Source: Synechococcus sp. | GTDB taxonomy: Bacteria; Cyanobacteriota; Cyanobacteriia; PCC-6307; Cyanobiaceae | Direction of reading: 5' to 3' | Assembly (NCBI GenBank): GCA_047285535.1 | Contig: JBJBDC010000001.1 | Location: 1,216,136-1,280,135, forward strand | DNA length: 64,000 bases | Shown here: piece after piece, positions 1 to 64,000 of the stretch | Position numbering within the stretch: position 1 is the stretch's first letter | Layout: every line of letters begins with the position of its first letter | Program-made: the position numbers and the translations under genes | The notes under the pieces: generated by a model | Databases searched by the model: none | What the model saw: the letters and a program-made list of their open reading frames with translations, nothing else | Told to the model about the DNA's origin: nothing

Positions 1-945
1 AATAAAGGGTGGATAGGTGTCCAGGGCCCTAACCCTTCGAAAATTCACGACTCCAGATTCAGTGGCAAGTTCCCGATATTCAATGTCAATTTCCTCCAGC
101 GTTTCAATGTGCTCACTAACGAAACTAATAGGGACAACAACAAGATCTTGAGTTCCGGCCTGACCTAGCTCTTCCAGGGCTTCCTCGGTGTAGGGCTTCA
201 GCCATTCCACAGGCCCCACTCGACTCTGATAGGCAAGGGTATGCGGATTGGGATGTCCCATAATATTTTCCAATTCGGCCATGATCAGTGCCGTGCAAGC
301 CTCAATTTCCTGCTGATAAGGATCACCTGCCTCTTCGACATAACTTTTTGGTACCCCGTGGGCACTAAAAAAGATGTGTGCATGCTCAACGTCATCACTA
401 TCACGCACCTGCTCAGCAATTAATTCAGCCATTGACCGCACATAGCCTGGGTGGTCATACCAGCTACGAATACAGCGCAAAGGGAGAGCCTCGAAGCGCT
501 CATCCATTTGCCGAAGCCGCTGAAGTTCACGGAAACTCGAACCGCTCGTGCTAATTGAAAAATGGGGATATAGAGGAAGCACAACAACCTCTTCGATGCC
601 ATCCGCCTTGATATCTGACACAGCCGATTCGGTAAACGGATGCCAGTAACGCATGGCCACATAACTTGTGGCGTCAACACCACGCTGGCGCAGAAGGCTC
701 TGAAGGTCTCGAGCCTGTTGTTCCGTGATACGCCGCAAGGGAGAACCGCCCCCGATTGAACGGTAAGCCTCCTGAGACTTCCTGCTGCGCAACGTGCTGA
801 TCAACCAAGCAAGAGGTTTCTGGAATACCGGATTCGGCAGCCGAATGATCTCTGGGTCCGCAAACAGGTTGTATAGAAATGGGCCAACATCCTGGATACG
901 TTCTGGACCACCCAGATTGAGCAGGAGAATGCCAACCCGAGCCAT
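1..945 (-). CDS. hemH: Ferrochelatase (3' end runs off the window)
   Basis: Manual translation from ATG at 945 gives [37 protein letters not shown]...[10 protein letters not shown]...[15 protein letters not shown]...[20 protein letters not shown]. The frame is open to position 1; it is missing from the ORF track because there is no stop in the window. Confidence 0.96.
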
Positions 946-1017
946 GAAAGTTTCTGTGATTTAAGGGGTTGAGCGTAACTCCCATCAACGTCATGGTGAC
1001 GGTGTCTTTACAGGGTC

Positions 1018-2199
1018 ATGAACTTCGACACCGCGCTATCAGCCACAAACGCGGCATTGGCTCAGGAAGGAATCAGACTACGAGTGGAGCGACGAGGGCA
1101 AAAATTAAATCTGCGAGGAAGGCTGCCCTGCCGTCAGCAACCCAACAAATGGAAGACCCAACGCCTGAGTCTTGGTCTCTTGGCCGACACGAATGGCTTG
1201 AAAGAAGCTGAGCGCATTGTGCAACTTGTTGCGCTGCAGCTACACAGAAAGCACTTTGAATGGGATCAATGGTTACCGAAGCAGAAGGTTGGACAACACC
1301 AACAAGAACAGGGCTCAACCACAACGTCTGGACATTCCCTAGATCACAATCTGACAGCGTTTCAAACTGCATTTTTTGAAGACCCACGTCGTCGTCGATC
1401 ACCTGCTGGCAGTCGCAGCACCTGGAGTGGGGCTTATCAGCCTTACCTGAGACGTCTCAAGACATTGGCACAGGAAAACAACTCTCCTTTAAGTCCTGCA
1501 TTGCTACTCCTGACTTTGAACAGCTATCCAGATGGAAGCAGGAGCCGTCAACAATGCTCGACAGCATTAGGAGCTCTGGCACGCCATCAAAATCTGCAAC
1601 TTCCAGATGAGTGGCGTGCGGAAGCTAGTGGGTATGGACTCCATCGAGCTCGTTTTCGACAATTACCAAGCGACTCACTAATCCTGGAGAGCATACTTCG
1701 TATTCCAAATCCCAGCTGGCAACTTGTTTATGGGCTGATGGCCACCTACGGACTGCGCAACCATGAAGTGTTTTTTACGGATGTTTCAGCTCTGGCATCC
1801 AATGGAGACAGAGTCATCCGCGTGCTGCCCACAACAAAAACCGGTGAGCATCAAGTTTGGCCCTTCCATCCGGAATGGGTGGATCATTTCAACTTGACAC
1901 GTCTCGGAGCTAGCGACTCCGTGCTTCCTCCGGTTTGCACCGATCTCCGCCGCACAACACTCCAGCAAGTCGGTAGGCGTGTAGCTGAGCAATTCAGACG
2001 TTATGAATTGCCTCTCACGCCCTATGACCTTCGCCATGCCTGGGCTGTGCGCACCATCCACATAGGACTTCCCGATACCGTAGCCGCCAGGATGATGGGG
2101 CATTCCGTAGCGATTCACACTCGCACCTATCACCACTGGATCACCAGACGAGATCAGCAACAGGCCGTCGATGCGGCACTGGCAAGAGGTAAATCCTGA
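1018..2199 (+). CDS. Tyrosine recombinase / phage integrase family (XisA-like)
   Basis: Motifs TYGLRNHE (catalytic R), YDLRHAWAVR and MMGHSVAIHTRTY (H and Y). Confidence 0.9.
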   Translation: MNFDTALSATNAALAQEGIRLRVERRGQKLNLRGRLPCRQQPNKWKTQRLSLGLLADTNGLKEAERIVQLVALQLHRKHFEWDQWLPKQKVGQHQQEQGSTTTSGHSLDHNLTAFQTAFFEDPRRRRSPAGSRSTWSGAYQPYLRRLKTLAQENNSPLSPALLLLTLNSYPDGSRSRQQCSTALGALARHQNLQLPDEWRAEASGYGLHRARFRQLPSDSLILESILRIPNPSWQLVYGLMATYGLRNHEVFFTDVSALASNGDRVIRVLPTTKTGEHQVWPFHPEWVDHFNLTRLGASDSVLPPVCTDLRRTTLQQVGRRVAEQFRRYELPLTPYDLRHAWAVRTIHIGLPDTVAARMMGHSVAIHTRTYHHWITRRDQQQAVDAALARGKS

Positions 2200-2864
2200 T
2201 GTCTTCTCCGCTTCGCCAACTGGCCTATCGCCATCGCTGGATTTACGACATCGTTACGGGGATCTCTGCTCTGAGTGTGGGGGGGGTCGATCGCCTGCGC
2301 GGGCTCGGTCTTTCTGCACTCGATCCCTTGCTCCCAAGGGGCGGCAACGTTCTCGACTTATGCTGCGGCTCAGGAGAAGCCGCAGAGGCTTGGATCAGGG
2401 CAGGATTTCATGTCACTGGCCTCGATGTATCACCCAAGGTGCTGGAACTAGCCAAGGCGCGTCATCCTTTGATGACCTGCATTGAGGGACTCGCAGAAGC
2501 TCCGCCATGCCCGCCGTCCAGCTTTGATGCCATTCAAATCAGCCTTGCGCTTCATGAATTTCCTCGCACCGAACGGCAGCAGGTCTTGACTGCTTGCTTG
2601 GAATTACTCAGACCCGGCGGCTGGATTGTTGTGGTGGATCTCCACCCTGCAGGACCTCTCTTAAGCCTTCCACAAAAAGTCTTCTGCGCTTTGTTTGAAA
2701 CAGAAACTGCGCTGGCTTTGCTTGAGGACGACTTACCGAAGCAGTTTCATGACATCGGCTTCACAACCATTAAGCAGTCTGTGATGGCAGGAGAAGCTCT
2801 CCAACGAATCACAGCACGCTGCCCCTCAAAAGGCATGCTGGAGCCAACTGTGGAGACGTCATGA
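2199..2864 (+). CDS. Class I SAM-dependent methyltransferase (UbiE/COQ5-like)
   Basis: VLDLCCGSG motif I, GLDVS, and ALHEFP...LLRPGG. Confidence 0.88.
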   Translation: MSSPLRQLAYRHRWIYDIVTGISALSVGGVDRLRGLGLSALDPLLPRGGNVLDLCCGSGEAAEAWIRAGFHVTGLDVSPKVLELAKARHPLMTCIEGLAEAPPCPPSSFDAIQISLALHEFPRTERQQVLTACLELLRPGGWIVVVDLHPAGPLLSLPQKVFCALFETETALALLEDDLPKQFHDIGFTTIKQSVMAGEALQRITARCPSKGMLEPTVETS

Positions 2865-3565
2865 GCTCGGATCAAACTCCGGGGTCCACCTCATCACCGT
2901 TGGACCAATCAGCGTTGGACCAATCAGCCGAATCACTAGGCATGGGAGGGCATTTGGCCCCAGAAAAAGATGCAGATGCCTACCGCAAACGCATGGCACG
3001 ACGTCAAGCGGTGCAACGGAAGAGAGTCTCAGAGAGAAATGCTGAGAAGGGATTGGTCTTGGTGTTCACAGGTCACGGCAAAGGGAAAACAACCGCATCT
3101 CTTGGCTTGGCGTTAAGGACGCTGGGACACGGACACAATGTTGCCATTGTTCAATTCATCAAAGGAGGCTGGGAGCCTGGTGAAGCCAAAGCTCTCAAGA
3201 GCTTTGGGGAAGCACTGAGCTGGCATGCACTCGGAGAAGGTTTTACCTGGGAAACCCAAGACCGTGAAAGAGATCGACAGCTCGTGCAAGCAGCCTGGGA
3301 AACGTCACTCACCTATCTACGCGACGCCAAACAAAAGCTTGTGGTGCTGGATGAAGTCAATGTGGCTTTGAAGCTTGGCTACCTCGACCTTCATCAAGTC
3401 CTTCAAGGTCTCGAGGAGCGGCCCGGGCTTACTCACGTCGCACTAACCGGGAGAGGGGCTCCGGAAGAGCTGATCCAACACGCTGATCTGGTCACAGAGA
3501 TGTCGCTCATCAAGCACCCGTTCCGAGAACAGGGCATCAAGGCCCAGCAGGGGATCGAGTTCTGA
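2861..3565 (+). CDS. cobO: Cob(I)yrinic acid a,c-diamide adenosyltransferase (CobO/BtuR)
   Basis: FTGHGKGKTTASLG, QFIKG, VLDEVN, LTGRGAP and GIEF C-terminus. Confidence 0.95.
   Translation: MSSDQTPGSTSSPLDQSALDQSAESLGMGGHLAPEKDADAYRKRMARRQAVQRKRVSERNAEKGLVLVFTGHGKGKTTASLGLALRTLGHGHNVAIVQFIKGGWEPGEAKALKSFGEALSWHALGEGFTWETQDRERDRQLVQAAWETSLTYLRDAKQKLVVLDEVNVALKLGYLDLHQVLQGLEERPGLTHVALTGRGAPEELIQHADLVTEMSLIKHPFREQGIKAQQGIEF
2898..2928 (+). repeat. 15-bp tandem duplication in the cobO N-terminus
   Basis: cgttggaccaatcag occurs twice in tandem and encodes LDQSA-LDQSA. Confidence 0.85.
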
Positions 3566-3682
3566 TCAATGACCAAGGAGAATGGAATGAATCCTCGCTA
3601 GAAGGCGAAGAGTCAAACTCGCTTCAGAATTCGTCAACTGATTCATTCAGCCTTGCTACTGTCATTCAGATAAGGATGTTGA

Positions 3683-4390
<708 letters not shown>

Positions 4391-4398
4391 TCATCGTC

Positions 4399-4947
4399 AT
4401 GTCTAACTCCGATCTCGAATCCAACATGCGCAAGTCGGTGGAAGCCACCCAGCGCAACTTCAACACAATCCGTACCGGCCGAGCCAATCCCTCCTTATTG
4501 GATCGAGTCAACGTCGAGTACTACGGAGCAGACACCCCGCTGAAGTCCCTCGCCAGCCTTTCCACTCCAGATTCGCAAACCATTGCCGTTCAACCTTTCG
4601 ACATTGGGTCCTTGGCCCTCATCGAGAAAGCAATCGCCACAAGTGACCTGGGCTTCACACCCAACAATGACGGAAAGGTCATTCGCATCAACGTCCCACC
4701 TCTCACCGAAGAACGCCGCAAGGAATTCTGCAAACTCGCCTCAAAGTATTCAGAAGAAGGGAAGGTGGCGTTGCGCAGCGTGCGTCGTGATGCCATCGAC
4801 AAAATCAAAAAACAAGAGAAAGAGGGTGAACTTTCAGAAGATCAAAGCCGAGATGAGCAAAATAAGGTTCAGAAAACAACGGATCGTTTCATCGCAGAAC
4901 TAGATAAACATCTCGCTGACAAAGAAATTGAAATTCTTAAGGTTTGA
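4399..4947 (+). CDS. frr: Ribosome recycling factor
   Basis: [12 protein letters not shown] and [10 protein letters not shown]. Confidence 0.98.
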
Positions 4948-6074
4948 GCTCAACTGACGTTGCGGTTATTGGAGCCGGTGCAGCTGGCTCCAGCACAGCA
5001 TTCCATTTAGCCCGCTTAGGACATCGCGTCACCGTCCTTGAGCGCGATTTATGTACAAGAGTTAAACCCTGCGGTGGTGGCATGGCAGCCTCCGTTCAGC
5101 AGTGGTTCCCGTTTGATCTACAACCTGCTGTTGATGACGTCATCAACCAGGTTGATTTCAGCTGGTGCCTCACGGACCCAGTGGTGGCCCAGCTGCCAGG
5201 CTCTGCACCCTTCTGGATCGTCAAGCGAGAACGGCTTGATGCTCTCTTGCTTGAGCAAGCCATCGCATCAGGGGCAGAACTGCGTCGCCCCTTTGAGGTC
5301 GATGGTCTTCAAATGGATGGACAGCATTGGCTCCTACACAGCAAGGATGGTGAGGTCATCCAAGCCAAGGCCGTAGTTCTGGCTGACGGCTCAAATTCTC
5401 CTTGGCCCAGCCGCTTGGGGATCGGCCCCCGAAATCTCCATATGGCTACGACTCTTTCGGTTCGTCTCGAGGGTATGGGAACACTGAAACCCGGCACAGC
5501 CCGATTTGAATTTGGGCTCGTCCACCATGGTTTCGCCTGGGCGTTCCCACTTGCGAGTGGCATCAATGTGGGAGTGGGTACCTTTATTGGCCGTAGTGCC
5601 AGTGATGCGGAAGCCGTTCTCGAAGAACTTTTACCAGATCTTGGATTTTCCGCCAATGACGGACTTCGACAGAACGCGGAATTAAGAGTTTGGAACGGTC
5701 ATACACCCCTTCATGGGAAGGGAATCGTGGCGGTAGGAGATGCCGCATCATTATGCGACCCCTTTCTCGCCGAAGGCCTTAGACCTGCCCTGATGAGCGG
5801 CTGCGAAGCCGCAGCCAGTCTCGATTTATGGCTGCAAGGCAACCAGCCTGACCTCTCTGGTTACTCAAGCCGCATGCGTGAACGCTGGGGGGATTCCATG
5901 GCATGGGGGCGTCGGATTGCCCAAGTGTTTTATCGCTTCCCGAAAGTGGGCTATCAACTCGGAATCAAGCGCCCAACTGCACCCAAACGCATTGCCCAGA
6001 TCCTCTCAGGCGAGATGGGATACGGCGACATCGCTCAAAGGGTCATCCGCCGCTTAATGCTGCAAAGAAGTTAG
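4944..6074 (+). CDS. Geranylgeranyl reductase family FAD-dependent oxidoreductase
   Basis: VIGAGAAG Rossmann motif, KPCGGG, ADGSNS and [15 protein letters not shown]. Confidence 0.88.
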
Positions 6075-7594
6075 AGATCAAGCATCAGCTGTTCAGCATC
6101 CCTAACTGCATAATCTCTTCGTCGCCGACTGCGACGCGGGCCGGTAGGAAACAATCCTGAACGTTTTGAACCATGACGCATCTGGATGCCATCGGCAATC
6201 TCTGAAAACTCAGCTCGTTTTCTGATCGCCCAAATCCTCTGTTTTGCCTGCCGAGCAGCAACTGCAGGTTCGACAATCGGCATGGGATAGTCAACTCCCA
6301 GCCTGAGGCCTACCTTTCGTTGGGCAGCCATCGATAGCTTCCATGGCTCATGCACATAAACATCCGGTACCCAATGGAGTTCTGGTAGCCATTTACGAAT
6401 GAACTCACCCTTTAGATCATGATCTTGACCTTGCTTAATCGGGTTGTAGATCCGCACGGTATTAATGGCTGTGCTGCCTGATTGCATCTGACACTGACTC
6501 CAGTGGATCCCTGGCTCGTAGTCGACGAACTGTCGAGCCAGATGGAGGCCGCTCTCTCTCCATGGCAACCAGAGGTGATAACTAGCGAAAGACATAAGCA
6601 TGGCTCGCATCCTGAAGTTGATCCAGCCATGAGACTGAAGTGCCCGCATACAGGCATCCACAAAAGGGACTCCAGTACGACCCTCCGCCCATGCTGCGAG
6701 CCGATCATCATCAGAACTCCGCAGCTCACGCATCAATGGATGAAAGTCATCGAATTCAATCGATGGCTGAGTTTCCAACTTTTGAATGAAATGGCAATGC
6801 CAATGCAGACGATTCTCAAAGGCACGGATGCCTCGTCCATGCTCTTGACGACTGCTCTGAATCACTTCACGCAGAGAAAGGCATCCCCAGCTGAGATAAG
6901 CAGAAAGACGAGAACACCCCTCAAAGGCAGTGAGTGGACTGGAAAGACTCCCTACGTAACCCTGCGCCCTTTCAATCAGAAACGACTCCAGTTGCTGCAA
7001 TCCTTCCCTGCGACCGCCAAATTGACGGTTGGGACAACAGTCACTCACTAGATCCTCTGCGGGCTTATCAGGTAAAGGACCAGGGGCCAGTCCTGCAATC
7101 GCTGGCAATCCATCAGGGACTGACGTCAAAGGCTCCGCCATCCGTGCCTCCCATCGTTGAGCCCAGCCTTGTCGCTGTCGAAGACCGCGGATGACCCCGA
7201 ACTGGGGAATTTGCGTCCAAGGAATTCCCTGAGTCTTGGCCCAGCTCGCTACGCGTCGATCGCGGGAAAACGTCCAATTATTTCCAGTCTCTTGATGGCT
7301 CCACAACCCTTCAATTTTGAATCTTCGATGGGCTTGCTCAAGCAAAGCAACAGCATCACCACTGCGCACTACTAAAGGTTGGCCTAATTCTGCAAGCTGT
7401 TCACGAAGCTCCTCAAGACTCTCCCGGCAGAAGGCCCACTGGCGTAACGAAAAATCCGGCTGCCGCCACAATTCAGGCTCCACGATATAAAGAGGAAGCA
7501 CAGGACCTCTCAGCAATGCCTGCCGAAGTGGCTGATGGTCCTGGATCCGAAGGTCTCGCTTGAACCAGACAAGCTGGAGAGCCATCGAAGACAA
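6071..7594 (-). CDS. DNA photolyase/cryptochrome family protein
   Basis: WFKRDLRIQDH, SRLSAYLSWG, GRTGVPFVDACMR, GWINFRMRAM and RIYNPIKQ. Confidence 0.92.
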   Translation of the reverse strand: MSSMALQLVWFKRDLRIQDHQPLRQALLRGPVLPLYIVEPELWRQPDFSLRQWAFCRESLEELREQLAELGQPLVVRSGDAVALLEQAHRRFKIEGLWSHQETGNNWTFSRDRRVASWAKTQGIPWTQIPQFGVIRGLRQRQGWAQRWEARMAEPLTSVPDGLPAIAGLAPGPLPDKPAEDLVSDCCPNRQFGGRREGLQQLESFLIERAQGYVGSLSSPLTAFEGCSRLSAYLSWGCLSLREVIQSSRQEHGRGIRAFENRLHWHCHFIQKLETQPSIEFDDFHPLMRELRSSDDDRLAAWAEGRTGVPFVDACMRALQSHGWINFRMRAMLMSFASYHLWLPWRESGLHLARQFVDYEPGIHWSQCQMQSGSTAINTVRIYNPIKQGQDHDLKGEFIRKWLPELHWVPDVYVHEPWKLSMAAQRKVGLRLGVDYPMPIVEPAVAARQAKQRIWAIRKRAEFSEIADGIQMRHGSKRSGLFPTGPRRSRRRRDYAVRDAEQLMLDL

Positions 7595-7858
7595 TCCTTA
7601 CGAAATGCGCAAGATCACCTTAACGATTGATCACTGATATCGAAGCAGCAGATAATAATGAAAAGAGACCTACTCTCAAACCACTTTTGAATTACATGTA
7701 GACCTCCAAAAACCATCAAGAACAGACAAAAATAAATAAGGAAAAGAAGACCTTTACCCAACACTCGCCAAGCATGTATGCAAACTAAAAGACATTATTG
7801 AACAGGCTCAATACAATCGAGGAACGGACCATGCCTCGGCCAATTAAGCGCTTAAGAA

Positions 7859-9031
7859 TTAGACAGAGGTCAGAGCCAGAGCACCGCCGAAACCAGAACG
7901 CACATCATCTGGAGTCAATCGACCATCATGATCTTTATCAAGGGCATCAAATACCGCATCGCTCCCCAGCCATTCATCGCGAGTAATACAGCCATCACCG
8001 TTGAAATCATTCAATAAGAAAATCTCCTGAACAGCGTGACTGAAGGCAGAACCACCCTCAATCACCGCAAGACGATGGGCGAGCTGCTGTTCAAGGGTTT
8101 CGATAGCTTTACTGAAGCCCTTGATGCCTTCACTGAGTTTATCAGTAGCCATACGATCATTACTCATCATTGAATCGAAAAGCTCTTGATCGACATGAAT
8201 TTGCTCTGAAACTGCAGATGGATTTGCAGAATCTAGCTTGCGAATCAACTGTTCATTGCTGTTGCGCAATTGGTCAAGCAACTTCGGGGAAATGGTAAGA
8301 AGATCACAACCAGCCAGCTCGGTAATTTCATCGATATTACGGAAACTAGCTCCCATAATTTCAGTTTTGTAGCCATATGTTTTGAAATAATTGAAGATAC
8401 TTGTCACTGAAATAACACCCGGATCCTCTGGTCCAGGATAGGAGTCACGACCTGTATCAGCCTTGTACCAATCAAGGATGCGGCCGACGAATGGTGAGAT
8501 CAACGTAACATTCGCCTCGGCGCAGGCTACGGCCTGTGAGAAGCCAAACAAAAGGGTGAGATTGCAATGAATTCCTTCTTTCTCAAGAATTTCAGCTGCT
8601 TTAATTCCTTGCCATGTCGATGCAATTTTGATCAAAACCCGATCATTACTAATTCCGGAGTCGTTATAAAGGCGAATAAGCTTGCGACCTTTTGCAATCG
8701 TCGCTTCAGTGTCATAACTCAGTCGTGCATCAACCTCAGTTGAAACGCGACCAGGAACAATCTTGAGAATTTCCTTGCCGAAGATGACGCTGATCTCATC
8801 CAGCGCTTCATGCACGACTTGCTCGACAGGAGCGCTCTCCCCTAAAAGCTTACGAGAGGAGCGTAAGGCTTGATCGATGAGATTTTCATAGGCAGGAATC
8901 TGAGCTGCAGCAAGGATCAAAGATGGGTTGGTTGTCGCATCGCGAGGCGTAAAACGCCTAATTGCCTCGAGATCACCCGTGTCTGCCACCACGACTGTCA
9001 TGGCGGCAAGCTGCTCAAGGAGGGTGGCCAT
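7859..9031 (-). CDS. tal: Transaldolase with C-terminal EF-hand pair
   Basis: [29 protein letters not shown] and ISPFVGRI; C-terminal [12 protein letters not shown] and [12 protein letters not shown]. Confidence 0.96.
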
Positions 9032-9085
9032 ATCGCAATTAAAAATCTATCAATTCAACCTAGCGACGTTTGGCAGTCTGACAGC

Positions 9086-10897
9086 TCAAGGAGAGGATTT
9101 ATCTGCTTGTACAGATGCAACTTGGCCACTAGGAGGGATTTTCTCAATCACGAGGAGACCATCAATAATGGATTTAGCCACAGGCAATGCCACCGTTGAG
9201 CCATAGGCATGAGCACCTTGTGGTTCATCCACAACAACCAGCACGACATAGCGTGGATTCTCAATCGGAAGCGTTGCGACAAAACTGCAAATCAAGGCCC
9301 CGGGGACATAAATACCATTCACTGCCTTTTGGGCTGTTCCTGTTTTACCCCCAATGCGATATCCAGGGGTACGAACCCCTTTACCACTTCCTTTTTCTAC
9401 AACAGATTCCATCCAGCTCAGCACGATGCGAGTCACCTCGGGGCGAAGCAATGGCTGCCCAGTGCGTTCGACTCTGGAAGCCAACCCATGACCAGCTCGC
9501 AAACCACGGGTGATATGAGGACTGACCAGCTTCCCACCATTGGCGATCATGGCATGAAGCTGGAGAAGCTTTAGAGGCGTCAACGAGAAGCCTTGACCAA
9601 ACGATGCGGTAGCTGGCTCAATCGGCTGAGACGTGAATTGTTCCTTGGTCTTCAACTGTCCCGCTACAGCACCGGGGAGATCGGTATCAGGCTTGGCATC
9701 AAGGCCAAGTCGGCTCAACCAGTCCCAATAATTGGAAGGACGCATTCGGCGCATTGCCTGAACCATGCCGACATTGCTCGAGACTTGGAGCACGGTTGCG
9801 AAATCAACCACTCCATTCCCTTTACGGTCATGGTTCCTAATCGGCCAACCACCAATCGTGAGAGCCCCGCTGTCGTAAACCGTATCTTGGGCATTAATGG
9901 CTCCTTCCTGAAGCGCTAATGCCAGGTTGATCGGCTTGAAGGTCGATCCAGGTTCATATAGGTCTTGAACAGACCATTCCCGAAAACGGTCTGGCTTGAA
10001 TTCCCAATAGCGATTGGCGTCATAGGTCGGAGTTGAAGCCAGCGCCATCAATTCGCCATTGGTGACATCCATAACAATGGCCACACCTTTTTTCGCTTTC
10101 CACTTCTTGACCTGTGCTGTTAACGCCTTGGCAGCCAGCTCCTGCAAGCGGGCATCCAGAGTGAGCTGCAATCTGAGATCATCTCCAAAAAAAACACCTG
10201 GAGCCAGATTGTCCGGCAGCGGCGTTCCATCCGCTCCGCGACGAAGGCTGCGAGCCTGTTCATGACGCTGAAGGTCAACATCACGACTCTGCTCGAGCCC
10301 GGCCTGTGGCTCTCTCTCTTGATTGAGGAAACCCACAACATTCGCAAACAGAGAGCCTTGCGGATATACCCGATAGGAGTAGGGCTCAAGGTCGATGCCA
10401 CTGATCCCTAAGGAACGGACGCTCGTGGCAGTTTCGGGGTCAATCCCCTCAGCCAACTTGATACCAGACGAGCTATCTCCCATCAGTTTGATGAGTTCTC
10501 CAGGCGAAAAGGACAACACCTGAGATAGACGCTCAGCGACCTCGGTGCTGTCACGAATCCGAGTCGGATCGTCTCCAGGAAAGTTGAAATAGCGGGGATG
10601 AGCCCAGAGTCGATATCGCTCTTCATCTAAAGCAACAAGCCTGCCGTTGCGATCAACAATCGGACGTCGACTACCGAGAGGCTTCGTGCGCTGAGTTTGG
10701 ACAACGCGCGCCCGCGCTTCCAATGTGGAAGCTTCGAATATCTGAAGCCAGGCCATACGCCCGATCAATCCGATCAATCCTGCACAAAGCAGGACAAACA
10801 CCCCTCGCATGCGACCGGCAGGCACAGTTTCAAGTCGAATGACCCTTCTTCGTTCACGACGAGCCGTGGAAGAAGTGCCTTGCCGGGTGGCTGGCAT
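9086..10897 (-). CDS. ftsI: Class B penicillin-binding protein (FtsI/PBP3)
   Basis: N-terminal TM helix, EPGSTFKP (SxxK), SSNVG (SxN) and GKTGTAQ (KTG). Confidence 0.92.
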   Translation of the reverse strand: MPATRQGTSSTARRERRRVIRLETVPAGRMRGVFVLLCAGLIGLIGRMAWLQIFEASTLEARARVVQTQRTKPLGSRRPIVDRNGRLVALDEERYRLWAHPRYFNFPGDDPTRIRDSTEVAERLSQVLSFSPGELIKLMGDSSSGIKLAEGIDPETATSVRSLGISGIDLEPYSYRVYPQGSLFANVVGFLNQEREPQAGLEQSRDVDLQRHEQARSLRRGADGTPLPDNLAPGVFFGDDLRLQLTLDARLQELAAKALTAQVKKWKAKKGVAIVMDVTNGELMALASTPTYDANRYWEFKPDRFREWSVQDLYEPGSTFKPINLALALQEGAINAQDTVYDSGALTIGGWPIRNHDRKGNGVVDFATVLQVSSNVGMVQAMRRMRPSNYWDWLSRLGLDAKPDTDLPGAVAGQLKTKEQFTSQPIEPATASFGQGFSLTPLKLLQLHAMIANGGKLVSPHITRGLRAGHGLASRVERTGQPLLRPEVTRIVLSWMESVVEKGSGKGVRTPGYRIGGKTGTAQKAVNGIYVPGALICSFVATLPIENPRYVVLVVVDEPQGAHAYGSTVALPVAKSIIDGLLVIEKIPPSGQVASVQADKSSP

Positions 10898-10901
10898 CGC
10901 T

Positions 10902-11375
10902 TTAATACCCTTGTCGGATCGAACGATCCAACAAAGAGCCTATGAAAGCGAGATGATCGGGAGATCCTTCAATTTTTTCGACGCCGGGGCGATCCATATA
11001 CAACAGTTTTGAAGCAGTCGTAGGAACCATGGATTTAGGAGTATGCGTTCGATCGAGGAGATAGCGTTCCAGCATGGCTGTGGACTCAGTGAGGCGGTGG
11101 CCGATAGCACGAGTATCCTCCAATCGCTGAAAGGCGACAGTCCAGCGGTATTGCCAGTGCAGGGTTAAGCCACTGAGGGCTAAAACAGCTGTAAAAACAC
11201 CAATTAAACTTCCATCCGCCACTCGATGTAGGCCAGCCAAAAGAGGAGACCGGCGTGCAACACGCTTCGCTGAAAGGGAGCCCTGAATGAGCTCCAGGGC
11301 ACCAGTGGCTGATGCGTGTTCCTGAAGTGCTGGTTGAGACTGGGGAACCGCGACCACGTCTAACGAATAAGGCAA
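10902..11375 (-). CDS. Single-TM membrane protein directly upstream of ftsI (possibly FtsL-like)
   Basis: One hydrophobic helix (LIGVFTAVLALSGLTL) followed by a helical segment; ends 4 bp before the ftsI start. Confidence 0.7.
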   Translation of the reverse strand: MPYSLDVVAVPQSQPALQEHASATGALELIQGSLSAKRVARRSPLLAGLHRVADGSLIGVFTAVLALSGLTLHWQYRWTVAFQRLEDTRAIGHRLTESTAMLERYLLDRTHTPKSMVPTTASKLLYMDRPGVEKIEGSPDHLAFIGSLLDRSIRQGY

Positions 11376-11444
11376 TGCGCCAGTGAACCATCCGCATGGT
11401 CAGCCCGCAAGGCCAACATCTCTGACGCCATCTGGAAAATCAAC

Positions 11445-12824
11445 TCAGCTTCCCAGCAAGACAAGATTCAAAAAGGTGACACCATTCCAAAGAGCGTGCA
11501 TCACCACGCAAGGCAGCAGACGACCACTACTCAAACGCAGTTGAGCCAAACCCAAACCAAGAACCAACAAGGGGAGCAATTCACCAATGCTGAGGTGAGC
11601 AACGGCAAACACAAGCGCACTGCCAAACACACTCCAGCCCCGTCCGAAAGAACGCCCCAACACGGGTAACAACACGCCACGGAAAATTGTTTCTTCAAAC
11701 AGAGGCGCCAACACCACTGCAGTAAGGGCCAGTAGAAGCAAAGCCAAAGGATCTCTGCCATCCAGAACCATTTGCAGCAGTGGATTGCTGCCTCCCTGGT
11801 CACCGATGAATCGACTCATCAGCCAACCGGTTAACACCACAGGTGGCATCACCATCAACCAGGCGCGACCACCCTGGAGAAAGGCTGTCCACAAGGGATT
11901 CAGCCGCCACTGCAGCCATCCACCCGCAGGCATGAGACGGGGATCTAGGCCTCGGAGCTGGCTTTTAAGGATGAGCAAGGGTGGTGTAGCCAAGGCGGCA
12001 TAGCCCACGATCACAGCCACCGCCTGATTGAGAGGCGCCGCGATACTCCGAGCCACTAATGCCGAAAAAGGCGTCACAAGCAGTGGCACCAACACCTCGC
12101 CCAGCACAACAAAACCGCCAGCGATCAGCAACACCATGTCAACCAAGCCAAGAAGAGGAGCTTGGAGTTCAGGCCAGGCTGACTGCCTTCGACGCAGGAC
12201 TAACCAAAGATGACGCAGCAGCAAAAGTGAACCCAACAACAACGCAGCGATTGGCAGCAGTTCGGTTAGGACAAGGCGTCGAGCTGCAGTCCTGGCGGCG
12301 GAGCGATCGACACACTTGGCCTGAGCTCCTCCCAGGGCCTGACAAACCAAACGGCGAGTTAGCGGATCAGGACTGTTTTCAGTCAAAAGGTCTTGGTCCT
12401 GAGAGGAGAGGTCGCGAGGGATCGGTTCACCTGCCAAGGCTTGCTGAAGCGCCTGAAGTTTTGGCGTCTGAAACGAAATCTCCAGCAAGGTGTTGCGACG
12501 AACTGGATCGTTTTCTAGCGATGCAAAGAGAAGTGCCTGGCGATCGCTGAGGCTATCGAGTGGCGTCTCTCTGAGAGTTTCCAGCAAACTCTTTGCTGGA
12601 TCCTTACCAACCAGCAAAGGTCTGAGCGATGGCGCCAAAGCCGGATCAGCCAGCAGGGCAAGCTCTTGCTGTTCCAAGGACAAAGCAGGTGCCACCGATG
12701 GGCGACCAAGGCTGTCCATCAGGCCAAGAAACCAAACACTGCAAGCCAGCACCATCGAGAGGACAGCCAAAAGGACCTTCCACTGAGGTGGTGAATTCGT
12801 CCGTTCGTTCAGCGGGCTGGTCAA
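11445..12824 (-). CDS. CPBP (CAAX/Abi) family intramembrane metalloprotease
   Basis: APLFEETIFRG, FAVAH and HALWN motifs; several TM helices. Confidence 0.92.
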   Translation of the reverse strand: MTSPLNERTNSPPQWKVLLAVLSMVLACSVWFLGLMDSLGRPSVAPALSLEQQELALLADPALAPSLRPLLVGKDPAKSLLETLRETPLDSLSDRQALLFASLENDPVRRNTLLEISFQTPKLQALQQALAGEPIPRDLSSQDQDLLTENSPDPLTRRLVCQALGGAQAKCVDRSAARTAARRLVLTELLPIAALLLGSLLLLRHLWLVLRRRQSAWPELQAPLLGLVDMVLLIAGGFVVLGEVLVPLLVTPFSALVARSIAAPLNQAVAVIVGYAALATPPLLILKSQLRGLDPRLMPAGGWLQWRLNPLWTAFLQGGRAWLMVMPPVVLTGWLMSRFIGDQGGSNPLLQMVLDGRDPLALLLLALTAVVLAPLFEETIFRGVLLPVLGRSFGRGWSVFGSALVFAVAHLSIGELLPLLVLGLGLAQLRLSSGRLLPCVVMHALWNGVTFLNLVLLGS

Positions 12825-12908
12825 CAGACGATTGGCAACTGCAAATGATTCTCTCCGTCCAAGCGCTGAGATCTATTGATTTAAGCCATTTCTCCGTGCC
12901 ATTGGACG

Positions 12909-14276
12909 GTGCACCCATACGATGACCGCGCCTTTCCTCTTGTTTCGGTGTCCCTGCGTCTCCTCCTGGTCCGCCATGGCCTGAGCAGCTTCAACGTTGA
13001 GCGCCGTATCCAGGGGCGTAATGACTTATCAACGCTCACGACAACCGGCGAAGACCAAGCTCGCCGCGTCGGGCTCGCTTTGGCAGACGTTCCGATTGAT
13101 GCGGCCTATAGCTCACCTCTGCAACGTGCTGCGGCTACCACTGCTGGGGTTCTAAGTGTGCGTCAAGACGGACTGACTGCTTCTTTGGATAACGGACTAC
13201 TTGAGGTGGATCTAGAGCCTTGGAGCGGACTCACAGCCGAGGAACGGGCGGTCAAGGATCCCGAGGGCTATGCCACTTGGCGCCAACAACCGGAGGAGCT
13301 GGAGCTCAAGCGCGCCGACGGTACGCACTACAAACCGATCGCAGATTTAATGAATCAGGCGCGTCAGTTTTTAAAGAACCTGATGGGGCGTCACCCCGTA
13401 TCTGGCAATGCAACGGTGCTGGTGGTTGGTCACAACGCCATTCTCCGATGTTTGATTCTCGTGTTGCTAGGCGAACCCCAAGGTGGCTTTAGGCGACTGC
13501 ACCTTGACAACGCGTCTCTATCAGTGTTGAACCTCTCTTGCAAGCCTGACGGTTACAACGTTCAGATTGAATGCCTCAACAACATTGCCCACCTCAATCC
13601 CTCGCTACCCAAAAAAGGGCCAAACGCACGTCTTGTCCTTGTACGCCACGGAGAAACAGATTGGAACCGCCAGGGGCGCTTCCAGGGACAGATTGACATC
13701 CCACTGAACAGCAACGGTCATGCCCAAGCAGAGGCCGCTCGCGGATTCCTTGAAGATGTTGTTCTTGATCGGGCTTACAGCAGCTCAATGTCTCGTCCCA
13801 GAGAGACCGCTGAAGGGATTTTGAAATCACACCCTGGCGTCCCACTCACCGTGACCGATGGCCTGATGGAAATCGGTCACGGTCTTTGGGAAGGAAAACT
13901 GGAATCAGAAATCCGTGACAGTTGGGAGGAGTTGCTACAGGCCTGGAAAGACACCCCCGAAACGGTGCAAATGCCCGAAGGCGAAACCATTCAGGAGGTG
14001 TGGGAACGCTCCGTGAACTGTTGGAACACCATCGCCGCTGGGCTCGATCCAGCAGAAACCGCCTTAGTCGTTGCGCATGACGCAGTAAATAAAACAATCC
14101 TTTGCCATCTCTTAGGACTTGCTCCCAAAGACATTTGGGCAGTCAAACAAGGTAATGGAGGAGTCACAGTGATCGACATGCCTGAAGATCCCAGCCAACC
14201 TGCTGTAGTGAGCTGTCTGAATCTGACGTCCCACCTCGGTGGCGTGCTGGATCGAACCGCAACGGGAGCGCTCTGA
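12909..14276 (+). CDS. Histidine phosphatase (phosphoglycerate mutase family) with two tandem domains
   Basis: Two RHG motifs (LLVRHGLS and VLVRHGET); the true start may be a little downstream. Confidence 0.9.
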   Translation: MHPYDDRAFPLVSVSLRLLLVRHGLSSFNVERRIQGRNDLSTLTTTGEDQARRVGLALADVPIDAAYSSPLQRAAATTAGVLSVRQDGLTASLDNGLLEVDLEPWSGLTAEERAVKDPEGYATWRQQPEELELKRADGTHYKPIADLMNQARQFLKNLMGRHPVSGNATVLVVGHNAILRCLILVLLGEPQGGFRRLHLDNASLSVLNLSCKPDGYNVQIECLNNIAHLNPSLPKKGPNARLVLVRHGETDWNRQGRFQGQIDIPLNSNGHAQAEAARGFLEDVVLDRAYSSSMSRPRETAEGILKSHPGVPLTVTDGLMEIGHGLWEGKLESEIRDSWEELLQAWKDTPETVQMPEGETIQEVWERSVNCWNTIAAGLDPAETALVVAHDAVNKTILCHLLGLAPKDIWAVKQGNGGVTVIDMPEDPSQPAVVSCLNLTSHLGGVLDRTATGAL

Positions 14277-14280
14277 ACCG

Positions 14281-15558
14281 ATGACTGAGACGATGCTGCT
14301 TGACCCGGTACGGGTTCTAGTCGCTAGCGATCATTCGCTCCAAGAAGGCAGTGCTGCGCTCTTTGAAAATGATCGTCTCATGGCACTTGGAGACGAGGCA
14401 CGAGACCTAGCCGCAAAACAAGGCATTCCAGGCCTCGACAGGTCCAACCAGGTCCTCGCCCCATGCCTCGTCGATCCTCATTCAAGCCTTTTCTCTCCAT
14501 TCACAGGGAATGGTGAAACCCTGGTCAGTCTTCTCCGCTCCGCAGGCCAAGCAGGCTATGGACAACTGGCACTGCTTCCCAATGGTTCTTCAGCACGAGA
14601 CAGTCCTGAACAACTGAAGGGATTCCAATTACGGCACTGCGATCTCCGGGTCCATTTGTGGGGAAGCTTCAGTCAAGGGGGAGCAGGCGAGCACCTCAGC
14701 AGCCACGCAGACCTCCTGGAGGCTGGCGCCATTGGCCTTTGCGCTGGGGAGCAAATGCCTTCTCCCAACCTTCTAGATCGTGCTCTCCTACTCGGAGAGA
14801 TGGCTGGAGCTCCTGTTCTTGTAGCACCTCATGACTCCAGCCTGCGGGGGCACGGCATGTTGCGTGAAGGCGTGGAAACGCTGCGCGCCGGATGGCCAAC
14901 AGACCCAATCACCAGTGAAACCCTGCCAATGGGTCAGCTGCTTGAACTCCAACGTCGCCATCAGAATCGCAACCTCGTACTGATGAATCTCTCGACAGCT
15001 GATGGCGTTGAGATGCTGGGCCAAACAACATCACCACCACTTGCCACTGTGAGCTGGTGGCATTTGGTTCAAGACCTGTCGAGCCAAAGAGTTGAATCCA
15101 ACAGCTGGTTTGTCACCCCCTCCATCGGCGGAACAGCTGATCGAAACGCTTTAATTGGAGCTCTAAAACAAGGGCAAATCGCCGCCGTTGCTGTTCATGC
15201 CATTCCCCTTGATGATGAGGAGTGTCTTTTGCCACCAGATCAACGCCCCAAAGGCCTCTCTGGTCATCACCTTGTACTTCCAACGCTTTGGCAGCATCTC
15301 GTCGTCGATTTGGGATGGAGCGTGAATCAACTTTGGCAAGCGATCAGTTTTGGCCCGGCACGACTCTTGGGACAAAAGGAAGAGCGACTCACAATCGGCA
15401 GCAACCGTTGGTTGCTGTTTGATCCTGATATGACTTGGCTTCAGAGCCGTGATGCACCCCAAGCCCCCAGAGCTGCTAACCAGCCCTGGCTTGGACTTTC
15501 TATAAGAGGTCAGGTGGTGAGCTGTGGACTCAAGACCCCAATGCACCGAGGCGATTAA
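14281..15558 (+). CDS. Dihydroorotase-like protein (possibly non-catalytic PyrC')
   Basis: Amidohydrolase-type sequence (APCLVDPH, GPARLLG). The ORF track starts at 14239, but ATG 14281 just after the previous gene is more likely. Metal ligands look degenerate. Confidence 0.8.
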   Translation: MTETMLLDPVRVLVASDHSLQEGSAALFENDRLMALGDEARDLAAKQGIPGLDRSNQVLAPCLVDPHSSLFSPFTGNGETLVSLLRSAGQAGYGQLALLPNGSSARDSPEQLKGFQLRHCDLRVHLWGSFSQGGAGEHLSSHADLLEAGAIGLCAGEQMPSPNLLDRALLLGEMAGAPVLVAPHDSSLRGHGMLREGVETLRAGWPTDPITSETLPMGQLLELQRRHQNRNLVLMNLSTADGVEMLGQTTSPPLATVSWWHLVQDLSSQRVESNSWFVTPSIGGTADRNALIGALKQGQIAAVAVHAIPLDDEECLLPPDQRPKGLSGHHLVLPTLWQHLVVDLGWSVNQLWQAISFGPARLLGQKEERLTIGSNRWLLFDPDMTWLQSRDAPQAPRAANQPWLGLSIRGQVVSCGLKTPMHRGD

Positions 15559-16303
15559 ATGGCCAGAAGCGCCACACGGCCCGACCAATAATCTGATCTT
15601 CAGGGAGGAAGGGACCTCCGGGCCAGTAACGCCCATCCCAGCTGTTGCTCCGATTATCACCAAGTACCAAGACCCGTCCCTCAGGGACTGTGACGTTCAG
15701 CGTTCGACAGAGGCTCATCCCCCGCTTATCCAGGCTGCAGTAGTTCGTCACATATGGTTCATCGAGAGCAGCACCGTTCACAGTGACCTCTCCTCGAGGA
15801 TTCACCACCACTTGATCCCCTGCAACAGCCACAACCCTTTTGATGTAGGCATCACAAGCAGGATTTCCTACCCCTGGAATCAAACCAATCAAGGGCAGAT
15901 TTGCAAGAGCACATTGAAACGGTGAAGGAGACGTTGTGGAGCGCAGCGCAGGATCAAAGGCGTATGGGGAGTTGAAAACAACGATTTCTCCGCGACGAGG
16001 CTTGCGTTGGCGGTAGGTGAGTTTCTCAACAAGCAGACGGTCTTGAATCTGTAATCCCGGGAGCATCGATCCAGAAGGAATAAATCGTGCTTCTGCCAAA
16101 TAGTGGCGAATGCCTAGATAAAGAGCCACGGTAAATAGCACCGGAGCCCAAAAATCCCAGAGTGGATGACCAGGACCACGCTGCTTTTTTAGATCCTTGT
16201 TGCGACCCTGGACTGGCTCGCTACCAATTGGCCGGTTGTCGTCAGAACGACTGTTTTGCTGCGTGTCTGCCAACAGGCCCCTTACTTCAATCCTGATAAT
16301 CAC
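15530..16303 (-). CDS. lepB: Signal peptidase I
   Basis: IPSGSMLPGL (Ser), YIKRVVA (Lys) and GDNRSNSWDGR; start codon uncertain. Confidence 0.95.
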   Translation of the reverse strand: MIIRIEVRGLLADTQQNSRSDDNRPIGSEPVQGRNKDLKKQRGPGHPLWDFWAPVLFTVALYLGIRHYLAEARFIPSGSMLPGLQIQDRLLVEKLTYRQRKPRRGEIVVFNSPYAFDPALRSTTSPSPFQCALANLPLIGLIPGVGNPACDAYIKRVVAVAGDQVVVNPRGEVTVNGAALDEPYVTNYCSLDKRGMSLCRTLNVTVPEGRVLVLGDNRSNSWDGRYWPGGPFLPEDQIIGRAVWRFWPFNRLGALGS

Positions 16304-16354
16304 GATAGGCGCGATCAGCCTGCGCTTCTAGCCTGAATACAGGCTCATTCATCC

Positions 16355-17860
16355 ATGGTCCAACCCCGCTGGCAGGGCGTGAAACCCCGCACCATCCAAT
16401 TGTTCTGGAATCGTTGGGATCAGGTCTTAGCCCTGATTGCAGCGATCAATCTGATCTGGGTGATTTTTGATGTCACCTACATTCCCCTCCGCAATTTCTG
16501 GCTCCAAAGAACGCTTTATCCGCTTCCCTCCATCAACTTGGCCTTGCCTTTGCCTGGGCTGCCTGACATCACACCCCTTTATGACCCATTGAAGGGCATT
16601 GAAGCGCACCGGGATACAACGTCATACATCGAGCACTTCCGCAGACTCGAGACGACAGCATCAAAGCTAGGCATCAACAGTGAAGAAGCAAGACAATTGC
16701 GACTGGAGATGATCGTAAAAAATAGCCAATTAGTGGATGAGAATCCATTCACAAGCTCTGGAAATGTAGGTGCATTCGAAAAGCTAAAGAATCGTCTAAG
16801 GGCTAGAGCTGATATGGATTCAACCAAACAAGCGGCGGCTTATTTACTCAGCGACCGCTATTTGAAAAACCATGACTGGGATCAAGAACGAGAATTCTGG
16901 AACACAAAGATTCTTCCCCTAGCAGAAACCAACTACTGGCGCGGGATCGATGAAAACGGCATGCCAATCAATCTTTCCTGGAAGATCGATATCCCCTTCC
17001 AAATTGTTTTCCTTCTAGACATCCTGATTCGTGCGATTCGACTGAAACGCCGATTTCCCGCGATTGCCTGGAGCGATGCATTACTCAGACGCTGGATTGA
17101 CTTACCCCTCCTCATTCCATTTTGGCGACTTCTGCGAGTTGTTCCAGTGACAGAGCGTCTATCCCACGCCCAACTGCTGAACCTTGAACCCCTTAGAGCA
17201 GCCGTCAGTCGTGGTGTTGTAGCGGTGCTAGCGCTTGAATTATTTGAAGTCATCACCCTGCGTGTTCTGGATGCAATGCAAGGCGTGGTGTTATCTCCAA
17301 ATCTGCCGGAGAGGATCCTCCGGCTTTGCAGTCACCAATCAGTTGAAATCAACGAAGAGCGAGAACTTGCTGAGCTTGTGCGCTTATGGGTTCCTCTCAT
17401 CCTGACGCAAGTGGGCCCAGGCATGCGCCCACAATTGGTGGCGTTATTTAGCCACGCTCTGCAGAGAAATCTGGATGTGCTGATGTTGCCAGCTCAATTA
17501 CGAGAGCTACCTGGAATACAAAAAGCGGAATCTGAACTGAGTCGCCAGTTAGCCAAAGGGATGGTGGATTCGTTGTTGGGCCTCTCCAAAAGTGCTGGCG
17601 ATCAGATTGGCCTGAAAGATCCTTTACTCGAAGATCTGGGGATTCAAACCCTCGATCGATTCTGGGAAGAACTAGCTCGCACCCTGGAGCAAGGAATTGT
17701 TCTGGAACGCAGCCAAGAACTTTTGGTTGCTTTTCTCGAAGAATTTAAACGCACAAGTCTGCTTAAGCTTCACACCCAAGGAGGAGTGGAAGATCTCATC
17801 ACAGAGCTGGATGGACTGAATTTCAGTCCACAAGGAGAAAACTCCAGTCCTCAGACTTGA
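16355..17860 (+). CDS. Membrane-associated hypothetical protein
   Basis: 501-aa ORF with N-terminal and central hydrophobic segments. Confidence 0.75.
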   Translation: MVQPRWQGVKPRTIQLFWNRWDQVLALIAAINLIWVIFDVTYIPLRNFWLQRTLYPLPSINLALPLPGLPDITPLYDPLKGIEAHRDTTSYIEHFRRLETTASKLGINSEEARQLRLEMIVKNSQLVDENPFTSSGNVGAFEKLKNRLRARADMDSTKQAAAYLLSDRYLKNHDWDQEREFWNTKILPLAETNYWRGIDENGMPINLSWKIDIPFQIVFLLDILIRAIRLKRRFPAIAWSDALLRRWIDLPLLIPFWRLLRVVPVTERLSHAQLLNLEPLRAAVSRGVVAVLALELFEVITLRVLDAMQGVVLSPNLPERILRLCSHQSVEINEERELAELVRLWVPLILTQVGPGMRPQLVALFSHALQRNLDVLMLPAQLRELPGIQKAESELSRQLAKGMVDSLLGLSKSAGDQIGLKDPLLEDLGIQTLDRFWEELARTLEQGIVLERSQELLVAFLEEFKRTSLLKLHTQGGVEDLITELDGLNFSPQGENSSPQT

Positions 17861-18191
17861 ATCCAACCAAAAATTTGCCATTTTGTAATTCAACAAATGG
17901 GCGTTTTATTAAACGCCCATCAGAAGCCAAAGCATCTAGTGCCTCCTCATCACTCATCGACTTCACGAGCTGAGCACCAAGAGCGCGGTAGCTCTTACCA
18001 CTCGTATTGAAGAGAAGCTGTCGACGGGGCAACTGAGCCAAGGCACGTTTGAGAACATCAAGTGCTGGAGGGTTAACAGTGATGTCAACCAGCTCATACG
18101 TCAGATTATTGGCCTCCAACCATGCCAATGCCTGGCGACATGTAGAACAGCGGGAGTAGCTGTATACCTTGATGGTTGGAGCCAAATTCAA
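17823..18191 (-). CDS. ArsC/Spx/MgsR family protein
   Basis: YSYSRCSTCRQA, FNTSGKSYR and LIKRPF. Confidence 0.9.
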   Translation of the reverse strand: MNLAPTIKVYSYSRCSTCRQALAWLEANNLTYELVDITVNPPALDVLKRALAQLPRRQLLFNTSGKSYRALGAQLVKSMSDEEALDALASDGRLIKRPFVELQNGKFLVGFKSEDWSFLLVD

Positions 18192-18547
18192 CGTCCAAAC
18201 AAGTTCTTAACAGCACCAAGCAGGCTGTTTGAGCCTTTCCCGACGCCGTCCTCAGGGCGAGTGCGAACAGTCACGTCTCCATTCACGCTGGTCCTGCAGC
18301 TCAGGCGATAGTTGGCTGGACGATCAGAAAGATAAACCTCTTCCACATCACTACGAGGGGAGAGATTCTGGGCACCTTCGAGGACCTCCATGACGCAGGT
18401 GCCGCACTGACCAACTCCCCCACAGTTGTTGAGATTGTTCAGGCCTTTATAGGGATTGATCCCAGAAGCCACGGCAGCTTTGCGTAAATTCGCTCCTTCG
18501 ATGCAACCGACCTTTTGGCCTTCCTGATCAAAACGGATGGTGGGCAC
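18188..18547 (-). CDS. 2Fe-2S ferredoxin
   Basis: CGGVGQCGTC...RLSC. Confidence 0.92.
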   Translation of the reverse strand: MPTIRFDQEGQKVGCIEGANLRKAAVASGINPYKGLNNLNNCGGVGQCGTCVMEVLEGAQNLSPRSDVEEVYLSDRPANYRLSCRTSVNGDVTVRTRPEDGVGKGSNSLLGAVKNLFGR

Positions 18548-18660
18548 GGGTCGTTCACAATCTTGGCGCGAACCAACTTACAAGAAGTATGGGCTTAGTC
18601 GCGTCTCTGTAGCAGATCTTGCCGAGAAAAGCTGAGGCGAAGGCCTAGGGATAGGGATCT

Positions 18661-19173
18661 TCAGCCACATGCAGCCCTAATGCATGCCTCCAATAGGGGA
18701 GGGACTGCATCAGCATCACGCCAACCGCCGATCGAGATGACTCGACCATCCATGCTTTTGTAGGTACGAAAAAATTCAGACACATCCTCCAGCTGATTTG
18801 GAGCTATTTGTTGGATGCTTTGAATTGCCGCTTGCCGTGGGTCGGCCACTGGGACACAAAGAACCTTGCCGTCGTAATGACCGGTGTCATCCATGTCAAG
18901 AACTCCTATCGGCCTGGCTTTGATCAAACAGCCTGCAAAAGTGGGCTCAGCCATGATCACCATGGCATCAAGCGGAGACCCATCCTCGGCGAGAGTATTG
19001 GGGACGAATCCGTAGTCAAAGGGATAGCGAATCGAGGGATGCAGCACACGATCAAGTGCCATGACTCCAACGTCTTCAGCAAACTCGTACTTGTTACAAC
19101 TTCCTGCTGGAATCTCAACGATCAGGTTGATTAGCCCTGGAGAGGGCGAGGGAGGCAGGGACCTCAGATCCAT
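18661..19173 (-). CDS. ppa: Family I inorganic pyrophosphatase (copy 1)
   Basis: NKYE, LDRVL, YPFDYGFVPNTLAEDGSPLDA and FFRTYK. Confidence 0.93.
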   Translation of the reverse strand: MDLRSLPPSPSPGLINLIVEIPAGSCNKYEFAEDVGVMALDRVLHPSIRYPFDYGFVPNTLAEDGSPLDAMVIMAEPTFAGCLIKARPIGVLDMDDTGHYDGKVLCVPVADPRQAAIQSIQQIAPNQLEDVSEFFRTYKSMDGRVISIGGWRDADAVPPLLEACIRAACG

Positions 19174-19351
19174 GGTGATCTTGGGCAGTAAGTGGTGTCA
19201 ATGAGCCGAGCATGGGGCGATCAGTCAACACAGCAATCAAGGGGACTCCCAGACTCGTGAAGGCAAGGATGAATCCCAAGACGGCAAGAGTCGGTGCAGC
19301 AACTGAAGAAGACGGTTGCGGTGAAAGTTCGCGGGCAGGCTCGGGGTCCAT
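19115..19351 (-). CDS. Small single-TM hypothetical protein
   Basis: 78-aa ORF with one hydrophobic helix; it overlaps the ppa start. Confidence 0.5.
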   Translation of the reverse strand: MDPEPARELSPQPSSSVAAPTLAVLGFILAFTSLGVPLIAVLTDRPMLGSLTPLTAQDHHGSEVPASLALSRANQPDR

Positions 19352-19473
19352 TCAGGCAGGAAATAGGGCATCCGGTTGGGTATGAAACCCGTGCTCTTTA
19401 TGCCGCATGACATGACAGCTCCGGATAAGGCTATTCAAGAAATTTAGAAGATAAATTCAAGACTATGAGAATT

Positions 19474-19938
19474 TTAGGCAGCTGGACGCTCATGTCTATC
19501 GCGACGTGCCGAAAGATCTGAAGGTGCTGAGGGCAGATCAGCAAGATGAATCCTGATCTGCCTCAACTCCTCGAGAATGGAGCTTAAAACTTGCTGAGTT
19601 GCTGTTGAAGGAGAATTAAGGACTTCAACTGTGACCTCTTTAATCCGAAGGACATCCTTTGCGAATCGGGCCACCTCGTTGGGATGAAAAAGGAGGGGAT
19701 CTTTTTGATCGCTACGATATTCAGGATTTAACTTTCTTGGGTTAAAGGGAGGATTGAGGTTTCTGGGGTCAGTATTGGTATATCGATAGACAGATGCTCT
19801 CGATCGATTCAAGGACTTTTGAACGTCATCAATCACAACCAAGGCGTCTGATTGAGACATCACCACGTCAACTTCTGTCCTAGGCGCTGAAGAATCTTCG
19901 GAAGAAGAATCGGGAACATTGATCGGCCGAGGAAACAT
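19474..19938 (-). CDS. Hypothetical protein with a probable HTH (excisionase/AlpA-like) motif
   Basis: IDDVQKSLNRSRASVYRY resembles a helix-turn-helix; C-terminal helix. Confidence 0.7.
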   Translation of the reverse strand: MFPRPINVPDSSSEDSSAPRTEVDVVMSQSDALVVIDDVQKSLNRSRASVYRYTNTDPRNLNPPFNPRKLNPEYRSDQKDPLLFHPNEVARFAKDVLRIKEVTVEVLNSPSTATQQVLSSILEELRQIRIHLADLPSAPSDLSARRDRHERPAA

Positions 19939-20084
19939 GAGACAGATTTAGGACTCGCTGGAATTGGCTGACAGTAGCAGCCAAAACTCAGGACGCCAGC
20001 TTCATTCCAGGCCTGCGGGACAGTTCATGAAGCGACTTTTTTTCTAGCGGTGGTAGCTTCCAGCTTCCTTCAACAATTACCGCC

Positions 20085-21881
20085 ATGCGCGTCTCCCGCC
20101 TCATGCTGGTGACGCTGCGGGATGTTCCCGCTGACGCCGAAATCGCATCGCAACAATTGCTGATTCGTGGCGGATATATCCGACGCGTTGGATCAGGAAT
20201 CTATGCCTATCTGCCACTGATGTGGAGAGTCCTTCAACGAGTGATGGGCATTGTCAGGGAAGAGATGAATCAACTGGGGGCTCTTGAAACGCTCTTACCA
20301 CAACTTCAACCTGCCGAATTGTGGGAAAAAAGTGGTCGTTGGCAGGGCTACACCGCAGGGGAGGGAATCATGTTTCATCTTGAGGATCGCCAAGAGAGAT
20401 CCCTTGGTCTTGGCCCCACTCATGAAGAGGTGATTACTGACTTGGCTGCTGATCTCCTGAAATCGTATCGACAGCTACCCATCACCCTCTATCAAATCCA
20501 AAGCAAATTTAGAGACGAAATTCGTCCTCGATTTGGGTTGATGCGTGGGCGTGAGTTCATCATGAAAGATGCCTATTCCTTTCACGAAGATGAAGAAGGT
20601 CTGAACTGCATGTATCGCGAAATGGATAAGGCTTACAGCCGTGTATTCCAACGTTGCGGACTTCAGGCAGTTGCAGTTGATGCCGATAGTGGCGCCATAG
20701 GCGGCGCTGCATCTCAGGAGTTCATGGTCACCGCAGATGCAGGGGAAGATCTGATTCTCATCAGCTCTGACGGGAGTTACTCAGCGAATCAAGAAAAAGC
20801 TATTTCAATCCCACCACCGGCTCTTCCTTTACCCATCGGGGAACCGAAGATCATTTCCACTCCCGGGCAAATCACCATCGATGAGCTCTGCTCTGCTCAG
20901 TCACTACATCCCACACAAGTTGTGAAGGTGTTACTTCTGCTTGCAAAGCTTGAGTCTGGCGAGGAGCAACCCGTACTGGCCTGCCTACGGGGAGATCAAG
21001 AACTCAACGAAGTGAAACTGATCAACGCCCTGACTGAACAACTGGAAAGCCCAGTTCTAGTCCTGAGCCCGATCACGGCCGATCAACTCAAGACTCAAGG
21101 ACTGCAACCATTGCCTTTTGGCTCGATCGGGCCTGACCTTTCAAATCTCCATCTCGATGGAGCACGCACGTGGCGGAACAAGTTCCACAAACTGGCTGAC
21201 ACGACAGCTGTGGCTCTGGAACGCTTTGTCTGCGGAGCAAACACAGACAACGAACACCGTTGGGGTTGCACCTGGTCCGTAGTCGGATCCATTCCAGGAC
21301 TAGATCTGCGCAAGGCCAAAGCTGGCGATCAATGTGTGCACAATCCAGAGCAGACCCTTCAAGAAAGACGCGGCATTGAAGTCGGACACATCTTTCAACT
21401 GGGCCGGAAGTACTCCCGATCCATGGGCGCTCACATCACCACGAAAGCAGGCGCCCAGGAACCACTCTGGATGGGTTGTTACGGCATCGGCATTTCTCGA
21501 CTCGCGCAAGCCGCTGTCGAGCAACATCACGATGAAGCGGGTATCAGTTGGCCGCTGAGTATTGCTCCATTTCAGGCGATCGTGGTTGTAGCCAACGTGA
21601 AAGACGAGATTCAGATGGCTCTCGGAGAAGAGCTTTACTCCGACCTTCGATCGGCAGGGATTGACGCCTTGATTGACGATCGCAAGGAGCGGGCTGGCGT
21701 GAAATTCAAAGATGCAGACCTGATTGGCATTCCCTGGAGAGTTGTGGTGGGTCGCGGTGCCGTTGAAGGCAAAGTTGAACTCGTTCAACGAACTGAACCC
21801 AACGCCAAGGTTTTAAGGAAAGAGGAAGCTCTCTCCTCTCTTCTCGAAGCGATTCCTGCGAAGCTTCGAGTCCAGCTCTGA
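20085..21881 (+). CDS. proS: Proline--tRNA ligase
   Basis: LGPTHEE, FRDEIRPRFGLMRGREF, GIEVGHIFQLG and MGCYGIG. Confidence 0.98.
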   Translation: MRVSRLMLVTLRDVPADAEIASQQLLIRGGYIRRVGSGIYAYLPLMWRVLQRVMGIVREEMNQLGALETLLPQLQPAELWEKSGRWQGYTAGEGIMFHLEDRQERSLGLGPTHEEVITDLAADLLKSYRQLPITLYQIQSKFRDEIRPRFGLMRGREFIMKDAYSFHEDEEGLNCMYREMDKAYSRVFQRCGLQAVAVDADSGAIGGAASQEFMVTADAGEDLILISSDGSYSANQEKAISIPPPALPLPIGEPKIISTPGQITIDELCSAQSLHPTQVVKVLLLLAKLESGEEQPVLACLRGDQELNEVKLINALTEQLESPVLVLSPITADQLKTQGLQPLPFGSIGPDLSNLHLDGARTWRNKFHKLADTTAVALERFVCGANTDNEHRWGCTWSVVGSIPGLDLRKAKAGDQCVHNPEQTLQERRGIEVGHIFQLGRKYSRSMGAHITTKAGAQEPLWMGCYGIGISRLAQAAVEQHHDEAGISWPLSIAPFQAIVVVANVKDEIQMALGEELYSDLRSAGIDALIDDRKERAGVKFKDADLIGIPWRVVVGRGAVEGKVELVQRTEPNAKVLRKEEALSSLLEAIPAKLRVQL

Positions 21882-21912
21882 CACGCCTAGAGTCCTAGAA
21901 ATTTGCGTCGTC

Positions 21913-22335
21913 ATGATCGCCCTACTGAAACGCCTGACCAGCCGTCTGATGAATGTAAGCCTGGCCCTCTGTCTTGGGCTTTCATTGCTCATCACGGCAT
22001 GCGGGAACGGATCTTCCTCACTCTCTGGGGACTACGTTCAAGACACAGTGGCTGTAGCCCACACCATCCACGACACACTTGCGCTTCCCCAGGATGCAAG
22101 CAATCGCCAAGAGGCCGAAGGAGAAGCTCGCTCTTTGATTACTGACTACGTCTCTCGCTACAGATCTCGTTCAAAGGTGAATGGACTGAGTTCGTTCACA
22201 ACCATGCAGACCGTACTCAACTCCTTAGCTGGTCACTACAACAACTACACAAACCGTCCCGTTCCAGACGCTCTTCGCGAACGAATCGATAAGGAATTAA
22301 GCAAGGCTGAGAAAGCAGCTGTGCGCGGTACTTAA
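21913..22335 (+). CDS. psb27: Photosystem II lipoprotein Psb27
   Basis: Lipobox ITAC, SFTTMQTVLNSLAGHY and RPVP. Confidence 0.93.
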   Translation: MIALLKRLTSRLMNVSLALCLGLSLLITACGNGSSSLSGDYVQDTVAVAHTIHDTLALPQDASNRQEAEGEARSLITDYVSRYRSRSKVNGLSSFTTMQTVLNSLAGHYNNYTNRPVPDALRERIDKELSKAEKAAVRGT

Positions 22336-22371
22336 TCACAAAGTTGAACAGCACTTTGACCGCAGGCAGGT

Positions 22372-23739
22372 ATGTCTGCGAAACTGCTGAATTGTGCAGA
22401 AATGCGGCTTCGGGCCGCCGATTCTTTGGCCAACGTTGTCGTCATCGGTGCTCAATGGGGTGACGAGGGGAAAGGAAAGATCACCGATCTCCTAAGTCGC
22501 TCCGCTGATGTCGTGGTGCGTTATCAAGGAGGTGTAAACGCCGGCCATACCATTGTTGTGGATGGGCGAGTGCTCAAACTTCACTTAATCCCTTCAGGAA
22601 TTCTTTACCCAGACACCATTTGCCTGATCGGCTCTGGGACCGTGGTTGATCCCAAAGTGATGCTGAAAGAGCTGGACATGCTGATCTCCAACGGGATCGA
22701 CATTTCAGGACTACAGCTCGCATCCACGGCACATGTGACGATGCCTTATCACCGCCTCTTAGATCAGGCGATGGAAAAACAACGCGGTAAACGCAGAATC
22801 GGCACCACAGGCCGAGGTATTGGCCCCACCTATGCCGATAAGTCTCAGAGGAGTGGAATCCGTGTTCTTGACCTCCTTGACGAGCATCGGCTGCGAGATC
22901 GACTTGAAGGCCCTCTGAAAGAGAAGAATCAACTTCTCGAGGTCATCTATGGCGAAAGGCCTCTCAATGCAGAAGAGATCATCAGTGAGTACCTGTCTTA
23001 CGGTCAGCGCCTTGCCCCTCATGTCGTGGATTGCACGCGCGCTATCCACGAAGCAGCGAGCGATCGCAAAAACATTTTATTTGAAGGAGCTCAAGGGACC
23101 CTTCTAGACCTTGATCACGGTACTTACCCCTATGTGACCTCCTCCAACCCTGTTTCAGGAGGTGCCTGCATCGGCGCGGGTGTGGGACCAACACTGATCG
23201 ACCGAGTGATTGGAGTCGCCAAGGCCTACACCACTCGCGTTGGTGAAGGCCCCTTCCCAACAGAGTTATCTGGCAGCTTGAACGACCAGCTCTGTGATCG
23301 AGGAGGAGAATTTGGAACAACCACTGGCCGTCGTCGTCGCTGTGGCTGGTTCGATGGCGTAATTGGGCGCTATGCCGTTCAAGTCAACGGACTTGATTGT
23401 CTTGCGATCACCAAACTTGATGTCCTTGACGAACTTGATGAAATTCAAGTTTCGGTCGCGTACGAACTCAATGGCGAACGCATCGACTATTTCCCAAGCA
23501 GCTCGGAAGACTTCGCACGATGCAAACCAATCTTCGAAACACTTCCAGGCTGGCAATGCTCCACAGCTGAGTGCCGTCGACTTGAGGACCTACCTGCTCC
23601 TGCAATGGACTACCTGCGTTTTCTCGCCGATCTAATGGATGTGCCGATTGCCATTGTTTCCCTTGGTGCCAGCCGCGATCAAACGATTGTTGTTGAAGAT
23701 CCGATCCATGGCCCAAAGAGAGCGCTGCTCAGTGCCTAA
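22372..23739 (+). CDS. purA: Adenylosuccinate synthetase (true start probably TTG at 22426)
   Basis: [19 protein letters not shown] and [14 protein letters not shown]. Confidence 0.98.
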
Positions 23740-23855
23740 GCAACGCTCTCTTTGGGCCGCTTGAGCCGGTTGGAATCAGCAGCCGTTGATTCAACAACCC
23801 ACCGAGCAGCGCACCAGCCAACAGCCATACTTTCGCTGTACTCACAACAGCAGAG

Positions 23856-24869
23856 ATGACCTCCACGCCCCGATTCAGCAACGACAGCTCTCTTGACGTC
23901 GTGGGCATCGGAAACGCCATCGTCGATGTGTTGGTTCAAACAGAAGACAAGTTCCTGATCGATCACAACCTCAGCAAGGGCAGCATGGCCCTCGTTGATG
24001 AAGACCAGGCCGATATCCTTTACAAAGCCAGCGGACCTGGACTTGAAACCTCTGGGGGTTCCGCAGCCAACACTCTGGCCGGGCTGGCGCAACTCGGTAG
24101 TAAGGCCGGTTTTATTGGTCGAGTACGTGATGACCAACTCGGCACAATCTTCAGCCACGACATTCGATCTGTCGGAACCCGTTTCGAGACGCCAGCCGCG
24201 ATCAGTGGCCCCAGCACCGCCCGTTGCCTGATTCTCGTCACATCGGATGCCGAACGCACCATGTGCACCTACCTCGGTGCCTCAACCCAACTGGATCCAA
24301 ATGATCTCGACCTCTCAATGGTTCGCGACACCAAGATTCTCTATCTCGAGGGTTACCTCTGGGATAGTCCTGCGGCAAAACGTGCCTTCATCACAGCCGC
24401 CGAGGCATGCCGCGAAAGCGGTGGGCAAGTCGCCCTCTCTCTCTCCGATGGCTTCTGCGTGGACCGTCACCGTGAAAGCTTTCTAGAACTTGTCGATGGG
24501 CATGTAGACGTGCTCTTCGCCAATGAAGATGAAATCAAATCGTTATATGGAGCAGCAAATTTCGACAGCGCCCTCGATCAAGTGAAAGGTCGCTGCAACG
24601 TAGCCGTCCTCACCCGTAGCGAACGTGGCTCTGTCGTGCTCTGCGGTGATCAGCGATGGGAGATCCCCTCTTACAAGCTTGGAGATCTAGTTGACACCAC
24701 TGGAGCAGGCGATCTCTACGCAGGTGGCTTTCTACATGGCTACACCCAAGACCTGCCCTTGGAGATCTGCGGAAGAATTGGTTCAATCTGTGCCGGACAA
24801 GTTGTGACGCAATTGGGGCCTCGTTCACAGGTCTCTTTACCTGATCTAATTGCCAAGCATCTTGATTGA
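23856..24869 (+). CDS. PfkB-family sugar/adenosine kinase
   Basis: GIGNAIVD, SGGSAANT, FANEDE and DTTGAGDLYAGGFL. Confidence 0.92.
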   Translation: MTSTPRFSNDSSLDVVGIGNAIVDVLVQTEDKFLIDHNLSKGSMALVDEDQADILYKASGPGLETSGGSAANTLAGLAQLGSKAGFIGRVRDDQLGTIFSHDIRSVGTRFETPAAISGPSTARCLILVTSDAERTMCTYLGASTQLDPNDLDLSMVRDTKILYLEGYLWDSPAAKRAFITAAEACRESGGQVALSLSDGFCVDRHRESFLELVDGHVDVLFANEDEIKSLYGAANFDSALDQVKGRCNVAVLTRSERGSVVLCGDQRWEIPSYKLGDLVDTTGAGDLYAGGFLHGYTQDLPLEICGRIGSICAGQVVTQLGPRSQVSLPDLIAKHLD

Positions 24870-24908
24870 CCGAAGGATTGGCCTAAATCCATGAGTCGCA
24901 AACACGAT

Positions 24909-25192
24909 TCAGGCCAGCCCAAAAAGGAGGTTGGAATCGTCCTGGAGACAGGGAACCTCCATGGCCCCGAGCCCTGCTGTCAATCCAGAACGCATCACCT
25001 TAATGAGCAGTCGCATGAACCACATTGAATTGTTCAAGGATGTCCTTCCTCATAGAAAACGATGTTTTCATTTCCTACTGTCTAACGACTTCCGTCTGTT
25101 TCGGATTGGTCGGCTGCCTAGCAAGCCAATGAACTCTGTTAATCCGCTTCATTGGGCAGAACCAATCCAAAAGTATCAGGGGGCTGTGCCAT
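24909..25192 (-). pseudogene. cutA: Probable eroded cutA (divalent cation tolerance) relic
   Basis: ATG 25192 gives MAQPPDTFGLVLPNEAD*, compare CutA LVLTTEAD. Later MRLLIK... compare VQLLIKT. It sits between cobK and the PfkB kinase, where I recall cutA in picocyanobacteria. Confidence 0.45.
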
Positions 25193-25991
25193 TCAGATGC
25201 GTTAAAAGCTGATTCACGGTATGGACCTCAGGGACATGCGCAAGGACTGCCGGTCGACGCAACAGCCAAAGCCCAAGATCCAATTCCTTAGCGAGGCTCG
25301 CCCATAGGGTCTCGGTGGGACCTCCTGACTGGCGACAGACCACATCAGTGATATGCCAACGCCTGCAAACAGCAGCTTCAATGGAACCTGGAGGGTGGCC
25401 CTGGAGTGGTCGAAGCACAGCCACATGATCAGGTTGAACGCCGGCTGCACTGGCCTGAATCAGAGACATCGGCGAGGGAAGGACTCTTGCAAATACTGAA
25501 GCCCCCGTGGCACGTACGGTTCGAGCCACCTCCACTAACTGGCGGGCGCCGAGGGCGAGAAGAAGTCGTCGTCCAGAGAGAGGCTGCTCAATCAGTTCAT
25601 GAATCGAGGAGAGCACAACAGCCTTGCCCAAGTCCTCCATGCGCCGTTCAAAACGCACCAATCGCTGCCCTAAAGCCTGGCAAGCCTGGTTCAGCTGATC
25701 ACTAATTCTCACGGCAAATGGATGGGTCGCATCCACAACCCAGTCCACAGGTCTGCTCTGCAGCCATTGCACGATGCCTGGTGCACCAGCCAGAGCACCC
25801 ACATGGATTTGGACCAAATGCATCCTCCGATACGGCTGCGCAGCAGCATCAGATACAACGCTGACATGTACGTGCCATCCCTCTTCAATGAGAACGGCAG
25901 CCAATTGCGGGCCCTCACCCGTCCCTGCCAGCAACCAAACAGTCCGCTGGCGATTCTCCTGTCGGTGCATCAGGATGGCGCTCTCTATCAC
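25176..25991 (-). CDS. cobK: Precorrin-6A/cobalt-precorrin-6A reductase
   Basis: LLAGTGEG, VVDATHPFA, RVLP and CRQSGG. Confidence 0.92.
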   Translation of the reverse strand: MIESAILMHRQENRQRTVWLLAGTGEGPQLAAVLIEEGWHVHVSVVSDAAAQPYRRMHLVQIHVGALAGAPGIVQWLQSRPVDWVVDATHPFAVRISDQLNQACQALGQRLVRFERRMEDLGKAVVLSSIHELIEQPLSGRRLLLALGARQLVEVARTVRATGASVFARVLPSPMSLIQASAAGVQPDHVAVLRPLQGHPPGSIEAAVCRRWHITDVVCRQSGGPTETLWASLAKELDLGLWLLRRPAVLAHVPEVHTVNQLLTHLNGTAP

Positions 25992-25999
25992 AGCTGAGA

Positions 26000-26467
26000 A
26001 TGAACCACTGCGTGCTCGAGGTAGATGTCCTTCAAGCTCCCACCCTGCGTTACACCCAAGACAATCAAACTCCCATTGCGGAGATGGACGTCTCCTTCGA
26101 TGCCCTCCGACCCGATGACCCCAAAGGAGTGTTGAAGGTGGTGGGATGGGGCAACCTCGCGCAAGACCTCCAAAATCGGGTCCAAGTTGGCCAACGTCTT
26201 CTGATTGAAGGGCGCCTCCGGATGAACACGGTGCCTCGCCAAGACGGAACCAAGGAGAAAAGAGCTGAGTTCACCCTCTCCCGTCTTCATCCAGTTGGCC
26301 CTGAAGTATCAGGCCAAGGGCAGCCCTCTGCAGCTCCGAGCAGGGCAGCAGCTAGATCTGCCCAGTCCCCTGCTGGAGAAACCAAAACCACTGCAGGGGA
26401 AAAGAATTCCGCTGCACAATGGAACACGTCTCCACTCGTGCCAGAAACCGACGACATCCCTTTTTAG
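26000..26467 (+). CDS. ssb: Single-stranded DNA-binding protein family
   Basis: OB-fold pattern (PTLRYTQD, VVGWGNLA, IEGRL) and the C-terminal DDIPF tail. Confidence 0.9.
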   Translation: MNHCVLEVDVLQAPTLRYTQDNQTPIAEMDVSFDALRPDDPKGVLKVVGWGNLAQDLQNRVQVGQRLLIEGRLRMNTVPRQDGTKEKRAEFTLSRLHPVGPEVSGQGQPSAAPSRAAARSAQSPAGETKTTAGEKNSAAQWNTSPLVPETDDIPF

Positions 26468-26489
26468 ATTGCGCCTCAAGCCAAACAAT

Positions 26490-26696
26490 TTAGTGACGCT
26501 TATCAGGAATGCTTTCTGAAGCACGTAACAGCAACTGTCCAAGCTCTCGTTCCAAGGCCGCCAAGTCAAGTCTTAAATCGGACCAGCGGCCTCGATCAAT
26601 TTGTTCGAGCAACCAAGCGCGATCCTTCTCCAGCTGAGCAATCAGCTCCCGAGCGCCTATGGACTGCTCGACTGACTGCTTGTTCGAGGTTTTCAT
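26490..26696 (-). CDS. Small hypothetical protein
   Basis: 68-aa helical ORF (LEKDRAWLLEQIDRGRW...LAALERELGQLL) that fills the gap between genes. Confidence 0.65.
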   Translation of the reverse strand: MKTSNKQSVEQSIGARELIAQLEKDRAWLLEQIDRGRWSDLRLDLAALERELGQLLLRASESIPDKRH

Positions 26697-27324
26697 GATT
26701 CTTGGGCTCCTTCACCCATCCTGCAGCTCTTTTGGTCACAATGTCGTTAATGCACGGGCACAAATGAACGAGCTCATTTCGCCCGGAAGTCTGATAACAA
26801 TCGCAGGCGGTGTTCTTACCGTGGTTGGATCTTTGGCCTATGGCGCTGGGAATGCAAATCTCAGCCTTCCAACAATTTTTTATGGCATTCCCATTCTGCT
26901 AGGAGGGCTTGCTCTCAAATCATCGGAACTTCCGCCAGCTCGCCGAGTCACACCCAAGAAACAATTACGAGCGGAGCGTGAAGCGGCACCTCCTGAACTT
27001 GTCAAATTGCTCAACGACGTAACGAGATGGCGTTACGGGCAGAAAGCCCACTTGGAGTCTTCTCTCGAGGCCCTCAAGTTATGGGACGAGGACAAGCCTT
27101 CTCAACTGATGGAAATCGAAGAGATCAAGAGCAAAACAGGCTATGGGCTCAGATTACGATTTGCTTGCGAGGCTGTAGGGCTCGAACGTTGGCAAGAGCG
27201 CCGCGAGAGATTGGGGCGTTTTTTTGCAACTGGCCTAGAGGCTGAAATCACGCCGCTCGCAAACGATCAACTCGATTTGACGTTGCTTCCTAAGGGTGAC
27301 TCCACGAAAGGAGAGCATGGTTAA
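26659..27324 (+). CDS. DUF2854-like cyanobacterial membrane protein (start probably ATG 26764)
   Basis: Two TM helices, [14 protein letters not shown] and [13 protein letters not shown]. Confidence 0.8.
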
Positions 27325-27341
27325 TCCTGAGCACATGCCCC

Positions 27342-28199
27342 ATGGATGATTCCCTACGGGTCTCAGTCCTGAGCGAGGCCCTTCCCTACATCCAGCGCTT
27401 CGCCGGACGGCGCATTGTGGTCAAGTACGGCGGAGCCGCAATGGTCCACGCTGAATTACGCGATGCCGTGTTCCGCGACATCGCGTTATTAGCCAGTGTC
27501 GGGGTTCAGCCAGTCGTGGTTCATGGCGGAGGCCCGGAGATCAACACCTGGCTGACACGACTTGAAATTCCTTCTGAATTTCGTGATGGCTTGCGCATCA
27601 CCGATGCCGAAACGATGGATGTCGTTGAGATGGTTCTCGTAGGCCGCGTGAACAAGCAGATCGTCAACGGTCTGAACCGGCTGGGCGCACGAGCCGTAGG
27701 CCTAAGCGGTAGTGACGGACTGTTGGTTGAGGCTCGTCCATGGGGCGATGGAAGTCACGGTTTGGTTGGCGATGTGGCTCGGGTGAATCCAGATGTCCTG
27801 GAGCCGCTCCTGGCAAGGGGATATGTTCCGGTCATTTCAAGCGTGGCTGCCAACCCGGAGGGAGAATCTCACAACATCAATGCGGACACTGTTGCCGGTG
27901 AGCTCGCAGCAGCACTTGAAGCTGAAAAATTGATTTTGCTGACAGATACCAAGGGAATTCTTCGTGATCAGGAGAATCCCGATTCCCTGATCCGACAACT
28001 CAGGCTTTCGGATGCAAGGCAATTGATCCACGAAGGAGTTGTTGCAGGTGGGATGACACCTAAAACAGAATGTTGCATTCGTGCCTTGGCTCAGGGTGTA
28101 GCTGCCGCTCACATCGTTGATGGTCGCGTCCCCCATGCGCTTCTCCTTGAAGTCTTCACCGATGCAGGAATCGGGACGATGGTTCTCGGCCGCGGATAA
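27342..28199 (+). CDS. argB: Acetylglutamate kinase
   Basis: [26 protein letters not shown] and GGMTPK. Confidence 0.97.
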
Positions 28200-28202
28200 T
28201 CC

Positions 28203-29297
28203 ATGACCGAAGCTCTGGCAGCCGCAGAAGCCGCTCTAGAGCGGGGAGATTACGGCCAGTGCATCGCATTGCTTGAGCCGATAGCAGAAGCCAATCCGAT
28301 CATGGAAAGCAAAGGAGCGGCGATCCGCATGCTGCTTGTCACGGCTTGGATGGGGAAAGGAGATGAGGACAAAGCGCTTAGGACCTGCCGAAAACTCACT
28401 CATTGCAAGGATCCCGAACTACGTACCAGAGCCCGTCAGTTGCTCGATGTACTCGAGGCACCAAGCCTGGCAAGACCTGCAAGCTGGTCGATGCAATTGC
28501 CAACCTTGGAGATGGATGCGCGTATCGGCCCACGTCCCAAGAGCTTGAATCGCCGCAAATTACCGCCGCCACCGCCATCCCCCCCGACTGGACCAACCCG
28601 TGCCCCCGCTGCTGGCTTTGCCATTCTTGTGATCATCGTGCTGGGGGGACTAACACTTTTATTAAGCGGTTGCGTACAAATCACCGCAGACCTCACCATC
28701 CCAGGTCCTAACAGAGTGAACATGGATTGGGAAATCAATAGCCGTAGTGGCCTCAGACTTCCCTGGCAGGAAGCATTCAGTCGGGAGCTCAGAGACACGA
28801 ACCTGCCCTGGCATATTCACAACTCAGAGAATGGCCGTCTTGAGGTAGAGGCGCCAACCATGAACAGTGAGGACGCGGCTGCGCTCCTAAGCCAAACGGT
28901 TGCAGCTGCTGGACACAGCGCAGGCTTGTCACTGCCAGCTCCAACACTCAGGCTTCAAGAGCGCAACTGGCTGGTAGGTCTCCACCAAGACCTCCTCCTT
29001 GAGCTCGATCTCAGCCCTCTTCAACAACTGAACGAACTAGAGATTGCGATAAGTCTTGGAGACCAATCGAGACGACTCCGTTTGCAGAGCAGTCCTGCCC
29101 TTGCAGTTCCAAACGAGCAGGGAATCATGATCTGGCCCCTCACCGTCGGCGTCAAGAATCGATTGCGATTGAGCCAATGGCGCTGGAGCCGGCTCGGTCT
29201 TGGAGGTCTCGCGATTTTGATACTTCTCGTGTTCAGTACCAGCCTGCAAATCCTTCGTCTGCAAATGGGTTTCGGCTATCCAGAATTACCGTCCTGA
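28203..29297 (+). CDS. Membrane protein with TPR-like N-terminus (DUF3153-like)
   Basis: ALERGDYGQC helical N-terminus, Pro-rich linker, TM ending LLLSGC and a C-terminal TM. Confidence 0.7.
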   Translation: MTEALAAAEAALERGDYGQCIALLEPIAEANPIMESKGAAIRMLLVTAWMGKGDEDKALRTCRKLTHCKDPELRTRARQLLDVLEAPSLARPASWSMQLPTLEMDARIGPRPKSLNRRKLPPPPPSPPTGPTRAPAAGFAILVIIVLGGLTLLLSGCVQITADLTIPGPNRVNMDWEINSRSGLRLPWQEAFSRELRDTNLPWHIHNSENGRLEVEAPTMNSEDAAALLSQTVAAAGHSAGLSLPAPTLRLQERNWLVGLHQDLLLELDLSPLQQLNELEIAISLGDQSRRLRLQSSPALAVPNEQGIMIWPLTVGVKNRLRLSQWRWSRLGLGGLAILILLVFSTSLQILRLQMGFGYPELPS

Positions 29298-29299
29298 TT

Positions 29300-31573
29300 T
29301 CACAGTTGAAGTGGATCTGGATCGACGGCGAGAGCCACGCCTCTTGGGAGTCCCTCCCATAGGGAGCTACCAGACGGCAGAGGCAATGCAGCAGCCTGTG
29401 GTCCATGCAACAACAACTGCCAGCGACTGCGACCAGCAACCCTTGCCACTGGAGCTGGAGCTGGACCGATGAGCTGCCAACCAGCGGTCGCGCAACTGGG
29501 ACGCAGTTGTTCAGCCAGCACGGCGGCGGCTGTTGCAGTTGAGGAAGCCGAAGTCCCGGACAATCGAAGTAGGCAAGCCCTGGCATAGGGCACCAATCCG
29601 GCGTCTCTTCGTTCCCGAGCTTCCTCCTCCAGAAAACGCTCATAACGACCATTAACCAGATGCAAAATCACTGGATGATCAGGGCTGTAGGTCTGCACTA
29701 AAACCTGCCCAGGACGCTTTCCGCGCCCGGCCCGGCCGGCAAGTTGCAACAGCAACTGAAGGGCTTGCTCCCCAGCACGGAGATCGGGACGATGCAAAAG
29801 GCCATCAGCCGCAAGTACCGCGGCAAGAGTGACGCGAGGGAGGTCCATACCTTTCGCAAGCATTTGGGTCCCAACCAGCACATCAGCTTCTCCAGCCGCA
29901 AACTGATCCAACAGACGACGATGTCCATCGCGACCACCAGTCGTATCTCGATCAAAGCGCAACAGACGCAAGCCTTCCAACTCAGTCTCGAGCTTTTCCA
30001 ATACCTTCTGGGTGCCAGCCCCAAAGGGCTTAAACGCCGAAGAACCACAGTGGCCACAGTTGGAGGTGACCGGGGCTCGATAGTCACACCAATGGCAGCG
30101 AAGCCACTGATGCCCAGTACTTTTCCCATGAACGGTTAGCGCCACATCACAGTGCGGACACTGCACCACCTCACCACAGCTGCGACAACTCAAAAACGTG
30201 CTGTATCCACGACGGGGCACGAGCACCACAGCCTGTTCTCCTCGTTCAGGAAGTTTCGCCAATCGATCCATGAGCGCCCTGCTGATTAACCGCCGATGGC
30301 CATCAGCGAGCTCATGACGCATATCGACGATTTGCACAGGCGGCAAAGGCTGGTCAGAGATGCGCTGCTGAAGACGAGCCAAAGCCAATGGCCCATCGGG
30401 TGCCAACTGAATCCATGTGTCAAGCGAAGGCGTTGCACTTCCGAGCAAGACGCGACCTCCCTCTCTTTGAACCCTTGCCATCGCCAGGTCACGAGCGTGA
30501 TAGCAGGGCATCGGAGACTCCTGCTTATAGGAACTGTCATGCTCCTCGTCCAACACAATCAACCCCAGAGGGCAAAGCGGAAGAAAAATGGCAGAACGCG
30601 TTCCAACAACCACGAGAGGGCCGTCGGCCTCCAAGCTGTTACGCCAGGTTCGAACCCGTTCTCCCACAGCACAACCGCTGTGATATTCGAGCACCCGAGA
30701 GCCAAATCGACGGCGACAGCGATCAACCAGCTGAGGGATCAGACCAATTTCAGGAGTCAGCACCAAGACATGCCGACCAGCCGCCAACTCTTCCGCCGCC
30801 AGCTGGAGGTAAACCTCGGTTTTTCCCGACCCAGTAATCCCCCAAAGCAGTACTCCCCCACCCTCCGGCTGATCGTGGAACGTATCAATCGCTACACGCT
30901 GCTCCTCGGTGAGATGTCTGGGGACCTCAAGTGGCTGAAGCAATCCCGCTGCATTTGACGTGTGAACAGCCTCAGGGGCTGGACGCAACTCTCGAACCAG
31001 CCGATCTCGACGAATAAGAGCCTGCACGATGGCTGACTGGAAACCAGCCGCTCCTAGATCTCGCTGCCAAGCTCCACCACCTAACTCCTGCAAGGTGGCC
31101 ACTAAGGCCGCCTGTCTTGGAGGTAAATTCTCATCCAAACTGGCATCGTTATTGTTTAAAGCGACCCACCAAAGCCTGCGTTCCTTGATGGTTTGCATAA
31201 CGCGCTGACCAAGCCAGCCAGGAGGGAGAGCTGCTTTCAGCATTCGGAAAGGACTGGTGTGACAGTGCTGTGCCATCTCTTCCAGCCACAGTCTCCACGC
31301 TGGTCCCACCGCAGCCTGTTGAAGTAATGCTTCAACAGGCTGGAGCGCACAATCCTCAAGTTGAGTTCGACAAGCTGTGACCAAACCATGAAGGCGACGC
31401 CCCCGAAGAGACACCTGAACAAGGTCACCTAAGTGGACATCAAGCTTTTTGCGATCGCAGTAACTGAACGTGCGACCATCCCGACCAGCCTCTAGCCAAA
31501 CATCAACCACCACTAGACCTGGCGGCGGTCGTCCTGAATTTTTTGAAAGGTCGGTTGCTGGGGTTGCGTTCAT
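29300..31573 (-). CDS. priA: Primosomal protein N'
   Basis: GITGSGKTEVY, DEEHD, four CxxC pairs, GTQMLAKGMD and QLAGRAGR. Confidence 0.97.
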   Translation of the reverse strand: MNATPATDLSKNSGRPPPGLVVVDVWLEAGRDGRTFSYCDRKKLDVHLGDLVQVSLRGRRLHGLVTACRTQLEDCALQPVEALLQQAAVGPAWRLWLEEMAQHCHTSPFRMLKAALPPGWLGQRVMQTIKERRLWWVALNNNDASLDENLPPRQAALVATLQELGGGAWQRDLGAAGFQSAIVQALIRRDRLVRELRPAPEAVHTSNAAGLLQPLEVPRHLTEEQRVAIDTFHDQPEGGGVLLWGITGSGKTEVYLQLAAEELAAGRHVLVLTPEIGLIPQLVDRCRRRFGSRVLEYHSGCAVGERVRTWRNSLEADGPLVVVGTRSAIFLPLCPLGLIVLDEEHDSSYKQESPMPCYHARDLAMARVQREGGRVLLGSATPSLDTWIQLAPDGPLALARLQQRISDQPLPPVQIVDMRHELADGHRRLISRALMDRLAKLPERGEQAVVLVPRRGYSTFLSCRSCGEVVQCPHCDVALTVHGKSTGHQWLRCHWCDYRAPVTSNCGHCGSSAFKPFGAGTQKVLEKLETELEGLRLLRFDRDTTGGRDGHRRLLDQFAAGEADVLVGTQMLAKGMDLPRVTLAAVLAADGLLHRPDLRAGEQALQLLLQLAGRAGRGKRPGQVLVQTYSPDHPVILHLVNGRYERFLEEEARERRDAGLVPYARACLLRLSGTSASSTATAAAVLAEQLRPSCATAGWQLIGPAPAPVARVAGRSRWQLLLHGPQAAALPLPSGSSLWEGLPRGVALAVDPDPLQL

Positions 31574-31894
31574 GACACGTTTTTTTTAAGATAAGAGAGT
31601 TGGACAGCTCATAAGCTGTAGTTGGAACAAGCAGAGTTCCTTCCAAAGGGAAGATCCGCAGCTCGTGCCATGGGATTCCATGATGCCGACCGGTCTGAGA
31701 ATGCCCTTGACAGTTCTGCATCGGACCAAACCAGCCCTTTTAATTTTGCCTAACGCTCCGCGTTTTTCTTTGCTCCCCTTTTTCCTTTTGAAAAGGTGAT
31801 GCCGTTACGGCATGCGCCCATCATTTGGGTTTATTGCTTTGACTGTTGATGACATTCGCTTCTTGCCCCGATCGCTCCTTCGCTACTGACCGCC

Positions 31895-33265
31895 ATGAGT
31901 CCCGCTGCGACCAAATTGGCTCAGGCCACATCCAAACCAAGCCCTTCAATCATCATGCTGGCCGATGAGAAAGGTCAGCCCAAAGCGGTAAAAGCCAAAA
32001 CAAAATCAGCTTCGAAAGCCAAAACAACAAAGAAGGCAAGCGCTAAAACAAAAGCAAGCAGCACAAAAACAAAAGCAAGCAGCACAAAAACAAAAGCAAG
32101 CAGTACAAAAGCGAAAGCAAGCAGTACAAAAACAAGCAAAGCGAAAGCAACTTCTACCACCGCCAAGTTGGAAGCGTCAGCTGATCAACTCCTTGCAGCG
32201 ACTGACAAAACGACCGCAGTCGCAAAAATCAGCGATAGCGCAGCAACGTCAGCCACAGACGCCAAAGCAGAAGCCAAAGCCAAGGTTCTTGCAAGTATTA
32301 AAGTTGGGCCGAAAGGGGTTTACACCGAAGACTCCATTCGTGTTTACCTTCAGGAAATAGGAAGAATCCGCCTTCTGCGTCCAGACGAAGAAATTGAATT
32401 AGCTCGCAAAATTGCAGACCTGCTCCACCTCGAGGAACTGGCTGCACAGTTTGAAAGCGATAACGGCAAACTTCCTGTCACGAAGGAATGGGCTGCACTG
32501 GTGGAAATGCCAGTGATTCGCTTCCGACGAAGGCTGATGCTTGGTCGTCGCGCAAAAGAAAAAATGGTGCAATCCAATTTGCGCCTTGTGGTGTCGATTG
32601 CCAAAAAATATATGAATCGTGGCCTGAGCTTTCAGGACCTCATTCAGGAAGGCAGCCTGGGACTGATTCGAGCTGCTGAAAAATTCGACCACGAAAAGGG
32701 CTACAAGTTTTCGACTTATGCCACTTGGTGGATCCGTCAAGCGATTACCCGCGCCATTGCCGATCAATCCCGAACCATCCGACTACCGGTTCACCTCTAC
32801 GAGACCATTTCCAGGATCAAAAAAACCACCAAGGTGCTCAGCCAAGAATTCGGCCGTAAGCCTACAGAGGAAGAAATCGCAGAATCGATGGAAATGACCA
32901 TCGAAAAATTGCGATTCATTGCCAAGAGTGCCCAACTTCCCATCTCGCTTGAAACTCCCATTGGCAAAGAAGAAGATTCACGCCTAGGCGACTTCATCGA
33001 AGCCGATATCGAAAATCCAGAACAAGATGTTGCCAAAAATCTTCTCCGCGAAGATCTTGAAGGAGTTCTTGCTACGCTTAGCCCTCGCGAAAGAGATGTC
33101 CTACGGCTTCGCTACGGCCTCGACGATGGTCGCATGAAAACATTGGAAGAAATTGGACAAATCTTTGATGTAACCCGCGAGAGGATTCGTCAGATAGAAG
33201 CCAAAGCACTCCGGAAATTACGCCATCCAAACAGAAACGGAGTTCTCAAGGAATACATCAAGTAA
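31895..33265 (+). CDS. rpoD: Principal RNA polymerase sigma factor (RpoD/SigA)
   Basis: [44 protein letters not shown] and [19 protein letters not shown]. Confidence 0.98.
32045..32128 (+). repeat. 21-bp tandem repeat, 4 copies, in rpoD region 1.1
   Basis: aaaacaaaagcaagcagcaca twice, then ...cagtaca, then aaagcgaaagcaagcagtaca; encodes K(T/A)KASST four times. Confidence 0.92.
33121..33263 (+). repeat. Left copy of the 143-bp direct repeat (rpoD 3' end, putative attL)
   Basis: Aligns without gaps to 49850-49992 with 10 mismatches. Confidence 0.95.
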
Positions 33266-33448
33266 CCTGAGTATTACTGAGACCTCTGTCTCTAATAGGG
33301 TTTTTATTGAGCATTAAGATGTGTTATGGCCTGGTTTTTTGAAATCAGGGCCCCATTTTCTCAATCCTTAAAACTCACTCTTTTGATCATGCTTCTGAGC
33401 GTGCTGATCGGTACGTGATGCATGAGTAGCTCCAGGAACTGAGTACAT

Positions 33449-33473
33449 AGGCTCCACTTACGTGGGGCTTTTT
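33449..33473 (+). terminator. Probable intrinsic terminator
   Basis: aggctccac-ttac-gtggggctt hairpin (9 bp including G-U pairs) followed by ttt. Confidence 0.6.
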
Positions 33474-33956
33474 GATGAGTACCCATTCGGAGGATCAAGG
33501 ATTCGGAAGCACCGCTCCTCTTGAAGAGATGCAGGCGTGATAACAACTGATGCAAGCTGATTTGCAATGAATAGATCAAGCACTAGGTCTTCAGAAGAAT
33601 TTCCGCAAAAAAGGGGGTTCTCAAAGTCATCGACAGGCTTAGACCTTCACGCTTGTTCAGCAAGTTCTGCAAGAGCTACCCATTCTGGTGGAAGGGAACA
33701 CTGCAATCGCACAGGTTGCCTACTTTTGTAGGGAAGCGATTACCGGTGAAGAAGAGTAGTCGATCCCAATCGCGGCTCATCACCAGAGTTCGAGCCGCTG
33801 GCCTGGAACAGCAAAAGCATGTCGCCATGGGTAAAAAACCCTCCCCTGGGGCTCGAAATAAGAGTGTCGTAAACCATAGAAGCCCTCATCAAAGGAAGCG
33901 CGAAAAACCTAAAGAGAAGAAGAAATTTTCATTCAAACAAGACAGCAAAGTTTAGA

Positions 33957-35681
33957 GTGAATTTATTTGAAACTATGGAAATAAAATCATTCCTCGAAGG
34001 CAACCAAGACTTGGCAGAAGCATTGAGTGCTCTTCCCTTCATTGAAGAACTAGCCGAAACCGATTACGGCAGTATCTCGCTCAATAAATTTATCAACATC
34101 ATGGGTTCGAACGGATTTGAGGCTGAGAGTTTAAGAAGATCACTGCAGCAAGCCGTAGAATCTCTAATTGTAAATAACGAAACCCCACCAGAAGATCCCT
34201 TCAGCATTTCACTGGACGACTGGAAGCCATTAATTGGTGATGAGAGATCTAACGAAATAATCACAGCAATATCAAATTTGAATAAAGAAATTGACCTTGT
34301 AGCTGGTGGGACATCGTCCTCCAATCACAAAGCAGCTAGGGCGGTAGGAGCGACAGTAGTTGCAGCAGCCGGAGCTGCTACGCTTACATTCGCTGCAAAG
34401 AAATTGAAAGAGAACAAAAATAACATTGAGAAAGCCATCGAGATACAGGCCAAAATTGAGGCTGGCACTTTCGTTGAAGGCCGCGACATACCAGCAACAT
34501 GGACAAAAGATTGGCAGAACGCTAAAAAGGAAGTCGAAAGAAAGGCCAAAGATGCTGGAGTGTCACTGGAGGAGTATGAACGACGTGAATTTAGTGATGA
34601 ATTTTTCAGGGTGGGTGGACTGAAAGGCTTAGAGAAGCCTGTTATCAGTGCAATAGACAAAAATTTCCCCATTACAATCCTGCCGGAAGACTTAGCGAAG
34701 GCAAAAACAGCCATCAAGAAAGAACTGAAAACACAAGCCGATAATTTTGCAGAAACACGGTTTGGGATGGAATTCACCCTACATGGAGCAAAAGAAGAAA
34801 TAAAATCAATTGCCGATCAGATGATTGAAGAAAAGGTACTGACGCCAAGGATCTCGACAAGAAAGGTAGACGAATTAGCAACCAAAGCAACAGAAGCTGT
34901 ATTAGAATCATCAATAAAGACATTATACGAAAAAGATAAAGATCTAATAAAATTAATCAGCCCAGAAAACTTAAGAAGATTTGTCAAAGGCAAAATATCT
35001 GAAAGTGATTTAATTGAAAAAATAAAGACTAACAGCGCCTTTGCGAGGGCAAGTAAACGGGCAATACAATTCACAGAACAAGAGAAAGAAATGCTCTTGA
35101 AAGTTCCAACTGAATTCAAAAATAACATCCAAGGGATAAAAATAGACCTGAAAAAGTCAATGAAAAGCGCTTTAGACGATAAATTCAAAGAGACAATCAA
35201 CGAAAGAGCGGGGTTGGCGTTCAAGGAAGATTTTAATAAGGAAGATTTCAATCTTGAAACCTTAATGCCTAATTTAATAGACGATCATACTAAAATAAAG
35301 AAAATTTCCGCCAAGATCACGGCATTATCCGAGTCAGATATAATTAGCGATAAATTTGGAGGTGCAATAACCAAGGATATTGTTAAAGGCGCAGTGCAAG
35401 ATGTAAGAACAGAAGTCAGAAAAGAACTGAGAGACGTAATTGAAAAAGACTTAGTAAGCGCAGGGGAAATGCGTATGGAAAAAGAACTTGACATCGAAAC
35501 AGGAAAAGTTTCGGAAAAGATAGAAAAAGAATATATAGATAAATTTGAAACCCTTATAGATGATACAGCCAAAACGGATGTGGCCAAAGTAGCAAAAGCA
35601 TTTGAAAAAGATATTGCAAATCAACTTGTTAACGACCTTTCAGACTTTGGCGGTGGAAAGATAATAGATAAAATGGAGTAG
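33957..35681 (+). CDS. Large double-glycine-leader protein (574 aa), putative cargo of the adjacent exporter; start possibly ATG 33975
   Basis: EIDLVAGG at aa 111-118, then an Ala/Gly-rich hydrophobic helix and a long K/E-rich helical body. Confidence 0.75.
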   Translation: MNLFETMEIKSFLEGNQDLAEALSALPFIEELAETDYGSISLNKFINIMGSNGFEAESLRRSLQQAVESLIVNNETPPEDPFSISLDDWKPLIGDERSNEIITAISNLNKEIDLVAGGTSSSNHKAARAVGATVVAAAGAATLTFAAKKLKENKNNIEKAIEIQAKIEAGTFVEGRDIPATWTKDWQNAKKEVERKAKDAGVSLEEYERREFSDEFFRVGGLKGLEKPVISAIDKNFPITILPEDLAKAKTAIKKELKTQADNFAETRFGMEFTLHGAKEEIKSIADQMIEEKVLTPRISTRKVDELATKATEAVLESSIKTLYEKDKDLIKLISPENLRRFVKGKISESDLIEKIKTNSAFARASKRAIQFTEQEKEMLLKVPTEFKNNIQGIKIDLKKSMKSALDDKFKETINERAGLAFKEDFNKEDFNLETLMPNLIDDHTKIKKISAKITALSESDIISDKFGGAITKDIVKGAVQDVRTEVRKELRDVIEKDLVSAGEMRMEKELDIETGKVSEKIEKEYIDKFETLIDDTAKTDVAKVAKAFEKDIANQLVNDLSDFGGGKIIDKME

Positions 35682-35833
35682 GTCAAGAAAAAAAAGATAA
35701 GTTCCGACAATTAATTGTGAATATGAGCGCTTCAATAGTGTTATTTCTAAGCAGGTTGCTCATTAGCAAATTGAGCTGTCAGGTCGCTTCCTATTGGAGT
35801 GTCACGGACCAACCATGACCAAACAACTCATAC

Positions 35834-36569
35834 ATGCAAAATCCAATGCCCATCTCACTCACAAGAGTCATCTGAAATTTAGCTCTCATCTCCTGAAAGA
35901 CCACCGACCCTGGCTGAAATGGCTGCAGAAGCTGAGATCGTTCTGCGATGTACCTACAGTTGGCTGAACTGGCGTCACAACAACAGGCTGTGAAACCTGG
36001 AGCGCGTGCCTCCTGTACAGCCCAACAAACACCTGACACCAGGCATCATGAACCACATCGAAATGCAAAAACTGTACTGCTTTTGTAAAGCGAGAAAACG
36101 CAACTTGGAAAAAACAGCGTCGCTAATCTGAAGTGAGAAACGACCAAGGCTGTGTTGCCATCGAAAAGGCCAAACGACTGGCCTAGTCGGAGTGCTTCCC
36201 GAAGAGCAGCAGGGCACAGGGATCGGCTTGATGAGCCGTGCATGGGACTGATTTAACGACAAAGGTCTCGAATGCGATCAGATAATGAACGACAACAGCC
36301 CCAACTACATCACACGCAGAGTTGCCAAAGCTTGCAAGTCGCTGGGCCTTGAGCTCAGACGAACCACTCTGTACACACTGCGGAGCATCGGCAAAACTAA
36401 ACGTTTTGAAAAATCCTTGGTAAAGAGTGGAATTACGAATGTTCGTCAAGAACGCTGAGGAGCACATCCCCTGGCTGCCCTGGGATCTCTGAATCTATAA
36501 CCAGATCAGGGGGCAAACGGTCATCGAAACAATTCAGCTCACCAACGGTTCCATCAGCTGCTCTGCTAA
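35834..36569 (+). pseudogene. IS481-family transposase relic
   Basis: Frameshifted fragments: NAHLTHKSHLK...LAEMAAEAEIVLRCTYSWL (N-terminal HTH), MNHIEMQKL, and GLECDQIMNDNSPNYITRRVAKACKSLGLELRRTTLYTLRSIGKTKRF (rve core, compare TDNG...YTPRTNGKAERF). Confidence 0.85.
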
Positions 36570-36814
36570 TCAACAAGGGAAAAATCAAAGGCAAGTCACA
36601 ATGACAATGCCTTAAATGAATAGAAAGCATGTCAGCTGAAATTAAGTTGCGTCGAAATAAAATCGCAACCGATAAATGACTGGAAAAGACTACGAAGAAA
36701 AAACAAAATAGAGACCAATACATTCAACCAACCATCCCTCATAGACAAATAAAAAATTCATAAAAGCTTTGAGTCAAAACTATTGCGCAAGTCAAGAAAA
36801 ATATGGCCTCATGC

Positions 36815-36859
36815 TTGTTTTGTATATTTGATTCAAATCGAATCAAATATACAAAACAA
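36815..36859. repeat. Perfect 20-bp inverted repeat with a 5-nt spacer
   Basis: ttgttttgtatatttgattc-aaatc-gaatcaaatatacaaaacaa. Confidence 0.95.
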
Positions 36860-36950
36860 AGCAAGACGAGTCTCAAATTCATGAAGAGTTATTGCAGAAT
36901 TAAACCGGCTTAACGGTGGCTGCTAAAAATATAGATATCGATATTTCTCA

Positions 36951-37268
36951 ATGACAAGTTCTACAGCTTTGGACACAAAGGCTGACAGTGAAGGTAGCGA
37001 ACAGTTGTCTGAGAAATTTATTGAATGTCTACAAACTCAAGCTGGTGAGATTGCAGAAAAATTCCCAAACATTAACCCAATGGAGGCTCACGCCTGTGCC
37101 TTGATCTTTGTTGATACATTGGCCAAACTTCATGAGGCTGGACTCGAGGAGTCAGTTAAAGCTGGAGATGCAAGGCAAGCAGGATCTTGGACCAGAGACC
37201 TTACCATTTTTGAAACAGTCATATCACTCCTCAGAAACATCCAACCACTTGATATAGACGCAATATAA
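36951..37268 (+). CDS. Acidic helical hypothetical protein (105 aa)
   Basis: ATG-started ORF in an AT-rich region with protein-like composition. Confidence 0.7.
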   Translation: MTSSTALDTKADSEGSEQLSEKFIECLQTQAGEIAEKFPNINPMEAHACALIFVDTLAKLHEAGLEESVKAGDARQAGSWTRDLTIFETVISLLRNIQPLDIDAI

Positions 37269-37491
37269 TTGTTTAAAGGAGCTATAAAAAACATAATCTT
37301 GGAGATTCCAAGACAATGGAAAGATCATTTATGAATCAATATTCCAAGTCACATCTAGATTTAGCGATAAACAAATACGATCAAAAGAAAAAAATTGAAT
37401 CCTCTGCCTGAAAATACAGTTAGTAAAAAGGATTGCTAAACGAGAAGCCATCACAGAATCTTTGCCATCTAAGCATCTTTTTTTCTAAATT

Positions 37492-37517
37492 TATCCATAC
37501 CTAGAAAGGTATGGATA
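37492..37517. repeat. Perfect 11-bp inverted repeat upstream of the exporter operon
   Basis: tatccatacct-agaa-aggtatggata. Confidence 0.85.
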
Positions 37518-37845
37518 CAAGATCTAAACTGAACAAAACAATGTTCAAAGCGACACCACGTCTTTGAAAAGGGATAAAGAATTGAACAAAAAGGATATTG
37601 AATAAACACAAGTAACGTCAGGTCACGGTTTATTTGCTGTTAACGAATAGAAGCATCACCATGTTAGATATAAAATCATTGGAGGATCGAAGCGAGCAGA
37701 AAGCAAGTAGATCTAATTCATTGCACAGGGAGGAGCAATGGTCGCAATATAAGACAAACCAGCAAGCGTTAGGATATACATATATTTTATTTAAGAGCCT
37801 TGATTTGATGGAAAATAAACGTAAAATACAAAAAAATTAGAGCCT

Positions 37846-39051
37846 GTGAAAAACAAGCTGACAGAAGCAGCTGTCAAGAAACCCTTTCTCATAACGACAG
37901 TCTGCTTGTCAGCCTTAGGAGCTACGACACTAATTTGGTCAATATTTGGAAACCTTAAATTAGAATCAACAGGCATCGGAGTTATTTTGAGGGGCAAACA
38001 TTTTGTCACCATTTCAGCGCAAACAAGCGGAGTAATCAATAAGCAATACTTTAAATTAAACGATAAAGTACTTAAAGGTGAAAAAATTCTGTCTATGGCT
38101 AGCGAAATTAATAAAATCAGATTAGAGCAATCTCTTAAAACAATAAGCGAAACTCAGCCTTTAATTAAGCAAGCAAATAAAGCCGGAGAAGCAGATCTAA
38201 AAATTGCATCTGATTCGATAATCCGAGCGAGAAAGAATTTAGAGGCATCAATGCCAAAACTACAAGAACTTATTAAAGATCAAGAAATTGCATACAACGG
38301 ATTATTGAAGTTGTACTCAAATGGGCAGGTTGGAACACAAGAACTGGCAAATTCATTTTCGACACTATCAAGGCTCAAGCAACAAAGACAAGAATTAAGA
38401 CGACAGCTCCAAAATATAGAATCCAACTACAATCAACTACTGCAACAAAATGCTCAAAATGAAATACAATTAAGTTCAGAGATGATTGCCAATCAATCAC
38501 TGAAAGCTCAATTATTGCAGAAAATTAAACTCGCAAAAAATATACGAGCGCCGTTATCTGGGACAATCGTAAGCTACAACGTACCTGTTGGTGGATTTGC
38601 ACAAGAGGGAGATCCTTTAATAACGCTGAGCCCATCAGAAGGGCCACTGCGGGCAATTATCCTGGTTGGCGCAAAAGATTATGGAAGAGTCAAAGTAGGC
38701 AATAAAGCTTTAATCTCTCCAAGTGCTAGCCCGGCAATTAGATTTGGATATATTGAAGGTAGAGTATTTTCAAAGTCAGAAGCACCTGCAACAAGTGCAG
38801 AGCTAATAAAAGCATTTGGCTCTCAAGAGATAGCTCAAACATTAATCAATAGTTTTTCAAGGCAAGGAAGAGCTGATCTGCCTTATCTTGTTGATATTAT
38901 CATTGATCAAAAGAATAATGAGCCAATTTGGACCCTTGGGAAGCAACCACCGTGGGGTGTCAGTTTAGGAAGTGAGGCATCTGTGAGAATAGTATCAGAT
39001 GAAACGAGTCCTATCAGTTTAGTAATACCCTTTATACGAGGAGGGATATGA
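37846..39051 (+). CDS. HlyD-family adaptor, NHLM bacteriocin-system type
   Basis: N-terminal TM (..IWSIFGNL), ISAQTSG and IRAPLSGTI lipoyl halves around a coiled coil, RFGYIEGRV, and C-terminal W..GKQPP...PISLVIP. Confidence 0.88.
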   Translation: MKNKLTEAAVKKPFLITTVCLSALGATTLIWSIFGNLKLESTGIGVILRGKHFVTISAQTSGVINKQYFKLNDKVLKGEKILSMASEINKIRLEQSLKTISETQPLIKQANKAGEADLKIASDSIIRARKNLEASMPKLQELIKDQEIAYNGLLKLYSNGQVGTQELANSFSTLSRLKQQRQELRRQLQNIESNYNQLLQQNAQNEIQLSSEMIANQSLKAQLLQKIKLAKNIRAPLSGTIVSYNVPVGGFAQEGDPLITLSPSEGPLRAIILVGAKDYGRVKVGNKALISPSASPAIRFGYIEGRVFSKSEAPATSAELIKAFGSQEIAQTLINSFSRQGRADLPYLVDIIIDQKNNEPIWTLGKQPPWGVSLGSEASVRIVSDETSPISLVIPFIRGGI

Positions 39052-41186
39052 ATATAAATAACGCATTAGATTCTCTCCTTCGAAATGCATCGAGACAACC
39101 TCCATTTAATATTATTTTTCAATCAGACGAAACAGAATGCGGATTAGCATCATTAGTAATGGTGCTCAATATTTTTGGCAAAGATATCACGATCGAAAAA
39201 ATACGCAATGATTATGGCTCTACGAGAGGTGGGATGTCTATCGGTGAATTACGAAAACTTTCCATACTCTACGGTCTATTAGCATTGCCAGCAAAAGGAA
39301 ATCTGATTAAAAATGATAAATGCCCTGTAATTATATTTGCACACGGGGATCATTTTGCTGTTCTATGGGAAACCAAGAACAATCAATACTTCATAGCCGA
39401 TCCAGCTGATGGCAACCTTGTGTTGTCTCAATCAGAATTTGATGATTATTACTCTGGCATTTATATTGAGTTCAAAACAACTAGTAAATTCCAGATTACA
39501 GAAGCCAAAAATATTTCAAGAGAGCAAGATTCAACGCCGTCGCTGTCTACACTTTTATATAACAACAAAACCATAAACAGGTTAATAATACTATTTGCGT
39601 TTATTGCAGCATTTTTCACATTATTCAATGCAGCAATTCAAGATGTGTTCATGACCTATGTAGTAGAAGAAGGCCTTACTCTTTGGACAAAAGGCATGAT
39701 ATCTATAACAATAATAGTATCTATTGGCTTAGCATTGGCAACCTTCATGATGCAGATTGCTGCGCAAAGACAACTTCAAAACTCACTTCAGGGATGGAAT
39801 ATTGAACTTTTTAGTTCACTGTTTAGGGCTCCATATCAGTTTTTCATCAATAAAACATCAGGATTAATTGTCTCAAGATTCAATCAACTTGAAGAATCAT
39901 TTACCGGTTATCAATCATCAGTCATTGCGGCTTTAACAGGAGCCCTAAATCTTCTTATATTTATAGTCGCCGTAACAGTAGTCAGTATTCCTCTTGCATT
40001 TATTTCGGTAATAGGAATTGCAGGTTTTATGGCGGTTGGCTATAGGTTCCTCGGAATTAATATACAAAATAATTACCGATTAAGGGAAGCAGAATGTAAA
40101 GTATCTTCTTCTGAATTCAAACTTATACAAGGAAGAAATCAAATAACATTAGAAAACGGTGAGCAATCAATACTCAGAGAATTATCTTCTGGCTATTCAG
40201 CCTTGGGCACATCTCAACTCTCAATACAAACAACAGAGATTAGAAGTGAATTCATGCTTGGCATGATTGATCAATTACTTAACACTTTCCTTCTTATTAT
40301 ATCCTCTATTTTAATCGTCAAGGGCAATCTGACCACAGGAACTTATGCCGCTATCAATGTAATTATTGGAACAGCACTTGAGCCTATTCGGTCACTGGCT
40401 TCCCTAGTAGAGCAACTTCAGAATTCAAGGTTAATTTATAAATCTGCTCTTGACCTTTATCAACCAGAATCAAATGAAGTGATCACCACAAACAATGAAT
40501 TGAATATGGATAACCCTATGCTTAGCCTTTACAAAGTAACATTCAAGTATTCACTTTATGCAGAACCAATCTTTGAAAATATAAGTATCAGAATTGCTCA
40601 TCCTAAAAAGGAATGTATGATTGTAAGGTTATCCGGATCAAGCGGATCTGGGAAAAGTTCATTACTCAACGTGATTTCTGGATTGGTAAAACCGAACACG
40701 GGTTTGGTCAAAGTCTTTGGGATCAACACATCAAACACATCTCCTCAAAAAATCAGGCATATTATTCAATATATCGATAGAAATGTAATCATAGTAAAAG
40801 GATCAGTGGAAATGAACACTAGATTGGGAACAAGTGCAAGTCATAGTGAATACGAAGAGGCTGTGGAGATGTTGGGGCTAAGTTCACAAACAATCTTTAG
40901 CCAACAAAGCAAGCGCTACCTTGCTGATCAATCATCTATTAGCGTAGGTCAATCAATCATGATTGCCCTCGTCCGATCAGTTCTGATCAAACCCAAGTTA
41001 CTCCTAGTTGATGAAGCACTAGTCAGTATTCCTGAACAACTTCATGTCGGAATAATACGTGGGCTGAGAACACTGGGAATAAGCGCAATCATTGTTCAGC
41101 ATGGTAATGACGGCTTTATTTCAAAACTTGCCACTATCGATCTTGATAGGTTTAAAAATGAATCCGGGGAGGCTCTGGAGAAATGA
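39048..41186 (+). CDS. Peptidase-containing ABC transporter (C39 domain + TMD + NBD)
   Basis: QSDETECGLASL (Cys), DHFAVL (His), IADPADG (Asp), TM helices, Walker A GSSGSGKS and Walker B LLLVDE. Confidence 0.92.
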   Translation: MNINNALDSLLRNASRQPPFNIIFQSDETECGLASLVMVLNIFGKDITIEKIRNDYGSTRGGMSIGELRKLSILYGLLALPAKGNLIKNDKCPVIIFAHGDHFAVLWETKNNQYFIADPADGNLVLSQSEFDDYYSGIYIEFKTTSKFQITEAKNISREQDSTPSLSTLLYNNKTINRLIILFAFIAAFFTLFNAAIQDVFMTYVVEEGLTLWTKGMISITIIVSIGLALATFMMQIAAQRQLQNSLQGWNIELFSSLFRAPYQFFINKTSGLIVSRFNQLEESFTGYQSSVIAALTGALNLLIFIVAVTVVSIPLAFISVIGIAGFMAVGYRFLGINIQNNYRLREAECKVSSSEFKLIQGRNQITLENGEQSILRELSSGYSALGTSQLSIQTTEIRSEFMLGMIDQLLNTFLLIISSILIVKGNLTTGTYAAINVIIGTALEPIRSLASLVEQLQNSRLIYKSALDLYQPESNEVITTNNELNMDNPMLSLYKVTFKYSLYAEPIFENISIRIAHPKKECMIVRLSGSSGSGKSSLLNVISGLVKPNTGLVKVFGINTSNTSPQKIRHIIQYIDRNVIIVKGSVEMNTRLGTSASHSEYEEAVEMLGLSSQTIFSQQSKRYLADQSSISVGQSIMIALVRSVLIKPKLLLVDEALVSIPEQLHVGIIRGLRTLGISAIIVQHGNDGFISKLATIDLDRFKNESGEALEK

Positions 41187-43180
41187 TTGCTTATTCAGCA
41201 TCTGAGTATGCTCGTTATCTTCTTGAAAAAAAGAATGGCGAATTGTTGAGCGACCAAAATATCAAGACCAACTTAAGTGATCTTGCCGACAATGAATCGT
41301 TAACTCCAAGACAATTAGTTGAGACACTTTCATTTTATTTGCAAGTTAATGAATTACCCTACAAACACGAGACTGCAGTTTATTTGTCGGGATTAGGTAA
41401 AACAGTGTTTGCGGTATTAGAGACTGCAATTATAAGTCTGGATGATCTCGCAACAGCCAAAAACAACGATGAAATGAAGGATAGCAGTCTTTATGTTTTG
41501 AGCTCTAGTGTTCCGCAGAAAAAGCTAAGTAAGCTTTTGTTCCTCCAAGCGTTCATGAAAAGTCGTTGGAGTATGATACTAACACTTTTAATACTCGGTC
41601 TTCCAGCAGTAATTGCGCCTGCAATTGCAGAATTGCTGCAACAACCATTGTTTGATTCATTAATTCCCGAAGGCAGAATTCCCGCTATATTATTAATAGG
41701 AATAGCATCTATTCTGTTGCAAGCTAGTGGGCAAATCATAAGCAGTGTAAGCAGTCTGCTTTCTACTTACTTTACAAATAATATAGAGCTCGAGTCTAAG
41801 CTTGCAACTGCTAAAAGATTTTTAGATGCCAAACAAGCCTCTATTCCTCAGAAAGATATTGGCTCGTGGCGAATTACATTTAGTGTTGCAAGCTCATTTA
41901 TTGAATCAATTCAGTCGATATTCATTTCAATTCCAATTGCGATTATTTCGCTGATCGCGAATCTGCTAGTCGTTGGTGCATTTACAGATCTTCGTGCCAT
42001 CTGGCATTTATTCCTACTGATGCTTTTGCCGACTGTAATTAGTTCCATCATATCATATATCAGCTCCAACTACTATATAAAAATAATGGCCCAACAATCA
42101 TCCATAGAAACAACAATCTACGAAGTGGTGAAGGATATAAGGGAAATTTGGATGCTCGGATGTGAATCTATTTATCTAAATAGATTCTTTAGGTCTCGAA
42201 AAGCGATGTCAATTAACATGCTCTCAGCAGGTTTACTACAGTCACTATCTTCATCGTTCAATAATTTCTTTCAAGGGATTCTATACGCTTACATCTTTTT
42301 TGAGTTTTATCGCTCAACAGAATCGTCTTCATCGGAGCTATCTGTTGGTGCGCTCCTAGTGATGTATTTTGCGGTTGGTACCATTGGTGGTTCACTAGCA
42401 TCAATCTCCTCTGATCTCGTTGATCTAGCTCAAAGCCTCCCTACCTACTGGATGCCAAATGCTATTAGGGATATTGATGCCTTTGAAAGAAAGTCGTACT
42501 CAAAGGAAAAATGCCCAAGTAAAATCATACTCTCTGATGCAACTTTCTTGTACGGTGACATTCGAGCACCATTTCCGGAACCTATTAATATTAAGTTAGA
42601 ATCGGGTTTCAATTATGCATTAGTAGGACCATCTGGTTCAGGAAAAACAACTTTACTGAATATCATTGCGGGTCAACTATCTTTAACAGAGGGTAAGATG
42701 GAGATCTTTGATCGATTCAACCAAAAGGTAGATATATCACTGTCTGATTGTAATATTCTATATCTTGGGCAAAATACTAGTTTATATGGCTCGATTTTAC
42801 GGGATATTCTTGATCCAACAAAGTCGTTCACAGATAAGCAACTGTATAGTGCCATTTCAAAACTTAATCTAGATGAAATCATGGAATCACTTCCACTTAA
42901 ATTAAAAACACCAATCAATGAATTCAACAGAGATCTCTCTCTCGGACAGCTTCAACGCTTTAAACTTGCAAGGGCACTTCTTACTGATTATGACATTATT
43001 ATGAGCGACGAAATAACATGTCATCTTCCAGAAGATCTGCATTTACAGGCCATTCAGTTATTAAACAATAGATCAAGAATTCACATTTCCTCATTACATA
43101 GACTCTCTGCTGTTTCTCTCTTTGATAAGTGTATTACTTTGAATGGTAATGGAGAAGTTAAGGAGGCCGTTTCAACATGA
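41183..43180 (+). CDS. ABC transporter TMD+NBD without peptidase (second NHLM-type subunit)
   Basis: TM helices, GPSGSGKTT, LSLGQLQRFKLARALL, IMSDEIT and LHRL; 4-bp overlaps with both neighbours. Confidence 0.9.
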   Translation: MIAYSASEYARYLLEKKNGELLSDQNIKTNLSDLADNESLTPRQLVETLSFYLQVNELPYKHETAVYLSGLGKTVFAVLETAIISLDDLATAKNNDEMKDSSLYVLSSSVPQKKLSKLLFLQAFMKSRWSMILTLLILGLPAVIAPAIAELLQQPLFDSLIPEGRIPAILLIGIASILLQASGQIISSVSSLLSTYFTNNIELESKLATAKRFLDAKQASIPQKDIGSWRITFSVASSFIESIQSIFISIPIAIISLIANLLVVGAFTDLRAIWHLFLLMLLPTVISSIISYISSNYYIKIMAQQSSIETTIYEVVKDIREIWMLGCESIYLNRFFRSRKAMSINMLSAGLLQSLSSSFNNFFQGILYAYIFFEFYRSTESSSSELSVGALLVMYFAVGTIGGSLASISSDLVDLAQSLPTYWMPNAIRDIDAFERKSYSKEKCPSKIILSDATFLYGDIRAPFPEPINIKLESGFNYALVGPSGSGKTTLLNIIAGQLSLTEGKMEIFDRFNQKVDISLSDCNILYLGQNTSLYGSILRDILDPTKSFTDKQLYSAISKLNLDEIMESLPLKLKTPINEFNRDLSLGQLQRFKLARALLTDYDIIMSDEITCHLPEDLHLQAIQLLNNRSRIHISSLHRLSAVSLFDKCITLNGNGEVKEAVST

Positions 43181-44832
43181 GATTATTTTCATTAAATACC
43201 GGAGCTAAACTCTTCTTTTTAATAATTACCTCTTTTTTCAATCCTTCCTCTTATTCCTCTGCCAGCGAAATCAATGCTAAGTACAGCAATCATAGTTTTT
43301 CAGAAAAAGCTTGCAAGGATGAAAGGATTAAGGCAAATTTATTGCTAGCAGGAAGATTGCCTACATTCTACAATTGTTCAAACAGAATTGCTTTTAATTC
43401 AACTCCCACAAAATCGAAGTCTTCTGCAAAAGAGTTTTTTAATCTTGAGCCACTTTCCAACCCGAGTATTAAATCATTAGAGTTTGACTATAAAGCATCC
43501 GTTTATAAGGTTAAGTCAGCATATGGTGCATGGTGGCCAAATGTTTCAATGTCAAATAGTTCTATATTGTTTACAGATATACTTTCTAGGCAAAATTATG
43601 ATGCTCCAACCTCATCAACGTCGTCTCCTTCGAGTCGGGGAACGAGTTTTAATCCTATCGATCGCTCTAACCGAAATAACACAAGTAACTCTGATCAACT
43701 AACCGGTTTCAATACTACTTACGCTAACTATATTCAAGCGTATCCAGTTATCACTGTTGAATGGAATTTTTTAGATCCAACTCGTTATCCAAGCATAGCT
43801 GCCGCAAAGAAGCAAAAACAATTAGCATTGCTCGAGCTCGAGAAAACAAAATCAAATCTTCAAAGTAAAATAAGTCAACTCTCAGTTGAGTATCGTTATT
43901 CTCTTTATACGATTGGAGAGTTAATTCAAATTATGAGTATTCAAAAAGATATTATTTCACTTACAAAGTCTCTAGTTGACCTTAAAGAGTTGCCAAGAAT
44001 TCAACAAATTAAAGCACTTCGTGAGCAAGCTCAGTCCCAGAATCGTCTGAACCAAGCCCAAATTAGACTAGCTAATATTAAATCTGAGATTGCATCTATC
44101 ATTCTCCCTCAAATTCAACATTTAAAGCTCGACACCGTAACGGTAGATGATGTCATTAATGATTATTTACTTAAAGAAAACTACACTGAAAAATCATTGA
44201 AAGAATGGAGTCGTGACTCTGATACGACATATCAATTGGCATTAGAAAACTCTTCTAAAGTTAAAGAACTAACATTACAAGCAGGCATTTCTAAAGACTC
44301 TGCCAACCAAGAATGGGGATCTATACTGCCAACTATTGGATTTCTTGGTTATATTACATATCAGTATACAGCTGGAAGCCAAAATTATGCACCTCCTGAG
44401 CAGCCTAATGGTGCAGCGTCGGCGGTGCTAACAAATTATTTTGGACTTTCAGTGTCATGGAATCTCTTTGATGGATATGCCACTCGGCACCAGGCAAGAG
44501 CGTATGAAATGAAAGAACAATCACTATTAAAGAAAATAGAACAAGAAGTCATCACTCTGCGACCATCGACACAGCTACTACTGACCAAACTTAATTTCTC
44601 AAAAAAGCAAATTGATCTAGCAATCAAAGATTCGTCTGCTGCAAAAATAATCTCTTCAGATGTTGAGGCCAGATCTCAGTATGGTTTAGGCAGTCAATAC
44701 GATTATTTTAGTGCCCTTATTGATTATCATCAATCAAAGATCTATCTTCTCGAAGCATTATCTGAATATAGTCGAATATATCTTCAATTGTCACGTTTGA
44801 CAAGTTCAAACACGTCTGGTTCGTCAATTTAA
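43177..44832 (+). CDS. TolC-family outer-membrane efflux protein
   Basis: Signal peptide, twofold repeat (AYGAWWPNVS...VEWNFLD and EWGSILPTIG...GLSVSWNLFDG), and RSQYGLGSQYD C-terminal helices. Confidence 0.88.
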   Translation: MRLFSLNTGAKLFFLIITSFFNPSSYSSASEINAKYSNHSFSEKACKDERIKANLLLAGRLPTFYNCSNRIAFNSTPTKSKSSAKEFFNLEPLSNPSIKSLEFDYKASVYKVKSAYGAWWPNVSMSNSSILFTDILSRQNYDAPTSSTSSPSSRGTSFNPIDRSNRNNTSNSDQLTGFNTTYANYIQAYPVITVEWNFLDPTRYPSIAAAKKQKQLALLELEKTKSNLQSKISQLSVEYRYSLYTIGELIQIMSIQKDIISLTKSLVDLKELPRIQQIKALREQAQSQNRLNQAQIRLANIKSEIASIILPQIQHLKLDTVTVDDVINDYLLKENYTEKSLKEWSRDSDTTYQLALENSSKVKELTLQAGISKDSANQEWGSILPTIGFLGYITYQYTAGSQNYAPPEQPNGAASAVLTNYFGLSVSWNLFDGYATRHQARAYEMKEQSLLKKIEQEVITLRPSTQLLLTKLNFSKKQIDLAIKDSSAAKIISSDVEARSQYGLGSQYDYFSALIDYHQSKIYLLEALSEYSRIYLQLSRLTSSNTSGSSI

Positions 44833-44924
44833 TCCCATAAATATACAAATATTTTCAAATAATTGTATACGTGCATCTAATTGTTGGTTGTTGTGTTTGA
44901 GAAATTGAGAAACGAAACAAGCCC

Positions 44925-45107
44925 CTATCGTGCTTCATCTAAAATAAAAAACAGACAACATGGTATCAATGAAATACAAATTGCCAGTACTAAGTACTGA
45001 TTTATTGATTGATTTAGCAAAGACTTAAGCAAAAGAACTGCGAACAATGGGTGAATTATTAATAAGCACAAGATCACTATCGTTAATTCATAAATCCCCA
45101 GAGCCAT
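44925..45107 (-). CDS. Possible 60-aa two-TM membrane protein
   Basis: From ATG 45107: MALGIYELTIVILCLLIIHPLFAVLLLKSLLNQSINQYLVLAICISLIPCCLFFILDEAR. It could be an AT-rich shadow ORF. Confidence 0.35.
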   Translation of the reverse strand: MALGIYELTIVILCLLIIHPLFAVLLLKSLLNQSINQYLVLAICISLIPCCLFFILDEAR

Positions 45108-45206
45108 AAAATGCTGCAACCAAATATTAAGAATTAAGTGGCAAGATGATTGGGCGGCACCATTGGGCCATAAGATCATTAAAATGAGGAGTAAATAGTA
45201 GGAATA

Positions 45207-48200
45207 GTGAGCATGGGAGATTTCAATTTATTTTACCAAGCTCTTCAATCTTTAGATAACGACATCACCATTTTAGGCACAAGCGAGGATTTAGTTGTCG
45301 CTGATTGGCTCAAAACAGAGGGATATGATATTACCTACATTCTTGACTGCCTTAAAAAAATTAAAAGAAGCAACGGTGAAACTAACTCTAAAACACTCAC
45401 CGTTGAAATACTTGGTGACAAGAGAAAACGTGAACTGCTGCTAAGAAGCTATAGAGATTCCATTGATAGTACTGCCGGTGGAATGTTGACTTCTGTAGAA
45501 AGAGTAAGAGAAGCATCTATTAAAGGTCTAAAGAATCATCGCGACTTGCTGGAGAAAGCCCAAAGTGAAATTGAAAAAGGAAAAATAGCAAAGGAGATGG
45601 TTCCTACAGTTGAAGGTGGAATTGAGCCAGCATACATCAATAAAATATCCTCAATAAAAGAACTAGTAAATTCTCGGCCTGTTCATCTATATTGGAAAAA
45701 CTATCAGGAAATGCGAGATATCGGTTGGCATGCTTATGCAAAAACACGGTTAATTAGCTTCATAAAATATGCTGTTAGGAAACAATATGCGAATTGGAAA
45801 GCTGCTTATATTGCTGCTCTGGGATCATCAGCAAATAGGGGGAATTGGTCTGGTGGATATATGAACGGCACTAAACAAGATGGTTCTGGTTACATATCCT
45901 ATGGAAGAAATGGAGATCATTACACATCATATTCGATATACGGAACTTGGGATGACCCTTTTCAAAAAGGTGGTTCATTTAATATCAATATTTATGGTAT
46001 GAATAGCCAATGGAGGCTAGAAGGAAATAAGCATAATACTGCAATTACGGCTTCTATTAATGAAAGTAATGGCAAAATTACCTATACATCCTACATAGAG
46101 CCTGATAATGCTGGTCTTATTGCATTACCAAAATACACAGGAGAGGTGACATCTCGACAAATTCTAGAGAAATCAAAACAATTCCAAACTGACGAGAACA
46201 TTGTTCACTCTTATGAGAATGCAACTCTAGGCTCATCTTTTGCAGCTGTCGTAAGAAAGCATTATCCAAATTTCAATATCAATGAGAAAGTCAAAGATTT
46301 TCAAAAAATCTTGGCTTATTCAGCCATTGCCTATGTTGTCAAAAGAACCTACATTGCTGAAGGAAAGATTAATAGCCAATTTATTAATCAAGCGCTTAAG
46401 CGATTGACTGAGACTGGCACGTTACATGATGCATTCGCTTTAATTAACTATCAGGCGCGCATGCAAAAATTACATCTTGATCATATACTGAGTGCCACAA
46501 ATCTCAAACACAAAGCCAAAGCCTCGCGTGTTTGGGCCTCTGAAGAAGTTGCTCTTGATAGAGTTGCGAGAAACTCAATTCTCAATAGTAGCCGAGAGTA
46601 CCAGCGATTAATTAATGATGGACTTAGTAATAAAATGGCCGAAAGAGCCGCCAACCTGACATTTTTCTCCGATTTGTTGGTCTTTGACAGCTTTATATAT
46701 AGTGCTCCTACAAAAGACATTAAACTAGATTTTACGAAAAAGGACGCAACTATTGCTAATTACTCTCGCATCGCATTACCCGTTATTATTACCCAAGAAG
46801 CAAAGATCAGCAAGACGATTCTGCGACAAGAGAAAACGTTTAAATACATTCCTAAGTACACTAATTTAGTTCTAAGCTTCGAGAAACTAAAGTATGAGGC
46901 GTTTAGGGCGATATCAGTTGGCTCTTACGACTATTTCAAGCAGTACCTGGGTTTTCATCCGATTCATCGTTCGCTCAGGTTCATGAAAAATTCAGTTATT
47001 TTACCGACAGAAAAATGGATTGAAAGTTGGGGAAATAGTGCCTTGTGGACACAAATAACAACTGATGCCTTTTCAACTGTTAATTTTGTAGGGTTTTCAT
47101 TAACACGAGCAATTGTTCACTTACCTAAGCACATTTATGAAGATACTAAAAAGCTAGGTGAGCAGCTCGTTCATTTATTTAGTGGTGGTGATACTTGGGC
47201 TGGAATTGGAGGGGGCATATGGCGAGATATTAAAGGTCCTGTCAAAACCATTGAATTATTGGGTGAAAATGCCCTACTTGTTTTCGCGAGCTCCTTTGAT
47301 CCGCTATTCTATAAAACAAAGTTTGCAAAATCAATTATAGGCAAAGATAAAAACTTTGGGCAACTTATTGCAGATGCATGGCACTACGAATGGAACAAAC
47401 AGCGAATAAAATTAGCGCTTACTTTGCACAAGATCAATGCCCCGATAAGAAAGGAACTAAGTGAAATCACGAATGGTAAAATACCGAATCCAAGCGCATC
47501 ATTTTTTAGTAACCATGAAAATCTTAATGCCAAAAAAAATCAATTAACTCTGAAACTTTTAATCTCTTTCAGGTCCGGAATAACGAGCAAGTTGCAAAAT
47601 CATGCTGACGCAATTAACACTGCAATAACGATTGCTCAAGCCAATAAGTTTAAGACGACAAAAGATCTCCTTGTGCTTTCACAAGGCGGAAAAGTAAACA
47701 TTAATGGAAAAACAATTAGCGGCATGGAAATCAATGATGCACTCCAGTCATTAATTGCGAATATGGCTGACAAATATATTGCTTCAAAAGATTATACAAA
47801 TAAGCAAGAAAAGACTTTTGTTATCAATAATCTGGCCACGACAGAATTTAGAGATGGATTTCAAGCATGGACTCAGCGACAATTGGCAATATTTAAAAAC
47901 GAAATGAAGATGTATCAATACATAAATCAACAAAGTACTCGCTTTGAACAATTAGCTTTCAAGATCTCTATAGCCAACAAAATCAATCGGGGAATTAAAG
48001 ATGAAGGTTCTTCCTTGAAGTATCAGGTAGGTCATTTATGGCATCAAGGAAGAGCCAATACATTCTTTTTCAAGGCGTTTGATAAGCCCTTGCAGCATTC
48101 ATTCAATGCTTTATCTACTGGTAAGAAAACCAATGAAGCAAATAAGCAACTGAATCATTTTCAAAGAAATCATAAGCCCGGTGAAAAGCTATTTGCTGAC

Positions 48201-49265
48201 ATCCTTCTAACAGAAACAGCAGATAGAGTTATGCGGAATATTGGAAATATTCACTATAAAATTGAAACTGGAGCATATGCTATTGGTACTTCTAAATATC
48301 AGAAGGACTTGCCTTTCGCTAAAAAAGAGCTGCTTCTTTCGATGCGCTTGCATCAGAACACAGCTCAAGAGATTGAAGAATGGAGCAAGAGGATTAAAAT
48401 CACAAATCGACTTGGAAAGATCACACTGGATCAAGCTAGTCTTTCTAAACTTAAGAATGCAACATTCAACGGGCTACTGACAAAAGCCAAACAAAACATT
48501 CATCTTGTCACTGCCGTTGATTCAAGCTTAGTAAAAATAGCCAATAAAGAGTCATCTATTCTCAATAAACCGATCACAGTGCAAGACGTAATTACAGGGA
48601 CGGAGAATTGGTGGGATCGCGCAGTAAGTAAAGGATACTTTTATCAGCATTGGAAAACCGTTGTGACGACTCGCTCATCTCATAATGCGGCACTTGCAGC
48701 GTTATTGAATGATGTTGAAATTCTTCAAGGTGGTGGAAGCATGACATTTGGACAATTTATTAACTCTCTTCCTCAAAATAAGAATTGGAAGCTTTCACTC
48801 GCTCCTCATGCAATTCCTTCAAGGGGTCCATCTTCAATTGCTATTAGCAACTTAAATATCAAAGCAGGAGTCCTTACACCTAAAAAAGTAAATCAAGTGG
48901 CAAAACAAAAGGTGAAAGTTCCTATTCTTTTGTTCAAAAACCGTATAAAATTTGCGAGAAACATATGGAAAAAAATCACTGGCAGTGGCAAAAAAGATGA
49001 TCTTCTCCAGCAAATCGAACACGCTGAAAAGAAGACTATTGTCAATGCAGATGAAAGACGCGTCGCCAAAGAGCTAGGAGAAGACGAGCTTAAGGAATTG
49101 GATAATCTTCTTGTTGAGGATGCGATCAAAGTTGAAAGTGAAGCGGAATTATCAATTGAAATTGAAGAATCCAACGCACTGAGTTCAGTTGACGAACTTA
49201 TCGATACAACTTTAACTGACGCAATAGACACAACAGAGGAAACTATTGCAGAAGCTATAGTTTGA
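45207..49265 (+). CDS. Giant double-glycine-leader protein (1352 aa), putative exported cargo or toxin; start possibly ATG 45213
   Basis: 4-kb open frame with an AGGA element upstream; SIDSTAGG at aa 85-92; leader resembles that of the 574-aa protein. Confidence 0.78.
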   Translation: MSMGDFNLFYQALQSLDNDITILGTSEDLVVADWLKTEGYDITYILDCLKKIKRSNGETNSKTLTVEILGDKRKRELLLRSYRDSIDSTAGGMLTSVERVREASIKGLKNHRDLLEKAQSEIEKGKIAKEMVPTVEGGIEPAYINKISSIKELVNSRPVHLYWKNYQEMRDIGWHAYAKTRLISFIKYAVRKQYANWKAAYIAALGSSANRGNWSGGYMNGTKQDGSGYISYGRNGDHYTSYSIYGTWDDPFQKGGSFNINIYGMNSQWRLEGNKHNTAITASINESNGKITYTSYIEPDNAGLIALPKYTGEVTSRQILEKSKQFQTDENIVHSYENATLGSSFAAVVRKHYPNFNINEKVKDFQKILAYSAIAYVVKRTYIAEGKINSQFINQALKRLTETGTLHDAFALINYQARMQKLHLDHILSATNLKHKAKASRVWASEEVALDRVARNSILNSSREYQRLINDGLSNKMAERAANLTFFSDLLVFDSFIYSAPTKDIKLDFTKKDATIANYSRIALPVIITQEAKISKTILRQEKTFKYIPKYTNLVLSFEKLKYEAFRAISVGSYDYFKQYLGFHPIHRSLRFMKNSVILPTEKWIESWGNSALWTQITTDAFSTVNFVGFSLTRAIVHLPKHIYEDTKKLGEQLVHLFSGGDTWAGIGGGIWRDIKGPVKTIELLGENALLVFASSFDPLFYKTKFAKSIIGKDKNFGQLIADAWHYEWNKQRIKLALTLHKINAPIRKELSEITNGKIPNPSASFFSNHENLNAKKNQLTLKLLISFRSGITSKLQNHADAINTAITIAQANKFKTTKDLLVLSQGGKVNINGKTISGMEINDALQSLIANMADKYIASKDYTNKQEKTFVINNLATTEFRDGFQAWTQRQLAIFKNEMKMYQYINQQSTRFEQLAFKISIANKINRGIKDEGSSLKYQVGHLWHQGRANTFFFKAFDKPLQHSFNALSTGKKTNEANKQLNHFQRNHKPGEKLFADILLTETADRVMRNIGNIHYKIETGAYAIGTSKYQKDLPFAKKELLLSMRLHQNTAQEIEEWSKRIKITNRLGKITLDQASLSKLKNATFNGLLTKAKQNIHLVTAVDSSLVKIANKESSILNKPITVQDVITGTENWWDRAVSKGYFYQHWKTVVTTRSSHNAALAALLNDVEILQGGGSMTFGQFINSLPQNKNWKLSLAPHAIPSRGPSSIAISNLNIKAGVLTPKKVNQVAKQKVKVPILLFKNRIKFARNIWKKITGSGKKDDLLQQIEHAEKKTIVNADERRVAKELGEDELKELDNLLVEDAIKVESEAELSIEIEESNALSSVDELIDTTLTDAIDTTEETIAEAIV

Positions 49266-49440
49266 AAAAGTGGTTATCCCTCCACTCAGTTTCGAACAAA
49301 GCACGGGAGTCGAAGCTGCTAGGCACTCATTCTGACGGTTAAAAGCCGAAGTACAAAATCCTCTCTACTCGGATCCAAACCAGGGTTTCATCAGCTGGTT
49401 GATATTCAGGTTGCTCCCAATCGGTCGCAGCCTCAAGATT

Positions 49441-49563
49441 TTTTTAATTTGATGCATGTCACACCAATGGTTGGTCATAAGCATGATCTCGCGACTCAAC
49501 CGGTCTTAACTTGATCAGCGTAGAGATCTGTTCGTAAACATATAGTCCAGATCATGCGGTTTT
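49441..49563 (-). pseudogene. Possible eroded tyrosine integrase C-terminus
   Basis: Translation KPHDLDYMFTNR...REIMLMTNHWCDMHQ (with 2 stops) echoes the spacing of PYDLRHAWAVR...MMGHSVAIH; it lies next to the right island boundary. Confidence 0.3.
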
Positions 49564-49849
49564 CAACTCCCACCCAAATCCTGCAGAAATGTTCAGTGAT
49601 GGATGAGAAATAGTTCTTACTCATCACCTGTATAGAAACCACCAAGACATGAAATATGTTCAATGACTGAATAAAGCGAGGAGCAACGCCTGATGCTCGC
49701 CTACGGGCTAGGTGATGATGGAACTGGGCTGGCCGCCAGCCATTTCAAGTGGTTGGCATCGCTTCAATTTGGCTTTATCGAACTGGACTGTGCTTTAATT
49801 CATGACACCTCTATTGATATCAACAGCCAGCTCACGCAAGCCACATCGC

Positions 49850-49992
49850 CGGCGATGGACGCATGAAAACATTGGAAGAAAGTAGAGCAATCTTTGTTGT
49901 AACCCGCGAGAGGATTCGTCAGATAGAAGCCAAAGCACTCCGGAAATTAAGCCATCCCAACAGAAACGGAGTTCTCAAGGAATGCATCAAGT
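49850..49992 (+). repeat. Right copy of the rpoD 3' end (putative attR, sigma region 4 relic)
   Basis: 133/143 identical to 33121-33263; translates as [47 protein letters not shown]. Confidence 0.95.
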
Positions 49993-50022
49993 CAAAAGCC
50001 AAGCTTGAGTTAAAAGTTCTCA

Positions 50023-50050
50023 CCCCCTCCTGTCTTTGACAAGTGGGGGG
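50023..50050 (+). terminator. Decayed GC-rich hairpin after the displaced rpoD end
   Basis: ccccctcctgtc-ttt-gacaagtggggg with 2 mismatches in the stem and no clear U tract. Confidence 0.4.
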
Positions 50051-50571
50051 AATGACCTATTGAAACCACCTTATGACCTAGAAAGCAGATTAGTCATCGA
50101 TACTCTTGAGTAGAACTTTACATGTGAGATCTGTTTTATATCCCACTCCTTCCCCCCCTTTAAGACCTCGAATTCATAGAGACTATCTTCTCCTGAGCCA
50201 AGACGCGACACCCTTGATCTCCCACCTGGCTAGCACAGGCATCGAGTGACTAATTCTGAGCCTGAGAAGGGATGCTTAGAAATAGAAGGAACGGAAGACA
50301 GAGCGCAAAGGGATAACAAGCGCTGCTACAAATACAATATGGATTTGACGATAGCAATGCAAAGCAGAAAGAAGCAGCAACTCCACGCTTTATGACGACA
50401 GTGAAGCTCTCATCTGACTGTCCAAATCCACCCCTAAGAATCATTCTAGAGCCCGGACAGGATGGGAAAAAGACTTCTCTCGTCAAAGCATGACATCAAT
50501 TCGCTCCGCACGCTGACAGCAAATCTTCAATCAAAAAACATCAACTAAAGCCTTACTCATCAACAAAGCCA

Positions 50572-50928
50572 ATGAGTATGAACCACAGCAATGCACCACG
50601 CGACTTCCTAGAGGCGCTGCAATCACTCAAACAAGCAAGACTTGTGACCCATGCATTCATGACGCATGATCACCAATTCAATGGTCTAACCGAAGCTGAA
50701 CAAAATAGCTTGCAAAACAGCATCACACCGTATTTTAATGCAATTTTTGAAATCGAAGACAGAATTTTATCCTGGTATCGCGAAATTCATCCAGAGCTCA
50801 TAGACGATGACGACTTAATCGAATCAATCGAGGAAGAGTTTGGCTACGAAACGTTACTTTCCGAGAAAGGGAAACTAGACTTGGAAAAACTCTTCAAAGA
50901 AGGTAATGAAGGAACCACTCAAAATTAA
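50572..50928 (+). CDS. Acidic hypothetical protein (118 aa)
   Basis: ATG-started ORF with protein-like composition. Confidence 0.7.
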   Translation: MSMNHSNAPRDFLEALQSLKQARLVTHAFMTHDHQFNGLTEAEQNSLQNSITPYFNAIFEIEDRILSWYREIHPELIDDDDLIESIEEEFGYETLLSEKGKLDLEKLFKEGNEGTTQN

Positions 50929-50996
50929 TCAAAAAATTTCGACCAAATCCAGATTTAGATCTCAATACTTATCGCGATATCCTTAAAAGTATCGAG

Positions 50997-51542
50997 CTAT
51001 AAATCGTCCTCAATGCATTCAGTGAATTCTTGAAATGCTCTCTTCAGTCGTTCAACAGGTGTTTCTGAAGGCGGACACTCTTGGGACGTATTTCGTGCAT
51101 AAACCTGAAGAAGCCGGGGATCAGGATCAAGAATGGATGCCACCGCAGCCTTATAAATCACAATATTTTTTTGTGACGTTAAGCCCTCTAAGTAAGGCTC
51201 TAATTCCCAAGGCTGATCAGGGGTCGCTTTGATCACGCTGAGTGGACGAATCAATTGATACGCCCTTTCGCCATCTGGATCCGTTGTGTTCCTAAGCCGC
51301 GCCATCAACACACCGCCACTGCTTAATAGGATCAATTTGATCGTGCCCTCATTTAAGAGAGGCAAAAAAGGGAGCGCCTCCTTTGGCGACTTTGTCTGAT
51401 CCAGAGCCTCAAGACCGCCCTTTCGGACTCCACTGACCACAGGCCCTGGCATAGCAATCACACGACTGTGATGAATTGTAAATCCGATGAATCGTGATAG
51501 GCGACTGAGGCGCTTGCATCCATCTGGCGAAGGCAGCTTCAC
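50997..51542 (-). CDS. Hypothetical protein (true start probably downstream, at MPGPVV)
   Basis: Long ORF divergent from hemC. Confidence 0.7.
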   Translation of the reverse strand: MKLPSPDGCKRLSRLSRFIGFTIHHSRVIAMPGPVVSGVRKGGLEALDQTKSPKEALPFLPLLNEGTIKLILLSSGGVLMARLRNTTDPDGERAYQLIRPLSVIKATPDQPWELEPYLEGLTSQKNIVIYKAAVASILDPDPRLLQVYARNTSQECPPSETPVERLKRAFQEFTECIEDDL

Positions 51543-51618
51543 CAGCCAGGCTCAAGGGACAAGCACATGACAGGGGGGGCAACGACTGCGTAATCTTGAA
51601 AACTGAAGTCTCACTACC

Positions 51619-52578
51619 ATGGCCCTCGAGCACCTGCGCATTGCCTCCCGCCGCAGCCAGCTGGCCATGGTTCAGACCAATTGGGTGAAAGCAGAGCTGG
51701 AAAAAGCCCATCCTGGTCTTGCTATTTCTGTTGAGGCAATGGCGACCCAAGGCGACAAGATCCTTGACGTTGCGCTAGCGAAGATTGGCGATAAAGGATT
51801 ATTCACGAAAGAACTCGAAGCTCAGATGCTGGTAGGGCGTGCCGAAATCGCCGTGCACTCTCTGAAAGACCTCCCCACGAATCTTCCCGAGGGCTTGATG
51901 CTTGGTTGCATCACAGAGCGAGAAGACCCAGCTGATGCCCTGGTGGTGAATAGCAAAAACGCTGAGTACACACTTGAGACCTTGCCAGAGGGTGCTGTGG
52001 TTGGCACAAGCTCTTTGCGCCGCTTAGCCCAACTGCGTTATCACTACCCTCATCTTCAGTTCAAAGATGTACGCGGCAATGTCATTACAAGGCTAGAAAA
52101 ACTCGACTCCGGCCATTACGACTGTTTGATCCTGGCAGCCGCAGGACTCAGTCGTCTCGGCTTTGGAGATCGGATTCACCAACTCATTCCCGGAGACATT
52201 TCTCTTCATGCGGTTGGCCAAGGAGCTCTCGGCATTGAATGCGTTTGCGATAGCCCAGAGGTGATGAAGCTCATTCAAGTCCTAGAACATCCACCAACAT
52301 CAGCCCGCTGCCTTGCAGAGCGGGCATTTCTAAGAGTTCTAGAGGGTGGTTGCCAAGTCCCAATCGGTGTCAATAGTCAAATTTCCGAAAACACGCTCAA
52401 ACTCACGGGGATGGTGGCGAGCCTGGACGGCAAACGACTCATTCGTGACCAACAGAGTGGATCCCTATGTGACCCAGAAGCCGTAGGGAGAGACCTGGCT
52501 AATAAACTCAAAGATCAGGGTGCGGAAGAGATTCTGCAAGAGATTTTCGAGCAAGAACGGAGTCAATCATCCCCCTAA
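51619..52578 (+). CDS. hemC: Hydroxymethylbilane synthase
   Basis: [32 protein letters not shown] and EGGCQVPIG. Confidence 0.98.
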
Positions 52579-52587
52579 TCCTTCACC

Positions 52588-53175
52588 TCAACGAATGATC
52601 TCCACTGGCATCCCCACTTCAACGTGGTCATACAGTTGTTGAACATGCGCATTCAACATGCGCACACAGCCATTCGAGACAGCTGCTCTTGTCTTCACCC
52701 AATGCGGCCATGGTGTTCCATGAATCCCAAATTGATTGGATCCGCTCCTCAAGAAACCAATCCAGCGATGTCCCAGAGGACTTTTAGGCCCTCTGAGAGG
52801 ATTCACCTTCCCTGACTTTGTGCTCTGATATTGAGGATTAATCATCATGTTTTCAACCTTGAAAAGGCCTGTCGGGGTTGGAGTTTTGGGATCTCCGATT
52901 GCAACAGGCCAAGGTCCAAGGGTCTGACCTTGTCGCACAACGCGGATTTGCCTTCTGCCTAGATCAAGAACCACACGCCCCTCCTCCGGCTCTTGCCCAA
53001 TCATCGTCAACTGACTGGCTTTGACCCCGGGGACCGCTGGAACAGCCACAAGAAAACTAGAGGCAAACAAAACCGCCCGAAGAACACTGTCGCAAGAGGC
53101 GCGTTTAAGACCCATGAGTAGAAACCCAAGACTCGCTAGTCTCAAGTTATGCACTGTGCGGAAAAAAAACCGCAC
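52588..53175 (-). CDS. L,D-transpeptidase (YkuD/ErfK family)
   Basis: WPVAIG..TPTPTG, FGIHGT and SNGCVRM. Confidence 0.92.
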   Translation of the reverse strand: MRFFFRTVHNLRLASLGFLLMGLKRASCDSVLRAVLFASSFLVAVPAVPGVKASQLTMIGQEPEEGRVVLDLGRRQIRVVRQGQTLGPWPVAIGDPKTPTPTGLFKVENMMINPQYQSTKSGKVNPLRGPKSPLGHRWIGFLRSGSNQFGIHGTPWPHWVKTRAAVSNGCVRMLNAHVQQLYDHVEVGMPVEIIR

Positions 53176-53284
53176 ACCTCACTGGGAAAAACCTTAAGGA
53201 TTCAGAAGTATCCACTTCTTGAAGGCTCCGTTCCTCGCCAAGGCTCAAAAAGTGCTACAAGCCATAAATCTCATTAACAGCGGC

Positions 53285-54262
53285 ATGAAGCACCAACTGT
53301 CCTGGTCCGAAGAAGAAGCAAAGCTGTTTCTACAGGCGATGCAAGAAGTGAGCTCTATAGGGGGCAGCTCAGACATCGAGCCAATCACCCTGGAAATGAT
53401 GGAGTCAATTCAGAAATATGTACTGAAATCAAACGTCAGAATTCAAACACTGGAACGCATTCAACCAGAAACTTTATCCAGGAAAATTCCTGAAAAAGAT
53501 AAGCGCGCGCAGCTCATCCAAATCCTGATTTTACTTCCTTATGTCGACATGAAGGTAGACCCTGAAATGATATCAATAGTGGACAATTTTGCAAACCATT
53601 TAGATGTTCACCCACAAACCATCAAAGACTTACATCAAGTTCGCGACAATCACATGAAGCGGCTTTTGTTTGATTACGGGAGAAGAAGCTTAGGAGAATT
53701 TCTAGGTCTCAACTCGCCATCGAAAGTTGTAAAAGGCGTGATCACAATGTTTCACCAAGCCATAGGAGATAGTGCTGTCTCTAAAAAATATCAAGCTCTA
53801 GAGACCTATCCAGAAAACAGTCTTGGGCATACAATTTTCCATTGGTATCGCGATCGCAAGTGGGCACTACCAGGAGAGAAAAAAAGTACATCTGAATTAA
53901 TTTTAAATCATGACTGTTGTCATATCCTCGGAGGATTTAACACTGACGTCAGTGGTGAAATGAATGTCGCCGCTTTTCAAGCGGGACTATTTGATGATGG
54001 ATTTGGGTTCGAATCTCTTCTGGAAGTAATACTTGACTTTCACCTAGGAAAAGCTTTCAGCACCGTTGGAAATATCATTCCACCATCAAAAGGCGCTTTT
54101 TGTCCTGATGATGCGATGGCAGGCTATGAAAAGGGCCTTGCCTGCAACACAAATCTCATAAAAGACCTTGACTTCTGGTCTGTAGCCCATGAATCTGTTT
54201 ACGTATTACGGCAAAAATATGAGATACCTCCATCCCCAGGCCCAATCTTGATTAAACCCTAA
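53285..54262 (+). CDS. Hypothetical protein with TerB-like N-terminus and Coq4-like C-terminus
   Basis: YPENSLG and HDCCHILGGFNTDVSGE (HDxxH-x11-E). The ORF track starts at 53219, but ATG 53285 is more likely. Confidence 0.65.
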   Translation: MKHQLSWSEEEAKLFLQAMQEVSSIGGSSDIEPITLEMMESIQKYVLKSNVRIQTLERIQPETLSRKIPEKDKRAQLIQILILLPYVDMKVDPEMISIVDNFANHLDVHPQTIKDLHQVRDNHMKRLLFDYGRRSLGEFLGLNSPSKVVKGVITMFHQAIGDSAVSKKYQALETYPENSLGHTIFHWYRDRKWALPGEKKSTSELILNHDCCHILGGFNTDVSGEMNVAAFQAGLFDDGFGFESLLEVILDFHLGKAFSTVGNIIPPSKGAFCPDDAMAGYEKGLACNTNLIKDLDFWSVAHESVYVLRQKYEIPPSPGPILIKP

Positions 54263-54269
54263 GCAAAAT

Positions 54270-54312
54270 ATTCAAAGTCAATCGTGGGGTAAACCCACGA
54301 TTGACTTTGAAT
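54270..54312. terminator. Perfect 19-bp hairpin between convergent genes, likely a bidirectional terminator
   Basis: attcaaagtcaatcgtggg-gtaaa-cccacgattgactttgaat. Confidence 0.8.
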
Positions 54313-54332
54313 GAGGAGGTCTTAAAAGTAAT

Positions 54333-54920
54333 TTAATCGACCAACTTAGGGTCAATCTCGGCCATATATCGATCTTCGCAGCTCTTGATAATCTCCACAG
54401 CTTTTTCAACGCCAAAGAAGCCATTAACCGAACAAGTTCCTGGCTTTTTCAGATCTTTATAATGCTCCCAATAATAAGTGGTTTCTTTCTTCCATTGCTC
54501 ACCAAGATCTTCAAAGCTCTTGATGTGATCAACACGCTTATCATCTGCCAAGACTGCGATCACCTTGTCATCAACTTCACCACCATCATCAAAGGTCATA
54601 ATCCCGATAATCCGTGCTTCAACAACCGAGCCAGAAATCAAGGGTTCGGTCACATTCACAATCTCAATGTCAAGGGGGTCTCCGTCTTCATCCCAGGTGC
54701 GAGGAATACAGCCATAGGCGAAGGGATAAGCCAGAGAGGAGTAACCAACTCGATCCAGCTTGAGATGACCTGTTTCCGTAATCAGCTCGTACTTATTGAT
54801 TGTGTTGGAATTCAGCTCCACGATGGTATTGAGCCGAAGCTCAGCCTCATCAGCAAAGGCCGGCAGCACGTGAAGCAAATTGGGCATGCTGCGGCTTGGA
54901 GCCTGGTCGAGGTTGGCCAT
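54333..54920 (-). CDS. ppa: Family I inorganic pyrophosphatase (copy 2)
   Basis: NKYE, LKLDRV, YPFAYGCIPRTWDEDGDPLD and DDGGEVDDKVIAV. Confidence 0.93.
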   Translation of the reverse strand: MANLDQAPSRSMPNLLHVLPAFADEAELRLNTIVELNSNTINKYELITETGHLKLDRVGYSSLAYPFAYGCIPRTWDEDGDPLDIEIVNVTEPLISGSVVEARIIGIMTFDDGGEVDDKVIAVLADDKRVDHIKSFEDLGEQWKKETTYYWEHYKDLKKPGTCSVNGFFGVEKAVEIIKSCEDRYMAEIDPKLVD

Positions 54921-55017
54921 GAAGGAGGACGATCAGCGCCGAAATCCTACGGGGTGATTGCACGCCAACCAGCAAGCACGTAATTTAACAGCAAAGCAAC
55001 CATTTCGTATCAAACTC

Positions 55018-56544
55018 CTAGGCGACAGCCTGAACCATTCCAAGTTTTTCCTCAAGGTAAAGAAGAAAAGGTTCCGAGCCAAGCGGTTTCCCACTCACTT
55101 GCTGAACAAGTTGTTCCGCATTCAGAGCACGACCAATGGGATGCACATGTTGACGCAACCAGTCCAGCAGCGACGAAACATTACACCTGGCCACATGCTT
55201 TTCTGGTGGCCCGATTGCAGCGGCCATCGCCTCACTGAGCTGAGCGCTGATGAGATGGCCCAGTAAATAAGAGGGGAAATACCCAAATAGACCTTCACTC
55301 CAGTGAACATCCTGCAAACACCCCTCCGCGTCATTGGCTGGTGACACCCCCAGGAGTTCTTCATAACGGCGATTCCATTCCGCTGGAAGCTCCTCCACCG
55401 CAAGTCCCTGCTCCAGCAAAGCAATTTCAAGATCCGTGCGAATCATGATGTGCAGTCCGTAGCTCAGCTCATCAGCCTCCACTCGATTCAAGCCCGGAGC
55501 CATAGGATTCATGGCCTTCCACAGAGCATCTGCCGATGTCAGCGGTGCACCAGCAGCCGCGAAATCCTCCCACCACAGCTGGGCAAACGGCTGACTTCTC
55601 GCCACTCGATTTTCCCAAAACAGAGACTGACTTTCATGGACGGCCATGGATGTTGCCTGCCCCAGAGGCCAGGCAAACCATTGATGCTTCTGATCAGGAA
55701 GACCCTGCTCGTAAAGAGAATGGCCCCACTCATGCGCTGTGGCCAAGAAGCAAGAGAGCGGTTGGCCAGGCACAACTCTTGTCGTGATTCTGTAGTCGCT
55801 TGGACCGAGCGTGATCGAGAACGGATGAGGAGAGCGCGCTACACAAGTGATGGATTCATCTCGTCCCCAAGACCTCAACAACTTGTTGCAGAGTTGTTGC
55901 TGTGCCGTTTCCGACAGGTCCCAACTCAGCTCCCGTTGGCGTGGGTCTCCCCCAGCTTTCCTTAGCAACTCTGGCAAACGCTTGCGAAGCGGAGCAAACA
56001 GCTCTTGCAATCGCTGCAGTGTGAGATCGGGCTCAAACGGCTGAGCCAAGGTTTCCCAACAACTGCGCGGTTCAGCCAACTGCCGAGCCTGCTCCTGACG
56101 CAAGCGAATCATGGTTCGCAGCGACGGAGCAAACAAACTGAAATCGGAATCAGCACGAGCCTGTTGCCAGTTGTTGTATCCATCGGCCTTGGCCATAGCC
56201 AAAGCAGAAACCAAATCAGGGTCTAATGCTTCTTGGCGTTCCAGATCCTGCTCAAGCAGATCAAGATTTCGGCCGCGAGCCAAGCGATCACTCGAAGAGA
56301 GGGAATGGCCTAGCTGTTGCCATTCGCCCCTGGCCTCGCGAATGAGATCGGCATACTCCTGTGAGCTTTGCCTGGAGTGCAACTGCATGGCGAGCAACGC
56401 CAACTGCTCTCCACGCCAGGCCGCTCCTCCTGAGGGCATACGGGTGTTCTGATCCCAATAAAGAGTGCTCTGAATGGAACCAGTGATTTTGGTTTGATGC
56501 AGGTAATCGCCTAACCGATCCCAGGCCGTTGTCCTGGATCCCAT
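55018..56544 (-). CDS. Carboxypeptidase Taq (M32) metallopeptidase
   Basis: HPF, HEWGHSLYEQ, HESQSLFWE, RVEADE, GCLQDVHW and GYFPSY. Confidence 0.96.
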   Translation of the reverse strand: MGSRTTAWDRLGDYLHQTKITGSIQSTLYWDQNTRMPSGGAAWRGEQLALLAMQLHSRQSSQEYADLIREARGEWQQLGHSLSSSDRLARGRNLDLLEQDLERQEALDPDLVSALAMAKADGYNNWQQARADSDFSLFAPSLRTMIRLRQEQARQLAEPRSCWETLAQPFEPDLTLQRLQELFAPLRKRLPELLRKAGGDPRQRELSWDLSETAQQQLCNKLLRSWGRDESITCVARSPHPFSITLGPSDYRITTRVVPGQPLSCFLATAHEWGHSLYEQGLPDQKHQWFAWPLGQATSMAVHESQSLFWENRVARSQPFAQLWWEDFAAAGAPLTSADALWKAMNPMAPGLNRVEADELSYGLHIMIRTDLEIALLEQGLAVEELPAEWNRRYEELLGVSPANDAEGCLQDVHWSEGLFGYFPSYLLGHLISAQLSEAMAAAIGPPEKHVARCNVSSLLDWLRQHVHPIGRALNAEQLVQQVSGKPLGSEPFLLYLEEKLGMVQAVA

Positions 56545-56711
56545 CTGGGCTCCAACTCTTGTTGAACCTTATCCAGCTCCGTGGTTGAAGGCGATGCCCA
56601 CACAACAAATGCGTAGCCGGTTTGCCCCTCACGATCAGTTTCGATAACTAATCCAGAGGTCATCAACACATGCTCAAAGCTCGCCTTGATGCCTATAGAC
56701 ACGAGGAACAA
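56511..56711 (-). CDS. Small hypothetical protein
   Basis: Short ORF that fills the gap in a minus-strand run; start uncertain. Confidence 0.4.
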   Translation of the reverse strand: MFLVSIGIKASFEHVLMTSGLVIETDREGQTGYAFVVWASPSTTELDKVQQELEPRWDPGQRPGIG

Positions 56712-56925
56712 ACACTAAAAAGACTAACCACCAACCCAAAACCGCGAGGACGACAGGTGCAGTGAACCAGAGTTTCTGAAAAAGAATCCAGCTGCCGATT
56801 GAAATCAAAACACCTGTCAATACAATGCTCCAAGGCTGACACCACCAAGGCTTAAGAGACCAAAACGCAACGGGTTCTTGAGTCATAACAGCTCTACTTT
56901 TCCCTGCAATAACCAGCACCAACAT
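56674..56925 (-). CDS. Small two-TM membrane protein
   Basis: FWSLKPWWCQPWSIVLTG followed by two hydrophobic helices. Confidence 0.75.
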   Translation of the reverse strand: MLVLVIAGKSRAVMTQEPVAFWSLKPWWCQPWSIVLTGVLISIGSWILFQKLWFTAPVVLAVLGWWLVFLVFVPRVYRHQGEL

Positions 56926-57127
56926 TCATCCAGCCTGAATCACAAGCCTCCCCATTTGTAAGACGCATTTTATAATAAATGGGAGAAACACATGTCGTAC
57001 CAAGAGTGTTGACATAACCCAAGGGACATTGGTTGTGGCCTTTTGCTTTTGGAATCCTTTTTTGCGACCAAGCGTTCGATGGGACGATCAAGCCAAACAA
57101 CAAACCAAAAGCAAACAAGCGACCCAT
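56894..57127 (-). CDS. Small secreted 4-Cys protein (paralog A)
   Basis: Signal peptide; CPLGYV...C...CDSGWMNVGAGYC. Confidence 0.78.
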   Translation of the reverse strand: MGRLFAFGLLFGLIVPSNAWSQKRIPKAKGHNQCPLGYVNTLGTTCVSPIYYKMRLTNGEACDSGWMNVGAGYCREK

Positions 57128-57190
57128 TGAATTGTGATCAGCTTTCTTAAGCTTAGTGATGAAATGAGAGTCCAGCAGAAAGCGACTGAA

Positions 57191-57478
57191 TTATTTTTTT
57201 CGACAGTAGCCACCTCCTACATCTTCCCAACCCATGGGGCAAGACTTCCCTTCTTTGGACTGTACGGTGTGCGTGATCAAACCAAGCGTGCTGCATTTTC
57301 CATTCAGCATGTCGACATAACCCAAAGGGCAAAGGCTGTCGATCTTTTTCACAATCCGCTGAGATGAGGCGGGAGGCACCTGCCAGGCCAAACCCCCCAA
57401 GGCAGCCATAGCTATCAACAATCCTATGCCCCGAAGATGAAAGGAGGAGAACCGATCAATCAACGGCGTCATGGGCAC
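57191..57478 (-). CDS. Small secreted 4-Cys protein (paralog B)
   Basis: Signal peptide; CPLGYV...C...CPMGWEDVGGGYC. Confidence 0.78.
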   Translation of the reverse strand: MPMTPLIDRFSSFHLRGIGLLIAMAALGGLAWQVPPASSQRIVKKIDSLCPLGYVDMLNGKCSTLGLITHTVQSKEGKSCPMGWEDVGGGYCRKK

Positions 57479-57563
57479 TCAAAACGCTCTACGAACATTA
57501 AAGGCAATGACCACTCGATTTATATCCTGAATCAAAGTAAAAGCACAAGATTCTGTTTGATCC

Positions 57564-57881
57564 ATGTCAAAGCAAGCCGTTTTGCTCGATGAAACTGCAC
57601 GGAAGAGCCTCCATGCCTCTTGTCCTGACTGGAGCATCGGCTCTAGTGCGTTGGAAAGAGAGTGGCACTTCCACTCCTTCATAGAAGCCTTCGGATTCAT
57701 GACACAAGTCGCACTCCTGGCAGAACAAGCCAACCACCATCCTGAGTGGAGCAATGTTTACAACCGTGTCACCATTCGACTGACAACGCATGACCTGGGC
57801 GGACTCTCCAGCCGCGATGCCGATTTAGCCCAAGCCATTGATGCTCTGTCTCACAATTTTCAAATCCGACCATGTCAGTAA
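57564..57881 (+). CDS. Pterin-4-alpha-carbinolamine dehydratase
   Basis: [17 protein letters not shown] and [10 protein letters not shown]. Confidence 0.95.
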
Positions 57882-58716
57882 CTGCTTCCAACCAGAGGAT
57901 TGAGGCCAAGGGCATATCCGTCTCCATTCTCACTGGATTTTTAGGAGCCGGAAAGACAACACTTCTGAACCATATTCTCAGCAATCATGAGGGTCTAAAG
58001 ACTGCGGTTCTCGTGAATGATTTCGGAGACATTGGGATCGACAACGATCTGATCGTAAGCACTAGTGAAAACATGCTGAAGCTCAGTAATGGCGGCTGCA
58101 GATGCTGAACCATCACCGGAGAGTTACTTGAGGCAATAAGGCAAATCTGGAGCGCACTGACCAATTGAATTTCCTGATGATAGAGACAACAGACCTTGTT
58201 TCAAACGAGCGGGGCAAACAAGTTGAAGCAACACCACGTGACATCAAAAAAAATGCCCGAATTATTCATGCTTTAAAAGGAGATGTTCCCCTACCTCTAT
58301 GGATGAGTGTTGGCTTGTTTGAAATTGATTGTATTGCCAACACAGCAGATCTTGCTCACAGCCATCACGATCACAGCCATCACGATCACAGCCAGGCGGA
58401 CCACCTCGACATCGATAGCTACACCTTCCTGTCGTTCAGCAGTGATGGCTCTTTTGCCCTCCGTAAAGTCCAAAATTTTCTCTACAAAAAATTACGCGAA
58501 AGTGTGTTTCGAGCCAAAGGCATCCTGTGGTTCAAAGAAAGCGAAAAACACCATATTTTCCATTTGGCCGACAAACGCTTTTGCATCGACAACAGCGACT
58601 GGGAGGGTGATCGCAGAAACAAGCTGGTTTTAATTGGTCAAGACATGGATCAAGATGTCCTTAGGAAACAACTACAAAACTGTGACTTTAAAGATTCCGA
58701 CCCAAGGATTCAGTAA
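57872..58716 (+). pseudogene. cobW: CobW/COG0523 GTPase metallochaperone pseudogene
   Basis: [17 protein letters not shown] and VNDFG; TGA at the last Cys of CxCC; frameshift near 58147; internal deletion (IETT joined to DLVS); His-rich linker; FRAKGILW CobW C-terminal domain. Confidence 0.9.
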
Positions 58717-59943
58717 GTGACCAGTGAAGCTATAAATGTTGCGCTCAGCAGCGCCCTCATCGGAGGTATAGCAGGGGCTTTGGGGGCATGGCTCATGCTG
58801 CTGATTGACTGGATGACAACACTGGGTTGGGGACCTGAGGTCTTGATGGGCTTCCCATCGAAAACCCCCATAGCTTTACAACTGGCTTTCCCTTTGCTGA
58901 TCGGATTGATCATTGGAGTCCTTCGCCTACGCGGAGCGGAACCCCTACCCGAACTGCACGCCACGATCGAGGAACTGCATCAGCAAGGCGGCATCAAGGT
59001 GTCAAAGCACAGAAGCCATCTATTACTTGGACTCCTGGCACTGATTGGAGGAGGAACGATAGGACCTGAAGCTCTGCTCAGTCGTGCACTAGCTGAATGG
59101 AGCGTGAGCCTCTCACGCTGGCGTTGGCTCAGCACTCTGCCGTCTCGAGCCAGCTGCTCTGTCAGCGGAGTCTTAGGACTTTTTGGTCTGCCTCTCATCG
59201 GTGGAATCGCCTTGGCCGAGCGACCTGATCAGCCATTGCCTGCTGGTTTATGGCGCTGGCTCCCCGGACTGTCCAGTGGTATTGCCGGATTTGCTGTGTT
59301 TCAAGGGTTGACCCGCTTTGGGAGCGGAGAGGAGGGAGTTCCTTACCTATGGCCCACTAATGGCCATCAACTTTTGACCCATTTGATCTGGGCGGTCCTG
59401 CTGGGCATTCTCGGCGGTGGGCTTGGACTTGTGTTCCTGCGCTGGAGAAGGGTCTGTGAGTCTGGGCTGCAAACGCGTCTTCCGAACCCCTTAAGCCAAG
59501 CGATCCTCACTGGGTTGATCATCGCAATGATCAGCCAGTTACAGCCTTTGGCGCTGTTTTCTGGTGAACAACAAATCACTCCCCTTCTTCAACAAGATCT
59601 TGCTTTGAGTGGAGGTGGCTTGATCTTATTGGGGGTCGTTAAGTTGGCGAGCTGCGGCCTATGCCTAAGCAGTGGATGGATTGGCGGACTTTTCTTCCCT
59701 CTCATTTTTTCAGCCTGCTCGATTGCTCAGGGATTAGCCCTTGTCTGGCCAGATCTCATACCCGGTCAGGTAGCCGTTAGCAGCATGGCAGCAGCGATCC
59801 AAAGTGCCGTTTTAGGTCAAGCGCTCCTTCCCATTCTCATCACGGCAGGAGTTCTCAAAGGTCATGCCGTGTCAGGCATCATGATGGGAAGCGTAATGGG
59901 ATTGGGCGTGAGGCAGCTTTCATTTATCAGAAGGTCTGACTAG
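58717..59943 (+). CDS. ClC chloride-channel superfamily membrane protein (YfeO-like)
   Basis: Many TM helices; GGTIGPEA, FSGEQQI and GWIGGLFFP. Confidence 0.85.
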   Translation: MTSEAINVALSSALIGGIAGALGAWLMLLIDWMTTLGWGPEVLMGFPSKTPIALQLAFPLLIGLIIGVLRLRGAEPLPELHATIEELHQQGGIKVSKHRSHLLLGLLALIGGGTIGPEALLSRALAEWSVSLSRWRWLSTLPSRASCSVSGVLGLFGLPLIGGIALAERPDQPLPAGLWRWLPGLSSGIAGFAVFQGLTRFGSGEEGVPYLWPTNGHQLLTHLIWAVLLGILGGGLGLVFLRWRRVCESGLQTRLPNPLSQAILTGLIIAMISQLQPLALFSGEQQITPLLQQDLALSGGGLILLGVVKLASCGLCLSSGWIGGLFFPLIFSACSIAQGLALVWPDLIPGQVAVSSMAAAIQSAVLGQALLPILITAGVLKGHAVSGIMMGSVMGLGVRQLSFIRRSD

Positions 59944-59967
59944 TATTGAAAAAATCTCGGATTAACA

Positions 59968-60114
59968 ATGCTGGAGCTCACGCTTCTTGGAGCATGTTTC
60001 CTTCTTATTGGCATTCTCCTTTGGGCTTCAGGATTTTCTGATGATGACGACAATAGCGATAGTGGTTTGATGGAACCAGTTCTCGTACCGATCCCCGTTC
60101 GCGATAGACGTTAA
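59968..60114 (+). CDS. 48-aa single-TM small protein (below the ORF-track cutoff)
   Basis: MLELTLLGACFLLIGILLWASGFSDDDDNSDSGLMEPVLVPIPVRDRR. Confidence 0.7.
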   Translation: MLELTLLGACFLLIGILLWASGFSDDDDNSDSGLMEPVLVPIPVRDRR

Positions 60115-60438
60115 CTCTTAGATCATCCAAACTCTCATTTGAATCTCGATAATGTAACTTTTGATCCAATCATCTCCTTAGTAGATCACTGAGGAACGAT
60201 ATGTACAGAGATGCTGGGACATTCTTGAATCATTCACAACAATCAAACGTCTTAGATTACACTCATCAAGTTGACAGGCATTGGCATGTGATATTTGAGG
60301 CCATTACTGTTGATGCCATCGAATGATTACGCTCTGATGGAGACTGATCAAGCACACAGAATTTGATCTTGACCGACACAATGCGACTGTTTCATCAAGT
60401 TAATACCGCCTTCAAATGATCAGAAATAACGGCAGGCA

Positions 60439-61998
60439 ATGAGCGCTCCCTTTTTAACAACCACCCCCCCCCGCTACGGCAGGCAATGGCAGCAGGGTAG
60501 AACCCTGCTGGCGGTTCTTGCATGCCTGCTAGCAGCTCTAGCTCTCCTTCCCTTAGGGGGGTTGCTCGGAGAAGGACTTCGGGGATTGATTAATGGCACA
60601 GCAAGCCTCGGTGCTGATGGCTTGATTCAAATCCGAGGGACCGCGGTTCTACTGCTTGGCACAGCAAGCCTGGGTGCCGTTGTTGGCTCAGCAAACGGCT
60701 GGCTCCTCGCCAACTGCCGCTTTCCAGGTCGACGATTCCTTCGGATCGCCCAACTGCTACCACTCGCCAGCCCTTCTTACCTACTAGCTGCAACCCTTGT
60801 TGATTTAGGCAGCATCCATGGAATCCGCATCCATGGCATGAACTGGGGCGTGCTTGTCATGGCCTTAAGCACCTACCCATACGTTTTTCTTTTAAGCACT
60901 GAAAGCTTCAGCATCTGCGGCCGCCGTCAACTAGAGGCATGTCGCTGCTTGGGAGTGGGCCCTTGGGAAAGCTTTCGACGCATCGCCTTACCGATGGCCC
61001 TCCCTGCCATCGGCGCTGGAATTGCGTTAATGGGAATGGAAATTGTCAACGAGCTTGGAGCCGTACAGCTGTTGGGTATACCAAGCCTTTCAGCTGGAAT
61101 TCTCCAAGCTTGGCAACTCGAAGGCAACCCAGCAGGCGCAGTGGGACTTGCCTTAGTCACATTGATCATCGTGACTGCGCTGGTGGTATGGGAACGCAGA
61201 CTGCGCAGTCGCAGTCGTCGATGGAGCGAAGGACTAAGCGGTGGAGAATCACCAGATTGGCCCCTAACTGGAACGAGGGCATTCGCAGCTCAGTCCTTGG
61301 GATGCATTCCACCGTTTCTAAGCCTTGGCACACCACTGATCTGGGCTTTTTTCAACTTGGATCAACTCAAGAGGGGTTTCCAACCGGAGCTCTTTCTTCT
61401 GACTTTTCGCAGTCTGGGGCTAGGCCTAGCAGCTGCCGGCCTTGCATTGGCAGCTGCTTTGATTCTTGCGATTACGAAGCGTTGGAGCACTGCTCCTTGG
61501 CTGCACAGCCTCACCTTTCTCGCAGGGCTCGGGTATGCAATTCCAGGAGCAGTGCTTGCCCTTGCCTTACTGATCCTTGGTGGTCCATGGCAGCTCTCAC
61601 CGATCCTGCTTTTGATGTGGGGCTACAGCGATCGCTTTCTTGCAGTCGCAAAAGGGGGCCTGGATGCCGCCTTGGAACGGATGTCGCCAAGTCTTGACGA
61701 AGCAGCCACTGGCCTGGGCTGCAACTGGCCTGATGTTCTACGTCGGATTCACATTCCATTACTAAGAGGGCCACTGGCAGTGGGAGCACTGCTCGTCTTT
61801 GTCGACACGGTCAAAGAACTACCTCTGACATTTGCTTTGAGACCCTTTGATTTCGACACCCTTTCGGTTCGAGTGTTTCAGTACGCCAGCGACGAGAGAC
61901 TCGCGGCAGCACTGTGGCCGGCACTGATGATCCTTGGCCTCGGGCTCATCGCTTCAGCAGCCCTTGTGCCAGGCCTTGAACATCGTTCGAATGCATAA
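60439..61998 (+). CDS. futB: Fe(III) ABC transporter permease
   Basis: Duplicated permease domains with EAA loops (LEACRCLG and LDEAATGLG), YPYVFL and KELPLT..LRPF. Confidence 0.9.
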   Translation: MSAPFLTTTPPRYGRQWQQGRTLLAVLACLLAALALLPLGGLLGEGLRGLINGTASLGADGLIQIRGTAVLLLGTASLGAVVGSANGWLLANCRFPGRRFLRIAQLLPLASPSYLLAATLVDLGSIHGIRIHGMNWGVLVMALSTYPYVFLLSTESFSICGRRQLEACRCLGVGPWESFRRIALPMALPAIGAGIALMGMEIVNELGAVQLLGIPSLSAGILQAWQLEGNPAGAVGLALVTLIIVTALVVWERRLRSRSRRWSEGLSGGESPDWPLTGTRAFAAQSLGCIPPFLSLGTPLIWAFFNLDQLKRGFQPELFLLTFRSLGLGLAAAGLALAAALILAITKRWSTAPWLHSLTFLAGLGYAIPGAVLALALLILGGPWQLSPILLLMWGYSDRFLAVAKGGLDAALERMSPSLDEAATGLGCNWPDVLRRIHIPLLRGPLAVGALLVFVDTVKELPLTFALRPFDFDTLSVRVFQYASDERLAAALWPALMILGLGLIASAALVPGLEHRSNA

Positions 61999-62029
61999 CC
62001 ACTTCCATTCTTTGGAAGGCCTGAGCTGT

Positions 62030-62965
62030 TTACCACTGCAGTCGAGCTTTCACGCGTGAATCAGCAGCAATCGAACCTGCAGCAAGACAATCGGCCAGAG
62101 TTACAACTAATCGATAACTCAGGGCAACTGCAAGCAGTGGCGCTTCTGGCACCAATGTTCCCATGCGAAACAAAAGGGCAGTTTCAAACACCCCCAAACC
62201 ACCTGGAGCCGCAGGCACCACGAGACCAGCCGTCCAGGCCAGGGAGAAGGCCGCCAGCCAAAGGCCGAGAGGCTGGACGGTTCCGAGCTCGAACGTCTGC
62301 AAACAGCACCAAAATCCAGCGAATCGGCAAAGAACGAACACCATTTCCGCCACAACTGGACACCAGGGATAAGACGCTCGTCCACTGCCCAGCTCCTCCT
62401 CCTGAATGGCCGTCATCACTCCATGATCAAAGCGGGTGAGCTGGCGCAACTTATTGGTCTCTAAACGATGCAACAAGGGTTCCCTCCAGCGAGGCACCAA
62501 GAGCACAGCAGGCAGAACAGAGAGCAATGCCAAACCATCTTGAAACCCGCCAAAAGGCACCCAAAGAAGGGCAGCAACAGCCATCACCATTGGCTCCAGC
62601 AAAACCGATACCAAGGCCTTACCTCCCCCGAGATCAGGACGTAGTGCACGAAAACGTTCGAGAAAGTGCCAAATTCCGCCAGGAAGATATTTGAGCAAGT
62701 TGCTTTTTAAATAAAGCGATACCAAGGCCACGCGTTCTGGCTGATGGCCAAGCCAATGCACCAAGACTTTCCAAGCCAAGGCATTGACCACCAAGCTGAG
62801 CCAACTCAAACCAAGCCCAAATACGAGCCACCACCACCCCTGCTTGCTGATCGTGAGAGCACGCAAGCCAGACGCATGGCTGACCAGAGCCACCCCCACA
62901 AAAGCAAGCGTGACCAAGGTGATCCAAAGACGGAGGCCACCAGGCAGAGAAAGCCGTTTCAGCAT
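62030..62965 (-). CDS. UPF0104 / lysylphosphatidylglycerol synthase TM-domain protein
   Basis: KYLPGGIWH, PAAPGGLGVFE and LSYRLV. Confidence 0.85.
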   Translation of the reverse strand: MLKRLSLPGGLRLWITLVTLAFVGVALVSHASGLRALTISKQGWWWLVFGLGLSWLSLVVNALAWKVLVHWLGHQPERVALVSLYLKSNLLKYLPGGIWHFLERFRALRPDLGGGKALVSVLLEPMVMAVAALLWVPFGGFQDGLALLSVLPAVLLVPRWREPLLHRLETNKLRQLTRFDHGVMTAIQEEELGSGRASYPWCPVVAEMVFVLCRFAGFWCCLQTFELGTVQPLGLWLAAFSLAWTAGLVVPAAPGGLGVFETALLFRMGTLVPEAPLLAVALSYRLVVTLADCLAAGSIAADSRVKARLQW

Positions 62966-64000
62966 TGCCAGTCCTCATCAGGCATAAAAACTTGGGCCTG
63001 TTGGGGAAGACGATCACGAAGCTCCACCGTGGACAGTCCAGACTCATCCGCGAGGCGTTGGAGCTCATCTTGCTCCCACTTCAAAGTGCAGCTCCCATCA
63101 GGACGTCGAGTTTGCTTGGCGCGAACGATTCCAAAGTGGGTCGAGATTTTTCCACGACGCCGAGGCAGCACCCATCGTCCCTGCTCTCGTTCCCTCAAGC
63201 CGATTGTTGAACTGTGGCGCCACCACACTTGCCTCAATTCAGCAGCTTGTTCAGGCGTTGTCAAAGCAATCACAGACGTACCAGGCCTTTGTTTTTTCAT
63301 CATCACGGCACCATGGACCACGTCCAGAGCACCCGCCAATCGCAACTGTTCAGCAAGGCTGGCCAACTCCTCAGCAGTTGCGTCATCAATCCAGGCCTCC
63401 TGCACCACAAGGGCCTGCCACCCAGCCTCGCTCCTGCTGGCATCACCAATACGGATCAAACGCAGCAGGTTGGGACGATCCAAAGCACGATGGCCGAGTC
63501 CAACACCAACCCCTTCAACCTGCATCGTTGATGGTCGACGAAATTGGTCCGCCAACACAGCCATCAGAGCTATACCGGTTGGAGTCGTCAACTCAAAAGC
63601 AGGAAAATCGTCCTCGGTGCGGAGCGGTATCTGATGTCGCTGCGCCAATTCCAACACTGCAGGAACTGGCACAGGAAGAATCCCGTGTGCTGTCGTGACC
63701 CGACCATGGCCGACAGGGGGTGCATTGCAGTAAATCGAACCAGGAGAAAGTGCCTCAACAGCAGCGCAGACTCCGATGACATCCACCAAGCTATCGATGG
63801 CGCCAATCTCATGGAAATGCACCTGATCAGGAGCACAACCATGCACAGTTGCTTCCGCCTCAGCCAAAGCCTCAAAGACGCGCAAAACATTGGTCTTTAA
63901 ACCATCAGACAAAGACGCGTCAGAAATCAGCTGGCGCAGATCAAACCAGCTGCGATGGGGTGGATTTGATTCCTGAGTCATGACCGTGAGCCGAAGCCCT
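62959..64000 (-). CDS. larC: LarC (DUF111) family protein, 5' end outside the window
   Basis: AEATVHG..VHFHEIGAIDS, AHGILPVPVPA, ELTTPTG, MKKQRPG and STIGLR. The frame stays open upstream of the track ATG (GLRLTV) to the window edge. Confidence 0.9.
   Translation of the reverse strand, partial: GLRLTVMTQESNPPHRSWFDLRQLISDASLSDGLKTNVLRVFEALAEAEATVHGCAPDQVHFHEIGAIDSLVDVIGVCAAVEALSPGSIYCNAPPVGHGRVTTAHGILPVPVPAVLELAQRHQIPLRTEDDFPAFELTTPTGIALMAVLADQFRRPSTMQVEGVGVGLGHRALDRPNLLRLIRIGDASRSEAGWQALVVQEAWIDDATAEELASLAEQLRLAGALDVVHGAVMMKKQRPGTSVIALTTPEQAAELRQVWWRHSSTIGLREREQGRWVLPRRRGKISTHFGIVRAKQTRRPDGSCTLKWEQDELQRLADESGLSTVELRDRLPQQAQVFMPDEDWQC

Follow-up and report, generated by a model that had tools for sequence, protein, structure and literature searches.

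An AT-rich island between two copies of the rpoD 3' end in Synechococcus, and possible routes of its insertion

In marine picocyanobacteria, tRNA and tmRNA genes are generally regarded as the starting points of flexible islands. The island described here starts instead where the gene for the principal sigma factor ends, and a second case was found in another genus. Similar to this island, the tycheposons and tRNA islands of Prochlorococcus and Synechococcus are AT-rich, with one complete and one partial copy of the target gene at their two ends, and with six tRNA genes and the tmRNA gene serving as sites (10.1101/2020.12.28.424599); these are the only such sites listed in the sections of that work on integration, in agreement with the original prediction, which had named them as the usual picocyanobacterial targets. 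The key differences are that the repeat consists here of 143 nt of a protein-coding gene in comparison to about 40 nt in tycheposons, and that tycheposons encode a tyrosine recombinase as well as replication genes, while the present island yielded neither a recombinase nor a primase/helicase replication module domain in Pfam, NCBIfam or PHROGs. For a protein-coding target, e14 (and phage 21) at icd of E. coli is the comparable system, since there too the 3' end of an essential-type protein gene is occupied by an element, the gene is completed by element-side DNA, and a C-terminal pseudogene (icdC) is left at the far end, as given in the part of PMC13626634 dealing with e14. However, e14 has a working integrase and SOS-induced excision, its target is icd in comparison to rpoD, and its cargo consists of phage genes in comparison to a secretion system; no integrase was found here. 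A conserved anchor, a replaced gene end, an orphan downstream and no integrase are also shared with Rhs, CDI and T6SS effector-immunity arrays (PMC5361080, in its account of these arrays), whose displaced ends, variable toxin tips that belong to the anchor gene itself, are useful cargo, while the displaced rpoD end is invariant housekeeping sequence and the island cargo is unrelated to the anchor gene. In terms of cargo, the NHLP/Nif11 export clusters (TIGR03794, TIGR03796, TIGR03797) likewise combine a HlyD adaptor, a C39-peptidase ABC and a second ABC, and they gave the best NCBIfam matches, yet all three island scores were far below the curated cut-offs (102 bits with a cut-off of 156 for NHLM_micro_HlyD, 244 with 853 for NHLM_micro_ABC1 and 141 with 709 for NHLM_micro_ABC2). 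Unlike these clusters, the island adds a TolC-like gene, and its candidate substrates are 574 and 1352 aa long, not short peptides.

The features of the locus are collected in Table 1, with positions counted in the window, i.e., the whole 64 kb stretch of DNA that was analyzed. The RpoD protein scored 728 bits against the NCBIfam equivalog NF005643 (cut-off 500), contains regions 1.2, 2, 3 and 4 according to Pfam, and is 100% identical over residues 217-456 to the protein of a related locus (L037). Alignment confirmed that the final 143 nt of rpoD ahead of the stop codon recur as an ungapped duplicate in the same orientation with 10 mismatches (93% identity), as had been predicted, and 8 of the mismatched bases sit in seven residue-changing codons, the remaining 2 being synonymous. 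Besides a 21-nt tandem array within rpoD, this pair is the sole long repeat of the 64 kb, and the two-copy direct repeat ranking next is 30 nt long with 80% identity. Just beyond the 143 nt, the codon is TAA on the proximal side and TCA on the distal side. The mismatches are skewed toward the 5' end, where the first 48 nt hold 7 of the 10 (P 0.02); a stretch of 16 nt holds 5 (P 0.056). A local alignment scan for a third rpoD fragment in the island gave nothing above shuffled controls, and a sequence near 49700 resembling AYGLGDDG was discarded as an rpoD piece because it gave no BLASTP alignment to RpoD. Of the 11 bases to the left of 49850, 6 match the proximal side in a microhomology check made without a donor sequence.

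Table 1. Positions of the features at the rpoD locus and in the inserted island
Feature	Position	Strand	Remarks
rpoD, principal sigma factor	31895..33265	+	intact, 456 aa
Proximal repeat copy	33121..33263	+	encodes region 4.2; 3' side runs into island DNA
Inserted island	33266..49849	.	16,584 bp, GC mostly 0.31-0.44
Hairpin then T-rich tail	33328..33352	+	fold of 33260-33365
574-aa protein	33957..35681	+	likely start 33975
Decayed IS481-family DDE transposase pseudogene	35830..36525	+	in-frame stops, frameshifts
HlyD-type membrane-fusion protein	37846..39051	+	Pfam HlyD_3, HlyD_D23
ABC exporter with N-terminal C39 double-glycine peptidase	39048..41186	+	Pfam Peptidase_C39, ABC_membrane, ABC_tran
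Second ABC exporter subunit, no peptidase domain	41183..43180	+	Pfam ABC_membrane, ABC_tran
TolC-like outer-membrane efflux protein	43177..44832	+	Pfam OEP, E 9e-34
1352-aa protein, acidic C-terminus	45207..49265	+	matches no family
Distal repeat copy	49850..49992	+	displaced, decaying original rpoD 3' end; TCA at 49993-49995
Ancestral rpoD downstream region	49993..50571	+	aligns to DNA after the rpoD stop in L001-L004
Conserved right flank	50572..52578		orf118 (+), DUF6561, hemC; Pfam and synteny
DUF6561	50997-51542	-	Pfam
hemC	51619-52578	+	Pfam

Between the repeat copies the GC content drops from about 0.54 to 0.36-0.38, and in 1 kb windows it was 0.35-0.44 over 34001-49000 in comparison to 0.46-0.57 upstream, while inside the island it forms a mosaic, 33400-33900 and 35800-36500 having about 0.5 and the remainder 0.31-0.40. 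The locus was compared with 80 related loci, 68 of which hold both rpoD and hemC, and the gene order priA-rpoD-(DUF6561)-hemC was kept in 68 of these 68. None of the 80 loci encodes any of six island proteins, so that the island genes are not core, and the island DNA gave no blastn, tblastn or tblastx match to them; both the GC profile and the lack of island genes in the related loci agree with the AT-rich accessory DNA predicted between the copies. The empty-site relatives that had been called for were found, as the four closest relatives (L001-L004) and most of the 68 loci have a single gene-end copy, the distance from the rpoD stop to orf118 being 381-1085 bp in L001-L004. No second rpoD end was present in relatives without an insert among the 68 loci. 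The island extends from the first base after the proximal stop to the base before the distal copy. These comparisons give good support to the horizontal acquisition of an AT-rich island of about 16.6 kb, which entered precisely where rpoD ends and displaced the original gene end.

The two junctions differ in what lies behind the repeat. On the proximal side homology to the relatives ends at 33264-33266 (blastn), while the alignment of the distal copy to the rpoD end of L001-L004 extends 15-17 nt beyond their stop, with 49993-50009 aligned by blastn to the sequence directly after it. Further along, 50321-50412 aligns to L003 and L004 (blastn), and a hairpin and a GTCATCGATAC block within the downstream region were matched to the relatives by eye, the terminator and additional blocks matching in L003 and L004. 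The hairpin folds at about 50021-50050 and has lost its T-run, in comparison to a perfect 9-bp stem followed by TTTTT in L003, which bears out the decayed hairpin claimed behind the copy. Because the DNA 3' of the distal copy matches what follows rpoD in the relatives, terminator included, the distal copy is the displaced original end. The ORF holding it (49818-50036) still matches Pfam Sigma70_r4 with 26.6 bits (cut-off 24.1). The predicted decay of the second copy is likewise supported, since the distal copy is the only one of the two to depart from all 12 relatives compared at 8 of the 10 mismatched positions as well as at the stop codon, while the proximal copy is derived at one site, a synonymous one; the distal copy is therefore the decaying one of the pair. 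Good support thus exists for an original rpoD end that was moved 16.7 kb downstream and that lost its stop, seven conserved residues and the terminator T-run. A mis-joined or chimeric contig was also considered, and assemblies do break at repeats and GC shifts, but nothing specific points to it; the sequence is unique at either junction, decay of the displaced copy follows an orderly pattern and its ancestral flank is kept, island proteins are present on other large contigs, and two copies differing at 10 of 143 positions would not be collapsed in assembly, making an artefact hardly credible.

In 17 states the copies agree with each other and not with L001, the closest relative, and no break in divergence was seen along rpoD at the proximal end. 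The latter means that the copies could have been identical at duplication, and as both carry the synonymous states of their own lineage, the differences between them require no pre-diverged attP; change after duplication can account for them wholly. A duplicated end could also have come about by an older local segmental duplication, with accessory DNA accruing later by separate insertions. The GC mosaic and the IS remnant of the island would fit such a history, as would the 574-aa protein gene, which diverges far more (72% and 54% identity between genomes) than the ABC exporter on the same contigs (99-100%, on two further large contigs). However, a bare duplicated rpoD end without insert was found in 0 of the 68 relatives holding rpoD and hemC, and island DNA abuts the proximal stop and the first base of the distal copy exactly, so that we regard this history as quite improbable.

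The original prediction had taken rpoD region 4 as attB, and of this claim the insertion with a duplicated gene end stands, while no integrase or remnant of one was found to go with it. No tyrosine or serine recombinase was detected in 18 island ORFs (Pfam/NCBIfam), no recombinase remnant in 32 small stop-to-stop island ORFs (Pfam, E up to 1), and no integrase in 12 + 14 island ORFs searched against PHROGs or in 58 ORFs from 17 other inserts at the rpoD locus, these 58 being the longer ones of 162 ORFs (at least 60 aa) from 24 spacer or upstream intervals. The stretch 36252-36455, considered as a tyrosine recombinase box, proved to be a piece of the IS481-type DDE transposase. This transposase remains recognizable, although decayed and in the same island where no integrase remnant was found: it has a PHROG transposase match (E 0.0013) and 34 representative matches, the longer of which carry rve, rve_3 and LZ_Tnp_IS481, so that the family domains were observed in homologues and not in the remnant itself, and in tblastn it aligned to residues 113-262 of protein P0012 (E 1e-27) with stops inside the alignment, while pieces match the P0012 N-terminus. 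The 574-aa protein was also considered as a large serine recombinase and rejected, as it has no family match and shows a conserved leader and variable body instead. The 64 kb window holds no tRNA or tmRNA gene. Phage and plasmid collections gave no megablast match to the island, no blastn match to its left part and no tblastn match to the IS fragment, and no phage or plasmid record bore a picocyanobacterial rpoD end, the matches being generic rpoD of unrelated bacteria. In the literature, rpoD was not found named as an attachment site.

We slightly favor, with an about even chance of being right, a homology-driven insertion from a conspecific donor over site-specific integration. Pairing in the insertion was through at least the final 143 nt of rpoD, and the incoming DNA brought a gene end of its own, with which the present RpoD is complete and fully conserved. 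This pairing would be the work of host homologous recombination, with DNA from a same-lineage donor already bearing the island behind rpoD, by single-crossover integration of a circularized fragment or by homology-facilitated illegitimate recombination, and the highly conserved rpoD and hemC may make the spacer between them a general recombination hotspot. Several observations are consistent with this route: no recombinase was found in the island or the other tested inserts, yet the IS481 remnant is detectable; spacer inserts of at least 1 kb occur in 14 of the 68 loci with rpoD and hemC, most of them low in GC (0.41-0.50 in comparison to 0.51-0.60 in the flanks) and only one with a repeat; and the shared lineage states without a divergence break fit a same-lineage donor. 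The combination of a conserved upstream anchor, an orphaned old end downstream and no recombinase found is also in line with it, and gene-end displacement by homology-facilitated illegitimate recombination has been proposed as a model in PMC5361080 for the systems treated there. On the other hand, the repeat of the window stops right at the stop codon, the 5' mismatch skew could stem from an old attP arm, an integrase gene may once have been present and then been lost by deletion, and a single crossover requires a circular donor molecule. Homology-facilitated illegitimate recombination, moreover, is known mostly to yield deletions. It is rare, as stated in the relevant part of PMC5361080, and Prochlorococcus is without competence genes according to the section of 10.1101/2020.12.28.424599 concerned. 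If the insertion was driven by homology, highly conserved housekeeping genes would serve as anchors on which foreign DNA is caught with no integrase involved, which would help explain islands without mobility genes.

The one repeat-bearing insert among the related loci belongs to Prochlorococcus MIT 0707 (L030), where 4.9 kb are bounded by a 79-94 nt rpoD-end repeat and carry nine tandem double-glycine-leader peptide genes; a leader motif scan of the inserts at the rpoD locus matched only in this array. Duplicated rpoD ends beside integrases had been proposed as something to look for, and a second duplicated end was thus found, but no integrase with it (12 ORFs, NCBIfam only). Recurrence of an independent rpoD-end-flanked island in another genus, both islands being bacteriocin-related, counts against insertion by homology, since it is exactly what a dedicated site-specific system would give. 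Under such a system, the integrative element would have encoded a tyrosine or serine integrase, taken the rpoD 3' end (region 4.2) for its attB and provided the gene with a surrogate end, with the integrase later lost and the element now fixed; the architecture is identical to that of e14 between icd and icdC (PMC13626634, as far as its account of e14 goes), the mismatches lean 5', and the IS481 remnant is further mobile-DNA debris in the island. The terminal 33 nt of rpoD are common to the repeats of the window and L030, and the final 18 nt (AAGGAATACATCAAGTAA) are identical, but the invariant protein end KEYIK* explains these 18 nt equally well. The repeat boundaries differ as well, running from -143 to the stop in the window and from -33 to +46/+61 in L030, which is in line with homology, and where the ancestral side of the L030 insert was sought, short weak matches came up on either side. 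Considering also that neither island nor the other inserts yielded an integrase or remnant, that the two copies in the window belong to one lineage and give no hint of a foreign attP, that no phage or plasmid record carries such an rpoD end and that no publication naming the site was found, integration at attB is possible but somewhat less likely than insertion by homology. If it did take place, the attachment site would be a new one, and so would the family of elements. We consider it unlikely, though worth stating, that the window and MIT 0707 islands are two members of a picocyanobacterial family of bacteriocin/secretion islands that attaches at the last bases of rpoD and is moved by a recombinase in trans or by that of the host; such a family would bring a protein-coding seed beside the tRNA and tmRNA ones.

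Among the cargo proteins, the 574-aa protein has about 112 conserved N-terminal residues up to and including an invariant LVAGG, while its C-terminal part varies (6 homologues aligned); it matches no family in Pfam, NCBIfam or PHROGs, and its structural model is all-helical with low confidence (pLDDT 57). The leader-like N-terminus suggests that it is a candidate double-glycine-leader substrate of the exporter. The 1352-aa protein, for which only two homologues besides itself were found (73% and 32% identity), gave nothing in Pfam, NCBIfam or PHROGs and no usable ESM Atlas match, and may be exported cargo. A Nif11-like look of these candidate substrates was dropped, as no family was matched at E up to 10 by either N-terminus (112 aa for the 574-aa protein, 131 aa for the 1352-aa one), an NHLP or Nif11 leader included. 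A tblastx search of four unassigned island stretches against the window and the related loci gave nothing meaningful. A near-identical exporter together with a fast-diverging 574-aa protein with a conserved leader makes the cargo of possible interest for marine microbial competition. With regard to expression, the hairpin behind the proximal stop was missed by a terminator scan and has a weak z-score (-1.27), but it is possibly the replacement rpoD terminator. As an essential gene has had its terminator exchanged by the insertion, transcription of rpoD may now extend into the secretion cluster.

The results showed that the repeat on which the original prediction was built is present as described: the 143 nt preceding the rpoD stop codon (33121-33263) recur at 49850-49992 in the same orientation and without gaps, with 10 mismatches, of which 8 bases fall in 7 residue-changing codons and 2 are synonymous, and the stop codon TAA is changed to TCA in the distal copy. 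The rpoD product contains all four Pfam regions of sigma-70, and its residues 217-456 are 100% identical to those encoded at the related locus L037, and the proximal copy gives a C-terminus identical to that of the relatives. The 64 kb contain no other repeat comparable to it except a 21-nt tandem array within rpoD, the next two-copy direct repeat being 30 nt long with 80% identity. The array itself (32018-32143, five or six copies) encodes a lysine/alanine/serine/threonine-rich, KTKASST-like repeat and lies in the N-terminal part of RpoD, where length is variable among relatives. The GC content in 1-kb windows was 0.46-0.57 up to 33 kb and 0.35-0.44 over 34-49 kb, after which it rises again, so that the DNA between the copies is AT-rich as predicted.

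Features of the rpoD locus and the island
Feature	Coordinates	Strand	Description
rpoD	31895-33265	+	456 aa; NCBIfam RpoD equivalog, 728 bits (cut-off 500)
574-aa protein	33957-35681	+	leader-bearing; no family match
Dead IS481-family transposase	35830-36525	+	recognised by homologue domains and tblastn
Small ORF	36951-37268	+	105 aa; no family match
Exporter genes, left to right			HlyD adaptor, C39-peptidase ABC subunit, second ABC subunit, TolC-like protein
C39-peptidase ABC subunit	39048-41186	+	
Small ORF	44925-45179	-	84 aa; no family match; between the TolC-like and 1352-aa genes, opposite strand

For comparison, a HemC scan with one genome per species was used to collect the best 80 of 521 relatives, from marine Synechococcus and Prochlorococcus; 68 of these loci contain both hemC and the rpoD end, the other 12 stopping short of rpoD. 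The order priA(-), rpoD(+), (orf118), (DUF6561(-)), hemC(+) was kept in all 68. The four closest relatives, L001-L004 (HemC 92-93% identical, DNA about 80%), carry 381-1085 bp between the rpoD stop codon and orf118 and represent the empty site that had been anticipated. In blastn comparisons with these four loci the alignment of the window's rpoD stops at 33264-33266, while that of the distal copy covers their rpoD end and extends 15-17 nt beyond their stop codon. Side-by-side reading showed that the DNA 3' of the distal copy resembles the DNA 3' of the rpoD stop in L003 and L004, with an opening block, a terminator hairpin and a GTCATCGATAC block in common, whereas the DNA 3' of the proximal copy had no match in the relatives. 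The hairpin was correctly predicted to be decayed, since the hairpin of L003 consists of a 9-bp stem with TTTTT behind it and its counterpart in the window keeps a partial stem and has lost the T-run. Six island proteins gave no tblastn match in any of the 80 related loci, i.e., the island genes are not core. Because the distal copy, its flank and its terminator match the relatives and the proximal flank does not, the alignments place the island at 33266-49849 and the original rpoD end with its terminator 16.7 kb downstream, and an insertion that displaced the rpoD end is highly probable.

The polarity of the 10 mismatches was read against 12 relatives. The distal copy alone differs from them at 8 mismatches, all in residue-changing codons, and at the stop, which bears out its predicted decay; at 33229 (synonymous) it is the proximal copy that deviates, and 33130 is ambiguous. 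The two copies have 17 states in common that differ from L001. Over the last 999 nt of rpoD no break in identity to L001-L004 was observed at the repeat, the identity of the last block, 0.84-0.86 over all positions and 0.54-0.68 at third positions, being similar to that of the remaining gene. With these shared lineage states, the even divergence and the changes on the distal side, all inter-copy differences can postdate duplication of an identical or nearly identical sequence. The change was about 6% in the free distal copy in comparison to 1-2 synonymous changes in the working copy, and the change since duplication would be approximately one fifth as large as the divergence from the lineage of L001. 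As its stop was lost, the displaced fragment now forms a 58-aa ORF (49863-50039) starting at the Met of GRMKTLEE, ahead of which no promoter-like site was found; read as 49818-50036, the fragment still passes the Pfam Sigma70_r4 cut-off.

The rpoD end had been regarded as the attB site of an integrative element, of which the insertion at the gene end is very well supported and the use of an integrase is not, as no tyrosine or serine recombinase was found in the island with Pfam, NCBIfam and PHROGs (all long ORFs and 32 plus 14 stop-to-stop ORFs of its unassigned stretches). Comparison of these stretches by tblastx with the window and the related loci gave nothing. No tRNA or tmRNA gene was present in the 64-kb window, and the island had no match in plasmid or phage collections. 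The dead transposase, in turn, was recognisable: a 68-aa piece of it matches 34 representatives, the longer members of which carry rve, rve_3 and an IS481 leucine zipper, and the protein P0012 aligned by tblastn with an E value of 1e-27, with stops and frame changes within the alignment. The target duplications generated by IS481-type transposases span a few bases rather than 143. A candidate tyrosine recombinase box at 36252-36455 was dropped since the search places this fragment in the DDE transposase. In addition, P0011, a 57-aa library protein, is 91% identical to a fragment of the transposase, indicating that the same dead IS exists in at least one other sequence.

Downstream of rpoD the spacer varies in many Synechococcus and is a general hotspot. 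It measures at least 1 kb in 14 of the 68 loci and more than 4 kb in four, and the inserts mostly have a GC content of 0.41-0.50 in comparison to 0.51-0.60 for the flanks. Among 162 ORFs of at least 60 aa in 24 spacer or upstream intervals, 58 longer ones from 17 loci were scanned; these include DUF6790, TPR, FMN oxidoreductase, Coq4-like, DUF3104, PsaE and YrhK-like proteins, and none is an integrase. The large inserts of L010 (1806-9393), L008 (5171-9400) and L017 (3370-9453) encode TPR, OYE-type FMN oxidoreductase, Coq4-like, DUF6790 and DUF3104 proteins, with no rpoD repeat and no recombinase detected in them. L036 has psaE (7883-8107; Pfam PsaE, E 1.5e-24) in a low-GC 2.2-kb insert between rpoD and DUF6561, and a near-equal insert in L037 contains an ORF (1422-1646) as long as that psaE. 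L015, titled as a Salipiger bermudensis MAG, has a HemC 85% identical to the window's and Synechococcus-type DUF6561 and YkuD neighbours, and appears to be picocyanobacterial DNA that was binned with an alphaproteobacterial MAG.

When each locus was searched with its own last 150 nt of rpoD, one convincing second copy was found among the 68 loci, in L030 (Prochlorococcus sp. MIT 0707); no integrase was found among 12 ORFs of that locus compared with NCBIfam. L036 gave a match of 26 nt (E 0.018) that is likely due to chance. The L030 repeat is a stretch of 79 nt which takes in the final 33 nt of rpoD, its stop codon and the hairpin of the terminator; the second copy lies 4.9 kb downstream and has one mismatch (93% identity over 94 nt). 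The repeats enclose a tandem array (4519-9497) of nine units, each of about 500 bp with its own terminator hairpin and a gene for a small peptide of the 84-aa class bearing a classic double-glycine leader, and the peptides weakly match NCBIfam leader families of RiPPs and bacteriocins. Recent amplification is suggested by 100% identity among several units over 300 nt. The same site measures 320-361 bp in three related loci of Prochlorococcus.

Given an insertion, we consider the chances about even that it was driven by homology. The arrangement could have been produced if a donor fragment with an rpoD end and the island had circularised and recombined with the chromosome by a single homologous crossover; alternatively, homology-facilitated illegitimate recombination, which the available part of PMC5361080 presents as a proposed model for displaced toxin ends, would have used rpoD as anchor and joined the DNA illegitimately at a point 143 nt before the stop of the recipient. 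Integration by an integrase at an attB in the rpoD end, with the element bringing a surrogate gene end, would have the same architecture as e14 at icd, as far as that system is covered in the part of PMC13626634 available, and appeared possible but rather doubtful. It would suit the recurrence of the event at this gene end in a second genus, the bacteriocin-type cargo of both islands, the termination of the window repeat at the stop codon, and the skew of mismatches to the 5' side, which are somewhat clustered (5 within 16 nt, P 0.056; 7 of 10 in the first 48 nt, P 0.02). However, homology between lineages ceases at the rpoD stop codon in every comparison, which weakens the boundary argument, and the repeat boundaries differ between the window and L030. 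No integrase was found among the ORFs scanned at the hotspot, yet a similarly decayed IS is still recognisable, and the incoming and resident copies share a lineage signature; these observations, together with the position of the hotspot between two very conserved genes, were counted in favor of the homology-driven route.

In the available part of the tycheposon preprint, the island seeds named are six tRNA genes and the tmRNA gene, with neither rpoD nor any other protein-coding site among them, in line with the usual targets in picocyanobacteria named in the original prediction. A search of the freely accessible full-text literature found no paper on rpoD as an attachment site or as the anchor of an island in these organisms. 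Events of this type are already known; what appears to be new here is the target and the setting.

As for the cargo, the exporter genes overlap at their ends, and their best NCBIfam matches are the NHLP bacteriocin export families, with every score far below the cut-off. The 574-aa protein, which matched no Pfam, NCBIfam or PHROGs family, leader-peptide families included, has five homologues in a large protein set; its alignment shows about 112 almost invariant N-terminal residues ending in LVAGG and a strongly divergent remainder, and its model is all-helical with low confidence. It may be exported by this system as a substrate with a double-glycine leader. Two other large contigs, of 1.21 and 2.53 Mb, encode a peptidase-ABC protein 99-100% identical to that of the island, whereas the 574-aa homologues on contigs likewise of 1.21 and 2.53 Mb are only 72% and 54% identical, suggesting a stable exporter paired with a fast-changing cargo. 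The invariant leader and diverging body form a polymorphic-toxin-like pattern. The 1352-aa island protein has only two homologues, with 73% and 32% identity.

Follow-up and report, generated by a model that had tools for sequence, protein, structure and literature searches.

The island and its insertion site

The window, a 64,000-nt stretch of Synechococcus sp., a marine-type cyanobacterium (GCA_047285535.1, contig JBJBDC010000001.1), whose positions are used as coordinates throughout, contains a 16.7-kb block in which a four-gene export cassette is flanked on the same strand by two large proteins, P574 and P1352 (Table 1). A repeat search and alignment showed the block to be bounded by a 143-nt direct repeat, with 93% identity between the copies and a spacing of 16,729. 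The right copy matches Sigma70_r4 (PF04545, E = 4.3e-6), and the C-terminus of the sigma factor encoded by the left copy is identical to that of a relative (G030), which has an empty site at the position of the island. The GC content is 32-45% in the island and about 53% in its flanks. Together the repeat, the low GC and the empty site establish that the primary sigma factor gene received the block as an insertion within its 3' end, an event that the first-pass annotation of this DNA had not recognized. Direct repeats of the target bounding the block on either side, together with a relative's empty site, are the features of a site-specific integrative element. To the extent that tycheposons, the integrative islands of marine picocyanobacteria, are described in the portion of the preprint used here (bioRxiv 10.1101/2020.12.28.424599), they share with the island an organization in which low-GC cargo lies between one complete and one partial copy of the target 3' end. 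They differ in that the target here is a protein-coding gene rather than a tRNA or tmRNA gene, no integrase, recombinase or other mobility gene was detected by Pfam in the island ORFs or in 38 frames of its gaps, and no excision joint was seen in the contigs examined.

Table 1. Features of the island and its borders (window positions)
Feature	Position	Strand	Remarks
Primary sigma factor gene	31895-33265		contains left repeat copy
Direct repeat, left copy	33121..33263	+	functional sigma factor 3' end; left border
Island	33264-49992		16.7 kb; inside 3' end of primary sigma factor gene
P574	33957-35681	+	574 aa from GTG
P574 predicted leader	33975..34310	+	112 aa, ...EIDLVAGG; GG codons 34305-34310
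P574 predicted mature part	34311..35681	+	456 aa
Inverted repeat	36815..36859	.	perfect 20 nt, 5-nt gap; ~90 nt upstream of orf105
orf105	36951..37268	+	small acidic conserved protein; 63% identity in G063
HlyD-type periplasmic adaptor (membrane fusion protein)	37846..39051	+	Pfam HlyD_3, HlyD_D23; TIGR03794
ABC exporter subunit, active-type N-terminal C39 peptidase domain (C39-ABC)	39048..41186	+	Pfam, TIGR03796, PCAT1 alignment
Second ABC permease/ATPase subunit without peptidase domain (ABC2)	41183..43180	+	Pfam, TIGR03797
TolC-family outer-membrane factor (OEP)	43177..44832	+	OEP at 117 bits
P1352	45207-49265	+	1352 aa
P1352 predicted leader	45207..45482	+	92 aa, ...DSIDSTAGG; GG codons 45477-45482
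P1352 predicted mature part	45483..49265	+	1260 aa; strongly acidic C-terminal tail
Direct repeat, right copy	49850..49992	+	displaced, diverged sigma factor 3'-end remnant; right border

The export cassette

The cassette (37846-44832) has three junctions, each a 4-bp overlap, and its genes are translationally coupled. Pfam recovered a Peptidase_C39 domain (PF03412, 93 bits) in C39-ABC and the ABC_tran and ABC_membrane domains in both ABC proteins, of which ABC2 is presumed to be the heterodimer partner of C39-ABC. Gln25, Cys31, His102 and Asp118 of C39-ABC align with corresponding residues of PCAT1, which we take to be the catalytic ones, and all four are invariant in the 4/4 orthologues from the related islands described below. 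Thus, this domain possesses the oxyanion Gln and the Cys/His/Asp triad of the PCAT/AMS exporters, and the overlapping operon with an intact peptidase that the first-pass annotation had described is borne out. The same annotation assigned the cassette to the TIGR03794/03796/03797 type. These are indeed its best NCBIfam matches, and the adjacent HlyD-like adaptor, C39-ABC and peptidase-less ABC reproduce the three-gene layout of the NHLM system; however, the scores of 102.3, 244.1 and 141.0 bits lie far under the respective equivalog cut-offs of 156.2, 853.3 and 709.4, none of which is reached. Judging from these scores, the cassette is a divergent sister lineage of the NHLM export cassette.

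The candidate cargo proteins

P574 spans 574 aa when read from its GTG, as originally annotated, but is probably 568 aa long and starts at 33975, since its homologues begin at Met7. The Ala-Gly-Gly tripeptides previously noted about 90-120 residues from the N-termini were found at A116-G117-G118 of P574 (574-aa numbering), followed by TSSSNHK, and at A90-G91-G92 of P1352, followed by MLTSVER; the mature sizes predicted earlier agree with these positions. The P574 leader ends with I(-7), V(-4) and GG, and that of P1352 with I(-7), T(-4) and GG, which fits the relaxed form of the motif only. Both conform to the substrate motif of PCAT/AMS exporters (an N-terminal leader, G-G/A/S and hydrophobic residues at -4/-7), which is kept in their homologues. 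In five homologues of P574 the leader shows 62-95% identity against 29-66% for the mature part, and remains 62-66% identical where the mature part has fallen to 29-32%; at the boundary itself, matches drop from 9-10 of 13 over the final 13 residues of the leader to 4 of 11 over the 13 that follow. Across the three sequences of the P1352 family T89, G91 and G92 are invariant and only one of the 11 residues after GG is conserved, but the leader does not surpass the body in conservation (60% vs 74%; 30% vs 33%), and the homologue in G063, with ...YTGAG, fits the consensus poorly.

GG dipeptides at residues 60-150 occur in 254 of the 673 ORFs of at least 400 aa in this genome (38%), the strict motif [LIVMF]xx[LIVMF]xGG in 51 and the relaxed form in 163. 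Hence, the motif alone does not exceed chance; what does is its conservation and context. Homology among the leaders, or between them and Nif11, is not statistically supported by the profile searches: leave-one-family-out HMMs missed the omitted leader family in 5/5 tests (best E = 0.12), profile-profile comparisons of the leaders with each other and with Nif11 gave probabilities of at most 7%, and the Nif11/NHLP models, including PF07862 and TIGR03798 that the first-pass annotation had named for HMM searches, matched 0/7 leaders even with E allowed to reach 10. Against the genome's own Nif11 domains, the top hhalign result (probability 7%, P = 0.005) was confined to a 580-aa cargo family from related islands. 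By eye, a G-[YF]-[DENS] motif common to the leaders can be discerned in their alignment.

The predicted mature part of P574 opens with a basic N-terminus; a single hydrophobic helix rich in Gly and Ala follows (residues 123-142 in the 568-aa numbering), and beyond it lies a long stretch that is charged and helical throughout. The hydrophobic helix near the start, which precedes the long helices, is bacteriocin-like. An AlphaFold2 model of P574 is all-alpha with a mean pLDDT of 57, and that of P1352 residues 93-800 is unusable (pLDDT 35). Searches including Pfam and NCBIfam found no known protein family in either protein, and Pfam detected neither RTX repeats nor other known C-terminal secretion domains in them. 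The earlier suggestion of allelopathic or anti-grazer toxins drew no support from the cargo fold and function searches; our best guess, held with low confidence, is that P574 may be a membrane-active protein aimed at competitors.

Related islands and co-occurrence

A survey of homologous loci, which the first-pass annotation had advocated, uncovered related islands, likewise low in GC, in four further genomes of picocyanobacteria (G063, G133, G002 and G066), making five islands in five genomes, in each of which the cassette is adjoined by a large GG-leader protein. The G063 cassette is 40-51% identical to that of the window (clade 1) and is accompanied by a P1352 homologue and by proteins of 861, 478 and 225 aa, whose N-terminal regions end in GAAGG, GMAGG and AQAGG, respectively. 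The cassettes of G133, G002 and G066 (clade 2) are 22-31% identical to that of the window, and directly 3' of TolC each encodes an orthologous protein of 580-597 aa with a 121-aa leader ending in VAGG, the leader being 60-73% and the body 45-57% identical. In all, the cargo falls into five families mutually unrelated by BLASTP that nonetheless share one architecture, in which an N-terminal region of 90-140 aa ending in GG is followed by a linker that varies and by a C-terminal tail that is strongly acidic. Among the three multi-member families two have a leader much better conserved than the body, with the break at GG.

The HlyD profile matched 5/401 genomes of the family; the profile of the 580-aa cargo matched 3/401, exactly the three with clade-2 cassettes, and that of P1352 2/46 genomes within the genus, namely the clade-1 pair and no others, although these counts overstate independence because the matched genomes are relatives, two of them from one genus. 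Both islands with a P1352-family gene also encode orf105, of which BLASTP found no copy in G133, G002 or G066; weak relatives occur in 7/10 genomes of another genus. The inverted repeat near orf105 may act as an operator or form a hairpin, and the sole Rfam match lies there with a score far under its threshold.

Proposed mechanism and alternative readings

Based on these observations we consider it probable that the horizontally acquired island encodes a complete PCAT-kind type I secretion apparatus together with two leader-tagged cargo proteins (568 and 1352 aa) that are cleaved and exported. The recurrent pairing, the conservation at the boundary and the co-occurrence support by comparison, though they do not prove, the earlier proposal that the flanking giant proteins are substrates of the C39 exporter under an N-terminal leader, and suggest that a pump of this type may be able to export proteins far larger than about 10 kDa. 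How the cargo would be recognized, cleaved and exported, and in which direction it would be threaded, we infer as follows. After horizontal gain of the island, the HlyD adaptor, a heterodimeric ABC exporter with one active C39 subunit and TolC would form the apparatus. The cargo would be made with a leader of 112 or 92 aa, whose end (hydrophobic -7, Val/Thr -4, Ala-Gly-Gly) would dock in the C39 domain; the peptidase would then cleave after Gly-Gly, and the unfolded products of 456 and 1260 aa would be threaded in steps through the ABC/HlyD/TolC conduit and out of the cell.

A different set of substrates would be small GG-leader peptides encoded elsewhere or missed, with the giant proteins unrelated and their GG coincidental. 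In agreement with the first-pass annotation, LanM, YcaO and radical SAM enzymes had no match in the nine ORFs scanned (Pfam, NCBIfam) or in the 38 stop-to-stop frames of the gaps, and PF07862, TIGR03798 and TIGR03793 had none within the island. A regex scan of all 25-200-aa ORFs in 33264-49992 returned no plausible short GG precursor, its five matches all lying on the minus strand, two of them inside coding genes, with weak GS/GA motifs. The description of the cargo as unmodified stands for the window island, but not for the second clade, in which a JmjC hydroxylase and a tryptophan halogenase adjoin Trp-rich cargo. Elsewhere in the genome there are 8 TIGR03798 and 11 PF07862 matches above cut-off, which, with the frequency of GG in large ORFs and the small cargo of known active-C39 exporters (in the sections of PMC8277102 used here), would suit the small-peptide reading. 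Yet most of these Nif11-domain ORFs displayed no GG site when their sequences were read, and we newly recognized a separate NHLP/YcaO-like cluster with an NHLP-like precursor of 116 aa and its own cassette, whose ABC pair (TIGR03796 678 bits, TIGR03797 541 bits) is below the cut-offs but far closer to them than the island pair. That this precursor is served by an adjacent cassette weakens the idea, as do the large GG-leader protein beside the cassette in 5/5 islands, the exact co-occurrence in the genomes sampled and the break in conservation at GG in two cargo families, and we regard it as distinctly improbable.

The acidic tails of all five unrelated families, the unusual length of the leaders and, within the part of the review PMC8277102 drawn upon, the entry of PCAT1 cargo into the cavity C-terminus first with its leader kept on the C39 domain could instead point to export of the giant proteins tail first, their N-terminal region tethered to C39 and the GG cut serving as final release, or left uncut as an anchor. 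As Pfam finds no C-terminal secretion domain in them and the conserved catalytic residues argue for real cleavage, this appears unlikely, if the least so among the alternatives. It is very doubtful that the giant proteins are never exported and work in the cytoplasm as accessory, scaffold, immunity or regulatory components, as the silence of family and fold searches might be taken to mean, because a single architecture common to five unrelated families is hard to square with unrelated cytoplasmic functions. Least credible is that they are polyprotein-like precursors cut at internal GG sites during or after export into small active peptides: the 861-aa G063 protein is highly repetitive with many internal GG/GGG, and P574 and P1352 have several further GG dipeptides, but these dipeptides show no periodicity and do not follow leader-like motifs, and a second strict site, VPTVEGG near residue 147 of P1352, is not conserved in P0002.

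Generalizing from leader-dependent export of the giant proteins, we tentatively raise, at slightly less than even confidence, an undescribed class of type I secretion in which heterodimeric active-C39 ABC exporters cut a 90-140-aa leader after Gly-Gly and processively thread proteins of 450 to >1200 residues over both membranes. It would be disseminated among marine Synechococcus and Prochlorococcus as self-contained exporter-plus-cargo islands with interchangeable, non-homologous cargo, which in one clade may be enzyme-modified (e.g. halogenated Trp-rich tails), and may serve picocyanobacterial competition. If true, this would offer a way of tagging large proteins for secretion with a leader that is removed during their export, and would point to secreted giant proteins that may shape the interactions of globally abundant marine cyanobacteria.

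Comparison with known secretion systems

With the NHLM/NHLP-N11P cassette, as far as it is covered by the portion of Haft et al. 2010 (PMC2887384) used here, the island shares the adaptor, the peptidase-ABC and the peptidase-less second ABC, and its leaders resemble the published logo in ending with Gly-Gly and in the hydrophobic -7 residue. It differs in that its ABC proteins score 2.8 to 3.8 times below the genome's own canonical ABC pair and its cassette falls as much as 5-fold short of the curated cut-offs, the operon encodes TolC, no short-core NHLP/Nif11 precursor or modifying enzyme lies in the island, and the candidate substrates measure 568 and 1352 aa, against about 100 aa for that system.

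Like the PCAT/AMS exporters (PCAT1, ComA, CvaB/MccV, LahT), the island system has N-terminal leaders ending in GG, and C39-ABC aligns over its full length with both PCAT1 and ComA, the catalytic positions being preserved; unlike them, the implied exporter is a heterodimer with a single peptidase domain. Leaders of class II bacteriocins are about 15-25 aa long and those of Nif11/NHLP precursors about 60-90 aa, and the island-type leaders, at 92-139 aa, are longer than both. For a Nif11/NHLP-type leader a length of 60 aa has been given (PMC10783134). In the passages of the sources used here, the cargo of active-C39 exporters reaches about 10 kDa at most (PMC8277102), and export of MccV declines at 116 aa (PMC10231218); the predicted mature cargo of 456 and 1260 aa would exceed the former limit roughly five to fifteen times by residue count.

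Classical type I systems (HlyB/HlyD/TolC with HlyA; PrtDEF) are comparable in the ABC/adaptor/TolC conduit, in cargo of >50 kDa and in acidic cargo C-termini. Their large-cargo exporters, as characterized in the relevant part of PMC8277102, have a degenerate or no C39-like domain, an uncleaved C-terminal signal and RTX repeats, whereas the island has an intact peptidase, cargo without detectable RTX and a conserved N-terminal GG leader, which places it outside that class. The portions of the literature used here divide type I secretion into active C39 with small cargo and a cleaved N-terminal GG leader, and dead or no C39 with large cargo and an uncleaved C-terminal signal (PMC8277102; PMC10231218). 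If our proposal is true, the coupling of active C39 to small cargo fails, with cargo of 456 and 1260 residues being handled, and processive threading would be required, as such proteins are too big for the single-cavity 'alternating access' of PCAT1.

Insertion in the primary sigma factor gene

The exporter cassette and its candidate cargo genes constitute a 16.7-kb insertion in the 3' end of the primary sigma factor gene (see the table of features). The insertion is bounded by a 143-nt direct repeat (93% identity, spacing 16,729), which duplicates the 3' end of the sigma factor gene and whose right copy still matches Sigma70_r4; the GC content is 32-45% at about 34-49 kb, against about 53% outside. 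In another genome of the same genus (G030; locus L055, 173-2436) an identical sigma factor C-terminus is followed directly by the sequence found here after position 50000, and this uninterrupted gene therefore represents the empty site. Pfam searches of the ORFs and gap frames of the island detected no integrase or other mobility gene, and the window contains no tRNA. A 16,737-bp contig considered as a potential excised circle was rejected: it corresponds to the assembly unitig running from one repeat core to the other (window 33191-49927), and its examination showed no excision or circle joint. The sigma factor gene also carries a tandem repeat, which shows small indels on one metagenome contig, and its product is shorter in G030 (440 versus 456 aa).

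Features of the island and the flanking sigma factor gene (window coordinates)
Feature	Position	Strand	Remarks
Primary sigma-70-type factor gene	31895-33265	+	
Tandem repeat in sigma factor gene	32018-32143		21 nt, 5 overlapping copies; encodes K/T/A/S-rich N-terminal stretch
Direct repeat, left copy	33121-33263		
P574	33957-35681	+	GG-leader protein
Stretch of host-like GC	35751-36500		~750 bp, GC 48-52%
Inverted repeat	36815-36859		perfect 20 nt, 5-nt spacer
orf105	36951-37268	+	sole ORF of the 2.2-kb stretch between P574 and HlyD
HlyD	37846-39051	+	Pfam HlyD
C39-peptidase ABC	39048-41186	+	Pfam Peptidase_C39 (93 bits), ABC_membrane, ABC_tran
Second ABC protein (ABC2)	41183-43180	+	Pfam ABC_membrane, ABC_tran
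OEP/TolC	43177-44832	+	Pfam OEP
P1352	45207-49265	+	GG-leader protein
Direct repeat, right copy	49850-49992		

The stretch of host-like GC within this low-GC island has no ORF, no Pfam match and no second copy in the genome. The inverted repeat, situated just upstream of orf105 in ORF-free surroundings, may be an operator or terminator; Rfam gave only a sub-threshold match to a miRNA model on this palindrome. The small acidic protein orf105 may act as a partner, a chaperone or an immunity protein. It has a homologue (63% identity) in the related island of the picocyanobacterial genome G063, and weak relatives (22-30% identity) occur in a second genus of the family, in 7 of 10 genomes (L036-L042). 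Among the islands orf105 tracks the P1352-family gene, being present in both islands with that gene and in none of the three lacking it.

Organization and lineage of the cassette

The first-pass annotation had described an operon with 4-bp overlaps, flanked on the same strand by large proteins with A-G-G sites, and a C39 domain with intact catalytic residues. All three observations were upheld: each of the three cassette junctions has a 4-bp overlap and all genes lie on the forward strand; P574 displays A116-G117-G118 followed by TSSSNHK (574-aa numbering), and P1352 A90-G91-G92 followed by MLTSVER. The peptidase-ABC protein can be aligned over its full length with PCAT1 and ComA, and its Gln25, Cys31, His102 and Asp118, unchanged in 4/4 island orthologues, fall on the matching PCAT1 positions, which we take to be the catalytic ones. 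Since its homologues start at Met7, P574, given as 574 aa, is probably a 568-aa protein with a 112-aa leader.

The cassette had also been assigned to the TIGR03794/03796/03797 type. These are indeed the top NCBIfam models for the island trio, but all scores (102, 244 and 141 bits) are below the respective cut-offs of 156, 853 and 709, and membership in the equivalogs does not hold. The same genome encodes a higher-scoring, canonical-looking RiPP cluster at about 1.82-1.83 Mb (G000:C1:1818593-1834971, L053), comprising TolC, HlyD, a C39-ABC (678 bits, TIGR03796) and an ABC2 (541 bits, TIGR03797). Because of this difference in scores, the island cassette is best interpreted as a divergent sister lineage of the NHLP-type trio, outside those equivalogs. 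The second cluster further encodes a 116-aa precursor ending in ...LQAVAAGG, with a Cys/Ser/Thr-rich core beginning TCQST..., whose one basis for NHLP likeness is a TIGR03793 score of 41.7 bits, below the cut-off of 50.9; as a guess, the large ORFs that follow could be YcaO-type modifying enzymes. The island lineage is rare, with the ABC2 query matching 2/401 genomes of the class (E <= 1e-40) and the HlyD profile 5/401 genomes of the family, this genome included (E <= 1e-25).

Related islands and candidate cargo families

A survey of homologous loci, which the first-pass annotation had proposed, recovered low-GC islands in G063, G133, G002 and G066, all of them with a large GG-leader protein beside the cassette. 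The G063 island (cassette identity 40-51%), which groups with the window island as clade 1, encodes a 1323-aa P1352 homologue, proteins of 861 aa (...GAAGG), 478 aa (...GMAGG) and 225 aa (...AQAGG), and a LuxR-type regulator. In the remaining three islands, forming clade 2 (cassette identity 22-31%), a 580-597-aa orthologue lies directly 3' of TolC and has a 121-aa leader ending in ...LR[AS]VAGG. The G063 861-aa protein (L019 3928-6513) contains long near-identical acidic repeats with many internal GG and GGG sites and could be a polyprotein or surface fibre. In clade 2 (L030/L031 in G002, L032/L033 in G066, L023/L024 in G133) the 580-597-aa protein, which ends C-terminally in repeated S-D-W units, is encoded next to a tryptophan halogenase family protein (160 bits) and a JmjC hydroxylase (27 bits); it might be an exported protein of very large size that undergoes enzymatic modification, perhaps halogenation.

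Both window cargo families are small. Among 5.8 billion proteins, 3 clusters represent P1352, which has a further distant homologue in G063; P574 is represented by 6 clusters. An exhaustive phmmer search with P574 of 1.84 billion representatives gave 6 matches at E <= 0.001, of which one is the query itself and another, P0013, was judged spurious, being a repeat protein. Scans of genome contigs (A1, A3), metagenome contigs (A2, A1) and viral contigs (A2) yielded no confirmed relatives. The GG is unchanged across the P574 and P1352 families, except in the G063 P1352 homologue (...YTGAG). The five cargo families (P574, P1352, 861, 478/225 and 580) show no mutual relationship by BLASTP and are built alike: the N-terminal region is long and leads to GG, a variable segment follows, and the C-terminal tail is acidic.

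A G-[YF]-[DENS] motif, located at 40-75 residues in every leader, had suggested the label "Nif11-like leader". This label was dropped, as PF07862, TIGR03798 and TIGR03793 matched 0/7 leaders. The idea that the leaders form one family was likewise abandoned: in 5/5 leave-one-family-out tests the HMM did not find the family left out, and hhalign profile-profile probabilities were not significant (<=7%). Given this lack of model or profile support, the leaders are diverse, with the terminal motif and general layout alone in common.

Evidence on the large proteins as candidate substrates

A GG motif by itself is weak evidence: among 673 ORFs of at least 400 aa in this genome, 254 have GG at residues 60-150, 163 in a relaxed context and 51 in the strict form [LIVMF]xx[LIVMF]xGG. 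The substrate case depends on comparison.

Sequence conservation on the two sides of GG in cargo families
Family	Leader identity	Mature identity	Last 13 leader residues	Next 13 residues
P574, distant members	62-66%	29-32%	9-10/13	4/11
580-aa (P0017, P0018, G133)	60-73%	45-57%	9-11/13	4-5/12
P1352	30-60%	33-74%	3-6/13	1/11, with indels

In the P1352 family leader conservation does not exceed that of the body; even so, the residues immediately following GG are hypervariable. The 580-aa profile matches 3/401 family genomes, exactly those with clade-2 cassettes, and the P1352 profile 2/46 genus genomes, exactly those with clade-1 cassettes, counts that are not independent, the genomes involved being kin. 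The absence of a short precursor from the island, noted previously, was confirmed by search: it contains no short GG precursor and no match to Nif11 or NHLP models, the proposed PF07862 and TIGR03798 searches included. Complex prediction for C39 residues 1-155 (4-row alignment) with the P574 leader (residues 60-140) gave a score of 0.02 and speaks neither for nor against binding. The earlier proposal of N-terminal-leader export of giant proteins thus gains comparative support from the paired islands, the conservation break at GG and co-occurrence, but little from the GG motif, which is common. Overall, the first-pass observation stands and its interpretation does so in part, having this comparative support and a cassette outside the TIGR cut-offs.

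Fold and function of the cargo

Pfam and NCBIfam searches gave no family for P574 or P1352, ESM Atlas gave no usable match for either, PADLOC returned nothing, and a PDB sequence profile search nothing meaningful. The AlphaFold2 model of P574 is all-alpha and weak (mean pLDDT 57), with no Foldseek match in PDB at E <= 0.001; the wide VIA-align search reached a best Z of 7.2, all matches being generic helical bundles, and YaxB (Z 5.8) and XaxA (Z 5.1) were rejected as within the noise range for helical proteins. The model of P1352 residues 93-800 is unusable (pLDDT 35). As read from its sequence, mature P574 has a basic start, one Gly/Ala-rich hydrophobic helix and then long charged helices; the G063 478- and 225-aa proteins start similarly, and P1352 lacks a hydrophobic segment. 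Class II bacteriocins have a Gly-rich hydrophobic character, which the start of mature P574 resembles, and a membrane-active role for P574 is a guess with this likeness as its one basis.

Proposed export mechanism and comparison with known systems

We consider it most likely, at somewhat better than even confidence, that the C39 subunit would bind the end of the leader and cut after GG, whereupon the ABC pair, HlyD and TolC would export the large product, still unfolded, by a process of many steps. An alternative that we keep in consideration is that the cargo is threaded C-terminus first and cut last, a reading favored by the acidic C-terminal tails common to the cargo families and by the picture, drawn for PCAT1, of cargo fed C-terminus first (PMC8277102). 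Export of these large proteins as a whole has to be set against precedent: active-C39 exporters are generalized to carry cargo of up to about 10 kDa (PMC8277102) and MccV has a measured length limit on export (PMC10231218), both of which count against large cargo. A partial literature search found no active-C39 exporter described with GG-leader cargo of such a size (>50 kDa). If confirmed, export of such large proteins by an active-C39 cassette would break a rule that textbooks give for type I secretion.

Follow-up and report, generated by a model that had tools for sequence, protein, structure and literature searches.

A mobile cyanobacterial island with a C39 peptidase exporter and putative long double-glycine leaders on large proteins

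The stretch analysed here, called the window, comprises 64,000 nucleotides of a Synechococcus sp. contig (JBJBDC010000001.1), and all positions below refer to it. It contains an island of 16.7 kb with a low GC content (36-38%, versus 52-57% in the flanks), which is inserted in the 3' end of sigA and bounded by a 143-nt duplication of that end. An ORF of 574 aa (33957-35681) forms one edge of the island and an ORF of 1352 aa (45207-49265) lies at its other end. These two cargo genes have the same orientation and flank the genes for an HlyD protein, a C39-peptidase ABC exporter, a second ABC protein and TolC. The features are as follows.

33121..33263, + strand: left 143-nt direct repeat and left island border; serves as the present 3' end of sigA
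33975..34310, + strand: leader 1, 112 aa, predicted all-helical, ending EIDLVAGG, with the GG at 34305-34310
34311..35681, + strand: cargo 1, 456 aa after the GG
36951..37268, + strand: 105-aa accessory ORF that travels with the system
37846..39051, + strand: HlyD-type membrane fusion protein
39048..41186, + strand: C39-peptidase ABC exporter (PCAT)
~39105-39485, + strand: C39 peptidase domain, with Cys31, His102 and Asp118
41183..43180, + strand: second ABC permease/ATPase, without a peptidase domain
43177..44832, + strand: TolC-like outer membrane factor
45207..45482, + strand: leader 2, 92 aa, predicted helical, ending SIDSTAGG
45483..49265, + strand: cargo 2, 1260 aa, no recognised fold, with an acidic tail that ends hydrophobic
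49850..49992, + strand: right copy of the 143-nt repeat, the decayed original sigA 3' end, in which the stop codon reads TCA; right border

The two repeat copies (family D1) are 93% identical and spaced by 16,729 nt, as shown by a repeat search and by aligning them to a relative's sigA 3' end. In all four complete genomes of the same genus that were examined, sigA, a 181-aa ORF and hemC are contiguous and the island is lacking. The island is mobile. The window has no tRNA, its proteins have no match in PHROGs, and the island holds neither an Rfam family nor modification enzymes. Searches with tblastn of the 574-aa and 1352-aa proteins against plasmids gave no match. No related locus was found among genome contigs for the exporter or alignment A1, nor among metagenome contigs for A1 or A2; in marine metagenome runs, only tiny contigs matched the stretch, at shares of 0.05-0.09 that leave the uncovered parts uninterpretable. 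An ORF of 118 aa (50572-50928) contains the string FLEALQSL, and BLASTP revealed no relation to either leader.

The transport genes resemble those of known export clusters at some distance. The HlyD-type protein matches Pfam HlyD_3 and HlyD_D23 and has TIGR03794 as its best NCBIfam match (E = 2.8e-29), the exporter is recognised by PF03412 (E = 1.7e-26) with TIGR03796 as best NCBIfam match (E = 2.7e-72), the second ABC protein is closest to TIGR03797 (E = 4.9e-41), and the outer membrane factor matches PF02321 (E = 9.3e-34). All three NCBIfam matches remain below the equivalog cut-offs, with 102 of 156, 244 of 853 and 141 of 709 bits, respectively. The best solved match of the C39 domain is the double-glycine protease LahT150 (6mpz, E = 1.7e-16). 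In alignment with LahT150 and PCAT1, the catalytic Gln, Cys, His and Asp are kept, and they are conserved in the orthologue from the genome G236 described below; judged by these residues, the peptidase is catalytically intact. LahT150 cleaves GG leaders of the Nif11 and NHLP types, and the leader consensus reported for PCATs, in the part of that source available, comprises a hydrophobic residue at -12, an acidic one at -8, hydrophobic ones at -7 and -4, and G-[GAS] at -2/-1 (Bobeica 2019, PMC6363468). Leader 1 fits this consensus at -8, -7, -4 and GG, and leader 2 at -7 and GG alone. A six-frame scan of the island with the strict double-glycine pattern yielded two sites, leader 1 and one inside the 1352-aa protein (ending at 48734), the latter not conserved in P0011 or P0019; the scan gave no small GG-type precursor.

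The 574-aa ORF may begin at an alternative GTG start at 33957. Since all six homologues start at the Met at 33975, the real leader is probably 112 aa long and the protein 568 aa. Even at 574 aa, "giant", as it had been called from the sequence alone, does not suit it. The family is rare. Leader 1 is its best-conserved part, with 63-95% identity compared to 24-59% for the C-terminal cargo, whose tails have diverged and can still be aligned. VAGG is invariant in the six aligned leaders (6/6) and also occurs in P0012 and P0014; the family ends in [ED/N]I[DE]LVAGG, and the GG is invariant in all eight sequences seen. The signature of leader 1 consists of E/D at -8, I at -7, V at -4 and GG, with Leu at -11, not at -12. 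The AlphaFold2 model is helical and of low confidence (mean pLDDT 56.5). Among 1,835,955,588 proteins, the leader-1 profile matches only its own cargo family; it has no match in 400 genomes of the taxonomic family, and alignment A1 has none in 45 of the genus. A match in P0015, a repeat protein of 1185 aa (E = 1.6e-4), falls in internal repeats and was judged spurious.

After the GG, cargo 1 consists of a conserved part of about 100 aa followed by a fast-diverging C-terminal part, Lys/Glu-rich by inspection. It starts with an Ala/Gly-rich hydrophobic segment (34341-34397), and the Kyte-Doolittle maximum is 1.71, at residues 123-141. No lead was obtained for cargo 1 in Pfam, NCBIfam, PHROG, PDB or the ESM Atlas. 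The 1352-aa protein has no family or PDB lead (Pfam, NCBIfam, PHROG, PDB) and no usable ESM Atlas match, and no match better than E = 0.07 came from sequence and profile searches of the PDB with the two cargo families. A toxin domain was sought in the cargo proteins in Pfam, NCBIfam and PHROG, and none was found; no immunity gene was identified.

The double-glycine end of leader 2 is non-canonical: Ser/Thr stands at -8, I/L at -7 and Thr at -4, followed by the GG. Its family ends in [ST][IL]xxT[AS]GG, and T[AS]GG invariably occupies this position in all three relatives, with leader identities down to 30%. The model is again helical, with low confidence (mean pLDDT 50.9), and Foldseek searches of the PDB with both low-confidence leader models returned nothing at E <= 0.001 (best E = 2.0 and E = 3.4). 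The leader-2 profile matches only its own three proteins. One further match in 400 genomes (E = 0.004) was taken as chance, since it lies in a 62-aa frame with two stops.

The sequence-only reading had proposed that the two leaders belong to one new type, on the basis of four pairs of collinear motifs. The quoted strings are present in the translations and keep their order in a gapped global alignment; their likeness exceeds chance only weakly. In the shuffle test that had been suggested, leader against leader scores z = 3.75-4.94, and from 0 to 7 of 2000 shuffles reach the score; unrelated N-termini do equally well. Natural controls taken from the proteins themselves never reach it (0/116 segments of the 1352-aa protein, 0/34 of the 574-aa protein), and the pair ranks in the top 0.1-0.4% among genome N-termini. 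Out of 2205 such N-termini, self excluded, 5-9 unrelated ones match leader 1 as well, and 1-3 leader 2; the best-scoring include TolC-like, sensor-kinase-like and vWA-like proteins. The shared motifs were defined post hoc from the same proteins, so that the count of 2/2205 that they give in the genome is circular. The 18 cross-family leader pairs range from z = 0.1 to 4.9.

BLASTP of leader 1 against leader 2 found nothing at E <= 100. With the --max option, each leader HMM matched only its own protein at E <= 10 among 27,074 six-frame ORFs of the genome. When the relatives were added to the database, the HMMs recovered only their own families at E <= 20, apart from one row, P0011 against the leader-1 HMM (E = 9.2), which stands among chance matches. 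Comparison of the leader alignments A3 and A4 by hhalign gave a probability of 0.5%; with two distant leaders added, 81-87 columns are collinear (P = 0.0015-0.011, probability 3.7-6.7%). MAFFT aligned the G[FY] turns of all 11 leaders in common columns, and likewise their GG ends; the turn recurs in P0009, P0011, P0019 and P0016. The absence of significant similarity between the leaders by BLASTP, HMM and hhalign, the equal scores of unrelated N-termini and the low confidence of both leader models count against the reading favoured below.

Other parts of the early proposal fared unevenly. The claim that similarity stops at GG was borne out, since the cargo parts are unrelated (best full-length BLASTP E = 1.0). 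So was the conservation of GG among homologues, whose absence had been named as grounds for rejection: VAGG occurs in 8/8 sequences for leader 1 and T[AS]GG in 3/3 for leader 2. The supposed added motif GDxRxxE found no support, as it is not conserved in relatives; at its position, relatives of leader 1 carry GDERSNE, GDETSNE or GEQAVED, and those of leader 2 GDKRKRE, GNERKRK or SEKRFRD. The expectation that leader HMMs would find diverse large proteins failed as well, as neither profile reaches beyond its own cargo family.

In a search of 400 genomes of the family and 400 of the class, the exporter has only one close relative, in G236, a genome of the same genus (52% identity). The operon there has the same order, with identities of 50% for HlyD, 51% for the second ABC protein and 41% for TolC. 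Beside it lies an 861-aa repeat protein, an unrelated cargo whose 129-aa N-terminus ends in VVGAAGG and has the same layout. On swappable cargo the evidence points both ways: the leader profiles stay within their own families, and the unrelated 861-aa protein brings the cargo families to three. Also beside the G236 operon is P0019, a distant homologue of the 1352-aa protein (24% identity over 872 aa, E = 3e-40), so that genes of this family adjoin both known copies of the exporter. The N-terminus of P0019 reads FLIDQGYD...SIQYTGAG and thus ends in GAG, not GG, and its comparison with the leaders of P0009 and P0010 gives z = -0.3 to 0.1. The 105-aa ORF has no family match in Pfam, NCBIfam or PHROG and is present in one of 45 other genomes of the genus, namely G236, bearer of the sister operon. 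Its 62.5% identity with the G236 counterpart (tblastn), beside a different cargo, fits a component of the system better than an immunity protein.

Taken together, these data make it fairly probable that the island encodes large cargo proteins carrying long double-glycine leaders for its own exporter. The genes, the motifs and how well they are conserved, the peptidase residues, the island and the sister operon are observed; cleavage, export and a common ancestry of the leaders are what we infer. The helical 112-aa leader 1 would be recognised by the C39 domain of the ABC exporter, whose gene lies 5 kb downstream; this domain would cut it after EIDLVAGG, and the 456-aa mature protein would then leave through a type I secretion channel composed of HlyD, the two ABC proteins and TolC. 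The 92-aa N-terminus of the 1352-aa protein would likewise serve this machinery as a leader, one that has diverged further. The early idea of an N-terminal tag that ends in GG and serves a C39 transporter is thus retained as a putative one, given the genes flanking the HlyD/C39-ABC/ABC2/TolC operon, the catalytic residues of the C39 domain, its best match to LahT150 and the end of leader 1. Leaders 1, 2 and that of the G236 protein have a common layout: an N-terminal helix, a hydrophobic-x-x-x-G-[FY]-polar turn, a helix, a variable loop and a long amphipathic helix ending in hydrophobic(-7)-x-x-[VTA](-4)-[AGS]-G-G. As judged from sequence, there is no statistically secure homology among these three leaders or with Nif11; their common ancestry is plausible, if unproven.

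Leader 2 has neither the canonical acidic residue at -8 nor a hydrophobic one at -4, which counts against the main reading, as does the GAG of P0019. Moreover, all four members of the 1352 family have an acidic and then hydrophobic C-terminus (...EAIV, ...DVLV, ...LGI, ...LIEL), which could be a C-terminal type I secretion signal and likewise counts against it. Only the 574-aa protein might therefore be a double-glycine substrate, the likeness of the 1352-aa N-terminus being due to chance and to a helical, low-GC composition, and the 1352-aa protein being exported through its C-terminus, in the manner of classical type I secretion, or not at all. The leader-pair score, which lies within the range of unrelated N-termini, agrees with this. 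A predicted complex of C39 residues 1-160 with leader 2 scored 0.35 against 0.00 for the best control and lends weak support to their binding. The mark applied is reached by 116/157 solved complexes and 2/215 mismatched pairs, and scores at 0.60 or under include 18/157 solved complexes and both passing mismatches. At least 78% of contacts are shared between runs, with a partner pLDDT of at least 51; solved C39-leader complexes exist, and the pass may thus reflect likeness to them rather than binding. Against a single substrate stand the invariant T[AS]GG in three close relatives with leader identities down to 30%, the recurring G[FY] turn, the presence of 1352-family genes beside both exporter copies, the lack of RTX repeats by Pfam, and a C39 domain of the active type, unlike the Cys-less C39-like domain of HlyB-type systems (PMC8277102). 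We regard this explanation as unlikely.

A different question is whether the leaders are old acquaintances, namely very diverged Nif11-derived (N11P) members joined to unusually long cargo. The Nif11 domain consists of a helix, an A-x-x-x-G-[FY] turn and a helix, and the leaders share this layout. Leader 1, with E(-8) I(-7) x x V(-4) A G G, resembles the N11P consensus end ELSDEELEAVAGG (Haft 2010, PMC2887384). An end of the ELxxVAGG type at which conservation stops is found in leader 1 and partly in leader 2. In the part of Haft 2010 available, the N11P and NHLP precursors of NHLM export clusters likewise have long (69-108 aa), conserved and structured leaders ending in ...E-L-x-x-V-A-G-G; conservation ends at GG, the leader being the most conserved region, as in the leader-1 family, and the adjoining HlyD, C39-ABC and second ABC genes (TIGR03794, TIGR03796, TIGR03797), common in cyanobacteria, are those most closely matched by the three transport genes here. 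In addition, the genome holds 11 Nif11 domains above cut-off, and leaders of true homologues can diverge beyond detection, as the comparison of P0019 with P0009 and P0010 illustrates.

Nevertheless, "Nif11-like" could not be sustained as family membership. Neither PF07862 nor TIGR03798 matches any leader, at E <= 1 in Pfam and NCBIfam or at E <= 10; the genome scan with PF07862 at E <= 10 marks 17 places, neither leader among them, and TIGR03793 has no match either. Comparison by hhalign with 12 Nif11 domains of the same genome gives probabilities of 0.1-4%, and Foldseek found nothing with the low-confidence models. The transport proteins fall far below the equivalog cut-offs, the island has a TolC gene and no modification enzymes, and the leaders measure 92-129 aa against 69 aa for N11P, which has a suffix of 23 aa (Haft 2010, PMC2887384). 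The short Nif11-type core of about 23 aa, rich in Cys, Ser, Thr and Gly, is not seen; N11P and NHLP cores span about 23-27 aa and are rich in Cys, Ser and Thr, compared to cargo of 456 to 1260 aa here. An N11P origin is doubtful. A last alternative, that neither N-terminus is cleaved, both being ordinary helical domains with the GG as a hinge and the true substrate being an unannotated small peptide or encoded elsewhere, draws on cargo sizes far outside the known PCAT range and on the four other C39 loci and many Nif11 genes of the genome, but it is very improbable. Against it, the strict scan left no small peptide of the GG type as a candidate in the island, not one of the 12 Nif11 ORFs examined ends in GG, the GG stays invariant next to diverging cargo, and the sister operon has a third N-terminus with a GG end beside it.

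With long double-glycine leaders as the favoured reading, the system can be set beside known exporters. In class II microcins (MccV, with CvaA, CvaB and TolC), LahT, PCAT1 and ComA, a GG leader is cut by an active C39 domain and export occurs in one step, which is putative here. Leader 1 bears the -8, -7, -4 signature of this class, and mature cargo 1 starts with a Gly/Ala-rich hydrophobic stretch, as microcins do. The leaders of GG peptides have about 15-25 aa, versus 92-129 aa here, and the ABC pair of the island, unlike theirs, appears heterodimeric. The Cdz contact-dependent bacteriocins of Caulobacter are small glycine-zipper proteins secreted by a PCAT-type type I system; they share the GG leader, the Gly/Ala-rich hydrophobic segments and the C39-ABC and HlyD proteins, and differ in being small. 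Known GG-leader exporters carry small cargo, a fact that counts against the main reading: their substrates stay under 10 kDa, compared to 50-140 kDa here, and MccV export drops at 116 aa, in the available part of the source (PMC10231218). HlyA/RTX type I secretion has in common the large acidic cargo, the ABC-HlyD-TolC machinery and, for the 1352 family, the acidic tail with a hydrophobic end. Its signal is C-terminal and stays uncleaved, and its C39-like domain lacks the catalytic Cys (PMC8277102, as far as available), whereas the island has Cys, His and Asp, an N-terminal GG motif and no RTX repeats by Pfam in either protein. Polymorphic toxins combine a conserved N-terminal trafficking part with interchangeable C-terminal toxin domains and have cognate immunity genes; in the 574 family, identity declines from leader to C-terminus with tails that can still be aligned, and an analogy would be tentative.

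Type I secretion is usually divided into two kinds, small peptides with cleaved N-terminal Gly-Gly leaders and large proteins with uncleaved C-terminal signals (PMC10231218, PMC6959990, in the parts available). A literature search of limited scope found no paper in which a PCAT exports large proteins by means of N-terminal GG leaders. As a tentative proposal, to which we give somewhat less than even chances, the island may represent a distinct mobile class of type I secretion, with an active C39-ABC protein, cargo of 50-140 kDa from at least three unrelated families, a folded helical GG leader of 90-130 aa that is an independent or very distant Nif11-like offshoot, and the 105-aa ORF as a dedicated accessory protein. 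If this is true, the textbook rule that N-terminal GG leaders serve small cargo and C-terminal signals large cargo would be broken.

Earlier mining of cyanobacterial C39 clusters, as described in the available part of the report, covered small ORFs only and yielded 290 precursors of 28-164 aa, with 0.35 precursors per HlyD + C39-ABC cluster in group I (PMC3140520). With small ORFs alone considered and few precursors found, large GG-led neighbours may have been overlooked more widely. If the cargo is indeed cut and exported, an active peptidase-transporter would move chains 5 to 10 times longer than the substrates in the literature cited, and how a cavity-type exporter threads such long chains would become a question; the long N-terminal tag would also offer a means to have cyanobacteria secrete large proteins. 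Helical Gly-Gly tags of about 100 residues on two unrelated large proteins, beside an exporter of the cutting type, suggest that the peptide-export route is used here for big proteins.

The 574-aa and 1352-aa proteins are carried, together with transport genes, by a low-GC island inserted in the 3' end of sigA; between them lie five further genes, all sharing their strand.

Genes of the island (positions in the window) and a regulator gene of the sister locus in G236, a genome of the same genus
33957-35681, 574-aa ORF, whose N-terminus is leader 1
36951-37268, same strand as both leader genes, 105-aa ORF
37846-39051, same strand as both leader genes, HlyD-type adaptor
39048-41186, same strand as both leader genes, ABC exporter with an N-terminal C39 peptidase domain
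41183-43180, same strand as both leader genes, second ABC protein, without peptidase domain
43177-44832, same strand as both leader genes, TolC-like outer membrane factor
45207-49265, 1352-aa ORF, whose N-terminus is leader 2
L026 11754-12449 (G236), directly upstream of HlyD, LuxR-family (GerE) regulator gene

Translation of 33957-34310 and 45207-45482 yields all motif strings quoted in the sequence-only reading, each stretch closing with GG, and the two proteins are, as it held, unrelated beyond their N-termini (best BLASTP E = 1.0). Homologues of the 574-aa protein all begin with the Met whose codon lies at 33975, which makes 112 aa the most likely length of leader 1. This leader is the best-conserved part of its family (63-95% identity vs 24-59% in the C-terminal cargo). 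The cargo that follows contains a hydrophobic segment rich in Ala and Gly (residues 123-141, Kyte-Doolittle 1.71), which could be a membrane-inserting or surface-anchoring piece, and is thereafter visibly Lys- and Glu-rich. Identical short contigs of the gene (151 and 300 nt) occur in three marine metagenome runs, at 34082-34359 and 35040-35339, and cover the GG site; the pieces from two of the three runs are identical, and these two runs may be a single data set deposited twice. The gap that separates the 105-aa ORF from the 574-aa gene holds a perfect inverted repeat of 20 nt around a 5-nt loop (36815-36859), which may be a terminator or operator.

GC content is 36-38% from about 34 to 49 kb of the window, compared with 52-57% on either side. 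The island is bracketed by a 143-nt direct repeat, 93% identical, of which the left copy (33121-33263) now forms the sigA 3' end, the right copy (49850-49992) being a decayed duplicate of it, with TCA in place of the stop codon. Since sigA, a 181-aa ORF, and hemC are adjacent in 4/4 complete same-genus genomes examined, a cassette of about 16.7 kb must have gone into the sigA 3' end as one unit. Neither an integrase nor a tRNA was seen.

In NCBIfam, the HlyD-type adaptor, the exporter, and the second ABC protein score best against TIGR03794, TIGR03796, and TIGR03797, all three far under their equivalog cut-offs; excerpts of Haft et al. (PMC2887384) describe them as an export cluster tied to NHLP and Nif11-derived precursors. 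The C39 domain of the exporter keeps Gln, Cys31, His102, and Asp118, and among solved structures it best matches LahT150, a double-glycine protease (6mpz, E = 1.7e-16). The 105-aa ORF, for which no family match was found, occurs in 1/45 other genomes of the genus, namely G236 (62.5% identity; L027 8571-8873, minus strand), and is the best-conserved gene of the system between the two. Two short contigs from a metatranscriptomic library fall on this ORF with 1 and 27 differences, DNA carry-over being possible. The genome of the window encodes five proteins with a C39 domain; one, with a weak partial match, adjoins a 2094-aa ORF (G000:C1 about 2491-12585), and this pair may represent a classical large-cargo type I secretion system.

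On balance, the two N-termini are rather likely to be long export leaders of double-glycine type that serve the peptidase-exporter of the island. The proposed mechanism has the C39 domain binding the leader at its C-terminal amphipathic helix and cleaving it after GG; the cargo would exit via the ABC pair, HlyD, and TolC, mature cargo 1 starting with TSSSNHK. The proposal of a GG-ended tag serving a C39 transporter gains from the adjacent exporter with intact catalytic residues and from leader 1, which fits the canonical positions -8, -7, and -4 of the consensus excerpted from PMC6363468; it fares less well with leader 2, whose end is non-canonical, the homologue P0019 from G236 ending in GAG. 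A strict six-frame scan of the island revealed no small GG-type precursor as an alternative substrate. Complex prediction for leader 2 with the C39 domain gave weak support: the score of 0.35 (best control 0.00) is reached by 116/157 solved complexes and 2/215 mismatches, yet scores of 0.60 or under comprise only 18/157 solved complexes and both mismatches that passed. Between runs, at least 78% of contacts agree, and the partner pLDDT is 51 or higher; C39-leader complexes have been solved, and the prediction may therefore be recall of likeness.

All four 1352-family proteins (the window's, about 49100-49265, and P0010, P0011, and P0019) carry an acidic C-terminal tail followed by a hydrophobic end (EAIV, DVLV, LGI, LIEL), an arrangement we take to be reminiscent of a C-terminal type I secretion signal. 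The tail could be such a signal, which would count against the GG-leader reading. Within the 1352-aa protein, LLNDVEILQGG (residues ~1166-1176, ending at 48734) also fits the strict double-glycine pattern; it reads IKSGQ in P0011 and P0019, and the site is probably due to chance.

Whether the export leaders share an origin is a separate matter. BLASTP between them gave nothing at E <= 100, each leader HMM recovered its own protein only among 27,074 six-frame ORFs (filters off, E <= 10 to 20), and hhalign of the two family profiles gave a probability of 0.5%. Shuffling gave a mildly positive outcome (z = 3.75-4.94, the score being reached by 0-7/2000 shuffles), but unrelated N-termini score as high: among 2205 from the same genome, 5-9 unrelated proteins equal leader 2 in their match to leader 1, and 1-3 equal leader 1 in their match to leader 2. 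Windows of the other protein reached the leader-leader score in 0 of 116 plus 34 cases, and 18 cross-family leader pairs ranged from z = 0.1 to 4.9. The similarity is estimated at one in a few hundred, which is suggestive and short of proof. P0019 is truly homologous to the 1352-aa protein (24% identity over 872 aa, E = 3e-40), and its N-terminus scores at background against those of the family members P0009 and P0010 (z = -0.3 to 0.1); leaders therefore diverge past detection even inside one cargo family, and the failed standard tests say little either way. In a MAFFT alignment of all 11 leaders, the G[FY] turn falls in common columns, as does the GG end, and hhalign with P0019 and the 861-aa protein P0016 of G236 added gave 81-87 collinear columns between leader 1 and the leader-2 profile (P = 0.0015-0.011). 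Both motifs occur together in only 2/2205 N-termini, a count that is not independent evidence because the motifs were picked post hoc from the same proteins. Leaders 1 and 2 are not demonstrably homologous to each other.

The individual motifs differ in how they persist. Conservation of GG was borne out (VAGG in 8/8 leader-1 sequences seen, T[AS]GG in 3/3 leader-2 sequences), and the G-[FY]-acidic/polar turn is kept as NGFE in 6/6 full leaders aligned of the 574 family and as GYD or GYN in the 1352 family. EALSAL / QALQSL is present in the window's leaders and lost in P0011. The supposed added motif GDxRxxE did not hold, as Arg occurs among leader-1 sequences only in the window's copy and Gly and Asp vary in both families; its match between the leaders is coincidence.

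Searched against 1,835,955,588 representative proteins, the leader-1 profile gave six matches: five members of its own cargo family, of which two are fragments, and a repeat protein judged spurious. The leader-2 profile found its own three proteins only, and neither leader was found among 400 sampled genomes of the family; the anticipated hits at N-termini of diverse large proteins did not appear, each profile finding its own cargo family. The exporter has an orthologue in G236 (51-52% identity; other matches in 400 family genomes, 26-27%), and none among 400 class genomes passes E <= 1e-90. The system is rare: of the roughly 800 genomes that the exporter query sampled, 2 have it. The G236 operon has the same order (HlyD 50%, second ABC protein 51%, TolC 41% identity). 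P0016, an acidic repeat protein, lies upstream of its HlyD, with the LuxR-type gene, which has no counterpart in the window's island, between them; its first 129 residues contain DWLKWLDDEGYSAQ and end in HSDVVGAAGG, followed by TG. P0019 lies downstream on the opposite strand. Three unrelated cargo families with GG-ended N-termini of the same layout thus stand beside two orthologous exporters, which lends real, if thin, support to one leader type being shared by different cargos. The idea of swappable cargo is favored by P0016 and not by the leader profiles, confined to their own families. G236 also encodes, between TolC and its homologue of the 105-aa ORF, a 1005-aa protein (L027 4958-7975) that has propeller-like repeats and a DUF4347 domain (E = 1e-17) but no GG-type N-terminus; its GC is host-like (56-62%).

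Nif11 domains follow the pattern helix, G-aromatic turn, helix. Family membership, as implied by "Nif11-like", found no backing: no leader matched PF07862 or TIGR03798, a PF07862 scan of the own genome (E <= 10) hit 17 places with neither leader among them, and hhalign to 12 Nif11 domains of this genome gave probabilities <= 4%. AF2 models both leaders as all-helical with similar helix order at low confidence (pLDDT 56.5 and 50.9), and Foldseek with these models found nothing. The leaders are not demonstrable Nif11 members, the likeness being one of layout alone (helix, G-aromatic turn, helix, ELxxVAGG-like end). The genome itself holds 11 Nif11-domain ORFs above the Pfam cut-off and one just below; with a GG leader end in 0/12, they do not look like lanthipeptide-type precursors.

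GG-leader export of MccV drops at 116 aa according to excerpts of PMC10231218, and the 290 cyanobacterial precursors described in parts of PMC3140520, a survey of small ORFs only, measure 28-164 aa, whereas the cargo here is far larger than either. The unusual feature of the system is the size of its cargo and of its leaders, double-glycine export itself being of a known kind.
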